A DNA stretch of 63,809 bases, filler included, from Microthyrium microscopicum (taxonomy: Eukaryota): assembly GCA_010405405.1 (NCBI GenBank). It is 8 parts of 5 records of this genome, joined end to end, with 100 filler letters (N's around TTAATTAATTAA, not from the genome) between each part and the next. Parts side by side here need not be neighbours in the genome. Positions count along the whole stretch, not along the records: positions 22,377 to 44,829 come from MU004249.1; positions 44,930 to 47,102 come from MU004249.1; positions 47,203 to 56,225 come from MU004250.1; positions 56,326 to 58,115 come from MU004252.1; 4 more parts are not named here. One strand, 5' to 3'. Below are positions 1 through 63,809 of this stretch, one piece after another (the stretch's first letter is position 1; every line of letters begins with the position of its first letter). A program made the translations under genes and the position numbers. The notes beneath the pieces are model-generated. The model had not been told where the DNA came from and did no database searches. It saw nothing but the letters and a program-made list of their open reading frames with translations.

Positions 1-249
1 TTAATACTAAGATATTAATTCTAAAATAACTAGTTACTATAAAAATATATTATAAAATTAGAAATAAAAGTAAGAATTATAACTATATTAATTTAATATA
101 CTTCCTTATAGCTATAGCTATACTTTAGCTAAATATTTAATATATAGTAAAATAGATTAAAAGTATAAAAGAATTAGACTAATAAGTCTTTACTACTATA
201 ATACTTATATATTTAAAACTATTTAATCTAAAGCTTATAAACTCCTAAG

Positions 250-3200
250 CTATTTATTTTCTAAGGACCTCTTTTTTACTTATACTAAAATTATTAATAA
301 CTATCTTATTAATATAAACGTTTTTTAGTATTACTAGCTTAATTATCTATAGGCTACTTATTACCTAGAAGAAATCTACTAGCTAGTATAAACTTAGCTA
401 CTATTAGATTTATTAAGTTACCTAGGCTACTTATATTTTATAAGAGTAGTAGATATTACTACTATTATAATAGTAGTTAACTACCTTAACTACTACCTTA
501 CTATTAGTTTCCTTTATAATTATTTAGTTAGAAGTTTCTATACTATTTACTACTTTATTAGTTTTTATATCTACTTTAGCTTCTACTACTATAAGAAATA
601 TCTAAGCCTTTATAATTCTATTTTATTTAATCTAAGTATAGTATACTACTATCTTATATAGTACTATAAATATTTATAAGAGCTATAGGTCTAGTACTTA
701 GTACTTATAGTAGCTTAGCTAGAAGTCTTATTAGTATCTATAATCTAAGTATAGCTAAAGGTATAGTAAAAGAATTAAGTAGCTTAGAGCTACTAAATAG
801 AGTACTAAATAGATTTACTACTATAACTAATACCTAAGCTAGAGTACTAAAAGGATTAGGTACTATAGTTAGTATTTATATAGAAGCTAAAGTAAATACT
901 TAAGTAAGTATCTAAGTAATAAATACTATAGGTTAAATAGCTAAAAGACCTAGCTAGAGTTAAATATTAGTAGTAGAGGTAGACGTTATAGCTAGAAGTA
1001 CTAACTAAGTAATTTTAGTAATTTTCTAAATTTTAATAACTAGACGTTATAAAGTTTCTTTAGTAGTAGTCTTAATAACTTTTAGCTTTATAAAAGTACT
1101 ACTTATCTTCTTATTAGCTATGCTTAGCTTTATACTACTTTACTTACTTTTAAGGTTCTTAGTATTATTAATAGCTTTTTTCTTCTAAACTTTAAAGCTA
1201 GCTTAGAGTTCTTATATCTTTTACTTATACTTAACTTTAACTTTCTTTTTAGCTTTTCTAACTTATATAATTATAGTTTACTTAATAATACCTTTAATAA
1301 TATTATTAGTATTAATAAATATATAAATATCCTTAAGTATTAAAGTAGCTAAGTCTAAAAGTAATATACTACTAGATAGCTTACTAACTTTAAAGCTTTT
1401 AGCTTTAGTAAGTTTAGAATTAGTAATAAGTACTATAGTACCTAATTAAGATTTTAAAGCTTTTAGCTCTACTATATAACTAGCTTTAATATCTTTAATT
1501 ATCTTTTTATTTTTAACTTTATACTTTTATAGTTTAGTATTTAAGGTAATCTTTATTTTTTCTATCTAAATCTTAAGTTTCTCTTTAGCTTAGCTTTTAA
1601 GAAATTTATAGTATTTCTCTAATTTAGCTTTACGTTTAACTATTTACTACTTAAGCTTTTCTTTACTAAGTATAAGCTATCTATTTCTAATATTAGCTAG
1701 TAAATCTTAACTATTTAAAGCTATAATAGTACTAGTATAAGTAGTTTTAAGCTTCTACTAAGTAGTAGCTAATTAAGTATAAAGAGCGTTAAGTTTTCTA
1801 GATAATTAGCTATTTTATATAGAAATATTAACTTATTATAATTAAGTAATCTTAGTAGTAGTTAATTTAAGCTATTACTATAATTTAGATTATAATAAGT
1901 TAGTATATTATTTTAAGCTTTAATTTATAGTAAGAAAACTTATAATTTAATCCTTAAAAGCCTAAATATAACTTTAAACTTCTTAGCTCTTAGCTTAAAG
2001 AGTAATATATTATTATTACTCTTTCTTAACCTTAGACTTTATAGCTATAATTTATACTTTATAAGAAATAATATTAATATTAGACGTATTATTATCTTTA
2101 TTAATCTAACCTTTTTCTAAATTCTTAGTAGTAAAGGCTTAATTATATTTAGCTTATATAGTTTAAAATTATTATTTAGTAGAAGAAACTTCTTTAGTAA
2201 GCTCTAACTTTACTTTTTAAAGCTTCTTAATTTAAGTTTATAAGTTAGTAATAATACTTCCTTATTCTTAAGCCTTATTCTTAGATTACTCTATAAGCTT
2301 ATTTCTTTACTCTTAAAATTATATATTAAGCGTCTTAGTATTCTCTTAGATTTTAGTATCTACGTTATTAGTAATAGACTAAAGTACTTCTTTCTTATTT
2401 ATAATAGTATTATACTTAGTCTTAAGCTCTTTAATATAAGTCTTAAGTACTTTAAGCTTTTAAGAATTAATATAGTTATACTTTTAAAGAATATTCTAAA
2501 TTTACTTTTAGGAATAGTTATAATCCTTTTATAAGAGCTTAATTTCTTTATCTTTATTCTCTATTTTATTCTTAAGTTTATTAACATAAGCCTAAAGAGG
2601 CTTAAATTAAGTACTTAGTATTTTAACTTCTATAATCTTCTTAGTAAGCTAAGCTTAAGCTTAATAAGCTTTAATATAAAGTAAAGTATTACTCTCTTAG
2701 AAGAAGTTAAGTTAGTTAATAGACTTTATAAGCTTAGTATAACTTATAGTAGTTTATTTTTAGTCTATATAAGATTAATATTTATAGTTTAGTTTCTTAT
2801 AAGCTTTATTAAGTTAGCTTTTAATAAGCTTATACTTTTACTTATAGCACTTATATTCTTAAAATAATAATTTAAGTTAAACTTTAATAATCTCTTTTTT
2901 ATTCTTAAGCTAAGTAATAATCTTATTATAATTATTATTATTAAATACTAGTATGCTCTATTAGTCTATAGAAGATCTAAGAATTAGTTTTACTTACTTA
3001 AAAGTAGTAATTTAAGTACTAACTACTTCTAGTTAAGTATAAAGATAAGCGTTTTAAAAGTTAATATTCTTATAATAAGTATAAAGTTTAGTAAGTTCTT
3101 ACTTATAGTAAGCCTAAGTCTTAGACTAACTCTTCTTATTTTAATTAAGAGTAACTTTTAAAGCTTCTATATTAGCCTTAAAACTAGTAACTTAAGTCTT

Positions 3201-4700
3201 AAGCTTATTAAACTTAGAATATATAGATTATAAAAGTTTTATAGCCTCTATATACTTAACTAGCTTATCTTTATAGCTTTACTACGTATATTAAGTAATA
3301 TCTACTTATACTTTAAAATCTTATTAATAAAGCTTAGACGTCTCTAAGAATTATTTACTTTTATCTTAAAGGTAAATAATTTCTAATTTAAGAATAAATT
3401 TCTATTTACTAAAATTTATTATAGTTTATTCTTATACTTTATAAAGTTATAATAATTTATTACTTATTATTAAAAACTTAAATAAAATTTCCTTAATATA
3501 CTTCTTAAGATTCTAAATCTTACTATTCTTTTTAGTAACTATATAATCTATTTCTTTTTTAAATTAATTATATATTTTTATAAGGCTCTTAAGCTCTTCT
3601 TCTATAGCTTAAGTAATATTTTTAAATTACTTAATATACTTACTTACTTATTAAACTTTTCTAGTTTTAAGCTTTAGATCTTATTTAAGATTTAAAACTT
3701 ATATAGTAAATTCTTATTTAATAGTAAGTTAGTTTTCTTAATCTTTAGTACTATTATTTATAGCTTAGCCTAAAGTAGGTTAAGGTTAAAGTACTTATAC
3801 TTTCTTTTTAACTACTTATAATTTAATCTTTATTTTATCTACCTAATTCTATAAACTATTATATTAGGTTTTAAGTATAACTAGCTTTTTATAAGTATTT
3901 TATAGACTAGAAAGTAAGTTATTAATATAAGTATAGCTCTATTCTTAATTATATTTATACTATATTATTACTTTCTTATTATCTTTAGTTTTATTATTTA
4001 ATTTTTATTTAGTAAATTAAAGTTCTAACTCTAAAGTATTAATATAGCTTTATAGACGTTAGTAAGTTTCTAAATTAGCTAATTTATACTTATTTTATAA
4101 ATTCTAAAAATCTAAGACTATTTTATTAAGATAACTTTACTCTTCTAAAAGTTAATAGTTATCTTTTTTAATATAATTTTTAATTTTCTTTTAGAGTTTT
4201 TACTTAGCCTTAAGATTAGTATTCTTATTATAAAGACTATTAGTAGTAAATTAAGCTTCTATTAACTTCTCTATAACTTATTATATTCTTAAATCCTATT
4301 TAGTAGTAACCTTAGCTAAAAAAGTAGAATACTTTTATAATTCTTTATTTTTAGATCTAAGTATAGCTATATTAGATTATAGAAGCTTATATTACTCTTA
4401 TACTAGAGTAAGTTAACTAAAAGATTTAGTAATTTTTCTTTAAAGATTATTCTTTTTTATACTAGTTTAACTAAGTTATTCTTTAAGTATAGTATATTTA
4501 GTAGATACTTCTTAGTAATAGTTATTATATTAGGACTATATCTCTTTAAGTAATTAGTTATAATTCTCTAAGTCCTTAGCTATAGAGGTTAAATTACTTA
4601 ATTAAGGAGCTATTATAAGTTATTAACTTATACTATAAAAAGATACGCTAAGGCTACTACTATTAATAGACTTACTAAATATAATAAATAAATCTATATT
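250..4700 (-). pseudogene. RIP-degenerate long coiled-coil protein gene with S/T/P-rich C-terminus (boundaries approximate)
   Basis: De-RIPed minus-strand translation gives heptad-like E/K/Q/L-rich text. At ~3540-3850: LQNQVDKMKIELQAVEEKVQ...EFAMQVLNLEQDLELE...AMEEELESL. At ~1500-1660: KRKLEQQMVERKAKLEKY.EFLESQAEEKLKIQMEKMK. S/T/P-rich at ~800-1020. No catalytic motif recognised. Confidence 0.55.
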
Positions 4701-5390
4701 AGTAAAAAGTTAGCTATAATATATAAGTATTTATTAAAATATATCTTACTCTTAAATATAGCTTTTACTCTAAATAATAAGAAATTTAACTTTATTCTTA
4801 TACTATTATATACGTTCTTATAGTTCTTTAAGCTCTTTAATATTTTTACCTTACTATTCTTTCTTAGCCTTAGCTTCTACGCCTTTTATTTATTTACTAA
4901 GTTACTAAGTAAGATTACTAAGCTTAAGGTTTTAGATTTAGATTTCTTTAGGTTTTACTTAAATAATATAAAGATTTAGGTATAGCTAAAGGAAAATAAT
5001 AATAGTAAAGAGTATTAAGCAATAATATAAGATATAATCTAAAGAAACGTTCTATTAAATTATATATAAGAATAACTAGATTTAATACTAGTATTCTTTT
5101 AGAACTAACTTATTTAGCTATTAGTTCTTTATAGTCTTTATTATCTAATTAAAGATCTTTGTAATCTAATTAAAGATCTTTATTAGATCTTTATAGATTA
5201 CTAATAAAGGCTAAGATAATCTTTATTTCCTTAAGTATATTTAACGTCCTAGAATTCTTCCTAATTCTAGAGGCTTTAGAGATTCTATATACAATTATTT
5301 AGTATATAATATAATATGCTAGTTAATACTAGTCTAATTATATCCTTTCTATACCTTTATAATAGTAATACTTATATTTCTATTTTTATA

Positions 5391-5402
5391 GGTTATAAGC
5401 TT
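5391..5402 (+). promoter_or_regulatory. Primer-binding site of the copia element (RIPed GGTTATGAGCCC type)
   Basis: GGTTATAAGCTT differs from the fungal copia PBS GGTTATGAGCCC only by G>A and C>T changes, and lies ~250 bp before gag. Confidence 0.7.
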
Positions 5403-5647
5403 AGAATAAAGCTAAAAAGTATTTAATTAAAACTAACCTCTTTAAGAATAAAGAAACGACGCTAGTAAGTATTTAGCTAATAAGACGCTTCAAACGCTAT
5501 ATTCCTATATATACATTCTAACTACACTCTATTACTTCTATATAAGAATAAGTAAATTTAACTAATATTACTTAATAATATCTTTACTAAAAATAGATAT
5601 TTTAGCTTTAAATTTTTAGTACTATTAGATCTAACTAATATAAAGCT

Positions 5648-8600
5648 ATAGATCTCTACAAAATTACGAAATTACGTAGTTCTAATAACTACAATATATA
5701 GAAGCTATAAATGTATATCGTTCTAGTAAATAAAGAGATAGATAAGGCTATTAAAGATAATATAGTTATTTAGGCTAAAATGAATACTAAAGTACTATCC
5801 TATATTAGGCTAGCCCTAGAAAATAAACCCTTACTATAAGTTAGTAAATACAATATAGCTCTAGAGACCTAGATAGCCCTTAGTAATTTATATAGTTCTA
5901 AAGGTTTCTCTAGTAAATTCTTTATTTATAAGAAGTTCTTTAATACTAGCCTAACCTAATTTAACTCTATAAAAGAGTTTCTAAATTAAATTAAATTATT
6001 ATTTAATTAACTTATTTTAAAAGATATAGAATTACTAAAATAGGTCGTAGCTACCTAGTTACTTAATAGGCTAATACTAAGCTATAATGCTTTCATTAGT
6101 ATTATTATACAATCTTACTACGATAAGACGCTAGAGATAAATCTAGAAGTTCTTTTTACTAATTTACTAGACAAATCTAGAAAATAAGAACATTTAGAAA
6201 AGAAAATAGTACTCTATAGTAATTATAGATCTAATAATAGATCTAATAACTAATATAGCGCTAGACGTAATAATTAACCTAATTCTAGTAAATAGTACTA
6301 CTACTATAAAAAGATAGGCTATTACTTAGTAAGTTATTAGTTCTATTATAAAGGTAAAATAGACAAACAAGAATCTAGATCTAGATCTAATAATAATCTA
6401 AATACAGCTAGACATTTTCTAGGAACTAGAGAGTTATTTAAACGTTAAGAACGAGCTAATGTTGCTATTAATTATAGTAAGCTTAGAATTAAATTAATAA
6501 CTTAAAAAACGCTAAATAACGGTAAGATTTTAAAGGATTCTAGTAAGAAATCTAAATCTACTAAGCTCGTTCGAGCTAGAATAGAAGATTAGGTACTAGT
6601 TACTACTAGTTCTAACCTAGATTTACTAATAGAGCTAGACTTTAATCTAGATCTAGATAATAAAAGCACTAAAAGTAAAGAATCTAATACTATTTAGCCT
6701 AAGATACTAGGTACTTACGTTAAAAATATTATAGATTACTTAGACACTAAGGAATAAGCGTATATATTATTACCTTCTACTATAAGTAAACTTACTAATT
6801 TTATATTAGATTTAGAGGCTAGTTCTTATTTAATAGTAGATAAGATATAGTTTTATTATTTTAAACTATATAATATTCCTATTAATTAAGGCAAGGCAGG
6901 TACTATTATAGCTACTAGAATTAGAGATATAGTAGTTAGACTTAGTAGAATATTATTTAAATTAAAAGACTATTTATATTATCTTAATCTAAGCGTTAAT
7001 TTAATTTCTATAAGTAAGTTATCTTCTAATTTTACTATAGAATTTAAAGATAATATAGCTCTAATTTATAAAGATAAAAAGCTTATTATAATAGCTCTTA
7101 AAGTTAATAACTTATACCTACTTAAATTAGATATAGAGAACTATTTTATTTCTAGAATAGCTACTTCTATTATAAGTAATAATAATAAAAAGAAAGCTAA
7201 AAAGCTAGTAATACTATCTACCTTAGTATAGCATAAAAGGCTAGGACACGCTTCTAGTAGAAAATTACATCTATTATATAAAGCTAAATTAATAGCTATT
7301 ATAAATCTAGGTAAATTTAATTCTAGTAAATATAATATATATATTAAAAGTAAAATAACTAATTATAAAAATAAAAATATAATAAAGAAACTAAAATACT
7401 TCTTAGATAAGATAGTAGCTAATTTATATAGCCCTATAAATCTAACTACTTTTAATAGTTTTCGTTATATTCTACTAGCTATAGACGTTACTACTAAATA
7501 TCTAGAAATACGTCTACTACGTACTAAGGATGAAACATATCCTAATATAGTAGAAATAAAACGTTTAGTTAAAAACGAATACTATTATAATAATAGTAAT
7601 AATAAAAGAAGATTAATTGCTTTTAAATCTAATAAAGGTTAAGAATTTAAAAATAGAAAGCTTAATAACTTTCTAAAAAAAGAAGACGTTAGACAAGAAT
7701 ATAGTACTCCTTATATATACGAACAAAATAGTATAATAGAAATTTATAACTATATAATTATTACTAAAATAAATATAATATTAAAAGAGAGTAAACTACC
7801 TAAAACCTTTTAGGAAGAAGCTACTCTAACAGCTGTTTATATTTATAATAGAACGCTAAATAGTAGCCTAGATAATAAGACACCCTACGAGTATAAATAT
7901 AATATAAAACTAAAATTAGATTAATTAAAAATCTTTAGATCTATAGTTTTATATAAAGATAAAAGTATAGATTTAAAAAAGCTAGATTCTAAGGCGAAAC
8001 CTAGAATTCTAGTTAGCCTAGGCACTAATATATTTAAAATCTATAATATTAAATCTAAATCTACTTAATAGGTTAGAGATTTAGTTATATTTAAAAATAA
8101 ATACTATAAATAAGAACTTTACGATATAGAAAACTATAAAAAGAAGGAGCTAATAGATTTTATTATAAAGAATAAAGTAGTAGAAAATAATATTAATTAA
8201 ATTAACGTTATTAAAATAGATAACTTAGAAAATTAAGTTAAAACAGCTAGCATTATAATTAATAAACCTATTATTAATAATAATACAACCCTAGATTTAG
8301 CTAATTTAGAAGAAGATAACGTATTTATTATAATAGAAAGTAATCTACTAAATAAAGAACCTAAAATATATAATTAAGCTATTAAAAGCTTAGATAAAAA
8401 TAAATAGTTAGAAGCTATAAAAGCTAAAGTAGACGAATTAGAACTATAAAAGACCTAGAATTTAGTAGATAATTCTATAGATTTAAAGGTTCTTAGAGGC
8501 TGCTAGGTGTATAAAATTAAAATAGACGCCCTTAATAATTTAGTTAAATATAAAGCTAGATAGGTAGTAAAAGGATTTATATAAGAACTAGGTTTAGATT

Positions 8601-9913
8601 ACAACGAAACCTATATATCTACGTATAGAGTAAAAGCTTATAGAATATTATTTTCTATAAGTAATTTACTAGATCTAGAAATATAGTAATAGGATATTAA
8701 AAACGCATTTATTCATACTAAAATAGATAAAGATATTTATTTAGAACAACTAATTAGATTTATAATAGAAAATACTAAAAATAAAGTATATAAGCTAAAT
8801 AAAGCACTATATAGCTTAAAATAGTCTCCTAGACTATAGCTTAATTATCTAACTATGGTATTAAATAAGTATAGATTTAAAATAATCTTACTATACTTAT
8901 ATAAGAATATAGAGTCTAATATTATAATTCTTATTTACGTAGACAACATATTAGTATTTAGCCTAAGTTTAAAAGATATTAATAATCTTTATACTAAATT
9001 ACGTTTAAACCTAAAAGTAACTAATTTAGGTAATATAAATATATTCTTAGGAATTTAAATTAAAAAAGATAGATCTAGAAGAATACTAGAATTAAGCTAA
9101 GAAAAATATTTAAATAATATTATTAAACGATTTAATAAAGAGGATTTAAAGCTCTATTCTATATCTATAGAACTAGGTATTAAAAGTAGAAAAAACAACA
9201 ATAAAAATATTAATTTAATTAATTTAAAACTATACTAGCAATAGGTAGGAGCACTAATTTATTTAACTACTAAAATAAGGCTAGATATAGCATATTCTAT
9301 TAGTTTCTACGCTAAATTTATAGCTAATCCCTTAGAAGAACACTTTAAATTATTAGATAAAGTATAAAAATATCTAAATTACACTAAAGATTATAAACTA
9401 GTTTATATAGCTAGTAACTAATATAAAATAACTTAATCTAACATAGAACTAATAGGATTCTTAGACTTAAATTAGAGAGGTAATTTAGATTCTAGACAAT
9501 CTACTACTAGTTACATATTTAAATTAGGAAATAACGTAATTAATTAGTCTAGTAAACTATAGAAATTCATAGCATTATCTAGCTACGAAGTAGAATATAT
9601 TGCTTTAAAAGAAATAGTTAAAGAACTAATATTTCTAAAAGAATTACTTAATAAAATTAACGTAATTAAATATAAATCTATTAATATATTTATAGATAGT
9701 AAATCTGCTATAGAACTAGCTAATAATCCAAAACACTACGCTAGATCTAAATATATAGATATATAATATTACTTTGTAAAAAAAAACGTATAAAATAAAA
9801 TAGTAGTATTAAACTATATTAATACTAAGAACTAGCTAGTAGATATATTTACTAAAGGATTAAATTCTATTATATTTAATTACCTAGCACCTAATCTAGG
9901 AGTTAAAAGATAA
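5648..9913 (+). pseudogene. copia gag-pol polyprotein relic
   Basis: De-RIPed motifs: KLRGSDNYNIW (5669); CCHC knuckle C..C..MGH....C (~6295); FILDSGASSH (~6800); WHKRLGH (~7230); DLCGP, KSDKG.EF and EQNG..E (integrase); KYKARWVVKGF, DIKNAF, ALYGLKQSPR.W and YVD(D) (RT; supplied ORF 8855-9058 reads YVDN); GFSDSDWGG..DSRQSTTGY, SS.EAEY, RSKHIDI and ADMFTKGL (RNase H). Start, RT and stop share one frame. Confidence 0.95.
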
Positions 9914-10809
9914 ATAAATAAAATAGCTAAAAAGCTAGAAATAATAAAGAAAGTAAGAAATCTACTTACTAAATTAACTTATTAGAAAAGTTAAAATATA
10001 ANNNNNNNNNNNNNNNNNNNNNNNNNNNNNNNNNNNNNNNNNNNNTTAATTAATTAANNNNNNNNNNNNNNNNNNNNNNNNNNNNNNNNNNNNNNNNNNN
10101 NTATTATTAGTAAGTTCTATAAGAACTATTATTAAAGCTATAATATTTTATATAATAGTAAAGAAACTATTTACTAAGGTTTATAGAGTATACTTACGTT
10201 ATTTATATACCTTAATCTAAGCCTTCTAACTACTATTATTAAATATTAAATAGGTATAGGAGATTTAATATAGCCTATATACTTACTAAGAAAAGAGTAT
10301 CTAAGATTTAAAAAGTATTAGATAAATATCTTATATAATAAATAATATTTAAATTAAGATATAAGTAAGCTAAAAGATATAGAATTATAAAATAAGATAA
10401 ACTATTAATTTAGAATAGATAGAATTTAATAGAAGTAGATATAAAAGTCCTAAGTAAGATAAGTAAATCTAATATTTAATAAGGTAAATATATAGAGATT
10501 TATAAATTAGCTTAACTTACTACTATAGCTTATAATATAAATATTATAAGTATAACTAAATAATTAATATCTAGATTAGATTAGTATTTAATTTAATAGT
10601 AAGCCTAAAGGAATACGCTACTCTTAATAATATTACCTACTATGTCTAACTTATAATGTATTACTACTAACCTATACTACTTTAAGAACTTCTAAACTTC
10701 TAAACTTCTATTTTAGTAGTAGAAATTATCTTTATTTATAATAGGGTTACTAATATTTAGTAAGGCAGCGCCTTTATATAATACTATAGCTTGCTTAGAA
10801 GGGTCTAGT

Positions 10810-11590
10810 AGGCTATTTATAGGTTTTAGTATAGTTATAAGGTTATATTTTAAATAAAGATATTAGTTTATAAAGAAGCTTACTAAATTTAGTAAGGGAA
10901 TATTCTTTATAAGGACTACTTACTTATAATATCTCTCCTAAAGTAAGCTATATATAGATTTTAGTATAGTTATAGGTATATATTATAAGTAAAGATATTA
11001 ATTTATAGGGAAGCTTACTAAATTTAGTATAGGAATATTCTTTAGAAGAACTATACTTATAATATCTTCCCTTAGGTAGGCTATACGTAGATTTTAGTAT
11101 AGTTATAAAGATATATTATAGGTAAAGATATTAATTTATAAAGAAGCTTACTAAATTTAGTAAGGAAATATTCTCTAAGCTATATATAGATTTTAGTATA
11201 GTTATAAAGATATATTATAAGTAAAGATATTAGTTTATAAGGAAGCTTACTAAGTAAAGGAATATTCTTTAAGCTATATATAGATTTTAGTATAATTATA
11301 GAGACGTATTATAAGTAAAGATATTAGTTTATAAGAAAGCTTACTAAGTAAGAGAATATTCTTTAAGCTATATATAGATTTTAGTATAGTTATAGAGACG
11401 TATTATAGGCAAAGATATTAGTTTATAAGAAAGCTTACTAAGTAAGGAAATATTCTTTAAGCTATATATAGATTTTAGTATAGTTATAAGAATATATTAT
11501 AGGCAAAGATATTAGTTCGTAGGAAAGCTTACTAAATTTAGTAAGAGAATATTCTTTAAGAAGACTATACTTATAATATCTCTCCTAAAA
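10810..11590. repeat. Tandem repeat array, ~7 units of 94-136 bp
   Basis: GCTATATATAGATTTTAGTATAGTTATA.. recurs at ~10812, 10948, 11081, 11179, 11273, 11367 and 11461. Confidence 0.9.
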
Positions 11591-13027
11591 TAGCTTTAAT
11601 AAATAAAATAATACTATACAAGGGTTTTAATTAAGGTAAATACTATAGGGCTCCTTCCTTAAAAGGATAAAAGTATAGTTAGGAATTTATAACTATAGTA
11701 AAGTTTAGTAAAGCTTAGTAGTAGTAGTTCCTTACTAAATTACCTTATAGGTAAGCCTTAGCTATAATATCCCTTTAGTAGTATTATTCCTTTCGTATAT
11801 ATTATTCCTTTAGGTTAGGTATTATATCTTAGTAGTAAGAAGGACGTAATCCCTTACTAAATAATATTATTCTAGTACGTTGTCTTTTTTACTTATAACT
11901 ACCTTACTAACTTCTAATAAGTCTAAGTTACTAAAGACTTCTATCCCTTTAGTAGCAACGTCTTCTAATACTCCTCTACTACTAATTTATATCTCTAAAA
12001 GTAACATTTAGCTTTTAATATAATTACGCAAGCTTTAAGACGTTAATATAGAGTATTTTAGACTTCTCTATATATATTATATAAGGTAAAGTTACGTTTT
12101 AGTAAGTCTATATTCCTTAGCTTATATACTAAACTATTATATATACTATTTAGCTTACTAATTAGTAGAACTACTAATACTAAATATATAAGTATTTCTT
12201 ATAGATACTAATTATCTTATAAAACGTATCTATACTTAAATATCTAAAAGGCTAGCCTACTATTATAAAATACTATACTATAAAGAATATAAAAAAAGTA
12301 AGAAAATAGTATAAGATTAGCGCTAGGATAGTTAGTACTACTATATAATAATCTTATAAAGCTAAATTATATATAAGTTCGTCTTTCCTTATTAAATTAA
12401 GTATAACTAATATAATTAGGTAATAGAATTATAGTAGAGAAGGTTTAGTAAAGTAAGATTTTTTAGTATTAAAGGAAAGTAGAACTATAACTCTAATCTA
12501 GCTATTATATCTAAGTAGCATTAAGCTAGTTTATATAGTAAGTAGTATATATACCTAAGTCTTCTTAAGCTACTTTATAGCTATATTAAGAGCTAAGTAA
12601 GTAAGGAAATAATACTTTTTTAGCTCTTTTATAGAAGAAGGAAAAATTAATTAGCTAATTTAGCTAAATAATTATTATTTTATATAACCTAAAATCGTAT
12701 AGAATTTATAGTAATTATTTAAGCTTATACTACATAGTAGTTTTATATCTATATAGTCTTATTATACTAAATCTTAATAATCTAGTAGTAAGTATTACTT
12801 TAAGAATAACGTTCTACTACTATAAAATAAGTCTTTTTAGTTAAAAGGCTCTCTCTATTTCTTAATTCTATATTTTCTAGTATAGTATACTTCTATAGCT
12901 ATCTAATTTAAATATAAAGCCTACTATGCTATTTCTTCCTTAGGACTATTTAAGAGAATACGTATAGTAAAATACCTTATAGTAAAATACTTAGTATTTT
13001 CCTTATAATGCGCGCTCTATAAATAAC

Positions 13028-13235
13028 TTATTAAAATACGTTAAGGTATCTACCCTTTAATAAGGAGATACCTTATATAAGAGATTAAGATATTATTTAT
13101 TAGAATATATTAAGGTATCTACCCTTTATAAAGAGATACCTTATATAAGAGATTAAGATATTATTTATTAGAATACGTTAAAGTATCTACCTTTTATAAA
13201 GAGATGCCTTATATAAGGAATTAAGATATTATTTT
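13028..13235. repeat. 3 x ~69-bp tandem repeat (also at ~45664-45870)
   Basis: TTATTAGAATACGTTAAGGTATCTACCC...GAGATTAAGATATTATT repeated three times in both copies of the host repeat. Confidence 0.85.
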
Positions 13236-13614
13236 ACTTATTATATATATTTATTTTAGTAAAATAAAAAGAATAACTTATAGTTACTTTTTAAAGTACT
13301 ATTTAATAATTACTTAGCTTTAAGGTAGCTAAAACTAGTAGAGATTACTAGTCTAACCTATCTTTATAACCTAGTCTAGTTTTCTAAATATATAAGTATT
13401 AACTAGCTAGGATAGCTATAAAGCTTTTTTATTACTAAGTAGTATTATTTAATACTATGTATTACTTAAGTAAGTAGAGCTTTCTATAATAAAGCTTATT
13501 AAGTAGTATATTTATACTAATACTTAGTAAAATTACTATAAAGGCATCTTAGTAAATCTTAATTAATATTAAGACCCTTTTAAGGCAATAATATTATAAT
13601 AATCTTTATAAATA

Positions 13615-13708
13615 GGGGGAGTAGTACAGTGGTAGTACTTGTAATCTTGTAGTAGGCCCTACCTGTTTGAGAATCCGCAGAGTACGGGTTTAATTCCCGT
13701 CTCCTCCA
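13615..13708 (+). tRNA. tRNA-Ala-like head (pseudo-tRNA, probable intron retained)
   Basis: Acceptor GGGGGAG/CTCCTCC-A with G3.U70 and A73. D arm GTAC-AGTGGTA-GTAC (A box). T arm ACGGG-TTTAATT-CCCGT (RIPed TTCGATT B box). Anticodon region CT-TGT-A (TGC-A before CpA>TpA) followed by ~21 extra nt. The 5' anticodon stem is damaged. Confidence 0.65.
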
Positions 13709-14828
13709 CTACCCTAAAAAGGTAATTGTTACTTGCTTTTAAAGCTACGTTTACCCCTTTTTAGGGAAGGTTATTTTTCCCTTTTTAGTAGGTGTAGAGG
13801 ACGAGCTATAGCTCTTTTTAATACGTCGCGGAAGGTGCAAAAATTTTTGTATTATATGACTGCTATATATAGCTATAAGATCATCCTTATCAAAGCCCTA
13901 CTAACTAACAATGGACTAGCGTTAAAAATTATATGATTGGAAACTAGTTATAGCTATACGGCACGCAAAGCTATATAAAACAAGCTATAACATTGCTAAA
14001 GCGTAGTAAATTTAGTATGCTGAAGCTAATTCTTTTACGGCTCTTAGCAATTAGATCGGAGGAGCGGCCTTGGCTTAGTAAGTCCGAAATCTAGCCGCAA
14101 TTGGTTAAGGCAAAGATCGGACTGAATGACACGGCAGTAAATCACGGGATCCAGGACACTACGGCTTAGTAAGTACGGTGCCCTTAGGTTGGTATAAACA
14201 CGGCGTTATAGGAATAAGCTGGCAGACTTAGGGGAGGTGACCTAGAATACGCCGGGCTAAAGGACTTGGATTTTGGCTCGAAAGCGAAGTACAGCGTAGA
14301 CGGATAGCTTTTAGCAGACCGTTGGCGCTGCTTCGGACTTGGTATTGCGGCACGAATGGAGGGATCTGATATAATAACAAATAAGGAAGGAATCTCGGCC
14401 CCTTGGGGACGATAACATTGGCAACTTTAGGAACTTGAAGCAGTGGACCGAGCGGAAGAACAATAACCCGTAGCGGAACTAGCCTGGAGAAGTGCTAATG
14501 GGCTGAATACTCCTTGGAATTTAGCTCCCTGATCCGCTAAAGCTTCCGCGGCTTAGGGGGCTAATGGAGCTTAGTAGGGTATAATATTAGCCTTAGCATA
14601 AATTGGTATATAGAACATAATAGCGGGGTTTTCTCTTATGTAGTTAGCGCTTTAGTTTGCTAAACATGTAGGGATTAGCTAAAGCCGGACTAGGCCTTAG
14701 GCCTAGAGTGAGCTAGCTTGGCTAGATTTGGGTAGATTGGCTAATTAGATAAGGGTTTTTACCTGCTTATTAAGAGTAGCGTCTGCATAGCCTATTAGCG
14801 TAGCTGAAAAGATAATAAATAAGATTTA
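13615..14828 (+). mobile_element. tRNA-headed SINE-like retroposon, 1214 bp, with 19-bp target-site duplication
   Basis: Starts exactly at G1 of a tRNA-like head and ends in an AT-rich tail. Flanked by identical ATAATAATCTTTATAAATA (13596-13614 and 14829-14847). Absent from the paralogous copy, which has a single ATAATAATCTTTATAACTA at 46232-46250. Much more GC-rich than its flanks. Confidence 0.85.
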
Positions 14829-17118
14829 ATAATAATCTTTATAAATATTTATACTTTAGTATTTATTATTAGAGATATCTTATTATACTTTATTAGTTAC
14901 CCTTCTCTAATACGCTTTCTAGAGAAGATTAAAATAGTAAGGTATTTTTTATATTAATTTTTTTCTTTTAAAAAAAAGTCTTAATATCTTTAATATTAAT
15001 ACGTTCTATATTAATATATTATATTACACTAAGTTAATTTATAATAATATAGATAGTTTTTAACTATTAATTAATTAGTATTTTAGTTATACTAAATACT
15101 ATAACTACTTATTATTTAGAGATACTATATATAAAATATAAATAATATTACTATCCTTTATTAGTTATAGCCTACTATAGACTACTATCTATAGTAGGCT
15201 TATTAATAATAACTAATTACTTTCTTATTTAGAGATTTTATCTTATAAATAGGCTTACTAGTTATAATAAAGTAATTCTAGTATACCTTTTAAGTCTAAT
15301 TTTATTCTTTCTTTACCTATTTTTTTAATAATACTCTCCTAAGGCTATAGTTCTATATAACCTATTATACTTATATAGTAGTTATACTTTAGGCTAAGGT
15401 ATAGTAATTAGGTTATTTTATATATTAGAAGAGCTTACGTTTTATAATATAGAAGAAAGTTAGTTAAAAACTAGTATGTTATTTAAATACTATTTAAACT
15501 AAATACTAGTAAGTTAGTAATTAGAAGGAAGGTTACCTAAAAACTAAAGCTAACTATTATAATTTTCTACTATAATCTTTAATTAAACTAGGCTATATAA
15601 AGACTTTCTAATATTATTATAGCTTTATTATTATTATATATAGAGATAATTCTATATAGTACCCTATATTCTTAGGAAGCATAAGTACTATATTAGGAAT
15701 AATATAAATAGTATAAGTAGGTTATAGGATTATTAACCTATATAAACTATAGGCTTTTAATTTTACTAAGAGTATTCTTATCTATAAAAAGTAATCCTAC
15801 CTTAATCTAGTATTAATAAGTATATTTAATACGTTAGCCTTAACGTATAATAGAAGTTATACTTTTTACTTTAATATAAAGTATATATTTTTTCTAGGAA
15901 GGTTAAGTTTATTAGGTAAGGACTCTAGGTAGCCTTATTAAGGTAATTTAACTATATTATTTATTAGCTAGTAGTTATACTTTAGATATACCTAACTTTT
16001 CCTTAAATAGAAATCTTAGTATATATTATTAATCTAAAGTAGTAAATATTATTATTAAAAGAATATAGATATAAAAGCCTCTAAAAAAATAGAGAAACTT
16101 TATTATTTAGTATATAATTAGTAGTATATTATGAGAAAAGTAGAGATATACTTTCTATTAATATATACTAGATAATATAAATAGATATTAATAAATATTA
16201 TTATTAATTTATTAATATATAGAGGTAAGCTAGTTAACTACTTCTAAATATTTTTATTTAAGTAACGTTCTTCTTAAGTTAAAAAGTACTAGTCCTTAGT
16301 AAGTAGAAGTAGTAACTATAGTATATATCTAACTACTAGATAATTAAGTAGTAAAAGAGTAGCTTAGAATTAGCTAATATCTAAAAATATATTACTAGCT
16401 ATAGTAGTTACTAACTAATTATTATGCTTATTTATAAAGAGATATTATAAAATCTAAGTAATTAAACTTTTAACTTATAGAGCTTATATATCTATCTACC
16501 TTATTACTTAGTAATAATTAATAACTTTAAGAATAAACTAAGAGTTTATTTAGGATATTTAAGAGTATAGTATAGTAAGCCTATATTTTATATATTATAA
16601 CTAATAGAAATAAAAATATAAAAAGCGTATTATAAGCTATTCTTTACTAGATTTAAGCCTATAACCTATACTTTAAGTAAGTCTTAAATTTACTCTATTA
16701 TCTACTAATCTACTTTAAGATAGTAGGAATTACTTTTAGTATCTCTATTTATTTTAGTAGTTATTTTTTAATATATTTACTTTTACTTATTATTACTACG
16801 CCTAGGATAGTAAAGTAAGTATACTACTTTGCTTGCCCTAGGTGCTTATTATATATTTAGTTCTTTTATCTTTTTAAGAAGTCTTCTATTTATAAAGATA
16901 GTATTATATTAATAGGTTAAAGCTAATTATAAACTTAGGTATATATTATAAGTATTAATTAAAGTATAGCTAGTAGTACTTCTTTATAAAAAGATAGTTA
17001 TATCTAACGTAATAGTATATTTCTACTAAAAACTATATTATATATATACTAATAGAGTACTAGATCCTTATCTACTATATTATTAAATAAGGTAGTACTT
17101 TATATAAAAGAAATATAT

Positions 17119-17331
17119 ATTAGTAACGAAATAACTAATAGGTAAAAGTATATCTACTTCCTTCTACTATTAAAAAGAATACTAACTTAATATTAAATTA
17201 ATAAAAATCCTAATTTAGGTAGGCATTAGCTCCTTTAGAAGCTATATTAGACCCTAATTATTCTCTTAGTTTACCTAGGGGGTAGTTAAGGTCTAATATT
17301 AAAAGATAAAGACTTAAAAATACTAAAGGAA
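17119..17331 (+). repeat. Direct repeat DR1 (~212 bp) with internal ~25-bp-stem hairpin
   Basis: Matches 18242-18453. Contains ATATTAGACCCTAATTATTCTCTTAG-tttac-CTAGGGGGTAGTTAAGGTCTAATAT (17244-17299). Confidence 0.9.
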
Positions 17332-17519
17332 ACTAAAGACTAAAGATATAAACTAAAAAAAAAATATAAACTTAAAGTAAACCTAGATATATTATTAGCA
17401 AACTACTCCTTATAAGTAATAAGTTTATAAGTACTATTAATTTATAGGTAAATTAGGAGTAGGACTAATATATAGGTTAAATAGAAGTAAGACTAATCTA
17501 TAGCTTAGCTAACTAAGAG

Positions 17520-18215
17520 AACTAAAATTAAGAAGGAATTACTTAAGTTAATATATAATAGCTTACAAAATAAGACCTTTACTAGATAAGCTAAGTTGCT
17601 TATACTAATTAATAATAGTTAGTATTAATACCTATAAAAGTAAAAAGAATATTAATCCTACTTATATTACTTCTTACTATAAAGAGATAAAAAAGAGAGA
17701 TAGCTACGTTCCTCTTTTTTATATATAATAATATAGCGACTCTTAATATAGGATTTAGATACGCTAAAACAAAATAGAATCTTTTAGTAATATAATAAAT
17801 AATATTATAATAAGATCCTATTTCTATTATAACGTTATTTATTATATTAGAAATAGGATCTTATTATAATATTATTTATTATATTACTAAAAGATTCTAT
17901 TTCGTTTTAGTGTATCTAAATCCTATATTAAGGGTTACTATATTATTATATATACTATCCCTTAATATTCTACTAAACCTTAATACTTAGCTTATTAAAG
18001 TTTAGTAAGATATATATAGTTAGGAACGTAGCTATCTCTCTTTTTTATCTCTTTATAGTAAGGAGTAATATAAGCAAGACTAATATTCTTTTTACTTTTA
18101 TAGGTATTAATACTAACTATTATTTATTAGCTTAAGCAACTTAGCTTATTTAGTAAAGGTCTAATTTTATAAGCTATTATATATTAACTTAAGTAATTCC
18201 TTTTTAATTTTAGTT
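17520..18215. repeat. Nested inverted repeat (fold-back): 194-bp outer arms, 107-bp inner arms
   Basis: 17520-17713 is the reverse complement of 18022-18215. 17720-17826 is the reverse complement of 17848-17954. The apex is ~21 nt and there is a one-sided bulge at 17955-18021. Confidence 0.92.
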
Positions 18216-18241
18216 TCATTATTCTATATTATAGTAAGAAA

Positions 18242-18453
18242 ATTAGTAATAAGATAACTAATAAGTAAGAGTATATCTACTTCTTCTTAATATTAAAAAA
18301 AATACTAACTTAATATTAGACTAATAAAAATCCTAATTTAGATAAATATTAGCTCCTCTAGAGCTATATTAGACCCTAATTATTCTCTTAGTTTACCTAA
18401 GGGGCAGTTAGGGTCTAATATTAAAAGATAAAGACTTAAAAATACTAGAGGAA
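18242..18453 (+). repeat. Direct repeat DR2 (~212 bp)
   Basis: Second copy of 17119-17331, including the hairpin (..GGGGCAGTTAGGGTCTAATA). Confidence 0.9.
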
Positions 18454-18654
18454 GTATAATAGCTCTAGATTAATTAGGGGAATAGATATAGTTAGTAATA
18501 CACTATTATATAAAGGAAGGAGCACGCTATTCTTAATAAGATTACATGCCGCATCTAACTTATAAGATAACCTAAATACTATAATATTACTAAGACAAAC
18601 TATATACTTTTAAGAACTTTCTATTTTACTATTTAGAATTTATAAATTATAAAT

Positions 18655-21600
18655 ATAGATTATTTTAAGGTAATCTTTAAGGAATATCTATAATATAAAG
18701 TTATAGTCTATTCTAAATATAGCTATATAGTCCTACTAATATTATTTTCTAGACATATTAAAAAATACTATAAAAGCTTATTACTAACTACTAAGAAGGA
18801 GCTTATTTAGAAACTATAACTTATTATAGGACTTATATAGAATATTAATAAAGTAGTATTTCTAACTAAGACTTATCTACTAATTCTAAGGATTCTAATT
18901 TATTATAATAAATAGAAATATTTAGAGTATAAGTATATATATAAAGGCTAAGTAATTTATATTTAAGAGTATTATTAAATTAAGTATAGCTAGATTAATC
19001 TAAATAAACAAGGCTATTAGATAATTAAAATATAATAAAATATATTAAATTAGTATTATCTATAGAGAAATAATGTTTATTATTAAAAGATCTTTATATA
19101 GCTACCTTAGAACTAAATTATTAAAGTCTATTAACTACTAGACGCCTAGTAAGTAGCTTAGCTATATCCTAAGTATAAAATAATTTAATATTAAGTATTA
19201 GCAACTTAGTAAAGAAAATAAGAAAATTAATATAAGGAATTAATTAATATAGAGAGCATAATAAGCTATCTAGAAGCTAATATATAGATTAAGTATATAA
19301 AATAGGCACGAATCTTATAATTATATAAATAAACGTAGCTAATTAGTTTTATATAACCTATTAACGTTTAAATAGAAGCTAAACTTATAAAAATTAGTAG
19401 ATTAGTCTAATAAGTTATTTAAAATACTATTAAGAATTTATAAAAAAATATTATTAGTTAAATAGCACTTAAAATAATTAATTAAAAGATTTTTAGTAGT
19501 AATAGCAAAAATAGAGCTAGAAAGCTAATACTAGTTTAATAATTAGCTAAAATAATTTAAAGATATAGTAATGTCTAGTTATAAATTATTTAATTTATTT
19601 AGTATATATATAAGGAAGAATAGCTTAAGCTAACTATATCTAATAAAGAAGACTAAAAAAAGTATTAAGACTTTACTAAAGAGGAGAAAGTAAGGTTAGA
19701 CTTTAAGTTAATTAAAAGATAAGATATGCTACTTAAGGATATCTAGAACTTATTAAGTATATTACTAAGTAGAAAAGTAAATAATAATTTAATAGATATA
19801 GAGTTTATAAATAAAAGTAAAGATAAGGGTATAAAAATAAAATTAAAAAAGGAAAGAAAAAAATTAGATAGTTTAGTTTTAGATTTATTTCTAGCTTTAT
19901 TAGATTATAATATTAGTAGTATTACGTATAAGAGTATTTTTATTACTATAATTATAGTTATTAGTTTAGAAAAAGATAGTAGATAGAAAGATCTATTATT
20001 ATTTACTCTATGTTTATTAGCTATTATTATACTTAGGCGTATATTTATATTATATAAAGCTATATATAAGAGAGTAGAAAGAATTGCTAAGTTATTAAAA
20101 AACGAAGAAATATATAAAAAAGATATAAAAGATATAGCTAAGTAGTATTATAAGATTATTAAGTAAATAGCAAAGAGGTTTATAGGATTAGTAGTAGTAA
20201 GATATATTCTAGGTCTAATTAACTATATTTTAAAGATACGTATATATAGATTAAAGATTTAATATAATATAATAAATTAAAAGGTAATTAGCTAGATAGA
20301 TAATAAGTTATTATTTAGTAAGGTACGTTTCTACTCTAATTATAATTTAGAGAATATAATAGCTAAAGTACTAGTAGGTAAGGTATGCTTTAGTATATTA
20401 TAACTTAGTTCTATAGTAGTAAACTTATTAGAAGAGACTAGAGAGTATCTCTATAAAGACTTATTATTATTTATAATAGTTATTAATAATAATACTATTA
20501 AATAGTAGAAATAATATAAATTACTAATAATTCGTTAGAAATATCTAGAAGATAATATATCTAAAATATAGTAAGATTAGAATTTTTTAGTTAATAGAAG
20601 AAATACTTAAGATAATATATTACTTAAAGAAGTTAGAAACTATTAGATTCTAGATAATTAAGTGCTTACTAATTTAAAGATTAATATAAAGTTTTTACGT
20701 ATAATACTAAATAAGAAGGAGATACTTAAAGTATATCTAGATTAAAAGTAAATATTTAAGTACTAAGTAGTAATAAAGAAGATAAAGAAGAAGTTATTAG
20801 TTCTAATCTATATAATAAGTAGCTAGCTAGCTTAAGGTATAGAAATTATTATAATAAAATTTAAAAATAGGCTAGCTAGTTTACGTTAAGGAATTTTTAT
20901 TAAGAATAGCTTAATAGCATTTATTACTAGGTACTATAAAGGTTTTAATTTATTAGTAATCTTAAAGGTAGTTTATTAATATATACTATTAGAAGTTAGT
21001 AAATTATTATATTATTATTTATAGCTTATAAAACCTTTTTAGGTATATATATTAGAAATAGCTAGAGTAGAGATAATAAAGAGTAAGTACTTATAGCTAC
21101 TAGTAAGTAATAAAAAGGAGCATAATATAGATAAGGTAGATATTAATAATTAGGAAGAAAGAGAAAATAAAAATAGCTATATAGCTATAAAATAAGAAAT
21201 ATAAGGATTAAATAATAAAATAGAAGATATAATAGTACTTAAAGAGAATAAAGATAGTAATATAGTAGAGTAGAATAAAAAAGAGAGTATTTAATTATAG
21301 TAAAAAAGTAAGGAATCTATAGAATTTATAAATAAAGAATAGTTATTAATTTAGGTTTAAAAAGTATTAATTTAAGAGATAGAGAAGCATCTAGGTATAT
21401 AAATAATAATATTAATATAGTAATATATATATATTATAATTATACGTAAGTATATTAAAAATAGATTAGTAGAATATATAATTATAAAGTAAGAAAATAG
21501 TTTAGGAATAGAAGAAGTATTAAAAACTAGAGTAGAGGTAAATATAAGTAAATTAGATTTAATAGCTAATAAATAAGCTAGTTATAATACGCGAACATTA

Positions 21601-22276
21601 GTAATAATATATATATATAGCTATAGTAAGGCGTTTAGTATATTATATACTAGGTAAGAGGTATTTAGAAAGGTAAGTACTACTTAGTATAAAGTATTAC
21701 TATTATTATCTACGCTTAAAGAGGAATAATAGTTAGAAAAGAGAAAGATATAAACCTTAGTAAAAGTAAGTATAGAGGATAGTATAATATTATACTAGTT
21801 ATTATTACGTTAAATTAATATAAATATATAGTTAGAAAAGTTAGTAAGTAAAAGTATAAAGTTTTAGAATATTTAAGAGTAAGAAATTAAAGTAGTTATA
21901 TTATAAAAAAGTCTTATTATTATAATTATAAAAATAAAAAGAGACAAAAGTTTATTATTTATATTACTAGCATTATATAAAAGTAGAGGAGTTAAAGGTA
22001 TAACTATTATTATTATTCTATTTATTACTTTAAAGAAAGATATAATAATAAGATATAGAAATTTATAGATTAATACTATAGAGTAAAACCTTAAAGGTTA
22101 ATAAAATTAAGTAAATATTATTTTTATAATACTAGAAGTAGCTATAAAAGAAGCTTTTTTATAGTTTTTAACTAAGTAAAAGTAGATTAGTTAGTTAAAT
22201 AGGATTATATTTAATAAGTATTATATAATATTAAATACTATAGTGCTAAAGAAGTAGAGGAAAAAGATACTAGATT
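18655..22276 (+). pseudogene. Telomere-linked-helicase-type gene: DUF3505/OrsD-like N-terminus + tyrosine-recombinase-like region + RecQ helicase; truncated by gap
   Basis: All checked motifs lie in one frame (de-RIPed): YKVMVCSECGYAV....RH...HH (~18690); IHMTSGQPARGTEI (~20806-20847); WRH..IAI.R (21418); DEQAGH....S..MY (21568-21612); FRGIQ, VMGTGGGKSLLFMLPA (Walker A, ~21925); TVVVIP; RIVFDECH (22201-22224). Confidence 0.85.
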
Positions 22277-22376
22277 NNNNNNNNNNNNNNNNNNNNNNNN
22301 NNNNNNNNNNNNNNNNNNNNTTAATTAATTAANNNNNNNNNNNNNNNNNNNNNNNNNNNNNNNNNNNNNNNNNNNN

Positions 22377-22800
22377 TTCTAGTAAATTACTAAATTTTAT
22401 AATATTTAATACTATAAGTATAACGCATAGACTAACTAGGTCTATAACGTTTTAATAACTTATTTTAGTATAATATTTAATACTATAAGTATAACGTATA
22501 GACTAACTAGGTCTATAATATTTTAATTAAAGTTTTAGTAAATTACTAAATTCTATAATATTTAATACTATAAGTATAACGTACAGACTAACTAGATTTA
22601 TAATATTTTAATAAATTGTTCTAGTAAATTACTAAATTTTATAATATTTAATACTATACGTATAACGTACAGACTAACTAGCTCTATAATATTTTAATAA
22701 AAGTTCTAGTAAATTATACTTTATAATAATTAATATTATAAGTATAACGTTTAGATTAACTAAATTAACGTATTTATAATGTTTTAATCTAGTACGTATA
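22377..22800. repeat. Tandem repeat, ~5 units of ~71-85 bp
   Basis: ACTATAAGTATAACG.A.AGACTAACTAG recurs at ~22411, 22482, 22567, 22652 and 22735. Confidence 0.85.
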
Positions 22801-25794
22801 ATATTTAGAAAAGGTAGTAGCTATTATAAAGCTAATTATAGTAGTAGTATATAATCTAGAATCCTTTATATACAAAATATATTAGATTTCTTTTTACTTT
22901 TAAATTAGTAGTATATATAATCTAATTATTATATTCCTATTTAAATATATATAGTAGTGTTATATATAACCTAGTAGTTATAATATATATACTATTAAAA
23001 TAGTAGCTATTATATATAATCTAGAATACCCTATAAGTAAAATATATTAGATTTATCTTTATAGTTAAATTAGTAGTAAATATAATCTAATATCCTATTC
23101 TAATTTAAATATATATAGTCGTATTATATATAACCTAGTAGTTACTATATCTAGAATAAATTAGTAGTAGCTATTATAAAGCTACTTATAGTAGTAGTAT
23201 ATATAATCTAGAATACTCTATACGTAAAATATATTAGAACTCTATTTATGTTCAAAGTAGTAGTATTATATATATATAGTAGACGTTCATAAGCTAGAGT
23301 TAGGTTAGTCTATACGTAAAATATTAGACTACTAAAAGTTTATATTTTTAGTAGAGAGATACTTCTATACCTCTATAATACCTCTAATACCTACTTAATA
23401 AATATACTCTAAAGCTTATATTACTTAGGTTAACGTTCTCTATTAAATATATATAATTTTATATAATATAGTACTCTTATTAAGTAGATAGATCTAATAG
23501 TATAAAGTTAGGACTTAGTAAAANNNNNNNNNNAGTAGCTATTATAAAGCTAATTATAGTAGTAGTATATAATCTAGAATCCTTTATATACAAAATATAT
23601 TAGATTTCTTTTTACTTTTAAATTAGTAGTATATATAATCTAATTATTATATTCCTATTTAAATATATATAGTAGTGTTATATATAACCTAGTAGTTATA
23701 ATATATATACTATTAAAATAGTAGCTATTATATATAATCTAGAATACCCTATAAGTAAAATATATTAGATTTATCTTTATAGTTAAATTAGTAGTAAATA
23801 TAATCTAATATCCTATTCTAATTTAAATATATATAGTCGTATTATATATAACCTAGTAGTTACTATATTTAGAATAAATTAGTAGTAGCTATTATAAAGC
23901 TACTTATAGTAGTAGTATATATAATCTAGAATACTCTATACGTAAAATATATTAGAACTCTATTTATGTTCAAAGTAGTAGTATTATATATATATAGTAG
24001 ACGTTCATAAGCTAGAGTTAGGTTAGTCTATACGTAAAATATTAGACTACTAAAAGTTTATATTTTTAGTAGAGAGATACTTCTATACCTCTATAATACC
24101 TCTAATACCTACTTAATAAATATACTCTAAAGCTTATATTACTTAGGTTAACGTTCTCTATTAAATATATATAATTTTATATAATATAGTACTCTTATTA
24201 AGTAGATAGATCTAATAGTATAAAGTTAGGACTTAGTAAAAATTCTATTATTAAAATGCTACGTTAGGAAGACTTAGCAAAGTAACTTACTAATAGAATA
24301 CAACCTCTTCTTTAACTATTAGTAACTATACCTACTAAACTAATATCTAATAGCATAATACTACTCTACTTTATAGCTCTATATATTATTTACTTATACT
24401 TACTCTATCTAAAGTTAACTCTCTATTTAATTCTAATAGTCTTAGCAACTTACTCTAAAGGGCTCTTTAAAAACTATAACCTAGCTTTTTTAATATTCCT
24501 CCTAGGCTATAGTTCTTAAGAAGCTTATAGTAATATCTAGATTGCTAATATACTATACTATACCGTGCTATACTATAATTAAGCTAAAAGTTAATAGTCT
24601 TAAATAAATATATTCTCTTTACGTACTATAGTTACTAACTATTACAATATAAGACTACTAAATAACTAGGTTATAGACTTTAGATAGCTCTTTAGTACCT
24701 TATTATAAGACTAGGATGTAGTAATAATAGGTACTACCCTAATCTATTATAGTAAATATTAAATAATTCGTATATACTAAAGAAGATAGTATAGATAATA
24801 ATTAAGATATAGAAGATAGAGGAAGGATTATATTATTATAGGGTTTATTAATTTCCTTAACTCTAGCTAAACCCTTACCTAACTCTAAACTAAAATATTA
24901 CTAACTTTACTCTTTAATACTACTACTTTTTCCTACCTAGCAATTATAAAAATACTATTCTCCTATATTCCTTAATAATAAACTCTATACGAAAGGAAAC
25001 TACCTATTCTACTATTAATTATACTAGTTAAAGACTTATAATAGTAATATACTACTTATAAAATATAGTAAAACTATAATAAATATATATATAACTAGCA
25101 CTTTAATAAATTAGCCCTTAGAGGAATAAGTAAGTTTCTAAAAGGACTATAAGATATATTAAAGTAGATGTACTTAATAGAGCTTAACATTAATACTAAT
25201 CTTATTATACTAACTAACTAAAGTAACTTAGAATATATCCTAGAAAAACTTAGAGAGTTATTAAGTAATAAGCTCTTCTATTCTATTAATAATACTACTT
25301 TATATATACTCTATATTCTTCTACTATGCAAACCTTCTTTAGGTCTATTATACTTTTAGTATTAATACTACTTAGATATAAATGCTTAGACTTATAAAGC
25401 GTTAAAGCGTATTAAGATATAAGAGTATAATAATAAGGATAAATTTACTAGTCTATATAAGATTAGTAAGTATATTAAAGTAGTTCCTATTACTTAGTAT
25501 GAAATCACCTTATATTATCCTTACCTAATAATTATCTAGTAAATTATATTAGCTACGAAATTCTATATGCCCTTACTATTTACTTACTATATAACTTTAG
25601 CACTATATCTTGCTAGATATTAATAACTTCTATAGTATATTTTCGTTTTAGGACTTACATTACCTCTTTAATATTAATAAAGTTATATACGCTAATTATA
25701 GAGGAATTTAGCTATTTAATTTTAATATATCCTAATATCTACTTATAATTACTAAGATTACCTCTACTTAAAAGTACTACGAAAGTATATAAAA

Positions 25795-26265
25795 TAACCT
25801 CTATCTTTACTAATATAAGGCTAAAAAAGAAATAGATAATATATCTATACTTAGCTCGTTAAGCTACTTATTTTCTATATCTTTTTACTATAGTAAAAAA
25901 AATGTCCTCTATAGGGATTAACTTAGTAACCTTACTACTACTAAGGTTACTAAAATATATAAAATTACCTCTTATCTTTACTAATATAAGGCTAAAAAAG
26001 AAATAGATAATACATCTATACTTAGCTCGTTAAGCCGCTTATTTTCTATATCTTTTTATTATAGTAAAAAAATGTCCTCTATAGGAATTAACTTAGTAAC
26101 CTTGCTACTACTAAGGTTACTAAAATATACAAAATTACCTCTATCTCTACTAATATAAGGCTAAAAAATAAATAGATAACGTATCTATACTTAGCTTATT
26201 AAGCTGCTTATTTTCTATATCTTTCTATAATAGTAAAAAAAACGTCCTCTATAAAGATTAAATAG
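25795..26265. repeat. ~3 x 169-170-bp tandem repeat with small hairpin
   Basis: Units start at ~25795, 25965 and 26134. They contain TAGTAACCTT-actactact-AAGGTTACTA. Confidence 0.9.
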
Positions 26266-26697
26266 GTAACCCTACTACGTATAGGATTTAAACTTATAAC
26301 CTTAACTTTATATAATAGTAGAGTTACGTACTACTATTACGCTAGCGTAGTAAAATTTTAGACTAAATTATAGTACTAAAGTTAAGATAAATTTAGGATT
26401 AGGGTTTATAGTTTTTAAATATATACTACTATATACTACTATTACTAATATTTAGCTACTATCTACCTTAATTTTAGCTCTACCTAAACCCTCTTATCTA
26501 AAATTTATTTAGTAAAAATACGCTAGGGTTAAAATAAACCTAAGAAAATTTTCTAAAAAAATTCCTAGCTATCTACTTTAACTCCTAATACTAATATTTA
26601 GTATCTACTCTTAATACTAAAATCTAATATATACTCCTAGTACCTAGCTCTTATTAGCTTTAACTACTAGTATATATATTTAATATCTACTCCCTAA

Positions 26698-26850
26698 TCT
26701 AGCTCCTAGCTCTTAGCTCTTAGCTCCTAGCTCCTAGCTCCTAGTTCCTAGCTCCTAGCTCCTAGCTCCTAACTCCTAGCTCCTAGCTCCTAGCTTCTAG
26801 CTCCTAGCTCCTAGCTCCTAGCTTCTAGCTTTTAGCTCCTAGCTCTTAGT
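26698..26850. repeat. 7-bp microsatellite (CTAGCTC)n, ~21 copies
   Basis: Directly visible ..ctcctagctcctagctcctag.. Confidence 0.95.
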
Positions 26851-29800
26851 ACTTTAACTCTTATATACGTTAACTCTTATCTACTTTAACTCTTATTTAC
26901 CTTAACTCCTAATACTAATATATACTTAAGTACTTCTCCTTTTAGTATTATAGCTAGTTGCTAAATTAAATTTAGTAGCGCGTCTTAGTAATAAAGCTTA
27001 ATATTAGTTAAAGTATCTCGTTTTTAAAAGTATAAGAATTATACTCTATTCTAATATTATTCTTTATTATTTCTAGATTAATTAACCTTATTTAGAGACT
27101 ATCTTCTATATTTAGGAATAAATGAGAGATAATATATTTAGTAGATATTTCCTAATAATATATTAATCTTATTATAAGACTTAGATAGGGAGCTTAGAGG
27201 CGTATTTATAGATAGATTAGCTTAAGTAAATAATATTTCTAATATTAATTTCTATAAGGTTCTACTATTACCTTAGGTATAAAAATACCTCTTAGTATCT
27301 ACGTATTTATCTATATTTACTTTAACTCTTAATACTAATATTTAATATTTCTTTCTAGTTTCTAGCTTCTATACTTATATATAAAGTTAACTATTATTCT
27401 TAAAGTAGTACTAATTTACTATACTACCTATAAAGATAATTATAGTATTACTTACGCGCTAGCTAAGCCTAATATATATATTACCTATATTTATAGCTTC
27501 CTCCTTTGCTTTTTTTATTCTATACTTCTCTCTTTTTCTTTTACTCTATTACCTTTATCCTTTTTTCTTCTACTCTTTACTCTCTATAATAGTTTATATT
27601 ATAGTAATATATAAAATAAGTAAATAAGTAAGTTAATTTTATATAGAAAGTCCTATTATATATACTAACCTATAAACTTTATTTTAGCTATATTACTATA
27701 TTAAGTACTTAGTAAGACTTTATAGTTAAGGCTTTTAATATTATTAATTAGGAAGTAAGCGTACAAAGTACTATAGTATATATACTAATAGTAAGATTTA
27801 ATAATAGTATATTCTATTTATATCTAGCTATTAATACTTATAATATAGCTATCTAGTTACGCTTTTATAGTAAAACCTAATATAAACATAGCCTTATTTA
27901 GTTATAGTAGCTATATAATTAAAGTTATTATTAATATCCTTAATAATTAGCCTAATTTTACTATAGACTATAATAGTATTAATTATAAAGTTAGCTATAA
28001 TAGATACTATTTACGTAGTACTAGAAAATACTTTTATATTTATTTTTACGTAAGTAATTTATAGAAACTTAACGTTTAATGAGCTATTACTAAATATAAT
28101 ACGTAGACTATTAGCTAGAAATAGTTAAGTAGCTAGCTATAGTTTCTTATTTATATATAAGTCTAAACTAAAATTATATCTTAGTTAGTACTAATACTAT
28201 ACTAGTACTAAGGTTATCTAGTAAAAACATAATAACTCTATAGCCTCCTTTAGTAATAAAGCTAAGTATATACTAAACTCTAAGATTACCTTAAAACTAC
28301 TATAAATAATAAAAGTAGTTACTAAATAACTAGCTAGAAACATAATAGCATCTAACGCCTAGGGCCCTTAAAACTAAAAGTTTAAAGTACTTTATCCTAA
28401 TAGAAAAGTCTATTAAATAAATTCTTAAAATATTAGCTTTTAAGTCTTAATAATTAGTACTATTTATATAGATAGTATAAGCCTAATTATAGATAAAATA
28501 TATCTTAAAACCTAAATAATAATAATAACCTAGTACTAAAGTTATAATTTAGATTATAGTTTAGAACCTAAGTAATAAAAATTAACTACTTATTAACCTA
28601 TATAGATAATATAAAACTATAACTTAGTATAAAATATATATTAATCTTATACTATAATTCTATTATATCTTCTTAAGGTAATAATAAAAGAAGCATAAAA
28701 TATTATTATATTTATTTAAATTAAACCTTAAAGGTATATAAAACTTATAACCTAGTATAATATACTACTTTAGGATTATACTTTTTATATATTCCTTTAT
28801 AGTAATAGTAAAAGAAATATAGTATACTAATTTAGGGTTATAACTTTTATATACCTTTTTATAATAATAAGAAAGAATTATAGTATACTAGTCCTAAGCT
28901 ATAGTTTTTATTTACCTCTTAGGCTTTAGTAGTAAAGAAAGTATAATATAGTATTATACTTATAATAAAAAGAAACATTAAGGCATACGTTATATAAGTT
29001 ATTAATATAAATAAAATCTAAAAACTAGAAGTAGAATAACTATATATATTAGAATACCTAAGACTAAAGGAATCTAGCTTAGAGACACTAGAACTTCCTA
29101 AACTAGAATTTAGTATTTAATTTTTACGTAATAATAGTAGGTAAGAAAAGTTAAAGAACTAGGCTATTACTTACTTAAGATAGACTAGTTACTTAATAGT
29201 AGTCTTATAATAATACTAACGACCTTAAGAACTTACTATACGTTATAATTATAACCTTAATATTTTAATTACTATATATAACAATATAGTAATAGTAAGA
29301 AATACCTTAATACTAGTAAGTAATTTCTAGTCCCTAGGTTAGATATAGTAACTAACTAAGCGTTACTTTACTTTTACTTAATCCTATATAATAAATTAAA
29401 ATATAAATACCTTATATACTAAATCTCTATCTTCCTCTTTTTATATTTACTAATACTTAATCTATATTTATAATATTTATTATTATAAGCCTTGTAAGTC
29501 CTTTACGTAAAGCCTACTACCTATATAAAATAATAGAAGAGCAAATAGAAGAGTAAATAGAAAGGCTAATAAAAGAGTAAATATAGGCTAAACTAGATAT
29601 ACGCCTTAAAGAATTGCTTAGATTTTATAACCCCTTATAATTAATAATCTTACTAGAGCTAATACTAGCTAATATAATAGTATAGGACATTAAATTATAG
29701 AAAGATTTTAATTCTAATAATATAGACTAGCTATATAACTTTATCTAAACGTTTATAATTCTATATATATATAGTTAACCTCCTTAACGTTTTATAACTA

Positions 29801-30314
29801 ATAATAATAATAATAATAATAATAGTAATAATATTAATAGTAACGATAATAATAGTAATAAAGGTCTTAGGTACTTAAATACGTTAGATAAGGATAACTT
29901 AGACTTAGAGGATAATATAGACTTAAAAAGTTTAAGTTTTAATAAAGATTAGAGTTATAACTCTAACGACTAATAGTTATTATAATTTAAGTTAAATTAT
30001 AGGACGATATCTATACTTTAAATACTAAAGTAAATAGATGGATTTAAATTAAGATTAATAAATTTAATATTTAACTTCTTTATTATATTTACTACTAATA
30101 TAACTCTCTTTTGCTAATACTAACTTATAATAATAAGAATATAATAACTCGCTATAGTAATAATCATAATTAAGATATAAATAGATTAAGAATATATATA
30201 AAAATAATACTAGTATAAGTATAAATAATAATAACGTATATAATATTAATAGTTTTACTTAATAAACTATACTTAAAAAGTTAACTAGATTAAACTTCTA
30301 GTACTCTAAACCTC

Positions 30315-30582
30315 TAGCTAACCCTAGGCTAACCTTAGGCTAACCCTAGGCTAACTCTATATATAAGTAGGCTAATATTTAAACCTTAGGCTAGTATTTA
30401 AACCTAGGCTAACCCTAGGCTAACCCTAGGCTAACTCTAGGCTAACTCTAAGCTAATCCTAAGCTAACCCTATATATAGATAGGCTAATATTTAAACCTT
30501 AGGCTAATATTTAAACTCTAGGCTAGTATTTAAACTATATACTAACCTAGGCTAATTCTATATTAACCCTATACTAACCTAA
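30315..30582. repeat. 11-bp repeat (CTAACCCTAGG)n with telomere-like core
   Basis: aaccctaggct units interleaved with tatttaaaccttaggct. A related (TAACCCTATAC)n occurs at ~33735-33800. Confidence 0.85.
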
Positions 30583-31149
30583 TATTTAGTATTAAGAATA
30601 GAATAGGAGGCAATATATAAAAATAAGTTAAATTTCTTAAAAATATATATACTACTTTAGTAGTTCGTATAAATTATAAAATATCCTAGATAAAGCTTAA
30701 GATATATATCTTTAACTTTGCGTAAGAAAGTTTTAATAAAGGTATAATCCTTTATATAATTACTAACCTCTTTCGTAGGCTTAGTTATATATAGTAATCT
30801 AGTTTAATACTATTTTAAGATATTAAACAACTAGTCTAATGTTTACTAGATAGAGCTTACTAGATTAATATTATTATATTAGGTAAATTACTAGTTTAAA
30901 CTATTATTTAATAATTTTTAAACTTATAGAACTTAGTAAACTCTATAGTTTAATCTTAGCACTTAGTAGTAAAAGCACTTTAAGAAGTAGTTTACTTTTA
31001 ATAGTTAATAAGTATAACTAGTTAACGTAAATACTTTATTTACTTAATCTTATTATAAATTTAAGTATAAACTAACTACTAATTTTATAGTTATTAGTAG
31101 AAGTAGCGCGCTTAAGAGTAGCTTTAGTACTACCTACTTTATAAAAAGT

Positions 31150-31740
31150 AGTTCTAATAGTAGATACTATAGTTAAACATTAGTAGAACTCTAATTACTA
31201 TTAAAGACCTTTAAACTCTTAAACTACTTAATTAGCTTAATAATAAAATTATTAATAGCTTTCTTACTAAGCTTTACGAAAAAGCTAAGTTTAAACTTAC
31301 TAAATAGATAAAAATAATAGAAACTCTAATTAAAGATAATATCCCGTAATATTATATACTTAATACCTATTAGTTCCTTAAGATATAACAATAAGATAAT
31401 ATTAAAAAAATTACTTACTAAATAAAGCGCTAAAAAATTAGTAGAAAGAATCTTCTTAGCATTTACAAACTCTTTATTTTAATTTATTAAAGTAGTTACT
31501 AGACCTTACTAACTATTCTTCCTTAATAATATTAAGTACGTTAGTACAACTCTTTATTTACTAGTAAAGAACCTATTCTTACTTTAGCTAAAGAAATGCT
31601 TTAATATAAGTTAGGTAACGCTTAGGATAAGAGTAAATAAATATTTAAGAGAGTAGAGAGTAGTTATTAACAAAACTCTTTAGATTATAGCGCCTTTACC
31701 CTTATAAATACTTAGGCTACCTTCTACCCTAATAACTTAC
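31150..31740 (+). pseudogene. Ulp1/SENP SUMO protease (peptidase C48) catalytic domain relic
   Basis: One frame, de-RIPed: ITVKDLRTL...WLNDEIINSFL (W at 31233); LNTHWF; RW.KR.KI.GKNLL..KLFIPIH.SSHWTL (His codon 31497); YDSL (Asp 31548); QQNSLDCGAF (Cys 31686). Confidence 0.85.
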
Positions 31741-34299
31741 CTAATATTCTTCCTAACTAATATAGTAAAGCAATACAATAACTAACTAGTTCAATTATCC
31801 TTTATAGTAGCTTTAAAGACAACTTTAACTTAGAAGCTTAGCATAATAGCTTTTATTTAGAAACTCTATAAAATATTTCTAACTATCCTTCTTATAAAGT
31901 ATAATATTAGTAGAGAGCTTATCTACTATAAAGGATAGCCTATTCTCTTCTTAACTTAATATACTCTTCTTATTAATATATATATATTCCTAACTAAAGA
32001 TTATCCTTTTATTAATAATATAATCTCTTACTATTACTAGTTCCTATCGTTAGTAATATATCTTATTGTTATAGATATATTCTATTATTATAGATATAGC
32101 CTTTTATTAGAGATATATTAAAAAGACTAATAGCTATAGCTTAATCTACTTTAGTAGTAATTACTATATATAAGTTAGTATAGGATAAGAAAGTTACTAT
32201 TAACCCTAGTCTCTTAGTATAGATTAAGAAGGACTAGCTAGTAGTATAAAAGGAGGTAGATAGTAGTTTCCTAACTTTTAGTCATTTTAATTACCTCTTA
32301 TTAACTATAGTACTTACCTATAAGCTATTCCTTTAAGTATTTATAGTATATCTAACAACTTAGACTTTTTATAAGGAGTAATAAGTATACTTAATATTAT
32401 ACAATTAGACTAGAATAAGCTAAGTATTAGAATAATAGTAGCATTTTAAGAGAGATAGTTACCTAGAGTTATATAAGTATAATATTAATAAAGTTATCCT
32501 AAAAAGTACGTATAATATTAATAAAGTTATTCTAGAAGGCATAATAGCTATAGTATTAACTCTACTATTACTAAGGAAAGAGCTATCCTTTAATACTCTA
32601 CTTTTAGAAGTTTTACTAAGACTAATTTATTATTACTAATATAGCCTACTTATTTACTTAAATAAAGATACTCCTAATACCCTATTCTAGCATTATAAAG
32701 TATAAAGTACATTTTGACTATAGGCTCCTTATAGGTAACTATAATTTAGAGATAAAGTAGGTTTTTTATAGAACTTAATCTTAGCCTAGTTTAGTAATAA
32801 TTGCTATATATAAGCTAGTATAGGATAAGGAAGTAGCTATTAACCCTAGTTACTTAGTATAAGTTAGGAAGAACTAGCTAGTAATAGAGAAGGCTACTTA
32901 TTCGCTCTTAATACCCTATTCTAGTATTATAAAATATAAAGTACAATTTAACTATAGGCTTCTATAGGTAACTATAATTTAGAGATAAAGAGGTTTTCTA
33001 TAGAACTTAATCTTAGCCTAGTATTACTATAGCTACTACGTCCTTCTTCTTTATAGCTACTACGTCCTCTACTACTATATTTACTTTCTTTATCTTAGGT
33101 ATAGTTATAAGTAATATAATCTAGCTTACTATCTATAAGAATAGTTAGTATATTTTGCTTAGTAATAATTACTATATATAAGCTAGTATAGGATAAGGAA
33201 GTTACTATTAACCCTAATATAAGTAGTAAGATAGAATAAGTAATAAGATAGAATACAAAATTAAGGTAAATAAAGCTATTTAAAATAATAAAGAACTTAT
33301 CTATATCTTATAAGTCTCTCCTAATATCTTAACTAATATACTTACTTTCCTATTAGGGTTATTATTCTACTATATACTACTAGTAAAAAACTTATTCTTA
33401 CTTTATTATACCTAGCATTATTAGTAAGATGTATACTAGGTATTAGTAAAGTTAACTATATAACTACTATATAGTAATAAATTCCTAGGCTATAGTTTTT
33501 AGGTATTTCTTAAACTATAGAGTATATATATATTTTAAGTACTATAAAATATAAAGTTAACTATATAACTACTATAATAGTAATAAATTCCTAGGCTATA
33601 GTTTTTAAGTTCCTCTTTAACTAATATAATTAAACCCTTTTAATAATAGTAAAGGTTTAGTAAAGTTAACTCTAGAGCTACTATATAGTATAGAATTTTA
33701 GGGCTATACTTTATAGAGACCTCTTTATATTACTCTATACTAACCCTATACTAACCCTATACTAACCTTATACTAACTTTATACTAATACTACTTAAACC
33801 CTAAACTACTTATACTTATTTTATAGTTAATACTTATTATATAAACTAATATTCCTTAAAATATTAATTTTATATACTATTCTAACCTTACTTATACTAT
33901 TATATATATACTAAATATCTTTACCTAAATATAATACTAAATAGTACTAAGGCTTATCTAAATTCTATTACGTTTAATAGAATAAAACGTTATAATTATA
34001 GTAGACCCTCTTTATAAATTATTAAGAAATTAGTAATCTTATTAAAGAGTAGTAGCTACCACTATATAAGCTTAAAACCTAGATATTATTATCTTAAGCC
34101 CTAAGGGTAGGCAACAATATAGAATATAATTAAGGCTATTTAGGTATAATTAAAGTATACCTCTAGTAGTTATATTATAACTAACTCTAACTAAATTATA
34201 AAAGGTTACATTTAATTTCCTAACTCCTTTACCTATCCTACTACCTTAAGTCTAGATAGTATTAAGTAACTTCCTAAATATAGTTTAAAACTAATAGAG

Positions 34300-37200
34300 T
34301 TATACTATAGTAACTAACTCTATACTTAAGCTAAATAACTTCCCTTTTATTACTATTGCTATTTATTCTTTACTTACTTATAATATAAGATACAAACATA
34401 ATAATAATAATTACTATAAAGAAGGAAATATAGATAATATATAATTTAAGGATAATATACTATATAATAACGTAGTAAATTACGTTAAAAATATAAATAG
34501 ATTATACTTAAGTAGTAGTAATAATAAATTCTTATACTCTACTAAATATATAGACAGCCTAGATATCTCCTTATTCTAATATAGTAACGATAAAGAATCT
34601 TATAGTAATAAGTTGTAGTCTATACTACTAATAGAAATAACTTATATTAATAATATTATAGTAGATGCTCTTAATCCTAACGTTTATATAGCTACTTAAG
34701 ATAATACTTAGTAGAGAGGCATCCTACATTATTAAATAATACTTCATCCTTTACTTAAAGATTATTAGTTTATATTATAAGAAATAGACGACTTTTTATT
34801 CTAATATTATAATTATTTATCTAACTATCCTAATACTAGCTATTTATTAGTTAGTAGTTATTTATTATCTTTATCTACCCTACTAGATTTACTTTCTCTA
34901 GTAGTAGACGTAATTAAGCTAAACTATACTTATTCTTTAAGGTTAATATTTAAAGAGTAGAATAGCTTTATATCCTTATAATTCCTAAATAGTATAATAG
35001 TAAAAAAGAATATAATATAAGCTATTTAAGTACATAAGTCCTATATACTATTAACTAAGAACTAACACAAACTATAATATTTAATATTTTATAATAAGGA
35101 ATAGATACTACGCCTTAGTCTTAAATAATTATAGGTTCTAAACCTAAATAAGATTTATATATATAGAGTCTACGATTAAGATAGTACTATACTTTATCTA
35201 TCTTTACTAGCTATATATAAAGATAGAATTAATATCTTAATGTTTCTTAGGTACTTTAAAACTAATTATATTAAATATAGATATTCTATTTATATTTTTA
35301 ATTAAGAATATAATATTATCTAGCCTATTCTAAACCTATATAAGTATAAGAATATTTATCTTAGAGTTCTTATTTAGGAAGGTAGGTTATTATTAGAATT
35401 TAGTATCTATATTTATTTTCTTAATTTAATATCCTATAGTAGAGAGTAGTATCTTTATATAAAATAACTTAAATAGTAGTACTAATATATCCTATTTCTA
35501 GCTATTAGGGATGTTTGTCTAATTAACGTTCTATAGCATATACTCTTTAATAAATATTATGTATATATAATAGCTATAGTATAATAGGAAACAAGAAACT
35601 AAGATAACCTAAAGCTAGGCCTAGCTAATATATTCTTTATAATTTAAGGTAAATACTTTAAATCTCTATAGGATTATATACTAGACTATAGTAAAAGGTT
35701 CTAAGGCGTAAACTTAAGCTAAAAGGATGCTACTATTAAAAATTCTAAAGATAAATAAGCTAATATTATAACCTATCTATTAGATTAGATAATAAGTTTA
35801 AATATATTTAAGAATTCTATTCTTATACTTATATTACATAATAGCAAACTATTATAGAAAGCTAATAACCTTATCTAAGGATTTAGTAACTACTAAGAGT
35901 ATATAAATTACTATTTTAACTTTTTGTTTATTAGACTATACTATTTATATATTAATCTTATATATAAGGATATATTATTTCGTTAAGATACTTATAGTAA
36001 TAAACTTCCTACTAAGGATATTACACTAGTATTAAAATAAGAATATAGTAAAAATTAGATTTAGTATTATAATAATCTTAATACTAGTAATAAGATTTAA
36101 CCTAAATAGTTTTTATAGTTTCTTACTAATAAGGCAAGTAGTTATAAGTTTTACTATAAGCCTAATAGTCTAATATATAAGGCTAGCCTAGTAAATAGAA
36201 AAGTATATATAATTTATAAAGAAATCTTTAGTACTATTTATAAGAGTCTTATACTATTCTAATATAATTATCTAGAGCAACTTAGTTCGTACTATATAGA
36301 TAATTTTAGACCTACTAGATAATAATATAACTAGATTAAAAAATACTATATATCTAAGTAACCTATATAAATAACTATCTATTAGTTATAGAGGGCTACT
36401 ACTTAAGTATATACTAGCTATTAAGCTAGTAAGAGTAGTACGTTTAGAGTTTATATTAAGCGCTAATTTTAAGTTAATATCCTTTATAATTAGTATAAGT
36501 AATCTATACAAAATAGGAACCTTTAAGAAAATAATAAGAATGCTACATTATATTTTAAGGTAATCTATAGTAATTAAATTTATAATATATATACTTATAT
36601 CTATACTAAATATAGCTTACTAATACTAATCCTAACGTCTTAGAATATTCTCTATATTAGATACTTTTTACGTCTAAAGTTAACTACTTTATTTAGAAAT
36701 CTATAGAAAGATAGCTATAGCTAATTCTTTTTACTACCTAATATTTACTACTACTAATAATTAACTTGTATTATAAATAAGCTACTAATATAGCATAATA
36801 GTAATACTTAGCTACTATAGTTATTTATATTTAAATACTTAAGTTAATTTTTAGTAGTCTAGTTATAAGAGATAGTAGTATATAGCGTAAATATATTACT
36901 ATAGCTTAACTTAATCTTAAAAAATCTAAGATATATTTTTAACTAGGACTTAATAGATATACTATTATAAAACAATATAGAACGATTTAGCTAAAATAAT
37001 TATATTTTATCTAAAGTAATATAATTCTAGTACTATAACCTAAAATTACTTAAGTACTTATAGTCCTTAACTTATTATATCTAGCCTTAACCTTTTAATA
37101 ATTAGTCATTTAGTCCTAGGCTCTTTATTTATTACATACTACTTATTAGTATAAAAAAGAAACTAAGATTAAGATTACTCTTATCTAAGCTACTTTTCTA

Positions 37201-38397
37201 TATAACTCTTTTAAGTATACTTAGACTGCCTAGTTTATTAGAGAACTTTATTATTAAGTATATACGTACTAAGTATTTTATAAGTACTATATATTATATT
37301 AAAATAAGATAAAATTACTAAAACAACCTAAAGTAGAAGCTATTAACCCTTAGAGAAACTACTCTTTAGATTTCTTTTTATAAAAGATTAGACGTCTAAT
37401 AGATAAAGAAGCTATAGGACTAAGAGGACTTAATATTTCTATTATTTCTTAACTAATTTAGTATAGACTTATAGTTATAGNNNNNNNNNNNTAAATTTAT
37501 AATATATATACTTATATCTATACTAAATATAGCTTACTAATACTAATCCTAACGTTTTAAGATATTCTTTATATTAGATACTTTTTATATCTAAAGTTAA
37601 CTACTTTATTTAAAAATCTATAAAAAGATAGCTATAGCTAATTCTCTTTACTACCTAATATTTACTACTACTAATAATTAACTTATATTATAAATAAGCT
37701 ACTAATATAGTATAATAGTAATACTTAGCTACTATAGTTATTTATATTTAAATACTTAAGTCTATTTTTAGTAGTCTAGTTATAAGAAATAGTAGTATAT
37801 AGCATAAATATATTACTATAGCTTAACTTAACCTTAAAAAATCTAAGATATATTTCTAACTAAGACTTAATAAATATACTATTATAAAATAATATAAAAT
37901 AATTTAGCTAAAATAATTATATTTTATCTAGAGTAATATAATTCTAGTACTATAACCTAAAATTACTTAAGTACTTATAGTCCTTAACTTATTATACCTA
38001 GCCTTAACTTTTTAATAACTAGTTATTTAGTCTTAAGCTCTTTATTTATTATATACTACTTATTAGTATAAGAAAGAAACTAAGATTAAAATTACTCTTA
38101 TTTAAGCTACTTTTCTATATAACTCTTTTAAATATACTTAGACTACTTAGTTTATTAAAGAACTTTATTATTAAGTATATACGTACTAAGTATTTTATAA
38201 GTACTATATATTATATTAAAATAAGATAAAATTACTAAAATAATTTAAAGCAAAAGCTATTAATCCTTAGAGAAACTACTCTCTAGATTTCTTCTTATAA
38301 AAGATTAGATATCTAATAGATAAAGAGGCTATAAGACTAAGAAGACTTAATATTTCTATTATTTCTTAACTAATTTAGTATAGACTTATAGTTATAG
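34300..38397 (+). pseudogene. Large RIPed ORF of unknown function (3' part duplicated across gap)
   Basis: Protein-like de-RIPed text: RVYD.DS; HLG; IHFP; W...ILFPAI; QH.P; HDGK; FLTDEASG; AGLVNGKAY..HKEIF; PF....LEQL; TFGVRIERRF. Frame continuity over the whole span was not verified. Confidence 0.5.
36575..38397 (+). repeat. 906-bp direct duplication across an 11-N gap
   Basis: 36575-37480 matches 37492-38397, differing by scattered transitions. Confidence 0.9.
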
Positions 38398-39111
38398 TAA
38401 CTAAAGAGTCTAATAAGTCTATAGTATTAATATTAGCTATTAAAATATAATCTAATAAGTAATTTACTCTATTTTTAATAAACCTTTTAGATTCTACTAT
38501 ATAGCTATCTAATATAAAACTAGTATAGTATAAGCTACCTTATTAATAATTTATTACTTAAGCTATTAATATATATAAAGAAATCTAGACTATTATTAGT
38601 CTAAATAAGGTATTAACTATAAAGAAAAGGTAATAATTCTTTTTAGCTATTATATATATTATTAAGTCTTATATTTAGATATTTTTAAAGACTAAAAATA
38701 CTAAGTTTATTCTAAAAGTAAATATNNNNNNNNNNNNNNNNNNNNNNNNNNNNNNNNNNNNNNNNNNNNNNNNNNNNNNNNNNNNNNNNNNNNNNNNNNN
38801 NNNNNNNNNNNNNNNNNNNNNNNNNNNNNNNNNNNNNNNNNNNNNNNNNNNNNNNNNNNNNNNNNNNNNNNNNNNNNNNNNNNNNNNNNNNNNNNNNNNN
38901 NNNNNNNNNNNNNNNNNNNNNNNNNNNNNNNNNNNNNNNNNNNNNNNNNNNNNNNNNNNNNNNNNNNNNNNNNNNNNNNNNNNNNNNNNNNNNNNNNNNN
39001 NNNNNNNNNNNNNNNNNNNNNNNNNNNNNNNNNNNNNNNNNNNNNNNNNNNNNNNNNNNNNNNNNNNNNNNNNNNNNNNNNNNNNNNNNNNNNNNNNNNN
39101 NNNNNNNNNNN

Positions 39112-42100
39112 NTAATAAATTATTAATAAGTATCTTAATAAGAATAAGTTAAATATAACTAATTATATTAAAAGTATATAGTTAAAAGATATTATTCTTC
39201 TTAACGTACTTATAATATTCTTAATATACTTTTTTACTAACTTAGAGTTATATATAGAAGAATAAGAGCTAAGTAGCTAGTAAGATAATTATATAAATAT
39301 ACTTACTAAAATTCTAAAATAGATTAAAGAACTAGTTAGTATACTTAAACCTTAACTAACTAAAAACTAGATTTAGTATATAATTAATTAATTAGCTAAT
39401 AAAATACCTATATTAGATTCTAATTATATAAATAGTATACTATAAATAAAGATTAACTATTAGTAAATAGCCTCTATTTAAAACTCTAGCACGAAATTAG
39501 AAAACTTATTATTAACTATACTAGGCGTAAAAAGGCATACCTAATAGATATAAATTACTATTTATTTCTATAGAGCTTAAGACTAAGTTAATATAGCCTT
39601 AGTAGTAAATAAGAGTTTAGTATATACGTAATAAAAATAAATATACGTTTAGATATAAAAACGTAGATAGATTTTTATAATATAAGATATATAACTATTT
39701 CTATATAATTTAAATTATTAACTTATTTATATATAAGTTATAATAAACTATTATATTATTCTATAAAATACCTTCTAGACCTAATTTCCTTAATATCCTT
39801 TACTTTATTAAACCTACCTCTATAGCTTTTATTATTTAATGTAATATCTTTTATATAGTACTTATAAATAGAAACCTTAACAAAGCCCTTAAAATTATAA
39901 TAGAATTAGTAGTATAGGTATTTATTATAGAAGTTAAGTAAATAATACTTAGTAAGCCTAGATAGAAGCTATCTAGATTTAAATAAACATAGTTAGTATA
40001 TAGAATATAGAGTAGTACTACTATATACTAGTACTATATAGAGACTATCCTTTATAGTAAGACCTTTCGCCTTAAGAAATAATATACTTATAAGTACTAT
40101 AGACTTAATGCTTCCTTAATTAATTATATATACTAGTCTCTTTAGCACGCTAATTTTAACGTAGCTAATAAAGTATATTTAATTAATATTCTAGGATCTA
40201 AAGGTTAATATAAGTAGCCTAGCTTTATTAATTAGCTCTTTTTAGACTTTTAAATATAGAGAGATTATCTAGGTCCTTTATTTAAAGTCTATTCTAGTTA
40301 ATATTTTCCTACTATACTTAAGAAAGTTAATAGGATGCCTAATTAAAAGGATTTTAGCTACTATAAATTTATTAAGATACTATATAGTATATTAAATAAC
40401 TAGAAACTAACTAGCCTTAACAAGTAGAATAAACTTAATATATAGTTAAGAGATACTATACTTTAAAAGGTATCTATTATACTAGATATTATACCTATTT
40501 ATAATAGTAGTAAGTTCCTTAAAATTATAAAGCTTAGTAAAGAAGCTAAGAAAACTAGATAATATATTCCTTATTCTTTTTAATTAGAGCTATTTTTTGC
40601 TATATATATTAACGTTCTTAATACTAACGCTTTTACTTTACTAAAAGAGACATACAATAACTTCTATATTATTATAGCTAGCAGATTAAATTAAGTAGTA
40701 ACTAACGCTATAATTACTAAGGCTAACAAAGCTAGTATACTTTTAGTTACTAATCTAAGACTTTTATCTTAACTAGAAGTAGTTAGTTTTAGTTAGAAGG
40801 ATTAGTATCTTTATTATTATTATAGTATATAATACTTATATAGTATATATAGGAGATTAGTACTATATAGTAAGTATCTTTAGTACTATAAAGCTATTAA
40901 TAATTTTATTCTTAGCTTAGACTACTAGTAAGATCTTTTTATAGCTAAACTAATTATATATCTATATACTATAAGTAATGTCTAATCTAGATAAGCTATA
41001 TAGTTTATTAAAATAAGTAACAATAATAACCTATTAAGAATAGTATTATCTATTAGTAGAAGCTATAGAGAATTAGATAACAATAAACCTAAGTTAACAT
41101 TTCCTAGAGATATAGATAATACATTAATAAATTTTAATAATACTAATTAATAAGATTCTAAGTCTACCTATTTAAACTAGACTTAATATAATAAAGTAGG
41201 TTACTAGCTAGGATTAGATAACTAAAATTATAAATATTTAATAGCTAGTAATTTATAGTATATATAATAGAACTTAGTTTAATAAGCATCTAGATTAGTA
41301 TTTATAACGAAAGAAGTAGAAAATATTATATTAATAAAAGATAATTTATATCTAACTAGTAACGAAAGGTTTACTAGTAAAGAAAGGTTTACTAAATTTA
41401 GTATACCTCTATTAGATTCGTAGATAGTCTATCATAGCTAATCTACTTAAAAGATTAATAATATTTAAATACCTAATAAAAACGTATTAAAATAACTAAA
41501 GCGTTAAAAATAATATACGTAAAAGAAAGGTAAGTTTATATATAATATATACGTAAATAGTATAGAATACTAAAATTAAATATTCTTTATATTAAGTATA
41601 AAATTTATTCTAAACTTTTAATATAGAACTCTAATTTACTATAAAGCAAATATATAACCTAAAATAATAACTTATATATATTTACTACTACTATATTAAG
41701 AGTTTAAAGTTAATAGAATATATAAAGCTAAACTCTCTAAAACTACTTCTTATCCCTATTATTAATATACTTAATACAAGTATTTTTAATTCCTTATTCT
41801 TCTAAAGTCTTAGGCAAAACCCTTTACTCCTTTATACTACTATAGACTTAATACTTCCTACTCTTACTTTTAAGTTAAATTATATACTAGATAACTAAAC
41901 GTAACCCTAAATACAAATATCTTTAATAATAAGTAGAGACTACTTAAGCTTAGTAAGAATAGCTTAGGTAGTACTTTTAATAAATAGAGGTTATATACCT
42001 AGATAAAATAATTATTTAAAATAAAGAAATTTACTTAATAAGAATTATAATACTAATAGTCATAATATTACATAGAAGCTATTTAAATTTATAACCCTAA

Positions 42101-42830
42101 AAAATAGTATTTCTAGTTAATATCTTAATAATACCTATTACTAGAGTAATAGAATAACTATAAGTATTAATAGACGAGATTAAGCTATTTTACTATTATT
42201 AGCTATAAGATTAGACAAATCTAGTTAGATAAAAATATATATAGATAAAAATTAATAACCTACTTATTAAATAATAGGGTAATAGTAAAATATAATATCT
42301 AGTAGCTTTTGCGTAGTAGTAGAAATATTAGCTAATATATTACGACTAGTACTAATGTAAAAGGAACCTAAAAGATTTACTACTAAATAGGCTATATTAG
42401 AAATAATTAATAGTAAGATAAATAATAACGTAGAAATACGTAGTATAAAGCAATAAAAGACTAATTATACTTACTTCTTTATAAGAGATAACTAATAACT
42501 AATAAATATATAGTAAGTCTAACTAACTAGTAGAACTAGGTTATTATATAACTTAAGGAAGTAAAGTTTAACTATAATAATACTATAATAATATTACGCT
42601 TAAAGGACATACTTCTAGATATCTTCTCTTATAAATAGGTCTTAAAAGTTTTAAAATATTAGCAAATTATTTAAGAGTAGTAAATATAAAGATATATTAG
42701 ACGTTAATAACGTAGGTAATAAAACTAAACTAGAAAATAGTAAAAGTAGCATTAAGCTAAGTAGTAAAGAAGAGAGTAGACTAAATAGTATAGAAGAATA
42801 TAAAGTCTCTAATAATTTTATAGTAGATAT
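39112..42830 (-). pseudogene. Probable RIPed coding region(s) of unknown function
   Basis: Minus strand gives plausible de-RIPed protein text (YFMERYNSL, FRAGVLDGGRLPTVDLH, S/P-rich stretch near 42700). No family recognised. Confidence 0.3.
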
Positions 42831-44456
42831 NNNNNNNNNNTAGATAACTAAAATTATAAATATCTAATAGCTAGTAATTTATAGTATATATAATAGGACT
42901 TAGTCTAATAAGTATCTAGATTAGTACTTATAATAAAAGAAGTAGAAAATATTATATTAATAAAAGATAATTTATATTTAATTAGTAATAAAAGGTTTAC
43001 TAGTAAAGAAAGGTTTACTAAATCTAGTATACTTCTATTAGATTTATAGATAGTTTATTATAGCTAATCTACTTAAAAGATTAATAATATTTAAATATCT
43101 AATAAAGACGTATTAAAATAACTAAGGCACTAAAAATAATATATATAAAAGAAAGATAAGTTTATATATAATATATATATAAATAGTATAGAATACTAAA
43201 ATTAAATATTCTTTATATTAAGTATAAAATTTATTTTAAACTTTTAATATAGAACTCTAATTTACTATAAAGTAAATATATAACCTAAAATAATAATTTA
43301 TATATATTTACTACTACTATATTAAGAGTTTAAAGTTAATAGAATATATAAAGCTAAACTCCCTAAAACTACCTTCTATCCCTATTACTAATATACTTAA
43401 TATAAGTATTTTTAATTCCTTATTTCTCTAAAGTCTTAAGTAAAACTCTTTACTCTCTTATATTACTATAGACTTAATACTTTCTAGTTTTATCTTTAAG
43501 TTAAATTATATACTAGATAACTAAATATAATCCTAAGTATAAATATCTTTAATAATAAGTAGAAACTATATAGGCTTAGTAAGAATAGCTTAGGTAGTGC
43601 TTTTAATAAATAGAAATTATATATCTAGACAAAATAATTATTTAAAATAAGGAAATTTACTTAATAAGAATTATAATACTAGTAGTTATAATATTATATA
43701 GAAGCTATTTAAATTTATAATCCTAAAAAATAGTATTTTTAGTTAATATCCTAATAATATATATTACTAAAATAATAGGATAACTATAAGTATTAATAGA
43801 TAAAATTAAGCTATTTTACTATTATTAGTTATAAGAATAAGTAAATCTAGTTAGATAAAGGTATATATAAGTAAAAATTAATAACCTACTTATTAGATAA
43901 TAGAGTAATAGCAAAATATAATATTTAGTAGCTTTTACGTAGTAGTAGAAATATTAGCTAATATATTATAACTAGTACTAATGTAAAAAAAACCTAAAAG
44001 ATTTACTACTAAATAAGCTATATTAGAAATAGTTAATAGCAAAATAAATAATAATATAAAAATATATAGTATAAAGTAATAGAAGACTAATTATACTTAC
44101 TTCCTTATAAGAAATAACTAATAACTAATAAATATATAGTAAGTCTAACTAATTAGTAGAACTAAGTTATTATATAACTTAAGAAAGTAAAGTTTAACTA
44201 TAATAATACTATAATAATATTACGCTTAAAGAATATACTTCTAGGTATCTTCTTCTATAAATAGGTCTTAAAAGTTTTAAAATATTAGTAAATTACTTAA
44301 AAGTAGTAAATATAAAAATATATTAAACGTTAATAACGTAGGTAATAAAACTAAACTAAAAGATAGTAAAAGTAGCATTAAGCTAAGTAGTAAAGAAGAG
44401 AGTAGACTAAATAGTATAGAAAAATATAAAGTCTTTAATAATTTTATAGTAAGTAT
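41215..44456 (+). repeat. 1616-bp direct duplication across a 10-N gap
   Basis: 41215-42830 matches 42841-44456 with many transition differences. Confidence 0.9.
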
Positions 44457-44929
44457 ATAAATCTAAATATAATTAGATTAAATATACCTAAATATAACTA
44501 GATAATCTAAATATTAATAAACCTAATCTTTCTAATAACTCTTAAACTAATATTATAAAAGACTATAAAATAATCTTAATTAATAATAATAATACTAGTA
44601 AAGTAGATAACTCTAATAATAATAATAAATAATATATACTATAAAAACTATAATTAATCTAAAAATATTATATAAACTAAAACTATAAGCTACTTTCTCT
44701 ATATATAGATTCTATAATAATCTAAAAATAAATAGATAACTCTATTAAAAAAGAGTTAGATATAAATAAATTAATTAGAAATAAAACTAATATACCTATA
44801 TATATAATAGGACATCTATAGCTATAATANNNNNNNNNNNNNNNNNNNNNNNNNNNNNNNNNNNNNNNNNNNNTTAATTAATTAANNNNNNNNNNNNNNN
44901 NNNNNNNNNNNNNNNNNNNNNNNNNNNNN

Positions 44930-47102
44930 TATAAAAAAAGTAAAAAAATAGCGTAAGATTAGTATTAAGATAGTTAGTACTATTATATAATAATTCTATA
45001 GAGCTAAATTATATATAAGTTTATCTTCTCTTATTAAATTAAGTATAACTAATACAATTAGGCAATAGAATTATAATAGAAAAGATTTAGTAAAATAAGA
45101 TTTTTTAGTATTAAGGAAGAGTAGGACTATAACTCTAATCTAGCTATTATATCTAAGTAGCACTAAGCTAGTTTATATAGTAAGTAGTACGCGTATCTAA
45201 GTCTTCTTAAGCTACTCTATAGCTATGTCTAGAATTAAGTTAATAAAGAAATAATTTTTTTTTAGCTATTTTATAAAAAAAGGAAAAAATATTATTTATA
45301 ATTATCTAAAAAATTTTATATAACTTAAAATTATATAGAATTTATAGTAATTATTTAAGCTTATACTATATAGTAGTTTTATACTTATATAGTCTTACTA
45401 TACTAAATCTTAATAATTTAATAGTAAGTATTACTTTAGAAATAACGTCCTACTACTATAGAGTAAGTCTTTTTAGTTAAAAGGCTCTCTCTATTTCTTA
45501 ATCTTATATTCTCTAATATAGTATACTTCTATAGCCGTCTAATTTAAATATAAAGCCTACTATACTATTCTTTCCTTAGAACTACTTAAGAAAATACGTA
45601 TAGTAAAATACCTTATAGTAAAATACTTAGTATTTTTCTTATAATATACGCTCTATAGATAACTTATTAGAATATATTAAGATATCTACTCTTTAATAAG
45701 GAGATGCCTTATATAAGGGATTAAGATATTATTTATTAAAATATATTAAGGTATCTACCCTTTATAAGAAAATACTTTATATAAGGGATTAAAATATTAT
45801 TTATTAGAATACATTAAAGTATCTATTTTTTATAAAGAGATACCTTATATAAGAAATTAAGATATTATTTTACTTATTATATATATTTATTTTAGTAAAA
45901 TAAAAAGAATAACTTATAGTTACTTTTTAAAGTACTATTTAATAATTACTTAGCTTTAAGGTAGCTAAAACTAGTAGATATTACTAGTCTAACCTATCTC
46001 TATAACCTAGTCTAGTTTTCTAAATATATAGGTATTAACTAGCTAGAATAGCTATAAAGCCTTTCTATTACTAAGTAGTATTATTTAATACTATATATTA
46101 CTTAAGTAAGTAGAACTTTCTATAATAAAGCTTATTAAGTAGTATATTTATACTAATACTTAGTAAAATTACTATAAGAGCATCTTAATAGATCTTAATT
46201 AATATTAGAACTCTTTTAAGATAATAATATTATAATAATCTTTATAACTATTTATACTTTAGTATTTATTATTAGAAATATTTTATTATACTTCGTTAAT
46301 TACTCTTCTCTAATATACTTTTTAAAGAAAATTAAAATAGTAAGATATTTTTTATATTAATTTTTTTCTTTTAAAAAAAAGTCTTAATATCTTTAACGTT
46401 AATACGTTCTATATTAATATATTATATTACGTTAAATTAATTTATAATAATATAAATAGTTTTTAACTATTAATTAATTAGTATTTTAGTTATACTAAAT
46501 ACTATAACTACTTACTACTTAGAGATACTATATATAGAATATAAATAATATTACTACTCTTTATTAGTTATAGCCTACTATAGACTACTATCTATAATAG
46601 GCTTATTAATAATAACTAATTACCTCCTTATTTAGAGATTTTATCTTATAAATAGGCTTACTAGTTATAATAAAGTAATTCTAGTATACCTTTTAAGTCT
46701 AATTTTATTTTTTCTTTACCTATTTTTCTAATAATACTCTCCTAAGGCTATAATTCTATATAACCTATTATACTTACGTAGTAGTTATACTTTAAGTTAG
46801 GGTATAGTAATTAGGTTATTCTATATATTAGAGGAGCTTACGTTTTATAATATAGAGGAAAGTTAGTTAAAAACTAGTATATTATTTAAATACTATCTAA
46901 ACTAAATACTAGTAAGTTAGCAATTAAGAGGAAGGTTACTTAAAAACTAAAGCTAACTACTATAATTTTTTACTATAATTTTTAATTAAACTAGGCTATA
47001 TAAAGACTTTCTAATATTATTATAGCCTTATTATTATTATATATAGAGATAATTCTACATAATACCTTATATCCTTAAGAAGTATAAGTACTATATTAAG
47101 AA
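44930..47102 (+). repeat. Interspersed repeat copy B (contains the empty SINE target site at 46232-46250)
   Basis: Collinear with 12288-13614 joined directly to 14848-15699. Confidence 0.9.
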
Positions 47103-47202
47103 NNNNNNNNNNNNNNNNNNNNNNNNNNNNNNNNNNNNNNNNNNNNTTAATTAATTAANNNNNNNNNNNNNNNNNNNNNNNNNNNNNNNNNNNNNNNNNN
47201 NN

Positions 47203-48520
47203 GACTATAAGTATAATATTAAATTATATAATAAAGAGCTAGTTAAAAACTATAACTATAAAATATACTACTATTATAGTACCTAAATATACCTTCTAGT
47301 ATAACTATAGTAGGAAGGAATATATATATAATAAAGAGCTATATTAAAACTATAACCCTAAAATTTACTATAAATATAATAGCTAAAAATATATAGAATA
47401 GGTAGAATTATATAGATAATAAAGGACTATATAAAACCTATAACCCTAAAATATACAACTATTATAATAGCTAAAAAAGTCTAGTAAGGAAATAATAAGG
47501 AGGAATATATATCTAAATAAAGGGCTATATAAAGATTATAACCCTAAAATAACTAAATTTATATATAGGAAAAATAGCTCTAGGAAAAGAATAGTAGAGA
47601 GGAATATATACCTAATAAAGGGCTATATAAAGACTATAACTTTAAAATAACTAAATATTTATAGAGTTGTAACCTTTATTTAATAATTTAAAGTTAAAAC
47701 TTACTTCTTAATATTTCTAGGTTGTAGCTTTTAGATAGTGCCTTTAATATAGAGTATATTATTAGAAATATTTATTTATTTAAGCTAGTAAAGCCCCCTT
47801 TATTACTTATTATTATTATAATAAGAAGTAGCTATATATATTTAATTTACTTATTACTTTCTAAAATAGTAGTTTGCTATAAGGCTTAGCGTTATGAAAT
47901 ATCTAACCTACGTAATTCCTATTATACCTACTTAAAGTAGTATATACTAGGTATTATATTAGGTAATTATAGGTTATAAAACCTTAGAAACATTAATAGG
48001 GCTAGGATTAAGCTAAAAACCTCTAACTATTTAGTCTTAATTTTTTCTAAATCTTCTTTAAACTACTCTATTATTTATTTCTATATTTTGGCCTATATTA
48101 ATTTCTTAGGTTATAGTTTTTAGTAGCCTTTTATAGCTCTTCTACCTACTTTACTGCTTATCTTTAAGTTACTAATAAAATGTATAATAATTCCTACTTA
48201 TTTCCTAGATTATATATTTTAGTAGCTTCTTAACTATTCTAGTAGCTTCTTTCCTATACTTCCTAGGGTATAGTCTCTAGTAGGCTATTAATATTTTACT
48301 AGCTTCTTTTTTCTATTTCCTAGGTTATAGTCTTTAGTAGGCTATTAGTATTTTACTAGCTTTTTCTCTCTACTTCTTAGGTTATAGTTTTTAGTAGCCT
48401 ATTAGTATTTTACTAGCTTTTTCCTTCTACTTCCTAGGTTATAGTTTTTAGTAGCCTATTAGTATTTTACTAGCTTTTTTTATCTACTTCCTAGGTTATA
48501 GTTTGTAATAAGCTCTTAGC
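47203..48520. repeat. Oppositely oriented arrays of the AAAACTATAACC(C)TAGG motif
   Basis: About 7 copies read ACTATAACCCTAAAA on + at 47203-47650. About 8 copies read CCTAGGTTATAGTTTT (~57-bp period in the core) at 48025-48520. Confidence 0.85.
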
Positions 48521-48615
48521 TACTATTCCCTTTTATTCCTACCTCTTTTTAGTTATTATTTTCTTAGTTATATTTTATTTAGATAAGTAGGTAGTTCTTT
48601 ATTATACTTAGCAAA

Positions 48616-49734
48616 ATGTCTAGTAATAACTACTCTTCTATAAGTATAGCTAAAAGTATATAAGGTTAGCTAGTAACTACTATAAAGAAGGTAAATATAA
48701 CTAGTAAAAAGACTAAAGCTTTAGATAAGAAGGTTAAGTCTAACACTACTAGATTAATTATTAACGTTAAACTAACTAAAGAGTAGACTAAAGTGACTAA
48801 AGCTAAATCTACTAAAGCTAAGGTTATAAAGAATAATAGCTAAAAAGTTTAGATAGAACGAATTGCTAAAATATTAACTATATTATAAGATAAGCGTAGT
48901 TTAGTATCTATCCTTTTACTACTAATAACTCCTACTAGTTCTATATAAGTAATAATTATTAATAATATTAGTAGTATTATTCCTTTAGCTATACGTAGAT
49001 TATAGCTACTACCTCTAATACCTTATAACTAAATTAACTATATTTTTATCTCTTTAGTATACTAGGATACTATCTTTTTAACTATATAATTAGACTAAGA
49101 ATTTAGATTTCTATATCTATTATCTAACTCTCTAATAGTCCTTTAACTAGATTATTTTAATATCTATACTAATATATAAAATTTTATTAAATACCTCTTT
49201 AGAATAGACAGTATAATTAAAAGAGTACGACTCTATAACTAATAGTATAAGCTAATTTATATTTATAGCGTATTATATTATATTAAGATTACTTAGGCTA
49301 TTTACTCTAAGTATAAAGTATTAGTTAAAAAGGTAGTAAATAATATATCTTTTAAGATAGCTTAAGGTATAAAATATAGTAATAACTAGGCCTTATAGAA
49401 AAGATAGAAAGATTGCTTTTATTAAAAAGCGTTAAATTTTAGAACTAAGTAGAAGTTTAAATAGAACCCTAATTTTCTTATAAAGCTTATAGTAACTAGG
49501 GAATTAAAGATTAAATTTACTAGACTTAATAAGGTTAATATAGTTAGCCTTAATTAAGATGCTATAATCTATTATCCTATTATACTATTATAGCTTAGTA
49601 ATAATATATATAAAGTAGCTATTATCTTTATTAGATATAAAGAAGCTTGTTGTCTATAGTTTAAGGAGGAAGCTATAGCTAAAAAATAAGAAGAAGAAGA
49701 AGTAGTAGCTATAGAGAATAGAGAAATTATCTAA
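48616..49734 (+). pseudogene. Low-complexity N-terminus + NADAR/YbiA-like C-terminal domain relic
   Basis: ATG at 48616, one frame. De-RIPed: FGFLHPLSN; K.L.K.V; W...W; KFKQNP.FL.KLM.TG (49453); IEFAGPD; WLGDN.YG.A....R (49591). This resembles the NADAR pattern KF.QN..L...L..TG...EAS..D..WG.G...G.N.LG..LM..R, but the EAS/WG segment is divergent. Confidence 0.5.
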
Positions 49735-50844
49735 ATCCTCTCTTTTATAGTAACTAAGATATACTTATATTATATAATTTATAGTAACTATAATTCTAAC
49801 CTAACTATATAATATCTTATCTTTATTATAATAAGTATAAAAAACTAAATAATAATAATATTAATAATTATAATAACTATATTAGTAATAATAGATAAAT
49901 AAAAAAAGAAACGAAAAGAATAAATAATAAAAGTTAGTTAGTATATAGAAAGAGTTATAAGGCGGATAATATATAGTAGTAAACTACTTAGCCCTATTAA
50001 TTAAATATAAAAATTTGTACTATACTTATATATTATTTAATAGCGATTAACCTATTATTTATCCTAATAATACTATTATATAAGAATAATATAAATTTAA
50101 TATATTAAATATCTTCTTAAGAATTAGTAATAAGTTTTAAATCCGTTAGAGAGAATATTGCTATCTAGAAGGATAATATAACTTACTATAGAATATAACT
50201 TTAGAATTATAAATACTTAAATAAAATAAGATATAGAGTAGATTTAAATTACTAATAGATATATACTATTTAGAGTCTATAACCCTAGAATATAGGTCTT
50301 ATACTATAATTATATATAGTTATTCTTAATACTATAAATCTAGTACGCTAATACTTAGCTTTTACTATCTTATATTTTTATACTCTTATATTCTAGTATA
50401 GGTAAGGGTAACTACTATTATACTCTATCTTACTCTATATCTATATTAAAATACTACTATCTACTTAATATATTATACCTTCTCTTTTTAGGGATTATTT
50501 ACTAAGTTTTTAAATATTAGAAGGTATATATTAATATCTAGTAAAATATTTATTTATAGGTCTATTAAAAAAGTATAAAGCATTTTAAGTTTATAGTTTC
50601 TTTATCATTTTTTTATAATTCTTTATAAATTCTAAAGTTTAGTTTAAGTAGATAGGCTTTAAAATTCCTAAGTTATAGTCTATAGCTAGCCTATTATATA
50701 TATTTAAAACCTTCCTACTAAAGTTATTACTCTATACTTCTTTTTAACTCTTTCCTACTACCTTATTATCTATTTTAAACCTAATATTAATTAATAAAAC
50801 TATATTTACTCTATATTATCTACTTTCTATAGTCCTAGCTAAAA

Positions 50845-51280
50845 TCCCTAGGCTATATATTTTAGGTATTCTATTACTTAGCCTACCTCTTCTAATTTTA
50901 TATCCTAATTTCTTAGGTTATAGTTTTTAAGTTTCCTTTACTTAGGTTTTCCTTTTCTCTTACTTAGCCTAATTTCCTAAGTTATAGTTCTTAGCTATCC
51001 CTTATTTAATTTTATATTTTCTCCTCTTATAGCCTAATTTCCTAAGTTATAAATCTTAAGTATCTCTTATTTAATTTTGTATTTTCCTCTCTTATAGCCT
51101 AGTTTCCTAGATTATAAATCTTAGTTATCTCTTCTTTAAGTTTATATTTTTCTCTCTTATAGCCTAGTTTCTTAAGTTACAAATCTTAGTTATTCTTTCT
51201 TTAAGTTTATATTTTTCTCTCTTATAGCCTAATTTCCTAGATTATAAATTTTAGCTATTCTTTTACTAAATTATAGTTTC
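50845..51280. repeat. ~7 x 64-66-bp tandem repeat containing the CCTAGGTTATAG motif
   Basis: TTATAGCCTAATTTCCTAAGTTATAAATCTTAG.. recurs at ~50900, 50965, 51030, 51095, 51160 and 51225. Confidence 0.85.
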
Positions 51281-51299
51281 CTATAAAATATACGTTCTC

Positions 51300-53851
51300 T
51301 ATTATACGTATAGTAGTAAATGTAAATAACTCTAAAGATAATAATAAATTAGTAATATTTTATTTAGGCCTAAGTTAGTAACCTATATATTAAATAGCTT
51401 ATAAAACTCTATTAGCTAGTAGTATATAACTTATAGTAAAAGTAGCTTATAAAGCTTTAGTAGGTAGTAGAATGTAACCTATAGGTAAAAAGCTTTGTAA
51501 ATCTTTACTAAATACTATTTTTAATATTATATTAAAACTAGATAAAGCTATAAAGAAAATATATAGAAAAATAAAATTCTTAATAAAAAAGGTAAAGGAC
51601 CTTAGTATAATACTAGAATGAGAAAATATAAATTAAAAGTAATCTTAAGAAAGTAAGCTAGGTATAGTAAATAAATATCTTAATATAATTAAGGTTAAGT
51701 ACCTAGACCTTAAAATTACTAAAAGTAATAATAAGCTTAAAATTTAAGTAACTAAGAGAAACCTATACTAAATAACTAAATGCAAATATTAATTATATTA
51801 AAGTTCTAATAAGGATAAATATAAAGATAATACTAATTATTAACTAGATAAACCCTTTTGTAAGCATAAGTAAGCTACTTAGTAAACTAATTATACTAAC
51901 GTAGATAAGGATAAAGATATTAATATAATAGGTATACCTTTAATATATAACTTAGCTAGCGTCGTAGTAGTTCCTAAACTTAGCTAACTTTCTATAGAAG
52001 ATTAGCTAAAAGGGTATATTAGTTACGTAAAAGTTACTATAAACGTACTATAACTCTATTTTTAGCATTATTCTTTCTATTAGTTTAGCTATATTAAATA
52101 TTACTATATATTAATTACTTATTCTAAATTATAAAAGCTATAGCTAAAAATAATTAAGTTTAAAGATTAATTAAAAATATATATATAGTCTAATAAATAG
52201 AAGGAGTCTATAGTAGTAAAAGGATATATAATGTTTAAAGTACTTAAAGGATTAGATAGTTTATACTAGTAGGTATATAGTAGCACCTTAAGTAATTAAG
52301 AGCTAGCTTTATATCTTAGTTTAGACTTACTATACGCTAAAGATTTAGAGGAGTTTATAATAATATAAGGTATATATTATCTAACCTATATTAACTTAGA
52401 CTTATTTACTAATAGTAATCTAGTATAAGCTAACGCTAGTATATATCTTTAGTTTATATAGATATTATAGAATATAGACGTAAAAGGCGTAACTAGGTAA
52501 GCTTACACTATATCTATAAAACTCTAAATTATCTCTATACTCTAGATTCTTTATAACTCTTTAGAAAATAATACTATTTAATAGTTAGTACTTAATACTT
52601 TATATTATTAATTTCCTATCTAGTACCTAAACTAGCTAGCTAATTATAAGTAAGACTATCCTATTAAGTTTAAAAATAGTAATAGGCTAAAACCTATAAA
52701 TCTAATTAAGTTAGTTATTTATATTCTTTACTACTTTATTTAAGCTAAATCTAAAATATTTAATAAGGTTTATTAATTTAAAGATATAAATATAATGTAT
52801 CTATATAGTATAAATTATATATATAGTATATCTATTAAGGATTAGAACTAAGTATTATTTACTCTTAATTATATTATTAATACTATTAAGAAAAATCTAT
52901 ACTTATTTCTAAATTAGAAATAGAAAATTGCTAAGTATAGTAAATTAGATCCTTTTAAGGATTACTAAACTATATAGAACCTTTTTACTACGTCCTATAG
53001 TAATATTAAACGCAATTTTGCTATATAGTAGTAAAAGGATCTATTTAGTATAAATAATAAAGATAATCTAGATAATAATAATATAACTTATATAGTTATA
53101 AATAATATTAAATATAAAGTAGTATTAGAAACTTTATATAGTAATAGTATTATTCTTAGAGTAGGCAGTATAGGTATTTTACTAGATAGTAATATACCTA
53201 ATATAGGCCTAAATTTAAAGAACTAGTTAATAGAGGAAATTTCTAAGATAGTATATACTATAAAAAATATAAAGAGTGCTATAAAAAAATAGCTTACTTA
53301 TTATTTCTAACCTATAGCTTGCGCGGCTATAATTAAGTAATTATTAGCTCTATAAGTTAAATAGGTTAGTCCTTTAGTTATAGATATATAGGAAGTTAAG
53401 TATTAGGCTAACGTTAAACGTATTTAGTATAGCTTAGGTCTTTCTAGTACTACTATTAATTACTATTCTTAACTTTTGTATTTAGATAAAGTAGTAACTA
53501 ATTAGTACGCTACTATAGTACGTAAGTTTAGTAAACTTATAATTAATTAAGCTATAGGTACTAAGATAAGTAATAAAGAAAAAATTATGCTTAACTAGAC
53601 TATTAGTTAATTAAAATTAGTAGTATAGAATATTATAGTATAGGAGATATTAGATTATACTATAAGTTTTAAAGTAGCTTTAAAAGTACTAGAACGAGAT
53701 ATACCTAATAATATTCTAAATACTTATTATTATACTATAGAAGAGGGTATATATCCTTTAGGAAACTATAAATTAGATAAGCTTAGCTATATAAATCTAT
53801 TTAATTATAGTAATAATCCTATAGTTACGCCCTTAGTCTCTTAAATAATTA
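51300..53851 (+). pseudogene. Long (~850 codon) single-frame RIPed ORF of unknown function, possibly the 5' exon of the SNF2 gene
   Basis: The same frame is protein-like at 51601 and 52981, and its stops are explicable as RIPed Gln/Trp/Arg codons. It ends at a GTAAGT donor-like site at 53852. Confidence 0.45.
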
Positions 53852-54029
53852 GTAAGTTTTTAACTTTATCCTTACCTTAGTAATACCTTACTAGTAAATA
53901 TACTACCTAGGAATATTAGAGTATATCTAGTATATATATTCTTAGGTTATATATTATATCTAGTCCTAGTAATATAAATTAAATTCTTCTTCTACTTTAC
54001 TTATAACTTATTACTAATTTTATATTTTA

Positions 54030-55380
54030 GATATAGCTATTATCTATAAATTAGTTAATTGCCCTACTTATATAGCTTTAATAGTAGGTAAGATAAGTTT
54101 AAGTAAAACTCTAACTACCTTTATAGTAGTAAAGATATATATTAATATATACGTCTAAAAAATATATAATATAATTATAAATAATCCTACTCTAGAAGAT
54201 ACTAAACTTTATACTCTAACTATTATAGTTTATTTAGTTAGTATAAATATATTATAAGAAAGTAATATAGGTAATATATAACCCCTAGTTTATTTACTAG
54301 ATCTTTTGCTTACTAGAGAAGTTTAATATATTAAGGTTAATAAATAGAGCTTTCTTCTCCTATGCTTTACCTAATAGTATAAATAAGCTAAGTAGCATAA
54401 AGGTTCTACTTAGTTTAAGTTAATTCTACCTAGTATGAAATAGTTTAATAAATAGCATAATACTAATATTAATTATACTAAAGAAGAAATAGAGTATTTA
54501 ATTATTCTAGTTTTATAAACTACTTTAATAGCTTATACCTTTACTACTTTAAAGCTTAGTAATACTATACTAGAAGTAAGCCCTAAACGATACTAATATA
54601 ATAAAGTAAAGCTAGATATTAATAATATTAAGAGTAATTTAGCTAAATAAACTAATACTACTACTAATAATAATATTAAGATTAGCTTAGTTATTAAAGA
54701 TATAGATGCTATTATAGCTACTAAGTAGAAGGTAAAGATAGCGTAGATAGAAGAAGATAGTAAAGTATTATTTTATAACTCTAAATTAGAAAATAACTGT
54801 AAGGACTAGAAGAAAAAGATAGAAGACAAAACCTAATAACTAGTTTTTTAGTAAACTAGTAACCTAAAACTATAATGAATTATTATTAACGAAATATACT
54901 ATATTAAAAATAAAAAATCCTTAAGTTTTTATAGTATAAGTAATTTTCTAATATTACCTAGCTGTCTAAAGTATATTATTAGCCTTTCTAGTACTCTAGT
55001 GCTTAATAAAATCTAGTTACTTAATATATATCTTAAAATAGAATAAAATGTAATATAGTAGTTTATAAATAACTAGATAAGCAATATAGAAATTCTACTT
55101 AGCTTAGAGGAATTGCTTGCTATATATAATTATAATTTTAACCTAAAATACCCNNNNNNNNNNNNNNNNNNNNNNNNNNNNNNTAAGTCTCTAGCTAATA
55201 CCTAGTATTTATAGATTATAAACTTAATACTTTTTAAATAGACATTTAAGGCATTAGAAAATAGTTCTTATAATAAGATTAGGTTATTAGTCGTTAAACC
55301 TATCTTATAATAGATATAAACTTAGTAGTTAATAACTATAGTTATAAATAATAGAGTTAGATCTTGCTACTTAAGAGATA
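54030..55380 (+). pseudogene. SNF2/SWI2-family ATPase relic (middle part lost in gap)
   Basis: One frame, de-RIPed: ALMAGEMGLGKT (54075-54110); RII(I/V)DEMHHIKN (54876-54911); GLSGTPVLN (54981-55007). After the gap: ..LVFMD......IQGIGR.., resembling helicase motifs V/VI. Confidence 0.75.
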
Positions 55381-58003
55381 ATAAGCCTAACCTAGTTTCT
55401 ATAATTATAAGTTTACTTTATATTATATACTAATTAATCTACTTACTATCTATCTAGAACGTAGTAAAAACTATAGCCTTAGAAAAATATATAAATTTTA
55501 GGGTTATAGTTTCTATATAGCCTTTTATTTATAAGATATTTATATAATATTTTAGGGTTATAGTTTCTATAGGGCTCTTTGTCTTACTTTATAGTACTAA
55601 TTATAATAGAAGTATTAGCTAACTTATAAGTAGTTTATAATTAACTTTTATAACTAGTAAGATTATAATACTTATAATAAGTATTAGGATAATACCTATA
55701 CTTATATTATTAGTTTAAGTTTTAATAAAGAAAAAGAGGATAATTAATTTAATATTACGTATATTAACTCTATACTTCTCTACCTATAGGATGTTACTAC
55801 TATAGGTAATTAATTTAAGAACTTTTAGTTACCTACTACTAATAAAGAGTAACTATTAACAAATTATATAGAAATAGTTAAAATTTTTTATTATAGTTAT
55901 ATTATAGGGTTTAGGCATTAAGGCTTTATTAGTAAGTAATATATTATAAGTACTAATAGTACTACTCTATATAGTCTAATATAAGAGGTAATTTAGGATT
56001 TAGCTTAGTATAATCTATATAAGGGTAGTAGCGTTTTTCTTTTATTAACTAGTATAAATAAGTATATACCTTTATTAACTAAGCTAATATAGGTAGTAGA
56101 GTATATTACTAATTATTTAAATAAGATATAAGCTATTATAGTAATAGTTTATAAAGCTATAACTAAAGGTTAGAGCTAATAGTTAGATACTAATAAAGTT
56201 AAGAGTACTACTAAAGAAGAGTAAANNNNNNNNNNNNNNNNNNNNNNNNNNNNNNNNNNNNNNNNNNNNTTAATTAATTAANNNNNNNNNNNNNNNNNNN
56301 NNNNNNNNNNNNNNNNNNNNNNNNNATAAATTAAGTATAAGAAACTATTTAATAATTAACTTAGCCTTATTCTTATATAGAATAAACTTATCTATATTAA
56401 ATAGTTCTATTTTATTATTATTAAAGTTATATAAAAGACGTTTACTATCTAACTAACTATAATTAATTAATATATTATAAATAAGGAAGATTTAATATAA
56501 TTTAAACTAAGCTTAAGTCTTATTAATATATATAATACTATTATTATATATTTACTTTATATTAGGCTAAGAAGGTTTAAATTTACTATTATAATTATAC
56601 TTAGAAGCCTTTTCTTTCTTCTTAGTTTAAGTAGTATTCTTTTTAATTTCCTTAAATTTAGAAAGCTCTAAAGAAAAGTAGCTAGAACTTAATAATTTAA
56701 TATAGTTATTATTAGTATTAATTTAGGTACTATTAATAAATTTAACTTTATTAGTTACTTTTTTAATAGTATTAATATTAATAGAATTAGCTAGTTTTAT
56801 AATATTAGTAATTAGAGTTTTTAGTAAAGTAATAGTATCTTTAAAAACCTTAAAGATATTCTTAGAAACTTTAAAAGTATTAGATAGAAATAGACTAAAT
56901 TTATTTAAAGCTTTATTAACTCTTACTTTATTTTTTATAGTAGCTATTAAAGAGAATAGGTATAAAAAAATATAAAGTATACTAAGTAAATTTATAAAAA
57001 AGCTACTAGTAAAATATTAAAACTACTAGCTAAGACTTATTCTTATACTATAGCTCTATTTATAAAAATTAGCTTTATTTAGTTAGTTAGGATTTACTTA
57101 GGTATATACTTTAATTCTATAAAAGTAAAATAAAAAAGAATTAAAAAAAGTATATAATTATAAGATTAAATATACTTTATTTAATATCCTTTTACCTAAT
57201 TAAGTTAATAGAGAATAAATACTTACTTTATTAAGTACTTCTTATTAAGGAAAGCTTTAATATTAATCCTTACTATAAGTAAAGATTCTAAAGAGAAAAG
57301 TTATTCTTAAGGAGTAATAACTTATAGATTAAGTAAGTTTAAGGTAATAGCCTAAGGAAACTTAAAAATACTTAAGTTCTTAATAAACTTAGATAAACCT
57401 AAATAGGTACCTAATAGTAATATTTAGCTTTATAAATTATTATTTAAGAAGTATTTCTTTAAGTAACGTTTAAAACTAATAATAAGTTTACTAAGATTTA
57501 TTAAGATTATTATTTAGCTAGCTAGATAGTAGCTAAGTAATTTATACTATTATAATATAATATACTCTAAAGTATATTAGTACTATTAGAATATAGTTAA
57601 CTCTTTAAAGATTTATAAGAATATTTAAGTTCTTATTAGAGAAATAATATTAGGAATTAAATCTAATAAACTTTTTAAGATAAGTATTATAGCCTAAGTA
57701 CTTTAGCTTAATAGCTATTAGAAGCTAGTAAAGCTATTTCTTTAGCTTTAGTATATTTTATAATTAAGAAAATTAATAGGTTTTTAACTATTATAATTAG
57801 TAGCTAAGTATACCTTTAAGGTATTTTAGCTTATAGATAAACTACTTTAGCTTAAAGAGGAACCTTAAAAGTTCCTAAGTAATAAAATAGAGGCTAAGGA
57901 ATCTTCTTATAGTTTTTTAGTAATTATTCCTATTCCTATTTCTATATACTTAATCTATTTAAGTATCTTATAACTTTCTTACCTATTCTATAACTCTAAT
58001 CTT

Positions 58004-58115
58004 TAATAAATAAATAATAGAGTAATAAATAATAGAGTAATAAATAATAGAGTAATAAATAATAGAGTAATAAATAATAAAGTAATAAATAATAAAATAA
58101 TAAATAAATAAATAA
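58004..58115. repeat. 15-bp tandem repeat (TAATAAATAATAGAG)n running into gap
   Basis: Directly visible, ~7 copies. Confidence 0.9.
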
Positions 58116-58215
58116 NNNNNNNNNNNNNNNNNNNNNNNNNNNNNNNNNNNNNNNNNNNNTTAATTAATTAANNNNNNNNNNNNNNNNNNNNNNNNNNNNN
58201 NNNNNNNNNNNNNNN

Positions 58216-61200
58216 TAACTAATATACTTATTATAAAGAAATATAAGAAAAACTTATACTTAGTAGTTCTTTAAGCCTATAATTATCTTAATAAAGAGGT
58301 TATATAATTAATTTAGAATAATTATATTAATTTCTAAACTTAGCTAGCTAAACTAGACTAATATAAACCTATATAAACTTTTATAAAATAATAGACTCTT
58401 AAACTCCTTAGTCTATTTATTAAGAAATATTATAAAGCCTTTTAGAGCCTTTTAACTATTATAATAAGGAAAAAGACTTCTTAAGAATACTTTAATAAGC
58501 TTATACCTCTCTTTTATAAATATAAGATTAATAATATATTAATTTACTTATTATTCTTTAGTAATAAACTATTTACTTATCTTAGAAATAATATAATTTT
58601 TAACTTAAACTATATAGTTAAGATAGCTAAAGAAGCCTTATCTTAATATATTTTAAAGTACTTAAAACCTATTAGTAACTAGAAAATACTAACTATTTTT
58701 AAAAAAGATACTAAAGATAGTAAATCCTCTAAATAGTATTTAACGTTTATAAATCTAGAAGATAAGACTTAATAAAGTTCTTAAAGAGATAAGTTAAAGA
58801 AGTTTAAACTAAGCTCTTTTAATAGAGCTTTAAAGCTAAATAAATTAAAAGATAATATAATACCTAAAGTTAAATAGCTATTCCTTAGTAACTCTAATAA
58901 AGATAAGTACTAAAACTATACTAAGGTAAGCTATATAGCTTATAACTACTCTAACTTAAAGCTAAAGAGAATTAAGGAAAAAGACTAAGCTATAAGGTAG
59001 CTAACTAAGACCTTATAGCTTCTATTATAAATAATCTAGTTTTTAACCTTTTTAGTAACTTTTATAAAGTTATTATTACTTAAGTTTTAGAGGTAGTAAA
59101 GAATAAAAGGATTCTAGATAAAGAAGTATATTAATTAAAGAAATTATACTAAATTATTCTATAAAGAACTACTTAGAATTAAGTAAGCTAAAATTATATA
59201 CTATAGAGTATAATAATTAATAATAAAGCTTATTTTAATATTATAAACTATATCTTAGCTAAGAAGCTTTAATTAGAGATATATTATCTTTTAGAGAAGT
59301 TAGCTAAGTACCTAAATAATATATTTATAATTATTTATAGAGTAATAATTATTAAAATAATAATAATTAACTTTAATAAAATTCTAAAGACTAATAAGAT
59401 ATTATTTTATATTATAAACTTATTATACTATATAATTATTATAAAGATACCTTAGCTTAAGGACTAGAATCTCTTACTAGACTTTAAGGCTAAGACTTTA
59501 TCCTTTATTTATCTAGAAGATAACTACTATAGTAAGATTAGCTTTATCTTTCTAGAAGAACTATTTTAATTAGATTAAGATAAATCTACTTAGCTTTTTA
59601 AGTATTTAATAGGGTTATTAAACTATATTAGCTTATAAGACTTATTATATTACTATAAAGAGTTTATAAAGGCTTTTAATAAAGATAAAGTATAAGATTT
59701 AATAGAATATAGTCTATAAAACCTAGCTATTAACTTTAAGCTAGGTATAACTATACTTTATTAACTTATTTATAGCTTATTAGAAGTAAAACTAGTTATT
59801 CTACATAAATACCTTAAGAGAAATCTTAAGAAGAAATTTATTTATAAATCTTAATCTTTTACTAAAGCTCTAATTATCTTTATAAAAAAGAAGGATAGTA
59901 CCTTATATTTATATATAAACTATAAAGACTTAAATAATATTATAATTAAGGACTACTATACTTTATTACTAATTAAAGAATTATTAGACTAACTATTAAA
60001 AGCTAAACTTTTTATAAGCTTAAATCTTTATAAAGTATACTATTATATTTATATTTATACTAATAATAAGTAAAAAATAATATTCTAAACTAAATATAAG
60101 TTCTTTAAGTACTAAGTAATATTTTTTAGGCTTACTAATATTTCTACTATTTTTTAAGTATATATTAACTAAGCCCTATATAGCTTTATTAATATAACTT
60201 ATATTATCTACTTTAATAATATTCTTATCTTCTCTAAGAATAAAGAAGATTATATTAAATATATAAAAGAGGTACTTAAAAGACTTATTAAGTTTAAGTT
60301 ATACGCTAAGCTATTAAAATATAGCTTCTATATAAACTAAACTAAGTACCTTAAGTATATTATAACTCTAAATAATACTATAGTAAAATTAGAATAAATT
60401 ATAATAGTTATAGATTAGCTAACGCTATATAATATATATTAAATAAGAAAGTTTATTAACTTTATAAATTACTATTAACGTTTTATTACTAACTTCTTTT
60501 ATATTATTTCTTTATTAAACTCTTTAACTAAGAAGCTTTTAGGGTAAGTTTTAAAAGACTAATAGCTATATAATAAGAAATTAGTTTCTATTAATTTCTT
60601 TTTTAAAGCTATTTAATCTTTTAATAACTTAAAGACTATTTTTATATATATACTAATCTTTACTTACTATAATTTTATATTAAAGACTTATCTAAAAATA
60701 GATACTTCTAAATAAATAATTTATAATATTTTAAGCTAAAAGTAAACTAAGCTAGGCTAAGAAAACTAATAGTAACTTATAGCGTTTTATTTAAGAAAGC
60801 TATTAAGACCTAAGAGTTACTATAAAACTTTATAGTAAAAGTTCTTAGCTATTATTAACTCTATAAGAATCTTTTATAAGTACTTATATAGTATTCTAAA
60901 GTTCTTAGTCTTAATAGATTATATAAACCTCTATTTATTTAATACGTTTTAAAATATCTTTACTATATATATAAAATAAATAGATTTCTTTACTAAGTTT
61001 AAGTTTAATATTAAGTACTATTTAGGGAAAATAAACTTTATAAATAAACCTTTATAAAGACTAAACTATATCTTCTTAAGTAATATAGAATAAAAAAGAA
61101 CTATAAATACCTTATTAAATTTTATTTAAGATAAACTATAACTATCTAAGGCTTCTAAGCCTAATAAAGACTTAACTAAGTTTATTACTATCTTAGTTAT

Positions 61201-61772
61201 ATCTATTAGTATCTTATTATAGTATTTAAGAAATAATTCTTAAGAAGTAAATATTATTACTATATTAGACGTACCTAATAGCTTCTCTACTAAGCTAATA
61301 AAAAATAAATAGACTTATCTATAAATAGAAGTTACTATAAAGAATAGTAAAGTCTAAGTTCTTTAACGTTTTTATAATAATTCTTTAAAAAAAGATTATA
61401 GAGGCTAATATAAGACGTTAGAGAAGATTTAACGCTATTATACTTAGAATAATATTAATAAGGATATTTAAGAATACTACGTAACTTATTTAGAGTATAA
61501 ATAAAATATATTTATTAAATAAGGCTAAAATAGGCTCTTTCTACTTTTACTAGTACTAATAGCTTTTTAAAAAGATATTATAGTTAATTTTATTACTAAC
61601 TTATTTTTAAGTATTTTCTAAAGATAGCTATATAACTCTATTATAATAGTTATTTATAAACTAACTAAAATAGCTTATTATATACTCTATTATAAAGATA
61701 TAAATATAAATAATCTTACTAAGCTTTTCTTATATAAGGTAGTATAACTCTATAATATACTAAATATAATTA
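58216..61772 (+). mobile_element. Ty3/gypsy LTR retrotransposon internal region (gag/PR-RT-RH-IN), RIP-inactivated, both ends in gaps
   Basis: De-RIPed: S.[34 protein letters not shown].LPLI (~59850-59975); MPFGLTN.P..FQ (~60120); Y(L)DDILIFS (60209); ETDAS (~60696); VDFITDL and D.LTKMAH (integrase, ~61580-61680). RT precedes IN. Confidence 0.92.
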
Positions 61773-63809
61773 NNNNNNNNNNNNNNNNNNNNNNNNNNNN
61801 NNNNNNNNNNNNNNNNTTAATTAATTAANNNNNNNNNNNNNNNNNNNNNNNNNNNNNNNNNNNNNNNNNNNNGCTTCTTTAAGTAAATCTTAAAGTCTAT
61901 TATTAATACTATTTATATTTAGTATATTAGATAAAGAAGATTTATTTACTACTTAGAGTAGCTAGAGTAATGCCTAAAGAGATATAAACTAAGTTTTCTT
62001 ATTATAACTTTATAAGGAAGCTACTAATTACTTAGTTAATTAAAAAGATTAGTTATTTATAGCTAGTTAGCTTATTATTCTAAATATTTTTAAGATAATC
62101 TACTTTTAAGTTCTATTAGTAGTAATAACGTCTAGTATAGATATTTCTTTACTTCTACTAAGTATTATAATTTCTATAGAAAATAACTAGTTTTACTTAG
62201 AGATTAAAGTTAATTTCTTTTAAGAAGAGAAAACGTTAATAATACTATTTCTAATACTTATAGCTAATATATTTTTTACTATAGAAAGATCTATTTTACT
62301 ATTACTTAAAAGATAAAAGTTTAAAAAAATTTAATTAAGTATTTATTAGTATAGAGTATTATCTATAAAGAGTATAATTCTTAGAAGTAATATAATACTA
62401 TTATAAAGAATAGAATAAAGTATTTTTATAATTAACTTATTAATAACTATAAAATACTCTAGGTCTATTATAATTTATTATTTATTATTAGCTATAACTA
62501 TAAGTATACTTTTTAATAGTATATTTTAAGCTAGCTTTAAAAAGATCTAATAATTTTTAAAGTAAATTAAGTATAAATAAGCTAAAGTATACCTAACCTA
62601 AATATAATTATAAGTTTATAACTTTATAATATTTAAGAGTATAATTTTAACTTATCTTACTATAGTATAAAGCTATACTTAATCTAGTACTTTAAATAAT
62701 CTTTCTTCTTACGTATATTATTTTAGTAAAGATTTAGTCTTATTATCTTTTAGTATGCTTATTAAAAGCTTTAATAGAAATTTAAGGCCTATTACTAAAA
62801 GTTTATAAAAGGTTTTATTACTAAGCTTTAGACTTAATAGTTATATTAGGTAGAATATAAAGCTTAAGAAAAAAAAGGAAGATAAAGCTATATAATTTAA
62901 CTATACTTTATAGAATAAATTAATAGCCTTTAAAGCTATAAGCTAAATACTAAGTAAGCTAGAATTTATAATATTCTTTAGTATAACTATTAAGATCTTA
63001 CTAATTTATAAAATATAAGGTATAGATATTAGAATATTCTTACTATATAAACTACTTTCTAAAGATTAGAATATCTTATTAAGGTATTAAAGTACTATAG
63101 TATAAAGCTTTTTTAAGTCTAGTCTAGTTAGTATGCTTTTCTTCTTTAAATTAAGTAAGAAAGTAAGTAAAATTATAAGCTATATACCTAGTTCTAGTAT
63201 AATATCTTTCTTTTATATAGTATTTAGGAGTAGAGATATATATTTAAAGGTAAGTTCTTATACTTTAAAAAAGACCTTTTCTAGTTATTAAAGCATACTA
63301 GATAATAAAAAGAAGATATAATTAGCTAGCTTCTTATTTAGTACTTTAAAAACTAAAAAATATTTAAGGATCTTTAAGAGATTTAATAACTTAAGAACTA
63401 TAGTAGTAAAGTCTTTATTACTATCTATAGAAGTAAGAGTAGCCTAGCTTAAAGTAATATATAGTAGTTTTAGTTTTTAGAAAGCTTTATTTTAGGTGTC
63501 TATTTCTAATTATTATAAAACTTCTTTTAGAAATATTAAATTCTAAATATATTAAGAAGTTACTAATATTATATTTAAAAAGTATATTAATAAAAGTTTA
63601 AAGGCTAATTTATAAACTATATATTATACTATAGTAGCTTAAGTATTTCTTTATAGTTCTTATTTTTATACTTTATATAATAAGACTTTAATTTTATTCT
63701 TTTTTTAAACTTATTTAAGAGATTTATATATCTAAATTTAATACTAGAGATTTAAGAAATAGGTAGAAAAGAAAAGCTTAGAGTTTTAGAAGAGACTCTA
63801 TAAGGGTAA

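Follow-up and report, generated by a model that had tools for sequence, protein, structure and literature searches.

A long, tRNA-headed, SINE2-like retroposon family in Microthyrium microscopicum that shares its 3' tail with a LINE

Results

Insert, target site and host repeat

The window, i.e. the whole stretch of 63,809 nucleotides of Microthyrium microscopicum DNA that was analysed, is stitched from contigs with N gaps between them. A repeat degraded by repeat-induced point mutation (RIP) is split in it by an insert of 1214 bp (13615-14828), which has a GC content of 42.8% compared with approximately 20% in the surrounding DNA. The insert is flanked on both sides by the 19-bp target-site duplication (TSD) ATAATAATCTTTATAAATA, identical at 19 of 19 positions; given the composition of the flanks, such a match at a fixed place has a chance probability of about 7e-9. 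These data confirm the preliminary description of a GC-richer insert that starts at G1 of a tRNA and is bounded by a perfect TSD. The first eight bases of the TSD double as an (ATA)n tail, so that its length includes an overlap between tail and target. The features of the locus are compiled in Table 1.

Table 1 Features of the insert, its target site and its host in the window
Feature	Position	Strand	Basis
5' TSD copy, 19 bp	13596..13614	+	
tRNA-derived head, cloverleaf from G1 to discriminator A	13615..13708	+	Rfam RF00005, ARAGORN, alignment
A box (D arm)	13622..13634	+	
Intron-like stretch kept within the anticodon loop, approximate borders	13651..13673	+	
B box, RIP-damaged here: GGTTTAATTCC	13687..13697	+	
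CCA position after the discriminator, CTA here	13709..13711	+	
Structured T-tract block; T5 runs at 13758, 13782, 13815 and 13844	13712..13850	+	
Non-coding body, variable mosaic part of the family	13851..14748	+	
Tail of 57-58 bp common with the 7.1-kb LINE; weaker likeness to ~14749	14771..14828	+	
AATAAA within the tail	14814-14819	+	
3' TSD copy; first bases are the (ATA)n tail	14829..14847	+	
Target site without insert in a further host copy (contig C20)	46232..46250	+	
RIP-degraded host repeat split by the SINE, at least 22 copies, ends approximate	11432..17330	.	

A second copy of the host repeat (44930-47102) aligns with both flanks of the insert, at 90% with 12288-13614 and at 93% with 14818-15699, and carries ATAATAATCTTTATAAATA a single time with one mismatch and no insert, as had been described. 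The filled site belongs to contig C16 of G000 and the empty site to C20. Filled and empty sites thus both exist, but their presence in one stretch reflects the stitching of separate contigs, and the earlier statement that they occur 'in one window' has no positional meaning.

No tblastn match of the host region with Gypsy pol or LINE ORF2 was obtained. As the repeat family that holds both the filled and the empty site counts at least 22 copies, the empty site could in principle reflect a deletion between short repeats, the outcome that the preliminary description had named as contrary to its reading, or the copies of the insert could have been spread by segmental duplication or along with the host repeat. 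We regard this as hardly credible. A 701-bp query over the empty site gave 29 matches, of which 21 run uninterrupted along the entire query and only that on C16 is split, so that just one of 22 host copies is filled. The one variable base of the target is A in both TSD copies and C in 12 of 12 empty sites examined, which indicates that the duplication was templated by the target of its own locus. The flanks of the other copies of the insert described below are moreover unrelated. Taken together, these observations refute deletion as the origin of the empty site, and segmental duplication or spread with the host repeat as the source of the copies.

The tRNA-derived head

The Rfam tRNA model RF00005 begins at the first base of the insert and scores 43.8 bits (E 1.3e-7) on the head of the window copy and 52.5 bits on that of the related copy L003. 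With ARAGORN, the default bacterial setting detected no tRNA anywhere in the window, and the head was recovered once introns were allowed. Acceptor, D and T stems pair perfectly in the copies L003 and L004, both of which have perfect A and B boxes and an insert of approximately 22-25 nt in the anticodon loop. The B box reads GGTTTAATTCC in the window copy as compared to GGTTCGATTCC in intact copies, and the discriminator is followed by CCA in five of 16 full-length copies (L003, L004, L008, L010, L011) and by CTA in the other 11. Since both its B box and its CCA are damaged by RIP, the window copy is probably transcriptionally dead, a damaged passenger. The 'Pol III head' proposed earlier holds as a statement on sequence, namely A and B boxes within a cloverleaf, and we limit the claim to this.

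The closest of 19 tRNA-like loci to the head is an intron-bearing tRNA-Ala(TGC) gene (score 79 versus 66), and the head intron bears some likeness to that of this gene (P 0.013, determined post hoc). The tRNA set is incomplete, as 63 of 1518 candidates of the tRNA family search were scored. All 13 matches of a genome search for the source tRNA with the head as query were copies of the element itself, and a search with an A-box/B-box pattern returned three such copies and one tRNA-Ala(TGC) gene but no direct source gene. Because of the incomplete set, the lack of a direct source gene and the post hoc P value, descent of the head from tRNA-Ala is only suggestive.

A dispersed family of RIP-mutated copies

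A genome search with the insert gave 51 candidates, of which 40 scored matches comprise 16 full-length copies (the window copy included), five partial and 19 tail-only ones. All full-length copies start at tRNA G1 within one base and are 1183-1215 bp long, and 15 of the 16 have an exact TSD of their own of 13-19 bp. L017 has a 19-bp TSD with two mismatches; the TSD of L006, which lies within a TTA microsatellite, is uninformative. Among the 32 flanks, only one pair has a stretch (62 bp) in common. The genome-wide check proposed in the preliminary description, for copies with identical 5' ends and different TSDs, was therefore positive, and neither of the two contrary outcomes that it had named, a single copy or flanks shared between copies, was found. 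Two copies are 5'-truncated: L021 (175 bp, 14-bp TSD) and L009, which starts at about +169, has a 10-bp TSD and sits in the 5' end of a copy of the partner LINE treated below. The tails of the copies are short (ATA/ACA/TA)n repeats or A-rich and mostly overlap the TSD.

The full-length copies span 27-55% GC. Relative to L003, which is the least mutated copy, the changes are overwhelmingly of the C>T and G>A type and lie at CpA and CpG; the window copy has 153 such transitions besides 12 reverse transitions and eight transversions. This pattern is that of RIP.

The tail is shared with a 7.1-kb LINE

The last 57 nt of the element match the 3' end of the copies of a 7.1-kb family at 88-95% identity, and the likeness extends more weakly over 79 nt. 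The LINE-like 3' end that had been predicted for the insert was thus found. The 7.1-kb family has 11 full-length members among 28 matches (23 of 69 candidates were scored); its copies are bordered, at or near both ends, by 13-20-bp direct repeats, and two of its 5'-truncated members have clear TSDs. A profile built from 15 X-read RT regions of the family matched four proteins with E values from 4e-43 to 5e-53, all four with RVT_1 and three with Exo_endo_phos_2, and for one of these proteins residues 48-894 align with a LINE copy within one frame. Pfam detected nothing in nine whole-element frames and RVT_1 in two of the 15 RT regions, and a PDB profile search returned no match. On the strength of the profile matches and the single-frame alignment, the family is identified, by homology through RIP damage, as an APE endonuclease-RT LINE. 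It combines endonuclease and RT in ORF2 with variable TSDs and 5'-truncated copies, as expected of a SINE partner.

All 36 genome matches of the LINE ORF2 carry stops. The partner LINE is now dead in the assembly, and the SINE family is consequently stranded in this strain. A search with PF14529 yielded no candidate, and the three long intact RT frames examined were rejected as partners because they are of the LTR type and lack the tail. By eye, ORF1 and the end of ORF2 of the LINE show a spacing reminiscent of Cys/His knuckles. A stem-loop in the shared tail, as conserved in SINE/LINE pairs of the stringent type, is not supported: the fold is weak (z 0.13), and the RIP-damaged copies gave no useful covariation, with a two-sided change in one of 14 pairs.

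T-tract block and body

Four T5 runs follow the head at +144, +168, +201 and +228 (span to +232) in all three least mutated copies and are therefore not products of RIP. Two of them stand directly behind short hairpins, and the block as a whole folds with a z of -3.05. None of 20000 base shuffles reached four T5 tracts in 153 nt, for a region that was picked post hoc. No T6 is present in the three least mutated copies, an absence that is expected by chance at such a length.

All 20 genome matches of the body were copies of the element, and no Rfam family scored above the gathering threshold in it. The longest stop-to-stop frame wholly inside the L004 copy comprises 113 aa; judged by frame length, the element appears to be non-autonomous and without coding capacity. 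By the four-gamete test the copies are mosaic: 127 of 325 pairs formed by 26 shared transversion sites fail it, and failures rise with distance from 17% within 100 columns to 45% beyond, a trend as extreme in none of 2000 permutations; a few of these sites fall in a block that is hard to align. Shared transversions are absent from the first 100 and the last 180 alignment columns, and 24 lie in the middle.

A tRNA-mRNA/LINE chimera had been named as an alternative for the insert, and this is borne out only in part, since just the last 57-80 bp are LINE-derived. As a one-off tRNA-mRNA or tRNA-LINE chimera, the insert would have arisen by template switching or as a processed pseudogene and would not belong to a self-propagating family. 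The retained intron and the CCA do give it the look of a captured pre-tRNA, and the body has no known origin. The middle part, however, matches only copies of the element and no gene or LINE of the genome, and 16 full-length copies with one 5' end, separate TSDs and very different RIP loads (27-55% GC) are at variance with a one-off event. As a single event the chimera, to which we assign only a very small probability, is refuted; the idea may describe the birth of the family rather than its present state.

Recent copies and RNA

L003, with 55% GC, is inserted in antisense orientation within a RIP-degraded Gypsy pol, with RIP-type DNA over at least 5.9 and 2.8 kb on its two sides. The little-mutated state of L003 inside a RIP-degraded host implies that it was inserted after the host had been mutated. 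L004 splits the third exon of a HET-domain gene, the reading frame of which stays open over 427 codons when the insert is removed and meets a stop at codon 51 when it is present; the SINE thus still breaks genes.

The L004 region is present in six runs of three studies, none of which is recorded as RNA; four of the six were examined. Run X4 was judged to be RNA because two GT..AG introns of the HET gene are spliced out. It has no depth across the first 420 bases, and one of its contigs leads from the HET exons into the SINE up to +437 with the tRNA intron retained, which indicates that Pol II reads through at L004. A second X4 contig represents the L003 allele: it agrees at 33 of 33 diagnostic sites and reproduces 39 substitutions and two gaps. 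Like L004, L003 is near-intact, and it is hence transcribed. RNA from this copy inside RIP-dead DNA suggests that the element has a promoter of its own, on the evidence of one run of one study, the contigs of which reveal neither the start nor the strand nor the level of the RNA. Only low-depth pieces came from run X6 (0.14 share). Two other RNA signals were rejected: that at L004:1835 is a chance match of 23 nt in an unrelated gene, and that at 2639 represents an old insertion of the tail alone. Metagenome contigs gave no match to exact patterns of head and tail, a result to which we attach little weight.

Discussion

The insert is very probably a RIP-damaged copy of a non-autonomous, LINE-mobilised retroposon family of approximately 1.2 kb that resembles a long SINE2. 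It shares with SINE2 elements a tRNA head with A and B boxes, dispersed copies with variable TSDs, the lack of coding capacity and a tail that is both LINE-shared and tandem. All 16 full-length copies (1183-1215 bp) exceed the 100-700 bp given for SINEs (PMC10886601), so that the element was rightly called unusually long; length is, however, described as a customary and not a mechanistic criterion (PMC4494074). The family departs from typical SINEs in its 1.2 kb, in the four conserved T5 tracts behind the head and in its mosaic copies. A tRNA-bearing LTR element of the TRIMp3/Helenus type was rejected, since self-BLAST revealed no internal terminal repeat and the TSDs measure 13-19 bp; TRIMp3/Helenus has two LTRs, PBS/PPT and a TSD of 4-5 bp (PMC10886601).

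Separate TSDs, 5'-truncations and the LINE tail support the LINE-mediated, target-primed retrotransposition proposed in the preliminary description, although the stops in all ORF2 matches mean that mobilisation is not demonstrable in this assembly. Mobilisation in trans by LINE ORF2 via a shared tail is the established model (PMC3747384). Following it, the ORF2 protein would bind the shared tail on the SINE RNA and nick an A/T-rich target with which the short (ACA/ATA)n terminus base-pairs; the RNA would then be reverse-transcribed in place. The head was presumably born from an end-matured, unspliced, CCA-bearing pre-tRNA, probably of the alanine type. With the cloverleaf intact, RNase P would be able to define G1 as the 5' end; protection of the long trailer from RNase Z may come from the CCA. 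CCA is stated to be an anti-determinant of RNase Z in a paper whose own assay saw no effect of CCA (PMC1885648).

How the SINE RNA is made can be answered in different ways. We give an even chance to leaky Pol III transcription that reads through the four T5 tracts. That all three of the least mutated copies conserve these tracts between +144 and +232 speaks against Pol III, and in budding yeast T5 is the minimal and weak terminator, with an adjacent hairpin strengthening a short T tract (10.1101/2021.08.27.457903). Transcription by Pol II, from an own or a host promoter and with subsequent tRNA-type trimming, is a weaker candidate that still deserves attention, and any other source is improbable.

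The Pol II alternative concerns transcription only and does not compete with LINE-driven mobility. In its elaborated form, which we hold with similar reserve, the retroposon is made by Pol II, the main role of the tRNA head is that of a signal for RNA processing, and an internal Pol II promoter is formed by the T-rich block, which contains TCACGTGA and motifs of the CCAAT type. The motifs that we take to be of the promoter type are TCACGTGA at +236 and TCACATGA with an ensuing ATTGG (+312 to +323); they are short, however, and would be candidates at most. The density of the T5 tracts, which no shuffle equalled in the post hoc region, the AATAAA 14 nt before the end of the element, the A-rich tails of L004 and of the LINE fragment L117 and the spliced Pol II transcript at L004 that crosses all T tracts agree with this alternative, for which Eg-R1 (10.1101/242271) and SINEU (PMC4494074) are precedents. 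It is less easily reconciled with the perfect A and B boxes and cloverleaf of intact copies, which Eg-R1 lacks at its 5' end, with tails that are mostly short tandem repeats rather than poly(A), and with the chance-expected absence of T6 from the three least mutated copies.

The definition of a SINE is put to a concrete test by an element whose perfect Pol III-type head precedes four potential terminators. We propose, as a rather speculative generalisation, a class of retroposons in which an intact pre-tRNA mimic would function as a processing cassette and not just as a promoter. Its long RNA, possibly Pol II-made and polyadenylated, would obtain its exact 5' end from RNase P, be shielded by an encoded CCA against RNase Z and be copied by a LINE via the 57-nt tail, and such an element would be transcribed inside RIP-silenced DNA and outlive its partner. 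The small parasite escapes RIP better than its 7-kb helper LINE.

The literature covered, in which subscription journals are thinly represented, contained no fungal tRNA-headed SINE of 1.2 kb, and the Microthyrium element exceeds the quoted lengths of fungal SINEs of 472-900 bp (PMC5063351, PMC10648671). Fungal SINE/LINE pairs on record are few: Table 1 of PMC3747384 lists only Mg-SINE/MGL and SINE2-1_BG/Tad1-24_BG. Mg-SINE with MGL/MGR583 in Magnaporthe and SINE2-1_BG with Tad1-24_BG in Blumeria likewise combine a tRNA head with the tail of a resident LINE. Compared by description, Mg-SINE has 472 bp (PMC5063351), in contrast to the 1.2 kb, the intron-like insert and the T5 cluster found here. 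AfuSINE2 of Aspergillus fumigatus, Foxy, mgsr1 and nrs1 are likewise low-copy SINEs of filamentous ascomycetes, with quoted lengths of up to 900 bp as against 1.2 kb (PMC5063351); in the table given for AfuSINE2 there, a CCA end is marked as tRNA-related and one tail as Tad-like. Further long non-coding retroposons of fungi are the Blumeria elements Eg-R1, with 657 bp, and Egh24, with 884 bp (PMC10648671). Internal T stretches and an AAUAAA signal occur in Eg-R1, for which synthesis by Pol II is assumed (10.1101/242271), but it is without A and B boxes at the 5' end, whereas the Microthyrium element combines a complete cloverleaf at +1 with a demonstrated LINE tail. SINEU of crocodilians similarly has a small-RNA head, is mobilised by a LINE and contains internal oligo-T that argues against Pol III; it differs in its U1/U2 snRNA head, its Tx1 partner and its length of mostly less than 500 bp (PMC4494074).

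SINE copies in a HET-domain gene, in gene-rich DNA and in a partner LINE

Exon 3 of a gene encoding a HET domain is broken by the lightly mutated SINE copy L004, and in run X4, which was judged to be RNA from its spliced introns, the spliced HET transcript continues into the SINE at this locus. Shorter derivatives were also encountered (Table). The downstream flank of one of them, L021, which lies in gene-rich DNA, was found on a 1514-nt contig of run X4, and this copy is therefore probably contained within the transcript of the adjoining gene. L122 is an old insertion of the tail alone (92% identical), also in gene-rich surroundings, and was found in this RNA run. The truncated SINE L009 has hit a copy of the partner LINE within the first bases of the latter, and a second LINE 3' end on the opposite strand faces it. 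The 7.1-kb LINE family itself (e.g. L056 and L106) features an unusually long 3' region of ~1.9 kb beyond the end of ORF2. Long open pol frames are kept in three LTR-retrotransposon copies (L050, L051 and L052); they persist in a genome heavily affected by repeat-induced point mutation (RIP), whereas no LINE ORF2 does.

Table. Location of SINE-derived copies, host repeat and other tRNA-like loci
Feature	Location	Strand	Description
L004	G000:C2:747251-751441		SINE copy in HET-domain gene
L021	G000:C13:1105508-1105678		5'-truncated SINE copy, 175 bp
L122	G000:C2:840106-840156	minus	tail-only insertion, ~51 bp
L009	G000:C4:1712703-1716721		truncated SINE in partner LINE
Host repeat	window 11432-17330 and 44930-47102; also L130, L134
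L123/L124	G000:C2:2380529 and C2:2648535		separate repeat with tRNA-like gene
L092/L125	G000:C3:2794724-2794796		intron-bearing tRNA-like sequence

Host repeat and other features of the window

The host repeat is present in at least 22 copies and is ~6.2 kb long in L130. A TCTTAGTAAGGGC-like motif is located close to one end and its reverse complement close to the opposite end, an arrangement hinting that the repeat may be a DNA transposon. The window further contains a RIP-degraded pol fragment of the Gypsy type (59768-61036). In the region 17101-18453, direct repeats of 231 bp enclose an inverted repeat (17520-18215) that is large and imperfect. Long tandem near-duplicates spanning small N gaps at 36575-38397 (94% identical), 41215-44451 (92%) and 22816-24241 (99.9%) are possibly scaffolding overlaps.

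tRNA-like sequences

The L123/L124 loci have at least 3.6 kb in common; their tRNA-like gene is RIP-damaged, with a duplicated 3' half, CCCTAA repeats upstream and T runs downstream. At L092/L125, in gene-rich surroundings, the acceptor stem is broken and followed by CCCTAACCCT. The head of the window SINE carries a G3-U70 pair (13617 and 13705), the alanine identity pair. Intact SINE copies have G3-C70 at this position, RIP having converted C70 to T in the window copy, and the G3-U70 pair of this copy is an accident of RIP.

Follow-up and report, generated by a model that had tools for sequence, protein, structure and literature searches.

The stretch of Microthyrium microscopicum DNA that we analysed (hereafter the window; 63,809 nucleotides, filler included, from assembly GCA_010405405.1) carries a gene of the fungal telomere-linked RecQ helicase (TLH) family that RIP has killed and that now encodes nothing, and structure models of intact relatives of this gene support a tyrosine-recombinase fold for the protein segment known as the TLH domain. 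The family itself is the already known TLH family, and the new part is the domain assignment only. Tests of the fold and of its residues were run on intact relatives and not on the dead copy.

A degraded TLH gene in Microthyrium microscopicum

As the original prediction of a single reading frame would have it, the plus-strand frame from position 18655 is homologous to one protein family, with no frameshift found by phmmer or tblastn. We obtained 576 relatives of the frame with phmmer at E <= 0.001; the best of them, P0002 (E 8.7e-86), aligned in one stretch with frame residues 296-1189, and tblastn against the window placed its residues 88-887 in a single segment at 19795-22275. Nine intact relatives searched against the window by tblastn hit no locus other than this one, and self-comparison gave no second copy inside the window, the only matches being three of 64-75 bases at low identity.

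The mark of RIP on this copy is heavy, with extreme indices (TpA/ApT 1.52; (CpA+TpG)/(ApC+GpT) 0.08) and a GC content of 18.7%, and the RIP shows the gene to have been repeated in its genome at one time. When we compared codons by eye, nearly all differences between the motifs of the pseudogene and those of its relatives were C-to-T or G-to-A changes, one exception being that the DECH block starts with F, where it starts with I in the relatives. The motifs quoted in the original prediction (G-Q-P-A-R-G-T-E, W-R-H, Q-A-G-H, Walker A and DECH) amount to a mental reversal of these changes, since none of them is readable in the window as written. Both catalytic Arg codons of the pseudogene are now stops and the catalytic His has become Tyr, while the codon of the putative nucleophile Tyr is retained (Table 1). 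Pfam searches of the read-through translation of the window matched no family at E <= 10, because RIP has wiped out the signal. The N-terminus had been described as DUF3505-like, and it is indeed collinear with the OrsD region of the relatives, with Cys changed to Tyr, but alone it scores only 0.2 bits (residues 4-63); its OrsD identity therefore derives from the architecture of the family.

The frame stops at 22276, inside the helicase, because contigs are joined there by a scaffold linker, and everything beyond helicase motif II is consequently missing from the pseudogene, whose helicase part is reduced to motifs I, Ia and II, all degraded. There is no telomere repeat near the pseudogene; the sole near-match in the window, at 26393, lies past the contig join.

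Table 1. Features of the degraded TLH gene, in positions of the window; asterisks within motifs are stops
Feature	Position	Strand	Basis or remark
Degraded TLH-family RecQ helicase pseudogene, 3'-truncated	18655..22276	+	Single frame, 118 in-frame stops in 1207 codons
Remnant of OrsD/DUF3505-type N-terminal zinc finger, Cys and His positions now Tyr	18655..18850	+	Collinear with relatives
Remnant of conserved helical region 5' of catalytic domain	19225..20544	+	Residues 191-315, E 9.8e-06; P0002 aligned from residue 296
Remnant of 'TLH domain', the predicted tyrosine-recombinase-fold catalytic domain	20545..21732	+	TLH-domain family profile matches frame residues 631-1026, E 2.4e-33; fold from relatives
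First-Arg motif, family G-Q-P-A-R-G-T-E, here *-L-A-*-G-I-E	20824..20844	+	Arg codon now TAA
Beta-hairpin segment with invariant Lys (R-Y-Y-K-G-F), Lys kept	20929..20985	+	Family alignment
Same beta-hairpin segment, family K-x-x-H-R-Y, here L-K-V-V-Y-*-Y-I, Arg now stop	20929..20985	+	
Second-Arg motif, family W-R-H-x-x-I-A-I-x-R-R-Y, here *-*-Y-I-Y-I-I-I-I-R-K-Y	21418..21453	+	
His...Tyr motif, family x-Q-A-G-H-x8-Y, here K-*-A-S-Y-N-T-R-T-L-V-I-I-Y-I-Y	21571..21618	+	
Helicase Walker A remnant, family M-x-T-G-G-G-K-S, here I-K-I-K-R-D-K-S	21928..21951	+	
Helicase motif II remnant, family I-D-E-C-H, here F-N-K-Y-Y	22210..22224	+	
Scaffold linker N44-TTAATTAATTAA-N44, marks contig end	22277..22376	.	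Sequence

Intact relatives and the TLH family

Intact relatives of the frame begin with an OrsD zinc finger, continue through about 800 unannotated residues and then enter a RecQ-type helicase. Among 15 relatives scanned with Pfam, DEAD was found in all 15, Helicase_C in 14 and OrsD (PF12013) in 10, with RecQ_Zn_bind present below the cut-off in one; in none of the 15 did a Pfam family match the 600-800 residues between OrsD and the helicase. The helicase motifs are conserved in the relatives alongside the TLH domain. The recombinase-like domain and the RecQ-type helicase are thus fused in frame in living genes, as had been proposed from the decayed copy, and the order in living members is an OrsD-type zinc finger, a helical region, the catalytic domain with the modelled tyrosine-recombinase fold, a RecQ-type helicase and a Cys-rich tail. 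In the protein atlas, the clusters of these relatives are mostly ascomycete; the atlas also pointed weakly (score 0.86) to a bacterial cluster with PF00589 in 17% of its members, a link that we did not count as evidence.

In the portions of the TLH literature that were covered, the proteins have N-terminal C2H2/OrsD zinc fingers and an approximately 250-residue 'TLH domain' directly upstream of the RecQ helicase, the domain being treated as a motif of no assigned function. The genes, described there from Magnaporthe, Ustilago, Metarhizium, fission yeast, Fusarium and Botrytis (fungi, together with a choanoflagellate), are multi-copy, are often the last gene before the telomere and form arrays. 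Our relatives match this description in architecture, copy number and arrays and, at seven of 79 loci, in a position next to telomere repeats, the match to named TLH proteins being one of architecture and context and not of direct alignment. The pseudogene copy differs from the published genes in being RIP-dead and truncated and in ending at a contig join with no telomere repeat nearby. Within this literature, whose coverage excludes the 2009 paper that defined the domain and the supplements of the Botrytis preprint, we found no study that connects the TLH domain with a recombinase or a topoisomerase.

Predicted fold of the TLH domain

Comparisons at the level of sequence gave no significant link to recombinases. 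No Pfam recombinase family, Phage_integrase (PF00589) and DUF3435 included, was matched by six domain-sized relatives at E <= 10, nor was any matched by 12 members at E <= 1, and phmmer of the relatives against the PDB had no match at E <= 10. Alignment with hhalign was non-significant both against XerD alone (E 0.35) and against 13 E. coli K-12 recombinases (E 0.46), the latter set being used instead of XerD homologues, for which the search returned only near-identical XerD (88-99% identity) unfit for a broad profile. Because no Pfam recombinase family was matched, the label of a distinct lineage is fair.

The structural comparisons point to one fold class. An AlphaFold2 model of the TLH domain of the relative P0143 (pLDDT 88.8, pTM 0.86) was aligned with VIA-align to 48,161 chains, of which the archaeal recombinase XerA was the best (Z 11.1, rmsd 3.1, 146 aligned residues), followed by Xer-type recombinases and Cre with Z of 9.6, 9.5, 9.2, 8.7 and 8.5. 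Ranks 1-31 are all tyrosine recombinases, type IB topoisomerases, Ndc10, QRICH1 or a protelomerase, and the first unrelated row scores Z 3.6. With Foldseek against the PDB, the same model had six matches at E <= 0.001 (best 5.5e-4), and tyrosine recombinases made up all 42 of the 42 matches listed. The combined AlphaFold and Foldseek check suggested for intact homologues thus assigns a tyrosine-recombinase catalytic fold to the modelled region between zinc finger and helicase.

A longer model of 579 residues (pTM 0.82) again had XerA as its VIA-align top match (Z 10.8), and 229-244 of its residues align to the two-domain, DNA-bound structures of XerH, Cre and IntI (rmsd 5.5-8.5, Z 7.8-9.8). 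In this model the upstream helical region lies packed onto the catalytic domain, and part of it aligns with the N-terminal domains of recombinases: residues 7-144 fall within the XerH, Cre and IntI alignments, and taken alone they match generic helical bundles only. Foldseek returned nothing for the longer model at E <= 0.001, its best match having an E of 0.67, with recombinases or topoisomerase IB in all six of the top six rows.

Conserved residues of the putative active site

Motifs and residues were counted over the best 150 of the 576 relatives, using all 147 that matched the domain profile, which had been seeded with motif-picked sequences. Five columns are conserved in this alignment: R82 in 136/137 sequences, K117 in 140/140, R204 in 129/129, H235 in 125/127 and Y244 in 125/127. 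Among the rows spanning all five columns, R-K-R-H-Y is complete in 114 of 117; these rows are representatives that differ from one another by more than 50%. The beta-hairpin Lys had been overlooked in the original prediction, which expected R, H, R, H and Y to be invariant in homologues; of these, both Arg, the last His and the Tyr are near-invariant, whereas the His of HxxR is found in only 2/129 sequences, the position three residues before the second Arg being otherwise S, A or Q. The reading of W-R-H-x-x-I-A-I-x-R as HxxR was therefore wrong in detail, and in the XerD alignment and in the model it is the Arg of W-R-H that falls on the second catalytic Arg. The His that follows this Arg is kept in 78/129 and the trailing Arg of the motif in 111/127. 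The putative nucleophile Tyr stands nine residues past the His of Q-A-G-H. Intact homologues came through both refuting tests of the original prediction, the one on the fold and the one on residue conservation.

In the model, R82 lies after a long helix, K117 in the loop between two long strands and R204 at the opening of a helix, while H235 and Y244 flank a short helix; judged from these secondary-structure positions, the five residues would cluster in space. A permissive hhalign run, whose score is non-significant, pairs the R, R, H and Y of the family with the R, R, H and Y of XerD. In the modelled fold, R-K-R-H-Y stands where tyrosine recombinases and type IB topoisomerases have their active site, and catalysis by the TLH domain is likely.

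Comparison with known enzymes

The best structural matches of the TLH domain are the Xer-type recombinases (archaeal XerA, XerD and XerH) and Cre, in which R, K, R, H and Y occur in the same order on the same structural elements, and with which the longer model gives a clamp-like two-domain alignment. The TLH family differs from them in lacking detectable sequence similarity and the His of HxxR, in the long acidic insert that separates the hairpin from the second Arg in many members (motif spacing 153-350 residues), and in its fusion to a helicase, with an extra conserved region of about 300 residues upstream. Type IB topoisomerases of poxviruses, bacteria and the nucleus belong to the same catalytic fold class and score below Xer (Z 5.3-8.2); the N-terminal domain specific to topoisomerases was not seen in the TLH family.

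Yeast Ndc10 and the QRICH1/DUF3504 proteins are eukaryotic chromosomal proteins of the same fold that bind special chromosome regions, and they have lost the catalytic residues that the TLH family keeps. The telomere resolvase ResT of Borrelia and the protelomerases are recombinase-like enzymes that act at chromosome ends. Fungal telomeres are not hairpins, and we set a protelomerase-like function aside, the VIA-align match to TelA being weak (Z 3.8). ResT is described, in the parts of the literature covered, as having an ATP-dependent unwinding activity.

Cryptons, Starship captains (DUF3435) and DIRS/Ngaro elements likewise place a recombinase-fold enzyme in a repeated, strain-variable fungal unit. 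Cryptons consist of a single large ORF without evident terminal inverted repeats, and so does the TLH unit. The TLH family differs from all of these in matching neither DUF3435 nor any other Pfam recombinase family, and in its helicase, no such fusion having been found described for those elements in the portions of the literature covered.

Genomic context

Terminal TTAGGG repeats lie downstream of the gene in seven of 79 metagenome loci (six of them distinct), with the same orientation in all seven, and of the seven loci with at least 8 kb downstream, six have no telomere repeats. Two or more copies are present in 9/79 loci; at one locus (L058) the second copy is interrupted inside the domain by telomere repeats, and at another (L040) the gene contains an in-frame stop. 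The sequence common to four contexts spans 4.6-5.4 kb, equal to the ORF and a few hundred further bases, with boundaries that vary by pair. No common sharp ends, terminal repeats or target duplications were evident in pairwise and boundary alignments of L040, L041, L044, L080 and L059. As no defined ends or target sites were found, the role given to the protein in the original prediction, that of mobility enzyme of a YR-type DNA element, continues to be inferred. Ordinary homologous recombination is able to produce tandem arrays and to spread copies among chromosome ends. According to the sections of published work covered, Botrytis shows presence/absence variation, one strain having 14 TLH copies and two further strains lacking them, and TLH genes are induced in telomere crisis, a TLH fragment aiding recovery in fission yeast.

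Interpretation and alternatives

The explanation that we prefer, and consider probable as a whole, is that the window holds a dead TLH copy, that the TLH domain has the tyrosine-recombinase fold, that it would carry out cleavage chemistry and, as a speculative further step, that this would help the gene to spread. The domain would be a working DNA breaking-and-rejoining enzyme, putatively forming a covalent 3'-phosphotyrosine, and the fused helicase may unwind or branch-migrate the DNA on which the domain acts. Most speculatively, the paired activities might recombine the gene unit of about 5 kb into and between chromosome ends, and TLH genes would then be selfish, Y'-like subtelomeric elements and not plain helicase genes. 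That TLH genes go further and act as mobile elements of chromosome ends, autonomous and made of a single gene, strikes us as doubtful. Such elements would use the recombinase domain to insert a unit of about 5 kb, circular or linear, into telomere-repeat tracts and the fused RecQ helicase to open the G-rich duplex, which would explain the fixed telomere-ward orientation, the units flanked by telomere repeats, the head-to-tail arrays and the strain-specific presence.

It is possible, if rather unlikely, that an active domain works for the host, as a topoisomerase-IB-like or junction-resolving module relaxing or resolving RecQ-unwound DNA in recombination-based telomere repair, comparable to RecQ-Top3 or reverse gyrase. 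R-K-R-H-Y without the His of HxxR is the pattern of topoisomerase IB, and it is the pattern of the TLH family; topoisomerase IB chains are also among the matches to the models, with Z of 6.7-8.2, yet Xer-type recombinases outscore them (Z 10.8-11.1). The conservation of the helicase motifs alongside the domain favours a host role, as do, in the published accounts as covered, the induction of TLH genes in telomere crisis and the help given to recovery by the fission-yeast fragment. The same accounts describe a dispensable gene whose presence and copy number vary between strains, and this, together with the free decay seen in our pseudogene and at L040, is more in keeping with a selfish element than with a maintenance factor. 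Improbable in our view is a recombinase-derived fold kept for DNA binding only and performing no chemistry, in the manner of yeast Ndc10 or the Crypton-derived DUF3504 proteins: Ndc10 and QRICH1 do occur among the structural matches (Z 5.2-5.6), the His of HxxR has been lost and no activity of the TLH domain was found in the covered parts of the TLH literature, but the remaining five catalytic positions, the putative nucleophile Tyr included, are kept in 114/117 sequences, and a pure binding domain would not need them. There is very little chance that the resemblance is accidental or an artefact of modelling and the TLH domain an unrelated mixed alpha/beta domain. Every sequence-based comparison was non-significant, the Foldseek E values are modest (5.5e-4 with the model of the domain, 0.67 with that of 579 residues), and best VIA-align Z of 7-8 are common for models without true matches; against this, the Z of 11.1 is well above that background, the 31 straight top rows belong to one fold class before the drop to 3.6, two independent models and two aligners agree, and the invariant residues sit where the fold predicts them.

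Implications

For annotation, the pseudogene illustrates that AT-rich RIP 'deserts' are still readable when stops are read through and profile methods are applied. Many fungi, among them model yeasts and crop pathogens, have TLH genes at their chromosome ends, and these genes have been studied for more than twenty years as helicases with an unexplained extra domain. Should this domain prove to be a functional cutting-and-joining enzyme, as we think likely, it would become testable why TLH genes become numerous at telomeres, appear and disappear from strain to strain and respond to telomere failure. The family would then join Cryptons, DIRS-like elements and Starship captains as a fourth eukaryotic tyrosine-recombinase lineage, the first with a fused helicase. 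Should the more doubtful reading of TLH genes as autonomous mobile elements also be true, they would parallel telomere-targeting retroelements at the level of DNA and might serve as a model of how the yeast Y' element originated.

A RIP-degraded helicase gene

The plus-strand frame beginning at window position 18655 is a genuine gene relic, and the window holds a dead gene from the TLH (telomere-linked RecQ helicase) family. In a phmmer search of 1.84 billion representative proteins, its read-through translation matched 576 proteins with E <= 0.001 (187 of them with E <= 1e-10, 7 with E <= 1e-30), the top match (E 8.7e-86) being unbroken over query residues 296-1189. When intact relatives were searched back on the window by tblastn, a single locus was matched in one frame, which a profile of the central domain also detected. 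RIP indices are extreme over the whole feature (TpA/ApT 1.52; (CpA+TpG)/(ApC+GpT) 0.08; GC 18.7%), and the frame stops at its distal end solely because the contig ends there. The original prediction was right that this frame and its homology are real, but the motifs that it quoted (G-Q-P-A-R-G-T-E, W-R-H-x-x-I-A-I-x-R and Q-A-G-H-x8-Y) are merely implied: with 118 stop codons in 1207 codons, no ordinary ORF and no Pfam family found in the read-through translation, these strings are absent as written, and correspond to what the frame would read with RIP-type changes undone. At the catalytic positions occupied in relatives by Arg, Arg and His, the window copy has stop, stop and Tyr; its Walker A reads I-K-I-K-R-D-K-S, and its DECH box reads F-N-K-Y-Y.

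The coding strand of the pseudogene is set apart from the rest of the window by a strong excess of G over C (GC skew 0.33-0.60; 478 G vs 201 C), which may reflect either RIP that was heavier on one strand or an originally purine-rich coding strand. Two weak matches, one of them from the zinc-finger end of the pseudogene, lead to a site on another contig 18 kb off, which could represent a fragment of a further RIPped copy, or mere low-complexity AT-rich similarity. G+C is about 20% across the whole 63.8 kb. The window consists of separate contigs strung together by linkers with stops in all six frames, so neighbourhood across linkers carries no meaning; the remaining N runs (10-387 bases) are ordinary gaps. 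An island of normal composition in AT-rich surroundings resembles a single-copy gene lying between repeats and spared by RIP, and contains a tRNA gene that, to judge by its length, probably bears an intron.

Features in the window, on metagenome contigs and in the TLH domain (P0143, a relative found by phmmer, supplies the residue numbering)
Feature	Sequence	Position	Strand	Detail
TLH pseudogene	window	18655-22276	+	
Central-domain profile match	window	20545-21732		residues 631-1026, E 2.4e-33
GC-skewed segment	window	19001-22000		
Match, zinc-finger end	window	18661-18724 / 36551-36617		69 bases, 81% identity
Further weak match	window	20183-20253 / 36561-36634	opposite	
Normal-composition island	window	13600-14800		~1.2 kb, 40-50% GC, RIP product index 0.78
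tRNA gene	window	13615-13708	+	94 bases
N44-TTAATTAATTAA-N44 linkers	window	10002-10101, 22277-22376, 44830-44929, 47103-47202, 56226-56325, 58116-58215, 61773-61872		n=7, identical
Capped second TLH copy	L058	8119-10766		tandem
Four-copy array	L093	601-20900	same	spacings 9.4, 4.4, 5.6 kb
End of similarity	L040	12800-12860		A-rich stretch
Arg, in G-x-P-A-R-x-x-E	P0143	82		136/137
Glu	P0143	85		138/138
Lys, in Y-H-K-G	P0143	117		140/140
Lys	P0143	126		130/141
Arg	P0143	130		139/141
Arg, in W/Y-R-H	P0143	204		129/129
His, in Q-A-G-H	P0143	235		125/127
Tyr	P0143	244		125/127

Family architecture and predicted fold

The in-frame fusion with a RecQ helicase was borne out in the 15 relatives scanned with Pfam (DEAD in all 15, Helicase_C in 14), while the proposed DUF3505-like N-terminus, the OrsD zinc finger, was found in 10; no Pfam family was assigned in any of the 15 to the 600-800 residues between OrsD and helicase. 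This architecture is the same as that of published telomere-linked RecQ helicases, for which a Fusarium preprint (10.1101/2024.02.27.582403) and a Botrytis preprint (10.1101/2022.03.07.483234) describe two C2H2 motifs, a 'TLH domain' of about 250 residues immediately upstream of the helicase and RecQ motifs, and give the function of the TLH domain as undetermined. The nearest protein-atlas clusters are mostly from Ascomycota.

In living relatives, structure prediction gives the TLH domain a tyrosine-recombinase fold with conserved R-K-R-H-Y, fused to the RecQ helicase, which partly supports the integrase-helicase fusion originally proposed. The first model, of the natural 287-residue fragment P0143 spanning the domain, was built with an alignment of 88 sequences (pLDDT 88.8, pTM 0.86). 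With Foldseek, 6 PDB matches reached E <= 0.001, and all 42 rows listed were tyrosine recombinases (XerA, XerH, XerD, Cre, lambda and Tn1549 integrases, and Flp). VIA-align, which is independent of Foldseek, ranked archaeal XerA top among 48,161 chains (Z 11.1, rmsd 3.1, 146 residues), with XerA again, XerD, a mycobacteriophage integrase, XerH and Cre as runners-up (Z 9.6-8.5). Ranks 1-31 consisted exclusively of recombinases, type IB topoisomerases, Ndc10, QRICH1, recombinase-like phage regulators and protelomerase, and the best unrelated row had Z 3.6. A second model, of a 579-residue fragment, took in the conserved upstream region as well (pLDDT 86.5, pTM 0.82). XerA was again top (Z 10.8 over 175 residues), and the model aligned over 229-244 residues with two-domain DNA-bound XerH, Cre and IntI, a hint that the upstream helices stand in for the core-binding domain. 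Foldseek found no significant match for this second model (best E 0.67), its top six non-significant rows being recombinases or topoisomerase IB.

Conserved residues and sequence-level comparisons

Residues were counted with the domain profile over the best 150 of the 576 phmmer matches, as representatives of 50%-identity clusters, of which 147 matched. The full R-K-R-H-Y was present in 114 of the 117 rows covering all five columns, with the change in the other three confined to His or Tyr. In the P0143 model, Arg82 follows a long helix, Lys117 lies in the loop joining two long strands, Arg204 opens a helix, and a short helix lies between His235 and Tyr244, which are nine residues apart; judged from their place in the secondary structure, these residues are predicted to sit at recombinase active-site positions. 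For the catalytic R/H/R/H/Y originally claimed, R, R, H and Y are near-invariant, but the HxxR His is absent. The string W-R-H-x-x-I-A-I-x-R had been misread as HxxR: the conserved second Arg is the one preceding the His, and that His is kept in 78/129 and the trailing Arg in 111/127. Since the HxxR-His position holds S, A or Q (His in just 2/129), the kept set is the pentad that type IB topoisomerases also carry.

No recombinase family was found by Pfam at E <= 10 in six domain-sized relatives or at E <= 1 in twelve family members, and phmmer against all PDB chains gave no match at E <= 10. By hhalign, a profile built from 13 E. coli recombinases (E 0.46) and E. coli XerD against the full-length family profile (E 0.35) were non-significant. 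A permissive run, with an equally non-significant score, pairs the conserved residues with the first Arg, second Arg, His and Tyr of XerD. With every sequence-only comparison silent, the recombinase link rests on predicted structure and residue conservation. The E 0.35 match joins the N-terminal core-binding helices of XerD to a conserved family block some 300 residues upstream of the catalytic domain (T-x-x-x-Y-x-x-x-W ... R-P-x-Y-x-L-T-x-x-Q; columns 554-606 of A1, the full-length family alignment). This block may be a further relic of the N-terminal domain of a recombinase, or the pairing may be due to chance.

Genomic behaviour of relatives

A metagenome-contig scan yielded 79 loci, of which seven end in (TTAGGG)n (six distinct, L070 and L072 being the same place). 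The repeats lie downstream on the gene's sense strand in all seven, 1.6-7.5 kb past the last similarity except at L058, where a tandem second copy breaks off within the recombinase-like domain and TTAGGG repeats cap it directly, the pattern that telomerase healing of a chromosome break would give. Of the 7 loci having at least 8 kb of downstream sequence, 6 lacked telomere repeats, so some copies are not terminal. At least two copies occur at nine of the 79 loci; the four domain copies of L093, within 20 kb, include truncated units because the 4.4 kb spacing is shorter than the full gene. Among the related contigs of one group, copies placed in four distinct contexts have just 4.6-5.4 kb in common, comprising the ORF and about 50-500 bases on each side, with boundaries that vary between pairs, no evident terminal repeats and an in-frame stop in one copy. 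At L040, similarity to other copies starts about 115 bases ahead of the start codon and stops no more than about 20 bases from the stop codon. Such tight limits would fit a compact element or a transcript-derived copy. The preprints report presence/absence among Botrytis strains, with 14 copies vs none (10.1101/2022.03.07.483234), and Fusarium units with telomere repeats at both flanks (10.1101/2024.02.27.582403).

Possible role of the domain

The TLH domain likely cleaves DNA and rejoins it by way of a phosphotyrosine link. The purpose of this chemistry is uncertain; we prefer the reading in which the gene unit would propagate itself among chromosome ends, given how copy number behaves, that the gene is dispensable, that copies decay and form arrays, and that their orientation is fixed. 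Ordinary homologous recombination can yield most of the genomic patterns of TLH copies, and self-propagation has a serious competitor in a host function in recombination-based telomere repair. The TLH family was already known, and the recombinase-fold assignment of its domain appears to be new: no literature linking the domain to recombinases or topoisomerases was found in a search whose coverage excluded the domain-defining 2009 paper and bioRxiv supplements. The finding is of fairly high interest for the TLH family, and of low interest for the dead copy in the window.

Follow-up and report, generated by a model that had tools for sequence, protein, structure and literature searches.

The window analysed here, a 63,809-nucleotide stretch of the Microthyrium microscopicum genome (filler included), contains two pieces, termed contigs A and C (Table 1), that hold an Ulp1-like peptidase relic and probably the N-lobe of an SNF2-like ATPase, respectively, amid tandem arrays and coding-like stretches. 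The window is made up of eight contigs joined by N44-TTAATTAATTAA-N44 linkers, and contig A in turn is a join of sub-contigs across imperfect overlaps. Because the linkers separate the contigs, the 34-kb "element" proposed in an initial annotation of this DNA straddles contigs A and C, with an unrelated contig between them that is a 90-93% copy of 12288-13614 plus 14818-15699 (blastn, tblastn). Comparison of contigs A and C yields neither a DNA match reaching 250 bp (blastn) nor a protein-level match (tblastn), their similarity being limited to motif matches of 40-115 bp. The artificial linkers are the sole join of the two pieces. Only a short motif otherwise connects them, as the initial annotation had itself acknowledged.

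Table 1. Features of the candidate region, in window coordinates.
Feature	Position	Strand	Description and basis
Linkers around the candidate region	22277-22376, 44830-44929, 47103-47202, 56226-56325
Contig A	22377-44829		Scaffold of five sub-contigs; linkers and N runs
N gaps inside contig A	23524-33, 37481-91, 38726-39112, 42831-40
Duplicate pair	22816-23523 / 23534-24241		708 bp, 99.86% identity, 1 mismatch; flanks 10-N gap
61-bp tandem array, contig A	28756-28917		Related motif; 71% match to 55465-55571
Ulp1-like (peptidase C48) pseudogene relic	31194-31712	+	RIP-aware profile
Duplicate pair	36575-37480 / 37492-38397		906 bp, 94.4% identity; flanks 11-N gap
Duplicate pair	41215-42825 / 42841-44451		1611 bp, 92.2% identity; flanks 10-N gap
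Intervening contig	44930-47102		Unrelated to A and C; blastn and tblastn
Contig C	47203-56225		30-N gap at 55154-55183; family of several RIP-diverged copies
Left array, contig C	47230-47650	+	About five 98-bp units bearing the shared ~35-bp motif
57-bp tandem array	48190-48547		Related CCTAGGTTATAG core
65-bp tandem array	50898-51263		Related core; TRF
Longest coding-like frame	51298-53817	+	840 codons, ~9% stops; periodicity model
Probable SNF2-like ATPase N-lobe relic	54078-55007	+	Ordered motif chain, one frame
Right array, contig C	55480-55607	-	Two motif units, inverted relative to left array (72-84% complementary)

RIP is extreme throughout the region, with a GC content of 0.18-0.25, a (CA+TG)/(AC+GT) ratio of 0.05-0.15 and a TA/AT ratio of 1.5-1.85; CpA/TpG is depleted, TpA is in excess and copies differ by transition-type changes without indels, as is characteristic of RIP-mutated repeats and in agreement with the initial annotation. 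The close packing of genes and the several large ORFs described in that annotation are not borne out by the coding signal. Stop-free ORFs of at least 100 aa number six, all of them within the 387-N run at 38726-39112, and for the top low-stop stretch of the region the score is 11.8, compared with at most 11.4 in the null and 64.3 for a copia control. Stop-density and codon-periodicity scans give weak coding signals only, the periodicity model marking as coding-like about one fifth of contig A and two fifths of contig C, in stretches that lie between arrays in both contigs alike and mostly on the plus strand. Pfam detected no genes in any of the 18 frame translations searched (X at stops, E <= 0.1), and eight short stretches searched at E <= 10 yielded nothing beyond a noise-level match to DUF1269 (E = 0.12). 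The longest coding-like frame has no relative in Pfam or in a word-based protein search, and exhaustive phmmer retrieved none of 1.84 billion proteins at E <= 0.001; the remaining coding-like stretches have no recognisable relatives. The copia control is detectable by standard search (3.6e-40), and its mid-strength domains, such as the integrase core, are lost to Pfam after RIP. RIP-aware searches were carried out by passing profile emissions through a RIP codon model.

The Ulp1-like relic of contig A is real and robust under three kinds of null. The RIP-aware profile, built from 27 seeds, all PF02902, out of a metagenome scan used instead of a viral scan for the Ulp1 C-box in which 2 of 15 loci were usable, aligns at 63.0-63.7 bits over columns 70-236 of 265 (167 columns), against null maxima of 29.2 (Markov) and 38.4 (shuffled columns). 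A composite C48 motif read through RIP classes has one match, at 31233-31700, and none in 200 simulated windows, and a four-motif chain attains 55.2, a score reached by 0 of 100 controls. The catalytic His, Asp and Cys and the oxyanion Gln, as canonically numbered in C48 peptidases, are present in order and exactly spaced (His-17-Asp-46-Cys, Gln at Cys-6), with a WLND..IN motif upstream, and RIP has changed His to Tyr, Asp to Asn, Gln to a stop and Cys to Tyr. The gathering score of PF02902 is not reached, Pfam matching nothing in the 233-aa stretch even at E <= 10, which is expected because the relic is a RIPed pseudogene.

The motif constellation found in contig C probably represents an SNF2-like N-lobe relic. 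Motifs I (54078), Ia-like (near 54190), II (DExH..KN, 54879) and III (TGTP..N, 54984), whose consensus agrees with that of 58 viral SNF2 proteins, occur in order with one mismatch each in I and III. Their chain scores 44.8, versus 23.8 +/- 3.3 for a Markov null (0 of 12 simulations reach it) and a maximum of 35.2 for position-shuffled motifs (0 of 200). The spacing between motifs I and II is unusually long (267 aa), single motifs taken alone score at chance level, a two-half chain (45.5) falls below the control maximum of 48.3 and the whole N-lobe profile is not significant (36.0, where shuffled columns average 30.6 and reach up to 39.7). Neither Pfam nor a word-based search against longer proteins returned anything for the stretch, nor did PDB phmmer for 53802-55151. 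The C-lobe (motifs IV-VI) was not found, its profile and motif VI being at noise level; some sequence may be concealed by the N gap at 55154-55183. Thus, of the SNF2 ATPase read in the initial annotation, the ordered motifs stand, whereas the whole profile and the C-lobe fail to support it.

The NADAR-like gene put forward in the same annotation did not materialise: a composite of the motif set SNF, EH..QA.K and D..WG.G has no matches, and RIP-aware profiles from 119 YbiA-like and 117 viral proteins remain at null level in the region, with low power for a divergent fungal NADAR. The top matches of the NADAR, E2/UBC and SNF2 C-lobe profiles fell in K/E/N-rich low-complexity sequence near 8.3 and 21.3 kb, or in a non-RIP island near 14 kb, and were rejected. 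Transposase, capsid, recombinase and polymerase genes were not found by Pfam in the 18 frame translations, nor were termini, and a six-frame Pfam search for the genes of large DNA viruses and Polintons (capsid, DNA polymerase B, packaging ATPase, integrase) was likewise negative; sensitivity is low after RIP, and hence a missing transposase, capsid, recombinase or terminus is weak evidence of absence. Motif chains for tyrosine recombinases and integrases are at chance, their scores being reached by 11 and 96 of 100 permuted controls, respectively. The UBC motif chain lies at noise level, and a RecQ chain, reached by 1 of 100 controls, was unconvincing by eye and was discarded.

The tandem-repeat blocks and the shared intergenic motif reported initially are both present. 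By TRF, contig A has 20 rows of tandem repeats and contig C has 7, which take up about 11-13% of either contig. When up to two mismatches are allowed, the motif CTATAACCCTAAAA matches 15 times, where 5.6 matches would be expected and none of 100 shuffles yields as many; every one of these matches falls within contigs A and C, at only about nine independent sites. This ~35-bp motif, private to the two contigs, hints that they are related or former neighbours. The inverted arrays near the two extremities of contig C might mark the termini of a DNA transposon; the motif also occurs in internal arrays, in both orientations, and the arrays are therefore not simply terminal. The diverged duplicate segments claimed earlier are likewise real, in the form of three pairs, but they probably do not reflect element structure. 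Differences within the 906-bp pair are transitions in 50 of 51 cases and within the 1611-bp pair in 122 of 126, with no indels in either. Since every pair abuts a 10-11-N gap, the pairs look like unmerged overlaps between different repeat copies and point to unmerged overlapping contigs; the 708-bp pair is assembly redundancy.

Contig C is repeated DNA, as had been surmised. In run X1, 366 contigs from the source sample match it at 90-100% identity (161 at 99% or above, 75 at 95-99% and 130 at 90-95%), with up to seven different contigs over one place, and the differences comprise 751 transition places (175+252+189+135) versus 31 transversion places. This evidence covers those parts of contig C for which long pieces were listed, and the multi-copy status of contig A derives from its gap-flanking duplicates. 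The copies of contig C have many different breakpoints, not two clean ends, and some cease to follow the window sequence at 47302 and 55677, near the arrays. Joints among sample contigs, such as that from 53112 to 55184, were discarded as evidence, their shorter sides being 21-25 letters long. In run X2, one contig passes from 47635, within the left array, into four TTAGGG units, a telomere link that consists of one 25-letter loose end in one assembled contig of one run; the window contains no telomere repeats and CCCTAA hexamers are not enriched in it. This short loose end fits the location of at least one copy of contig C at a chromosome end, and a telomere-capped array copy fits a chromosome-end repeat block at least as well as a transposon or a virus.

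Given these results, we consider it probable, with moderate confidence, that contigs A and C are two unlinked pieces of a repeat landscape, multi-copy and inactivated by RIP, in an ascomycete-type fungus, with relics of dead genes. Each piece carries dead gene remains between minisatellite arrays, including an Ulp1-like SUMO/ubiquitin-like protease in contig A and probably an SNF2 N-lobe in contig C. The blocks, which might have been transposon cargo or host gene clusters, would once have been duplicated, and this past duplication would have made them a target of RIP; successive rounds of C-to-T and G-to-A change presumably destroyed every frame and lowered GC to about 20%. Nothing in either piece would be functional at present, and the apparent 34-kb unit would have arisen from contig concatenation and from scaffolding across different repeat copies.

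DNA transposons with an Ulp1 domain, such as MULE and Zisupton/KDZ, invite another explanation, which we regard as unlikely: that the pieces are a mosaic of separate ordinary DNA transposon relics, with contig C an element of about 8.4 kb bearing inverted subterminal arrays and the Ulp1-like relic a protease module of the MULE/Zisupton type. As in those transposons, a C48 protease module lies here inside repeated DNA, the inverted arrays are about 8 kb apart in a multi-copy contig and some copies diverge near them. Against this stand the internal occurrences of the motif in both orientations and the failure of Pfam and the frame translations to reveal a transposase, and, unlike in MULE and Zisupton/KDZ, no transposase domain beside the protease, fusion ORF or termini were found. 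Moreover, the Ulp1 frame is not continuous with an upstream ORF, stops occurring throughout before ~31170, and 600 bp upstream of the relic there is an 11-bp array.

Improbable, in our judgement, is the proposal of the initial annotation that contigs A and C constitute one repeated, RIPed cargo transposon or integrated virus-like element of more than 30 kb with SUMO-protease and chromatin-ATPase genes. The exclusive motif family, the common layout of mostly plus-strand coding-like stretches between arrays and the multiple copies of contig C agree with such an element, but linkers and a foreign contig, with no physical link, lie between the two parts, the search for transposase, recombinase, polymerase and capsid genes came up empty at its low sensitivity, the recombinase and integrase chains do not rise above chance and sample contigs break at many points. 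Starship-type giant fungal transposons are, like the element proposed initially, large, multigene and cargo-carrying, and are defined by a tyrosine-recombinase 'captain' and defined ends; in contrast, no captain (by Pfam or by the chain, at low sensitivity) and no defined ends were found here, and the contigs are unlinked. A single giant element is thus unsupported. We give still less credence to the idea that A and C are fragments of one large, multi-copy, telomere-associated element, of a type undescribed in fungi, that would reside at or transfer to chromosome ends and once had its own SUMO-protease and SNF2 genes, which, if true, would be of real interest. That the region holds no gene relic whatsoever, its likenesses to a protease and an ATPase being chance in AT-rich DNA, is very improbable, for although Pfam, PDB phmmer, word-based and exhaustive phmmer searches gave nothing, single motifs are at chance and the whole SNF2 profile is not significant, the length, score and exact spacing of the Ulp1 alignment and the ordered SNF2 motifs exceed their controls, and the copia integrase core also vanishes from Pfam after RIP.

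Comparable blocks have been described. The X3X3R8 cluster of Stagonospora (Parastagonospora) nodorum is a RIPed, nine-copy cluster with Rad5/SNF2-like helicases, an E2 enzyme and unknown ORFs (Hane & Oliver 2010, PMC3017866). Going by that description, the DNA studied here is similarly a multi-copy, RIP-degraded multigene block, with a probable SNF2-like relic and uncharacterised ORFs, visible only when RIP is allowed for, but it differs in that RIP-aware profile and motif chain show no E2/Rad6 relic and in the presence of an Ulp1-like relic, on another contig. In a similar vein, subtelomere blocks of filamentous fungi are described as multi-copy, 8-19 kb long and carrying helicase genes with RIP-type changes, some of them with nearly pure C:G to T:A divergence and adjoining telomere repeats (bioRxiv 10.1101/721753). 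Contig C resembles these, as far as their description extends, in being multi-copy with one array copy telomere-capped (one short loose end), whereas their genes are of DEAD/Helicase_C type and the relic here is probably an SNF2-type N-lobe.

RIP-degraded multi-copy blocks with helicase-like and other relics are of a kind described in fungi since 2010, and as biology the present find is an ordinary one. Its use lies in the method and in a caution about assembly. RIP-aware profiles recover relics that Pfam, PDB and phmmer searches against 1.8 billion proteins miss, and the Ulp1 call made by eye in the initial annotation, and probably the SNF2 call, was right where standard tools are blind; on the other hand, windows of concatenated contigs can mimic 'giant elements' for which the assembly offers no support.

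The best reading of contigs A and C, which the initial annotation had taken as the main parts of a single transposon or virus-like relic of more than 30 kb, is that they are two unlinked pieces of multi-copy repeat blocks, inactivated by RIP and holding pseudogene relics; such blocks may have started out either as cargo of transposons or as host clusters that were duplicated. The 63,809-base window is not a single molecule: it consists of eight contigs cut by seven identical spacers, each made of 44 N, TTAATTAATTAA and 44 N. Such a spacer is a six-frame stop linker of the type used for contig concatenation, and adjacency across a spacer is therefore uninformative. The proposed element ran from the start of contig A to the end of contig C and took in the contig between them, a sequence that repeats 12288-13614 and 14818-15699 of another contig at 90-93% identity. 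In that other contig the RIPed repeat surrounds an island of ~1.2 kb (13615-14817), lacking from the second copy, that has normal GC and no RIP, opens with a tRNA-like sequence (13615-13708; Rfam tRNA, 43.8 bits; none reported by ARAGORN) and may represent a recent, SINE-like insertion derived from a tRNA.

Contigs of the window and features located in contigs A and C
Feature	Position	Strand	Details
Contig 1	1-10001		spacer at right end
Contig 2	10102-22276		bounded by spacers
Contig A	22377-44829		bounded by spacers
Contig between A and C	44930-47102		bounded by spacers
Contig C	47203-56225		bounded by spacers
Contig 6	56326-58115		bounded by spacers
Contig 7	58216-61772		bounded by spacers
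Contig 8	61873-63809		spacer at left end
Ulp1 relic	31194-31712	+	RIP-aware profile columns 70-236 of 265, 63.0-63.7 bits
SNF2 motif I, contig C	54078		one mismatch; same frame as the other SNF2 motifs
SNF2 motif Ia-like, contig C			same frame
SNF2 motif II, contig C	54879		exact in RIP classes; same frame
SNF2 motif III, contig C	54984		one mismatch; same frame
98-bp-unit array of shared motif	47230-47650
Inverted pair of motif units	55480-55607		72-84% complementary
Array with related core	48190-48547
Array with related core	50898-51263
Array with related core	28756-28917

The diverged duplicates previously ascribed to the element do exist, as three pairs (708 bp at 99.86%, 906 bp at 94.4% and 1611 bp at 92.2%), but all of them abut N gaps. 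In every pair a gap of 10-11 N ends the first copy and a second copy of equal length follows directly after it, which is the expected look of unmerged overlapping contig ends; contig A is therefore itself a stitched scaffold, the longest truly continuous piece of which is 23534-37480. Since the differences are nearly all transitions (50 of 51 in the 906-bp pair, 122 of 126 in the 1611-bp pair) and indels are absent, the ends that overlap derive from separate copies diverged by RIP. At 36575-38397 and 41215-44451, the residual differences between duplicates mainly have C/T followed by T or G/A preceded by A in place of the classical CpA context, suggesting that CpA sites had already been exhausted in both copies.

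That RIP has acted across 22-56 kb is beyond doubt, and it is extreme, with a GC content of 0.18-0.25, a (CA+TG)/(AC+GT) index of 0.05-0.15 and a TA/AT index of 1.5-1.85. A RIPed copia retroelement elsewhere in the window, the pol of which (5642-9982, +) matches RVT_2 together with gag, pre-integrase and SH3-like families, was used to gauge what searches detect after RIP. Its in-frame stops, compared by eye, are TAG at profile-expected Trp and TAA at profile-expected Gln, and therefore reflect RIP, not a variant genetic code.

Four DNA runs contain the SNF2 stretch of contig C; all four are from a single sample, from which the assembly was probably made. Assembled contigs of one of these runs (X1) were placed on contig C 366 times (161 at >=99%, 75 at 95-99% and 130 at 90-95%), with up to 7 different contigs over one place and mostly transition differences (A>G 175, T>C 252, C>T 189 and G>A 135 versus 31 transversion places), so that contig C is one of several RIP-diverged copies. 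Many copies retain G or C at places that read A or T in the window, and a de-RIP consensus is therefore feasible. Loose ends at many internal places, some of them at 47302 and 55677, near the arrays, indicate that the copies are mosaic, while those at 55151 and 55153 extend 23-94 letters into the N gap, which thus hides sequence. In three runs, contigs leave out the SNF2 stretch, passing from 53112 to 55184 through 5 other letters; as the shorter side of this join has only 25 letters, the join could be an artefact of repeats or reflect a real copy without 2.07 kb. In a second run (X2), one contig passes from 47635, in the 98-bp array, directly into four TTAGGG units, a single short observation according to which at least one copy would be telomere-capped and lie at a chromosome end; the window itself holds no telomere repeat, and CCCTAA hexamers are not enriched in it.

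Gene relics were sought with motif chains, in which each family motif is the set of residues reachable via C-to-T/G-to-A and motifs are chained in order, and with RIP-aware profiles, in which a RIP codon model transforms the hmmbuild emissions, log-odds are computed against the window's own six-frame composition and the Smith-Waterman algorithm does the alignment. The proteins used as seeds were excised from public loci, which had been retrieved with degenerate DNA patterns, and were verified against Pfam: PF02902 is passed by 27 of 27 for Ulp1, and PF00176 is matched at E ≤ 0.001 by all 58 for SNF2, 57 of which also match Helicase_C. The top false matches of several unrelated profiles (SNF2 C-lobe, UBC, NADAR) were K/E/N-rich low-complexity translations at ~8300-8360 and ~21240-21390 (+). 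A shuffled-profile control on real sequence is needed for any RIP-aware scan.

The Ulp1 protease reported initially is confirmed as a relic in contig A, its 63.7 bits comparing with 22.6 +/- 2.3 (maximum 29.2) in 25 Markov-simulated windows and with a mean of 31.2 (maximum 38.4) for 30 column-shuffled profiles on the real sequence. In the alignment, the Trp of WLND has become a stop, His-Trp Tyr-stop, Asp Asn, Gln a stop and Cys-Gly Tyr-Ser, and the catalytic residues are spaced His-17-Asp-46-Cys, Gln standing six positions ahead of Cys, in agreement with the canonical enzyme. A composite pattern matches once in the window and in 0 of 200 simulated windows, and the four-motif chain (55.2) was reached by none of 100 permuted-motif controls. 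What remains is a short, isolated relic; upstream of ~31170 its frame is crowded with stops.

Of the SNF2 ATPase, the N-lobe motif chain holds up: its score of 44.8 stands against 23.8 +/- 3.3 in 12 Markov windows, a maximum of 26.5 in the remaining 185 blocks of the window and a mean of 25.3 (maximum 35.2) when motifs with shuffled positions were run on the real sequence, 0 of 200 reaching it. The call is weakened by chance-level scores of the single motifs, a long motif I-to-II spacing (267 residues), a whole N-lobe profile that lacks significance (36.0, with shuffled columns averaging 30.6 and peaking at 39.7), a two-half chain of 45.5 versus a maximum of 48.3 and a C-lobe that was searched for and not found; the stretch is rated a likely, not proven, N-lobe relic. 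The claimed NADAR-like gene was not recovered, either with a composite motif (0 matches) or with profiles of 119 YbiA-like and 117 viral NADAR proteins; sensitivity to a divergent fungal form is low. Motif chains for E2/UBC, RecQ, tyrosine recombinase and integrase scored at chance level.

Standard searches returned no Pfam family in six frames of contigs A and C (18 of 18 translations, stops as X, E <= 0.1), a single match, regarded as noise, in eight selected stretches at E <= 10, and no matches in PDB phmmer, two word-based protein searches or exhaustive phmmer against 1.84 billion proteins. The copia pol control (5900-9997) gave RVT_2 at 3.6e-40 and its integrase core went unreported, showing that the Pfam approach works, yet is weak after RIP. 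Low-stop stretches in the region score 11.8 at best, against a null mean of 8.5 and maximum of 11.4 (40 simulations) and 64.3 for copia, and a copia-trained codon-periodicity model flags mostly +-strand stretches covering ~1/5 of contig A and ~2/5 of contig C, with 8-10% stops. Given these weak signals, neither the dense packing of genes nor the several large ORFs described earlier are demonstrated; all six stop-free frames of at least 100 codons fall inside a 387-N run. Outside the proposed element, 18500-22276 (+) is long, coding-like and poor in stops, with a very strong GC skew (up to +0.5) and no family identified.

Tandem-repeat blocks are present as described (20 TRF rows in contig A, 7 in contig C). 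One array with an 11-bp period (30309-30536; CTAACCCTAGG/CTAACCCTAAG), 600 bp upstream of the Ulp1 relic, has telomere-like CCCTAA units inside. The shared motif family is real but short, ~35 bases including the flanks of its core: CTATAACCCTAAAA with <=2 mismatches has 15 matches versus 5.6 expected, a number reached by 0 of 100 shuffles, and all 15, at ~9 independent sites, lie in contigs A and C. This private motif is the sole remaining support for one giant mobile element, which is improbable, contigs A and C being joined through spacers and sharing no DNA match >=250 bp and no protein-level match. The initial observation is partly confirmed and its reading supported in part: repetition, RIP and Ulp1 stand and SNF2 is likely, and no support was obtained for NADAR, the large ORFs or the single >30-kb mobile or viral element. 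No paper on a fungal element combining Ulp1, SNF2 and NADAR was among those listed by literature searches, which is weak evidence of absence.

The preferred reading, of RIP-inactivated repeat blocks, has parallels in other fungi. X3X3R8, a RIPed repeat family of Stagonospora nodorum with nine copies, holds a gene cluster that comprises Rad5/SNF2-like helicases, unknown ORFs and an E2 enzyme and is visible only after de-RIP (PMC3017866). In fungal subtelomeres, helicase genes occur within multi-copy blocks measuring 8-19 kb, in places with almost pure C:G to T:A divergence (bioRxiv 10.1101/721753), and Ulp1 genes of S. nodorum are reported from duplicated accessory regions (PMC8146201). The blocks studied here resemble X3X3R8 as RIPed and multi-copy, with a likely SNF2 N-lobe relic where X3X3R8 has Rad5/SNF2-like helicases, and a RIPed multi-copy repeat block with gene relics is a kind already known.
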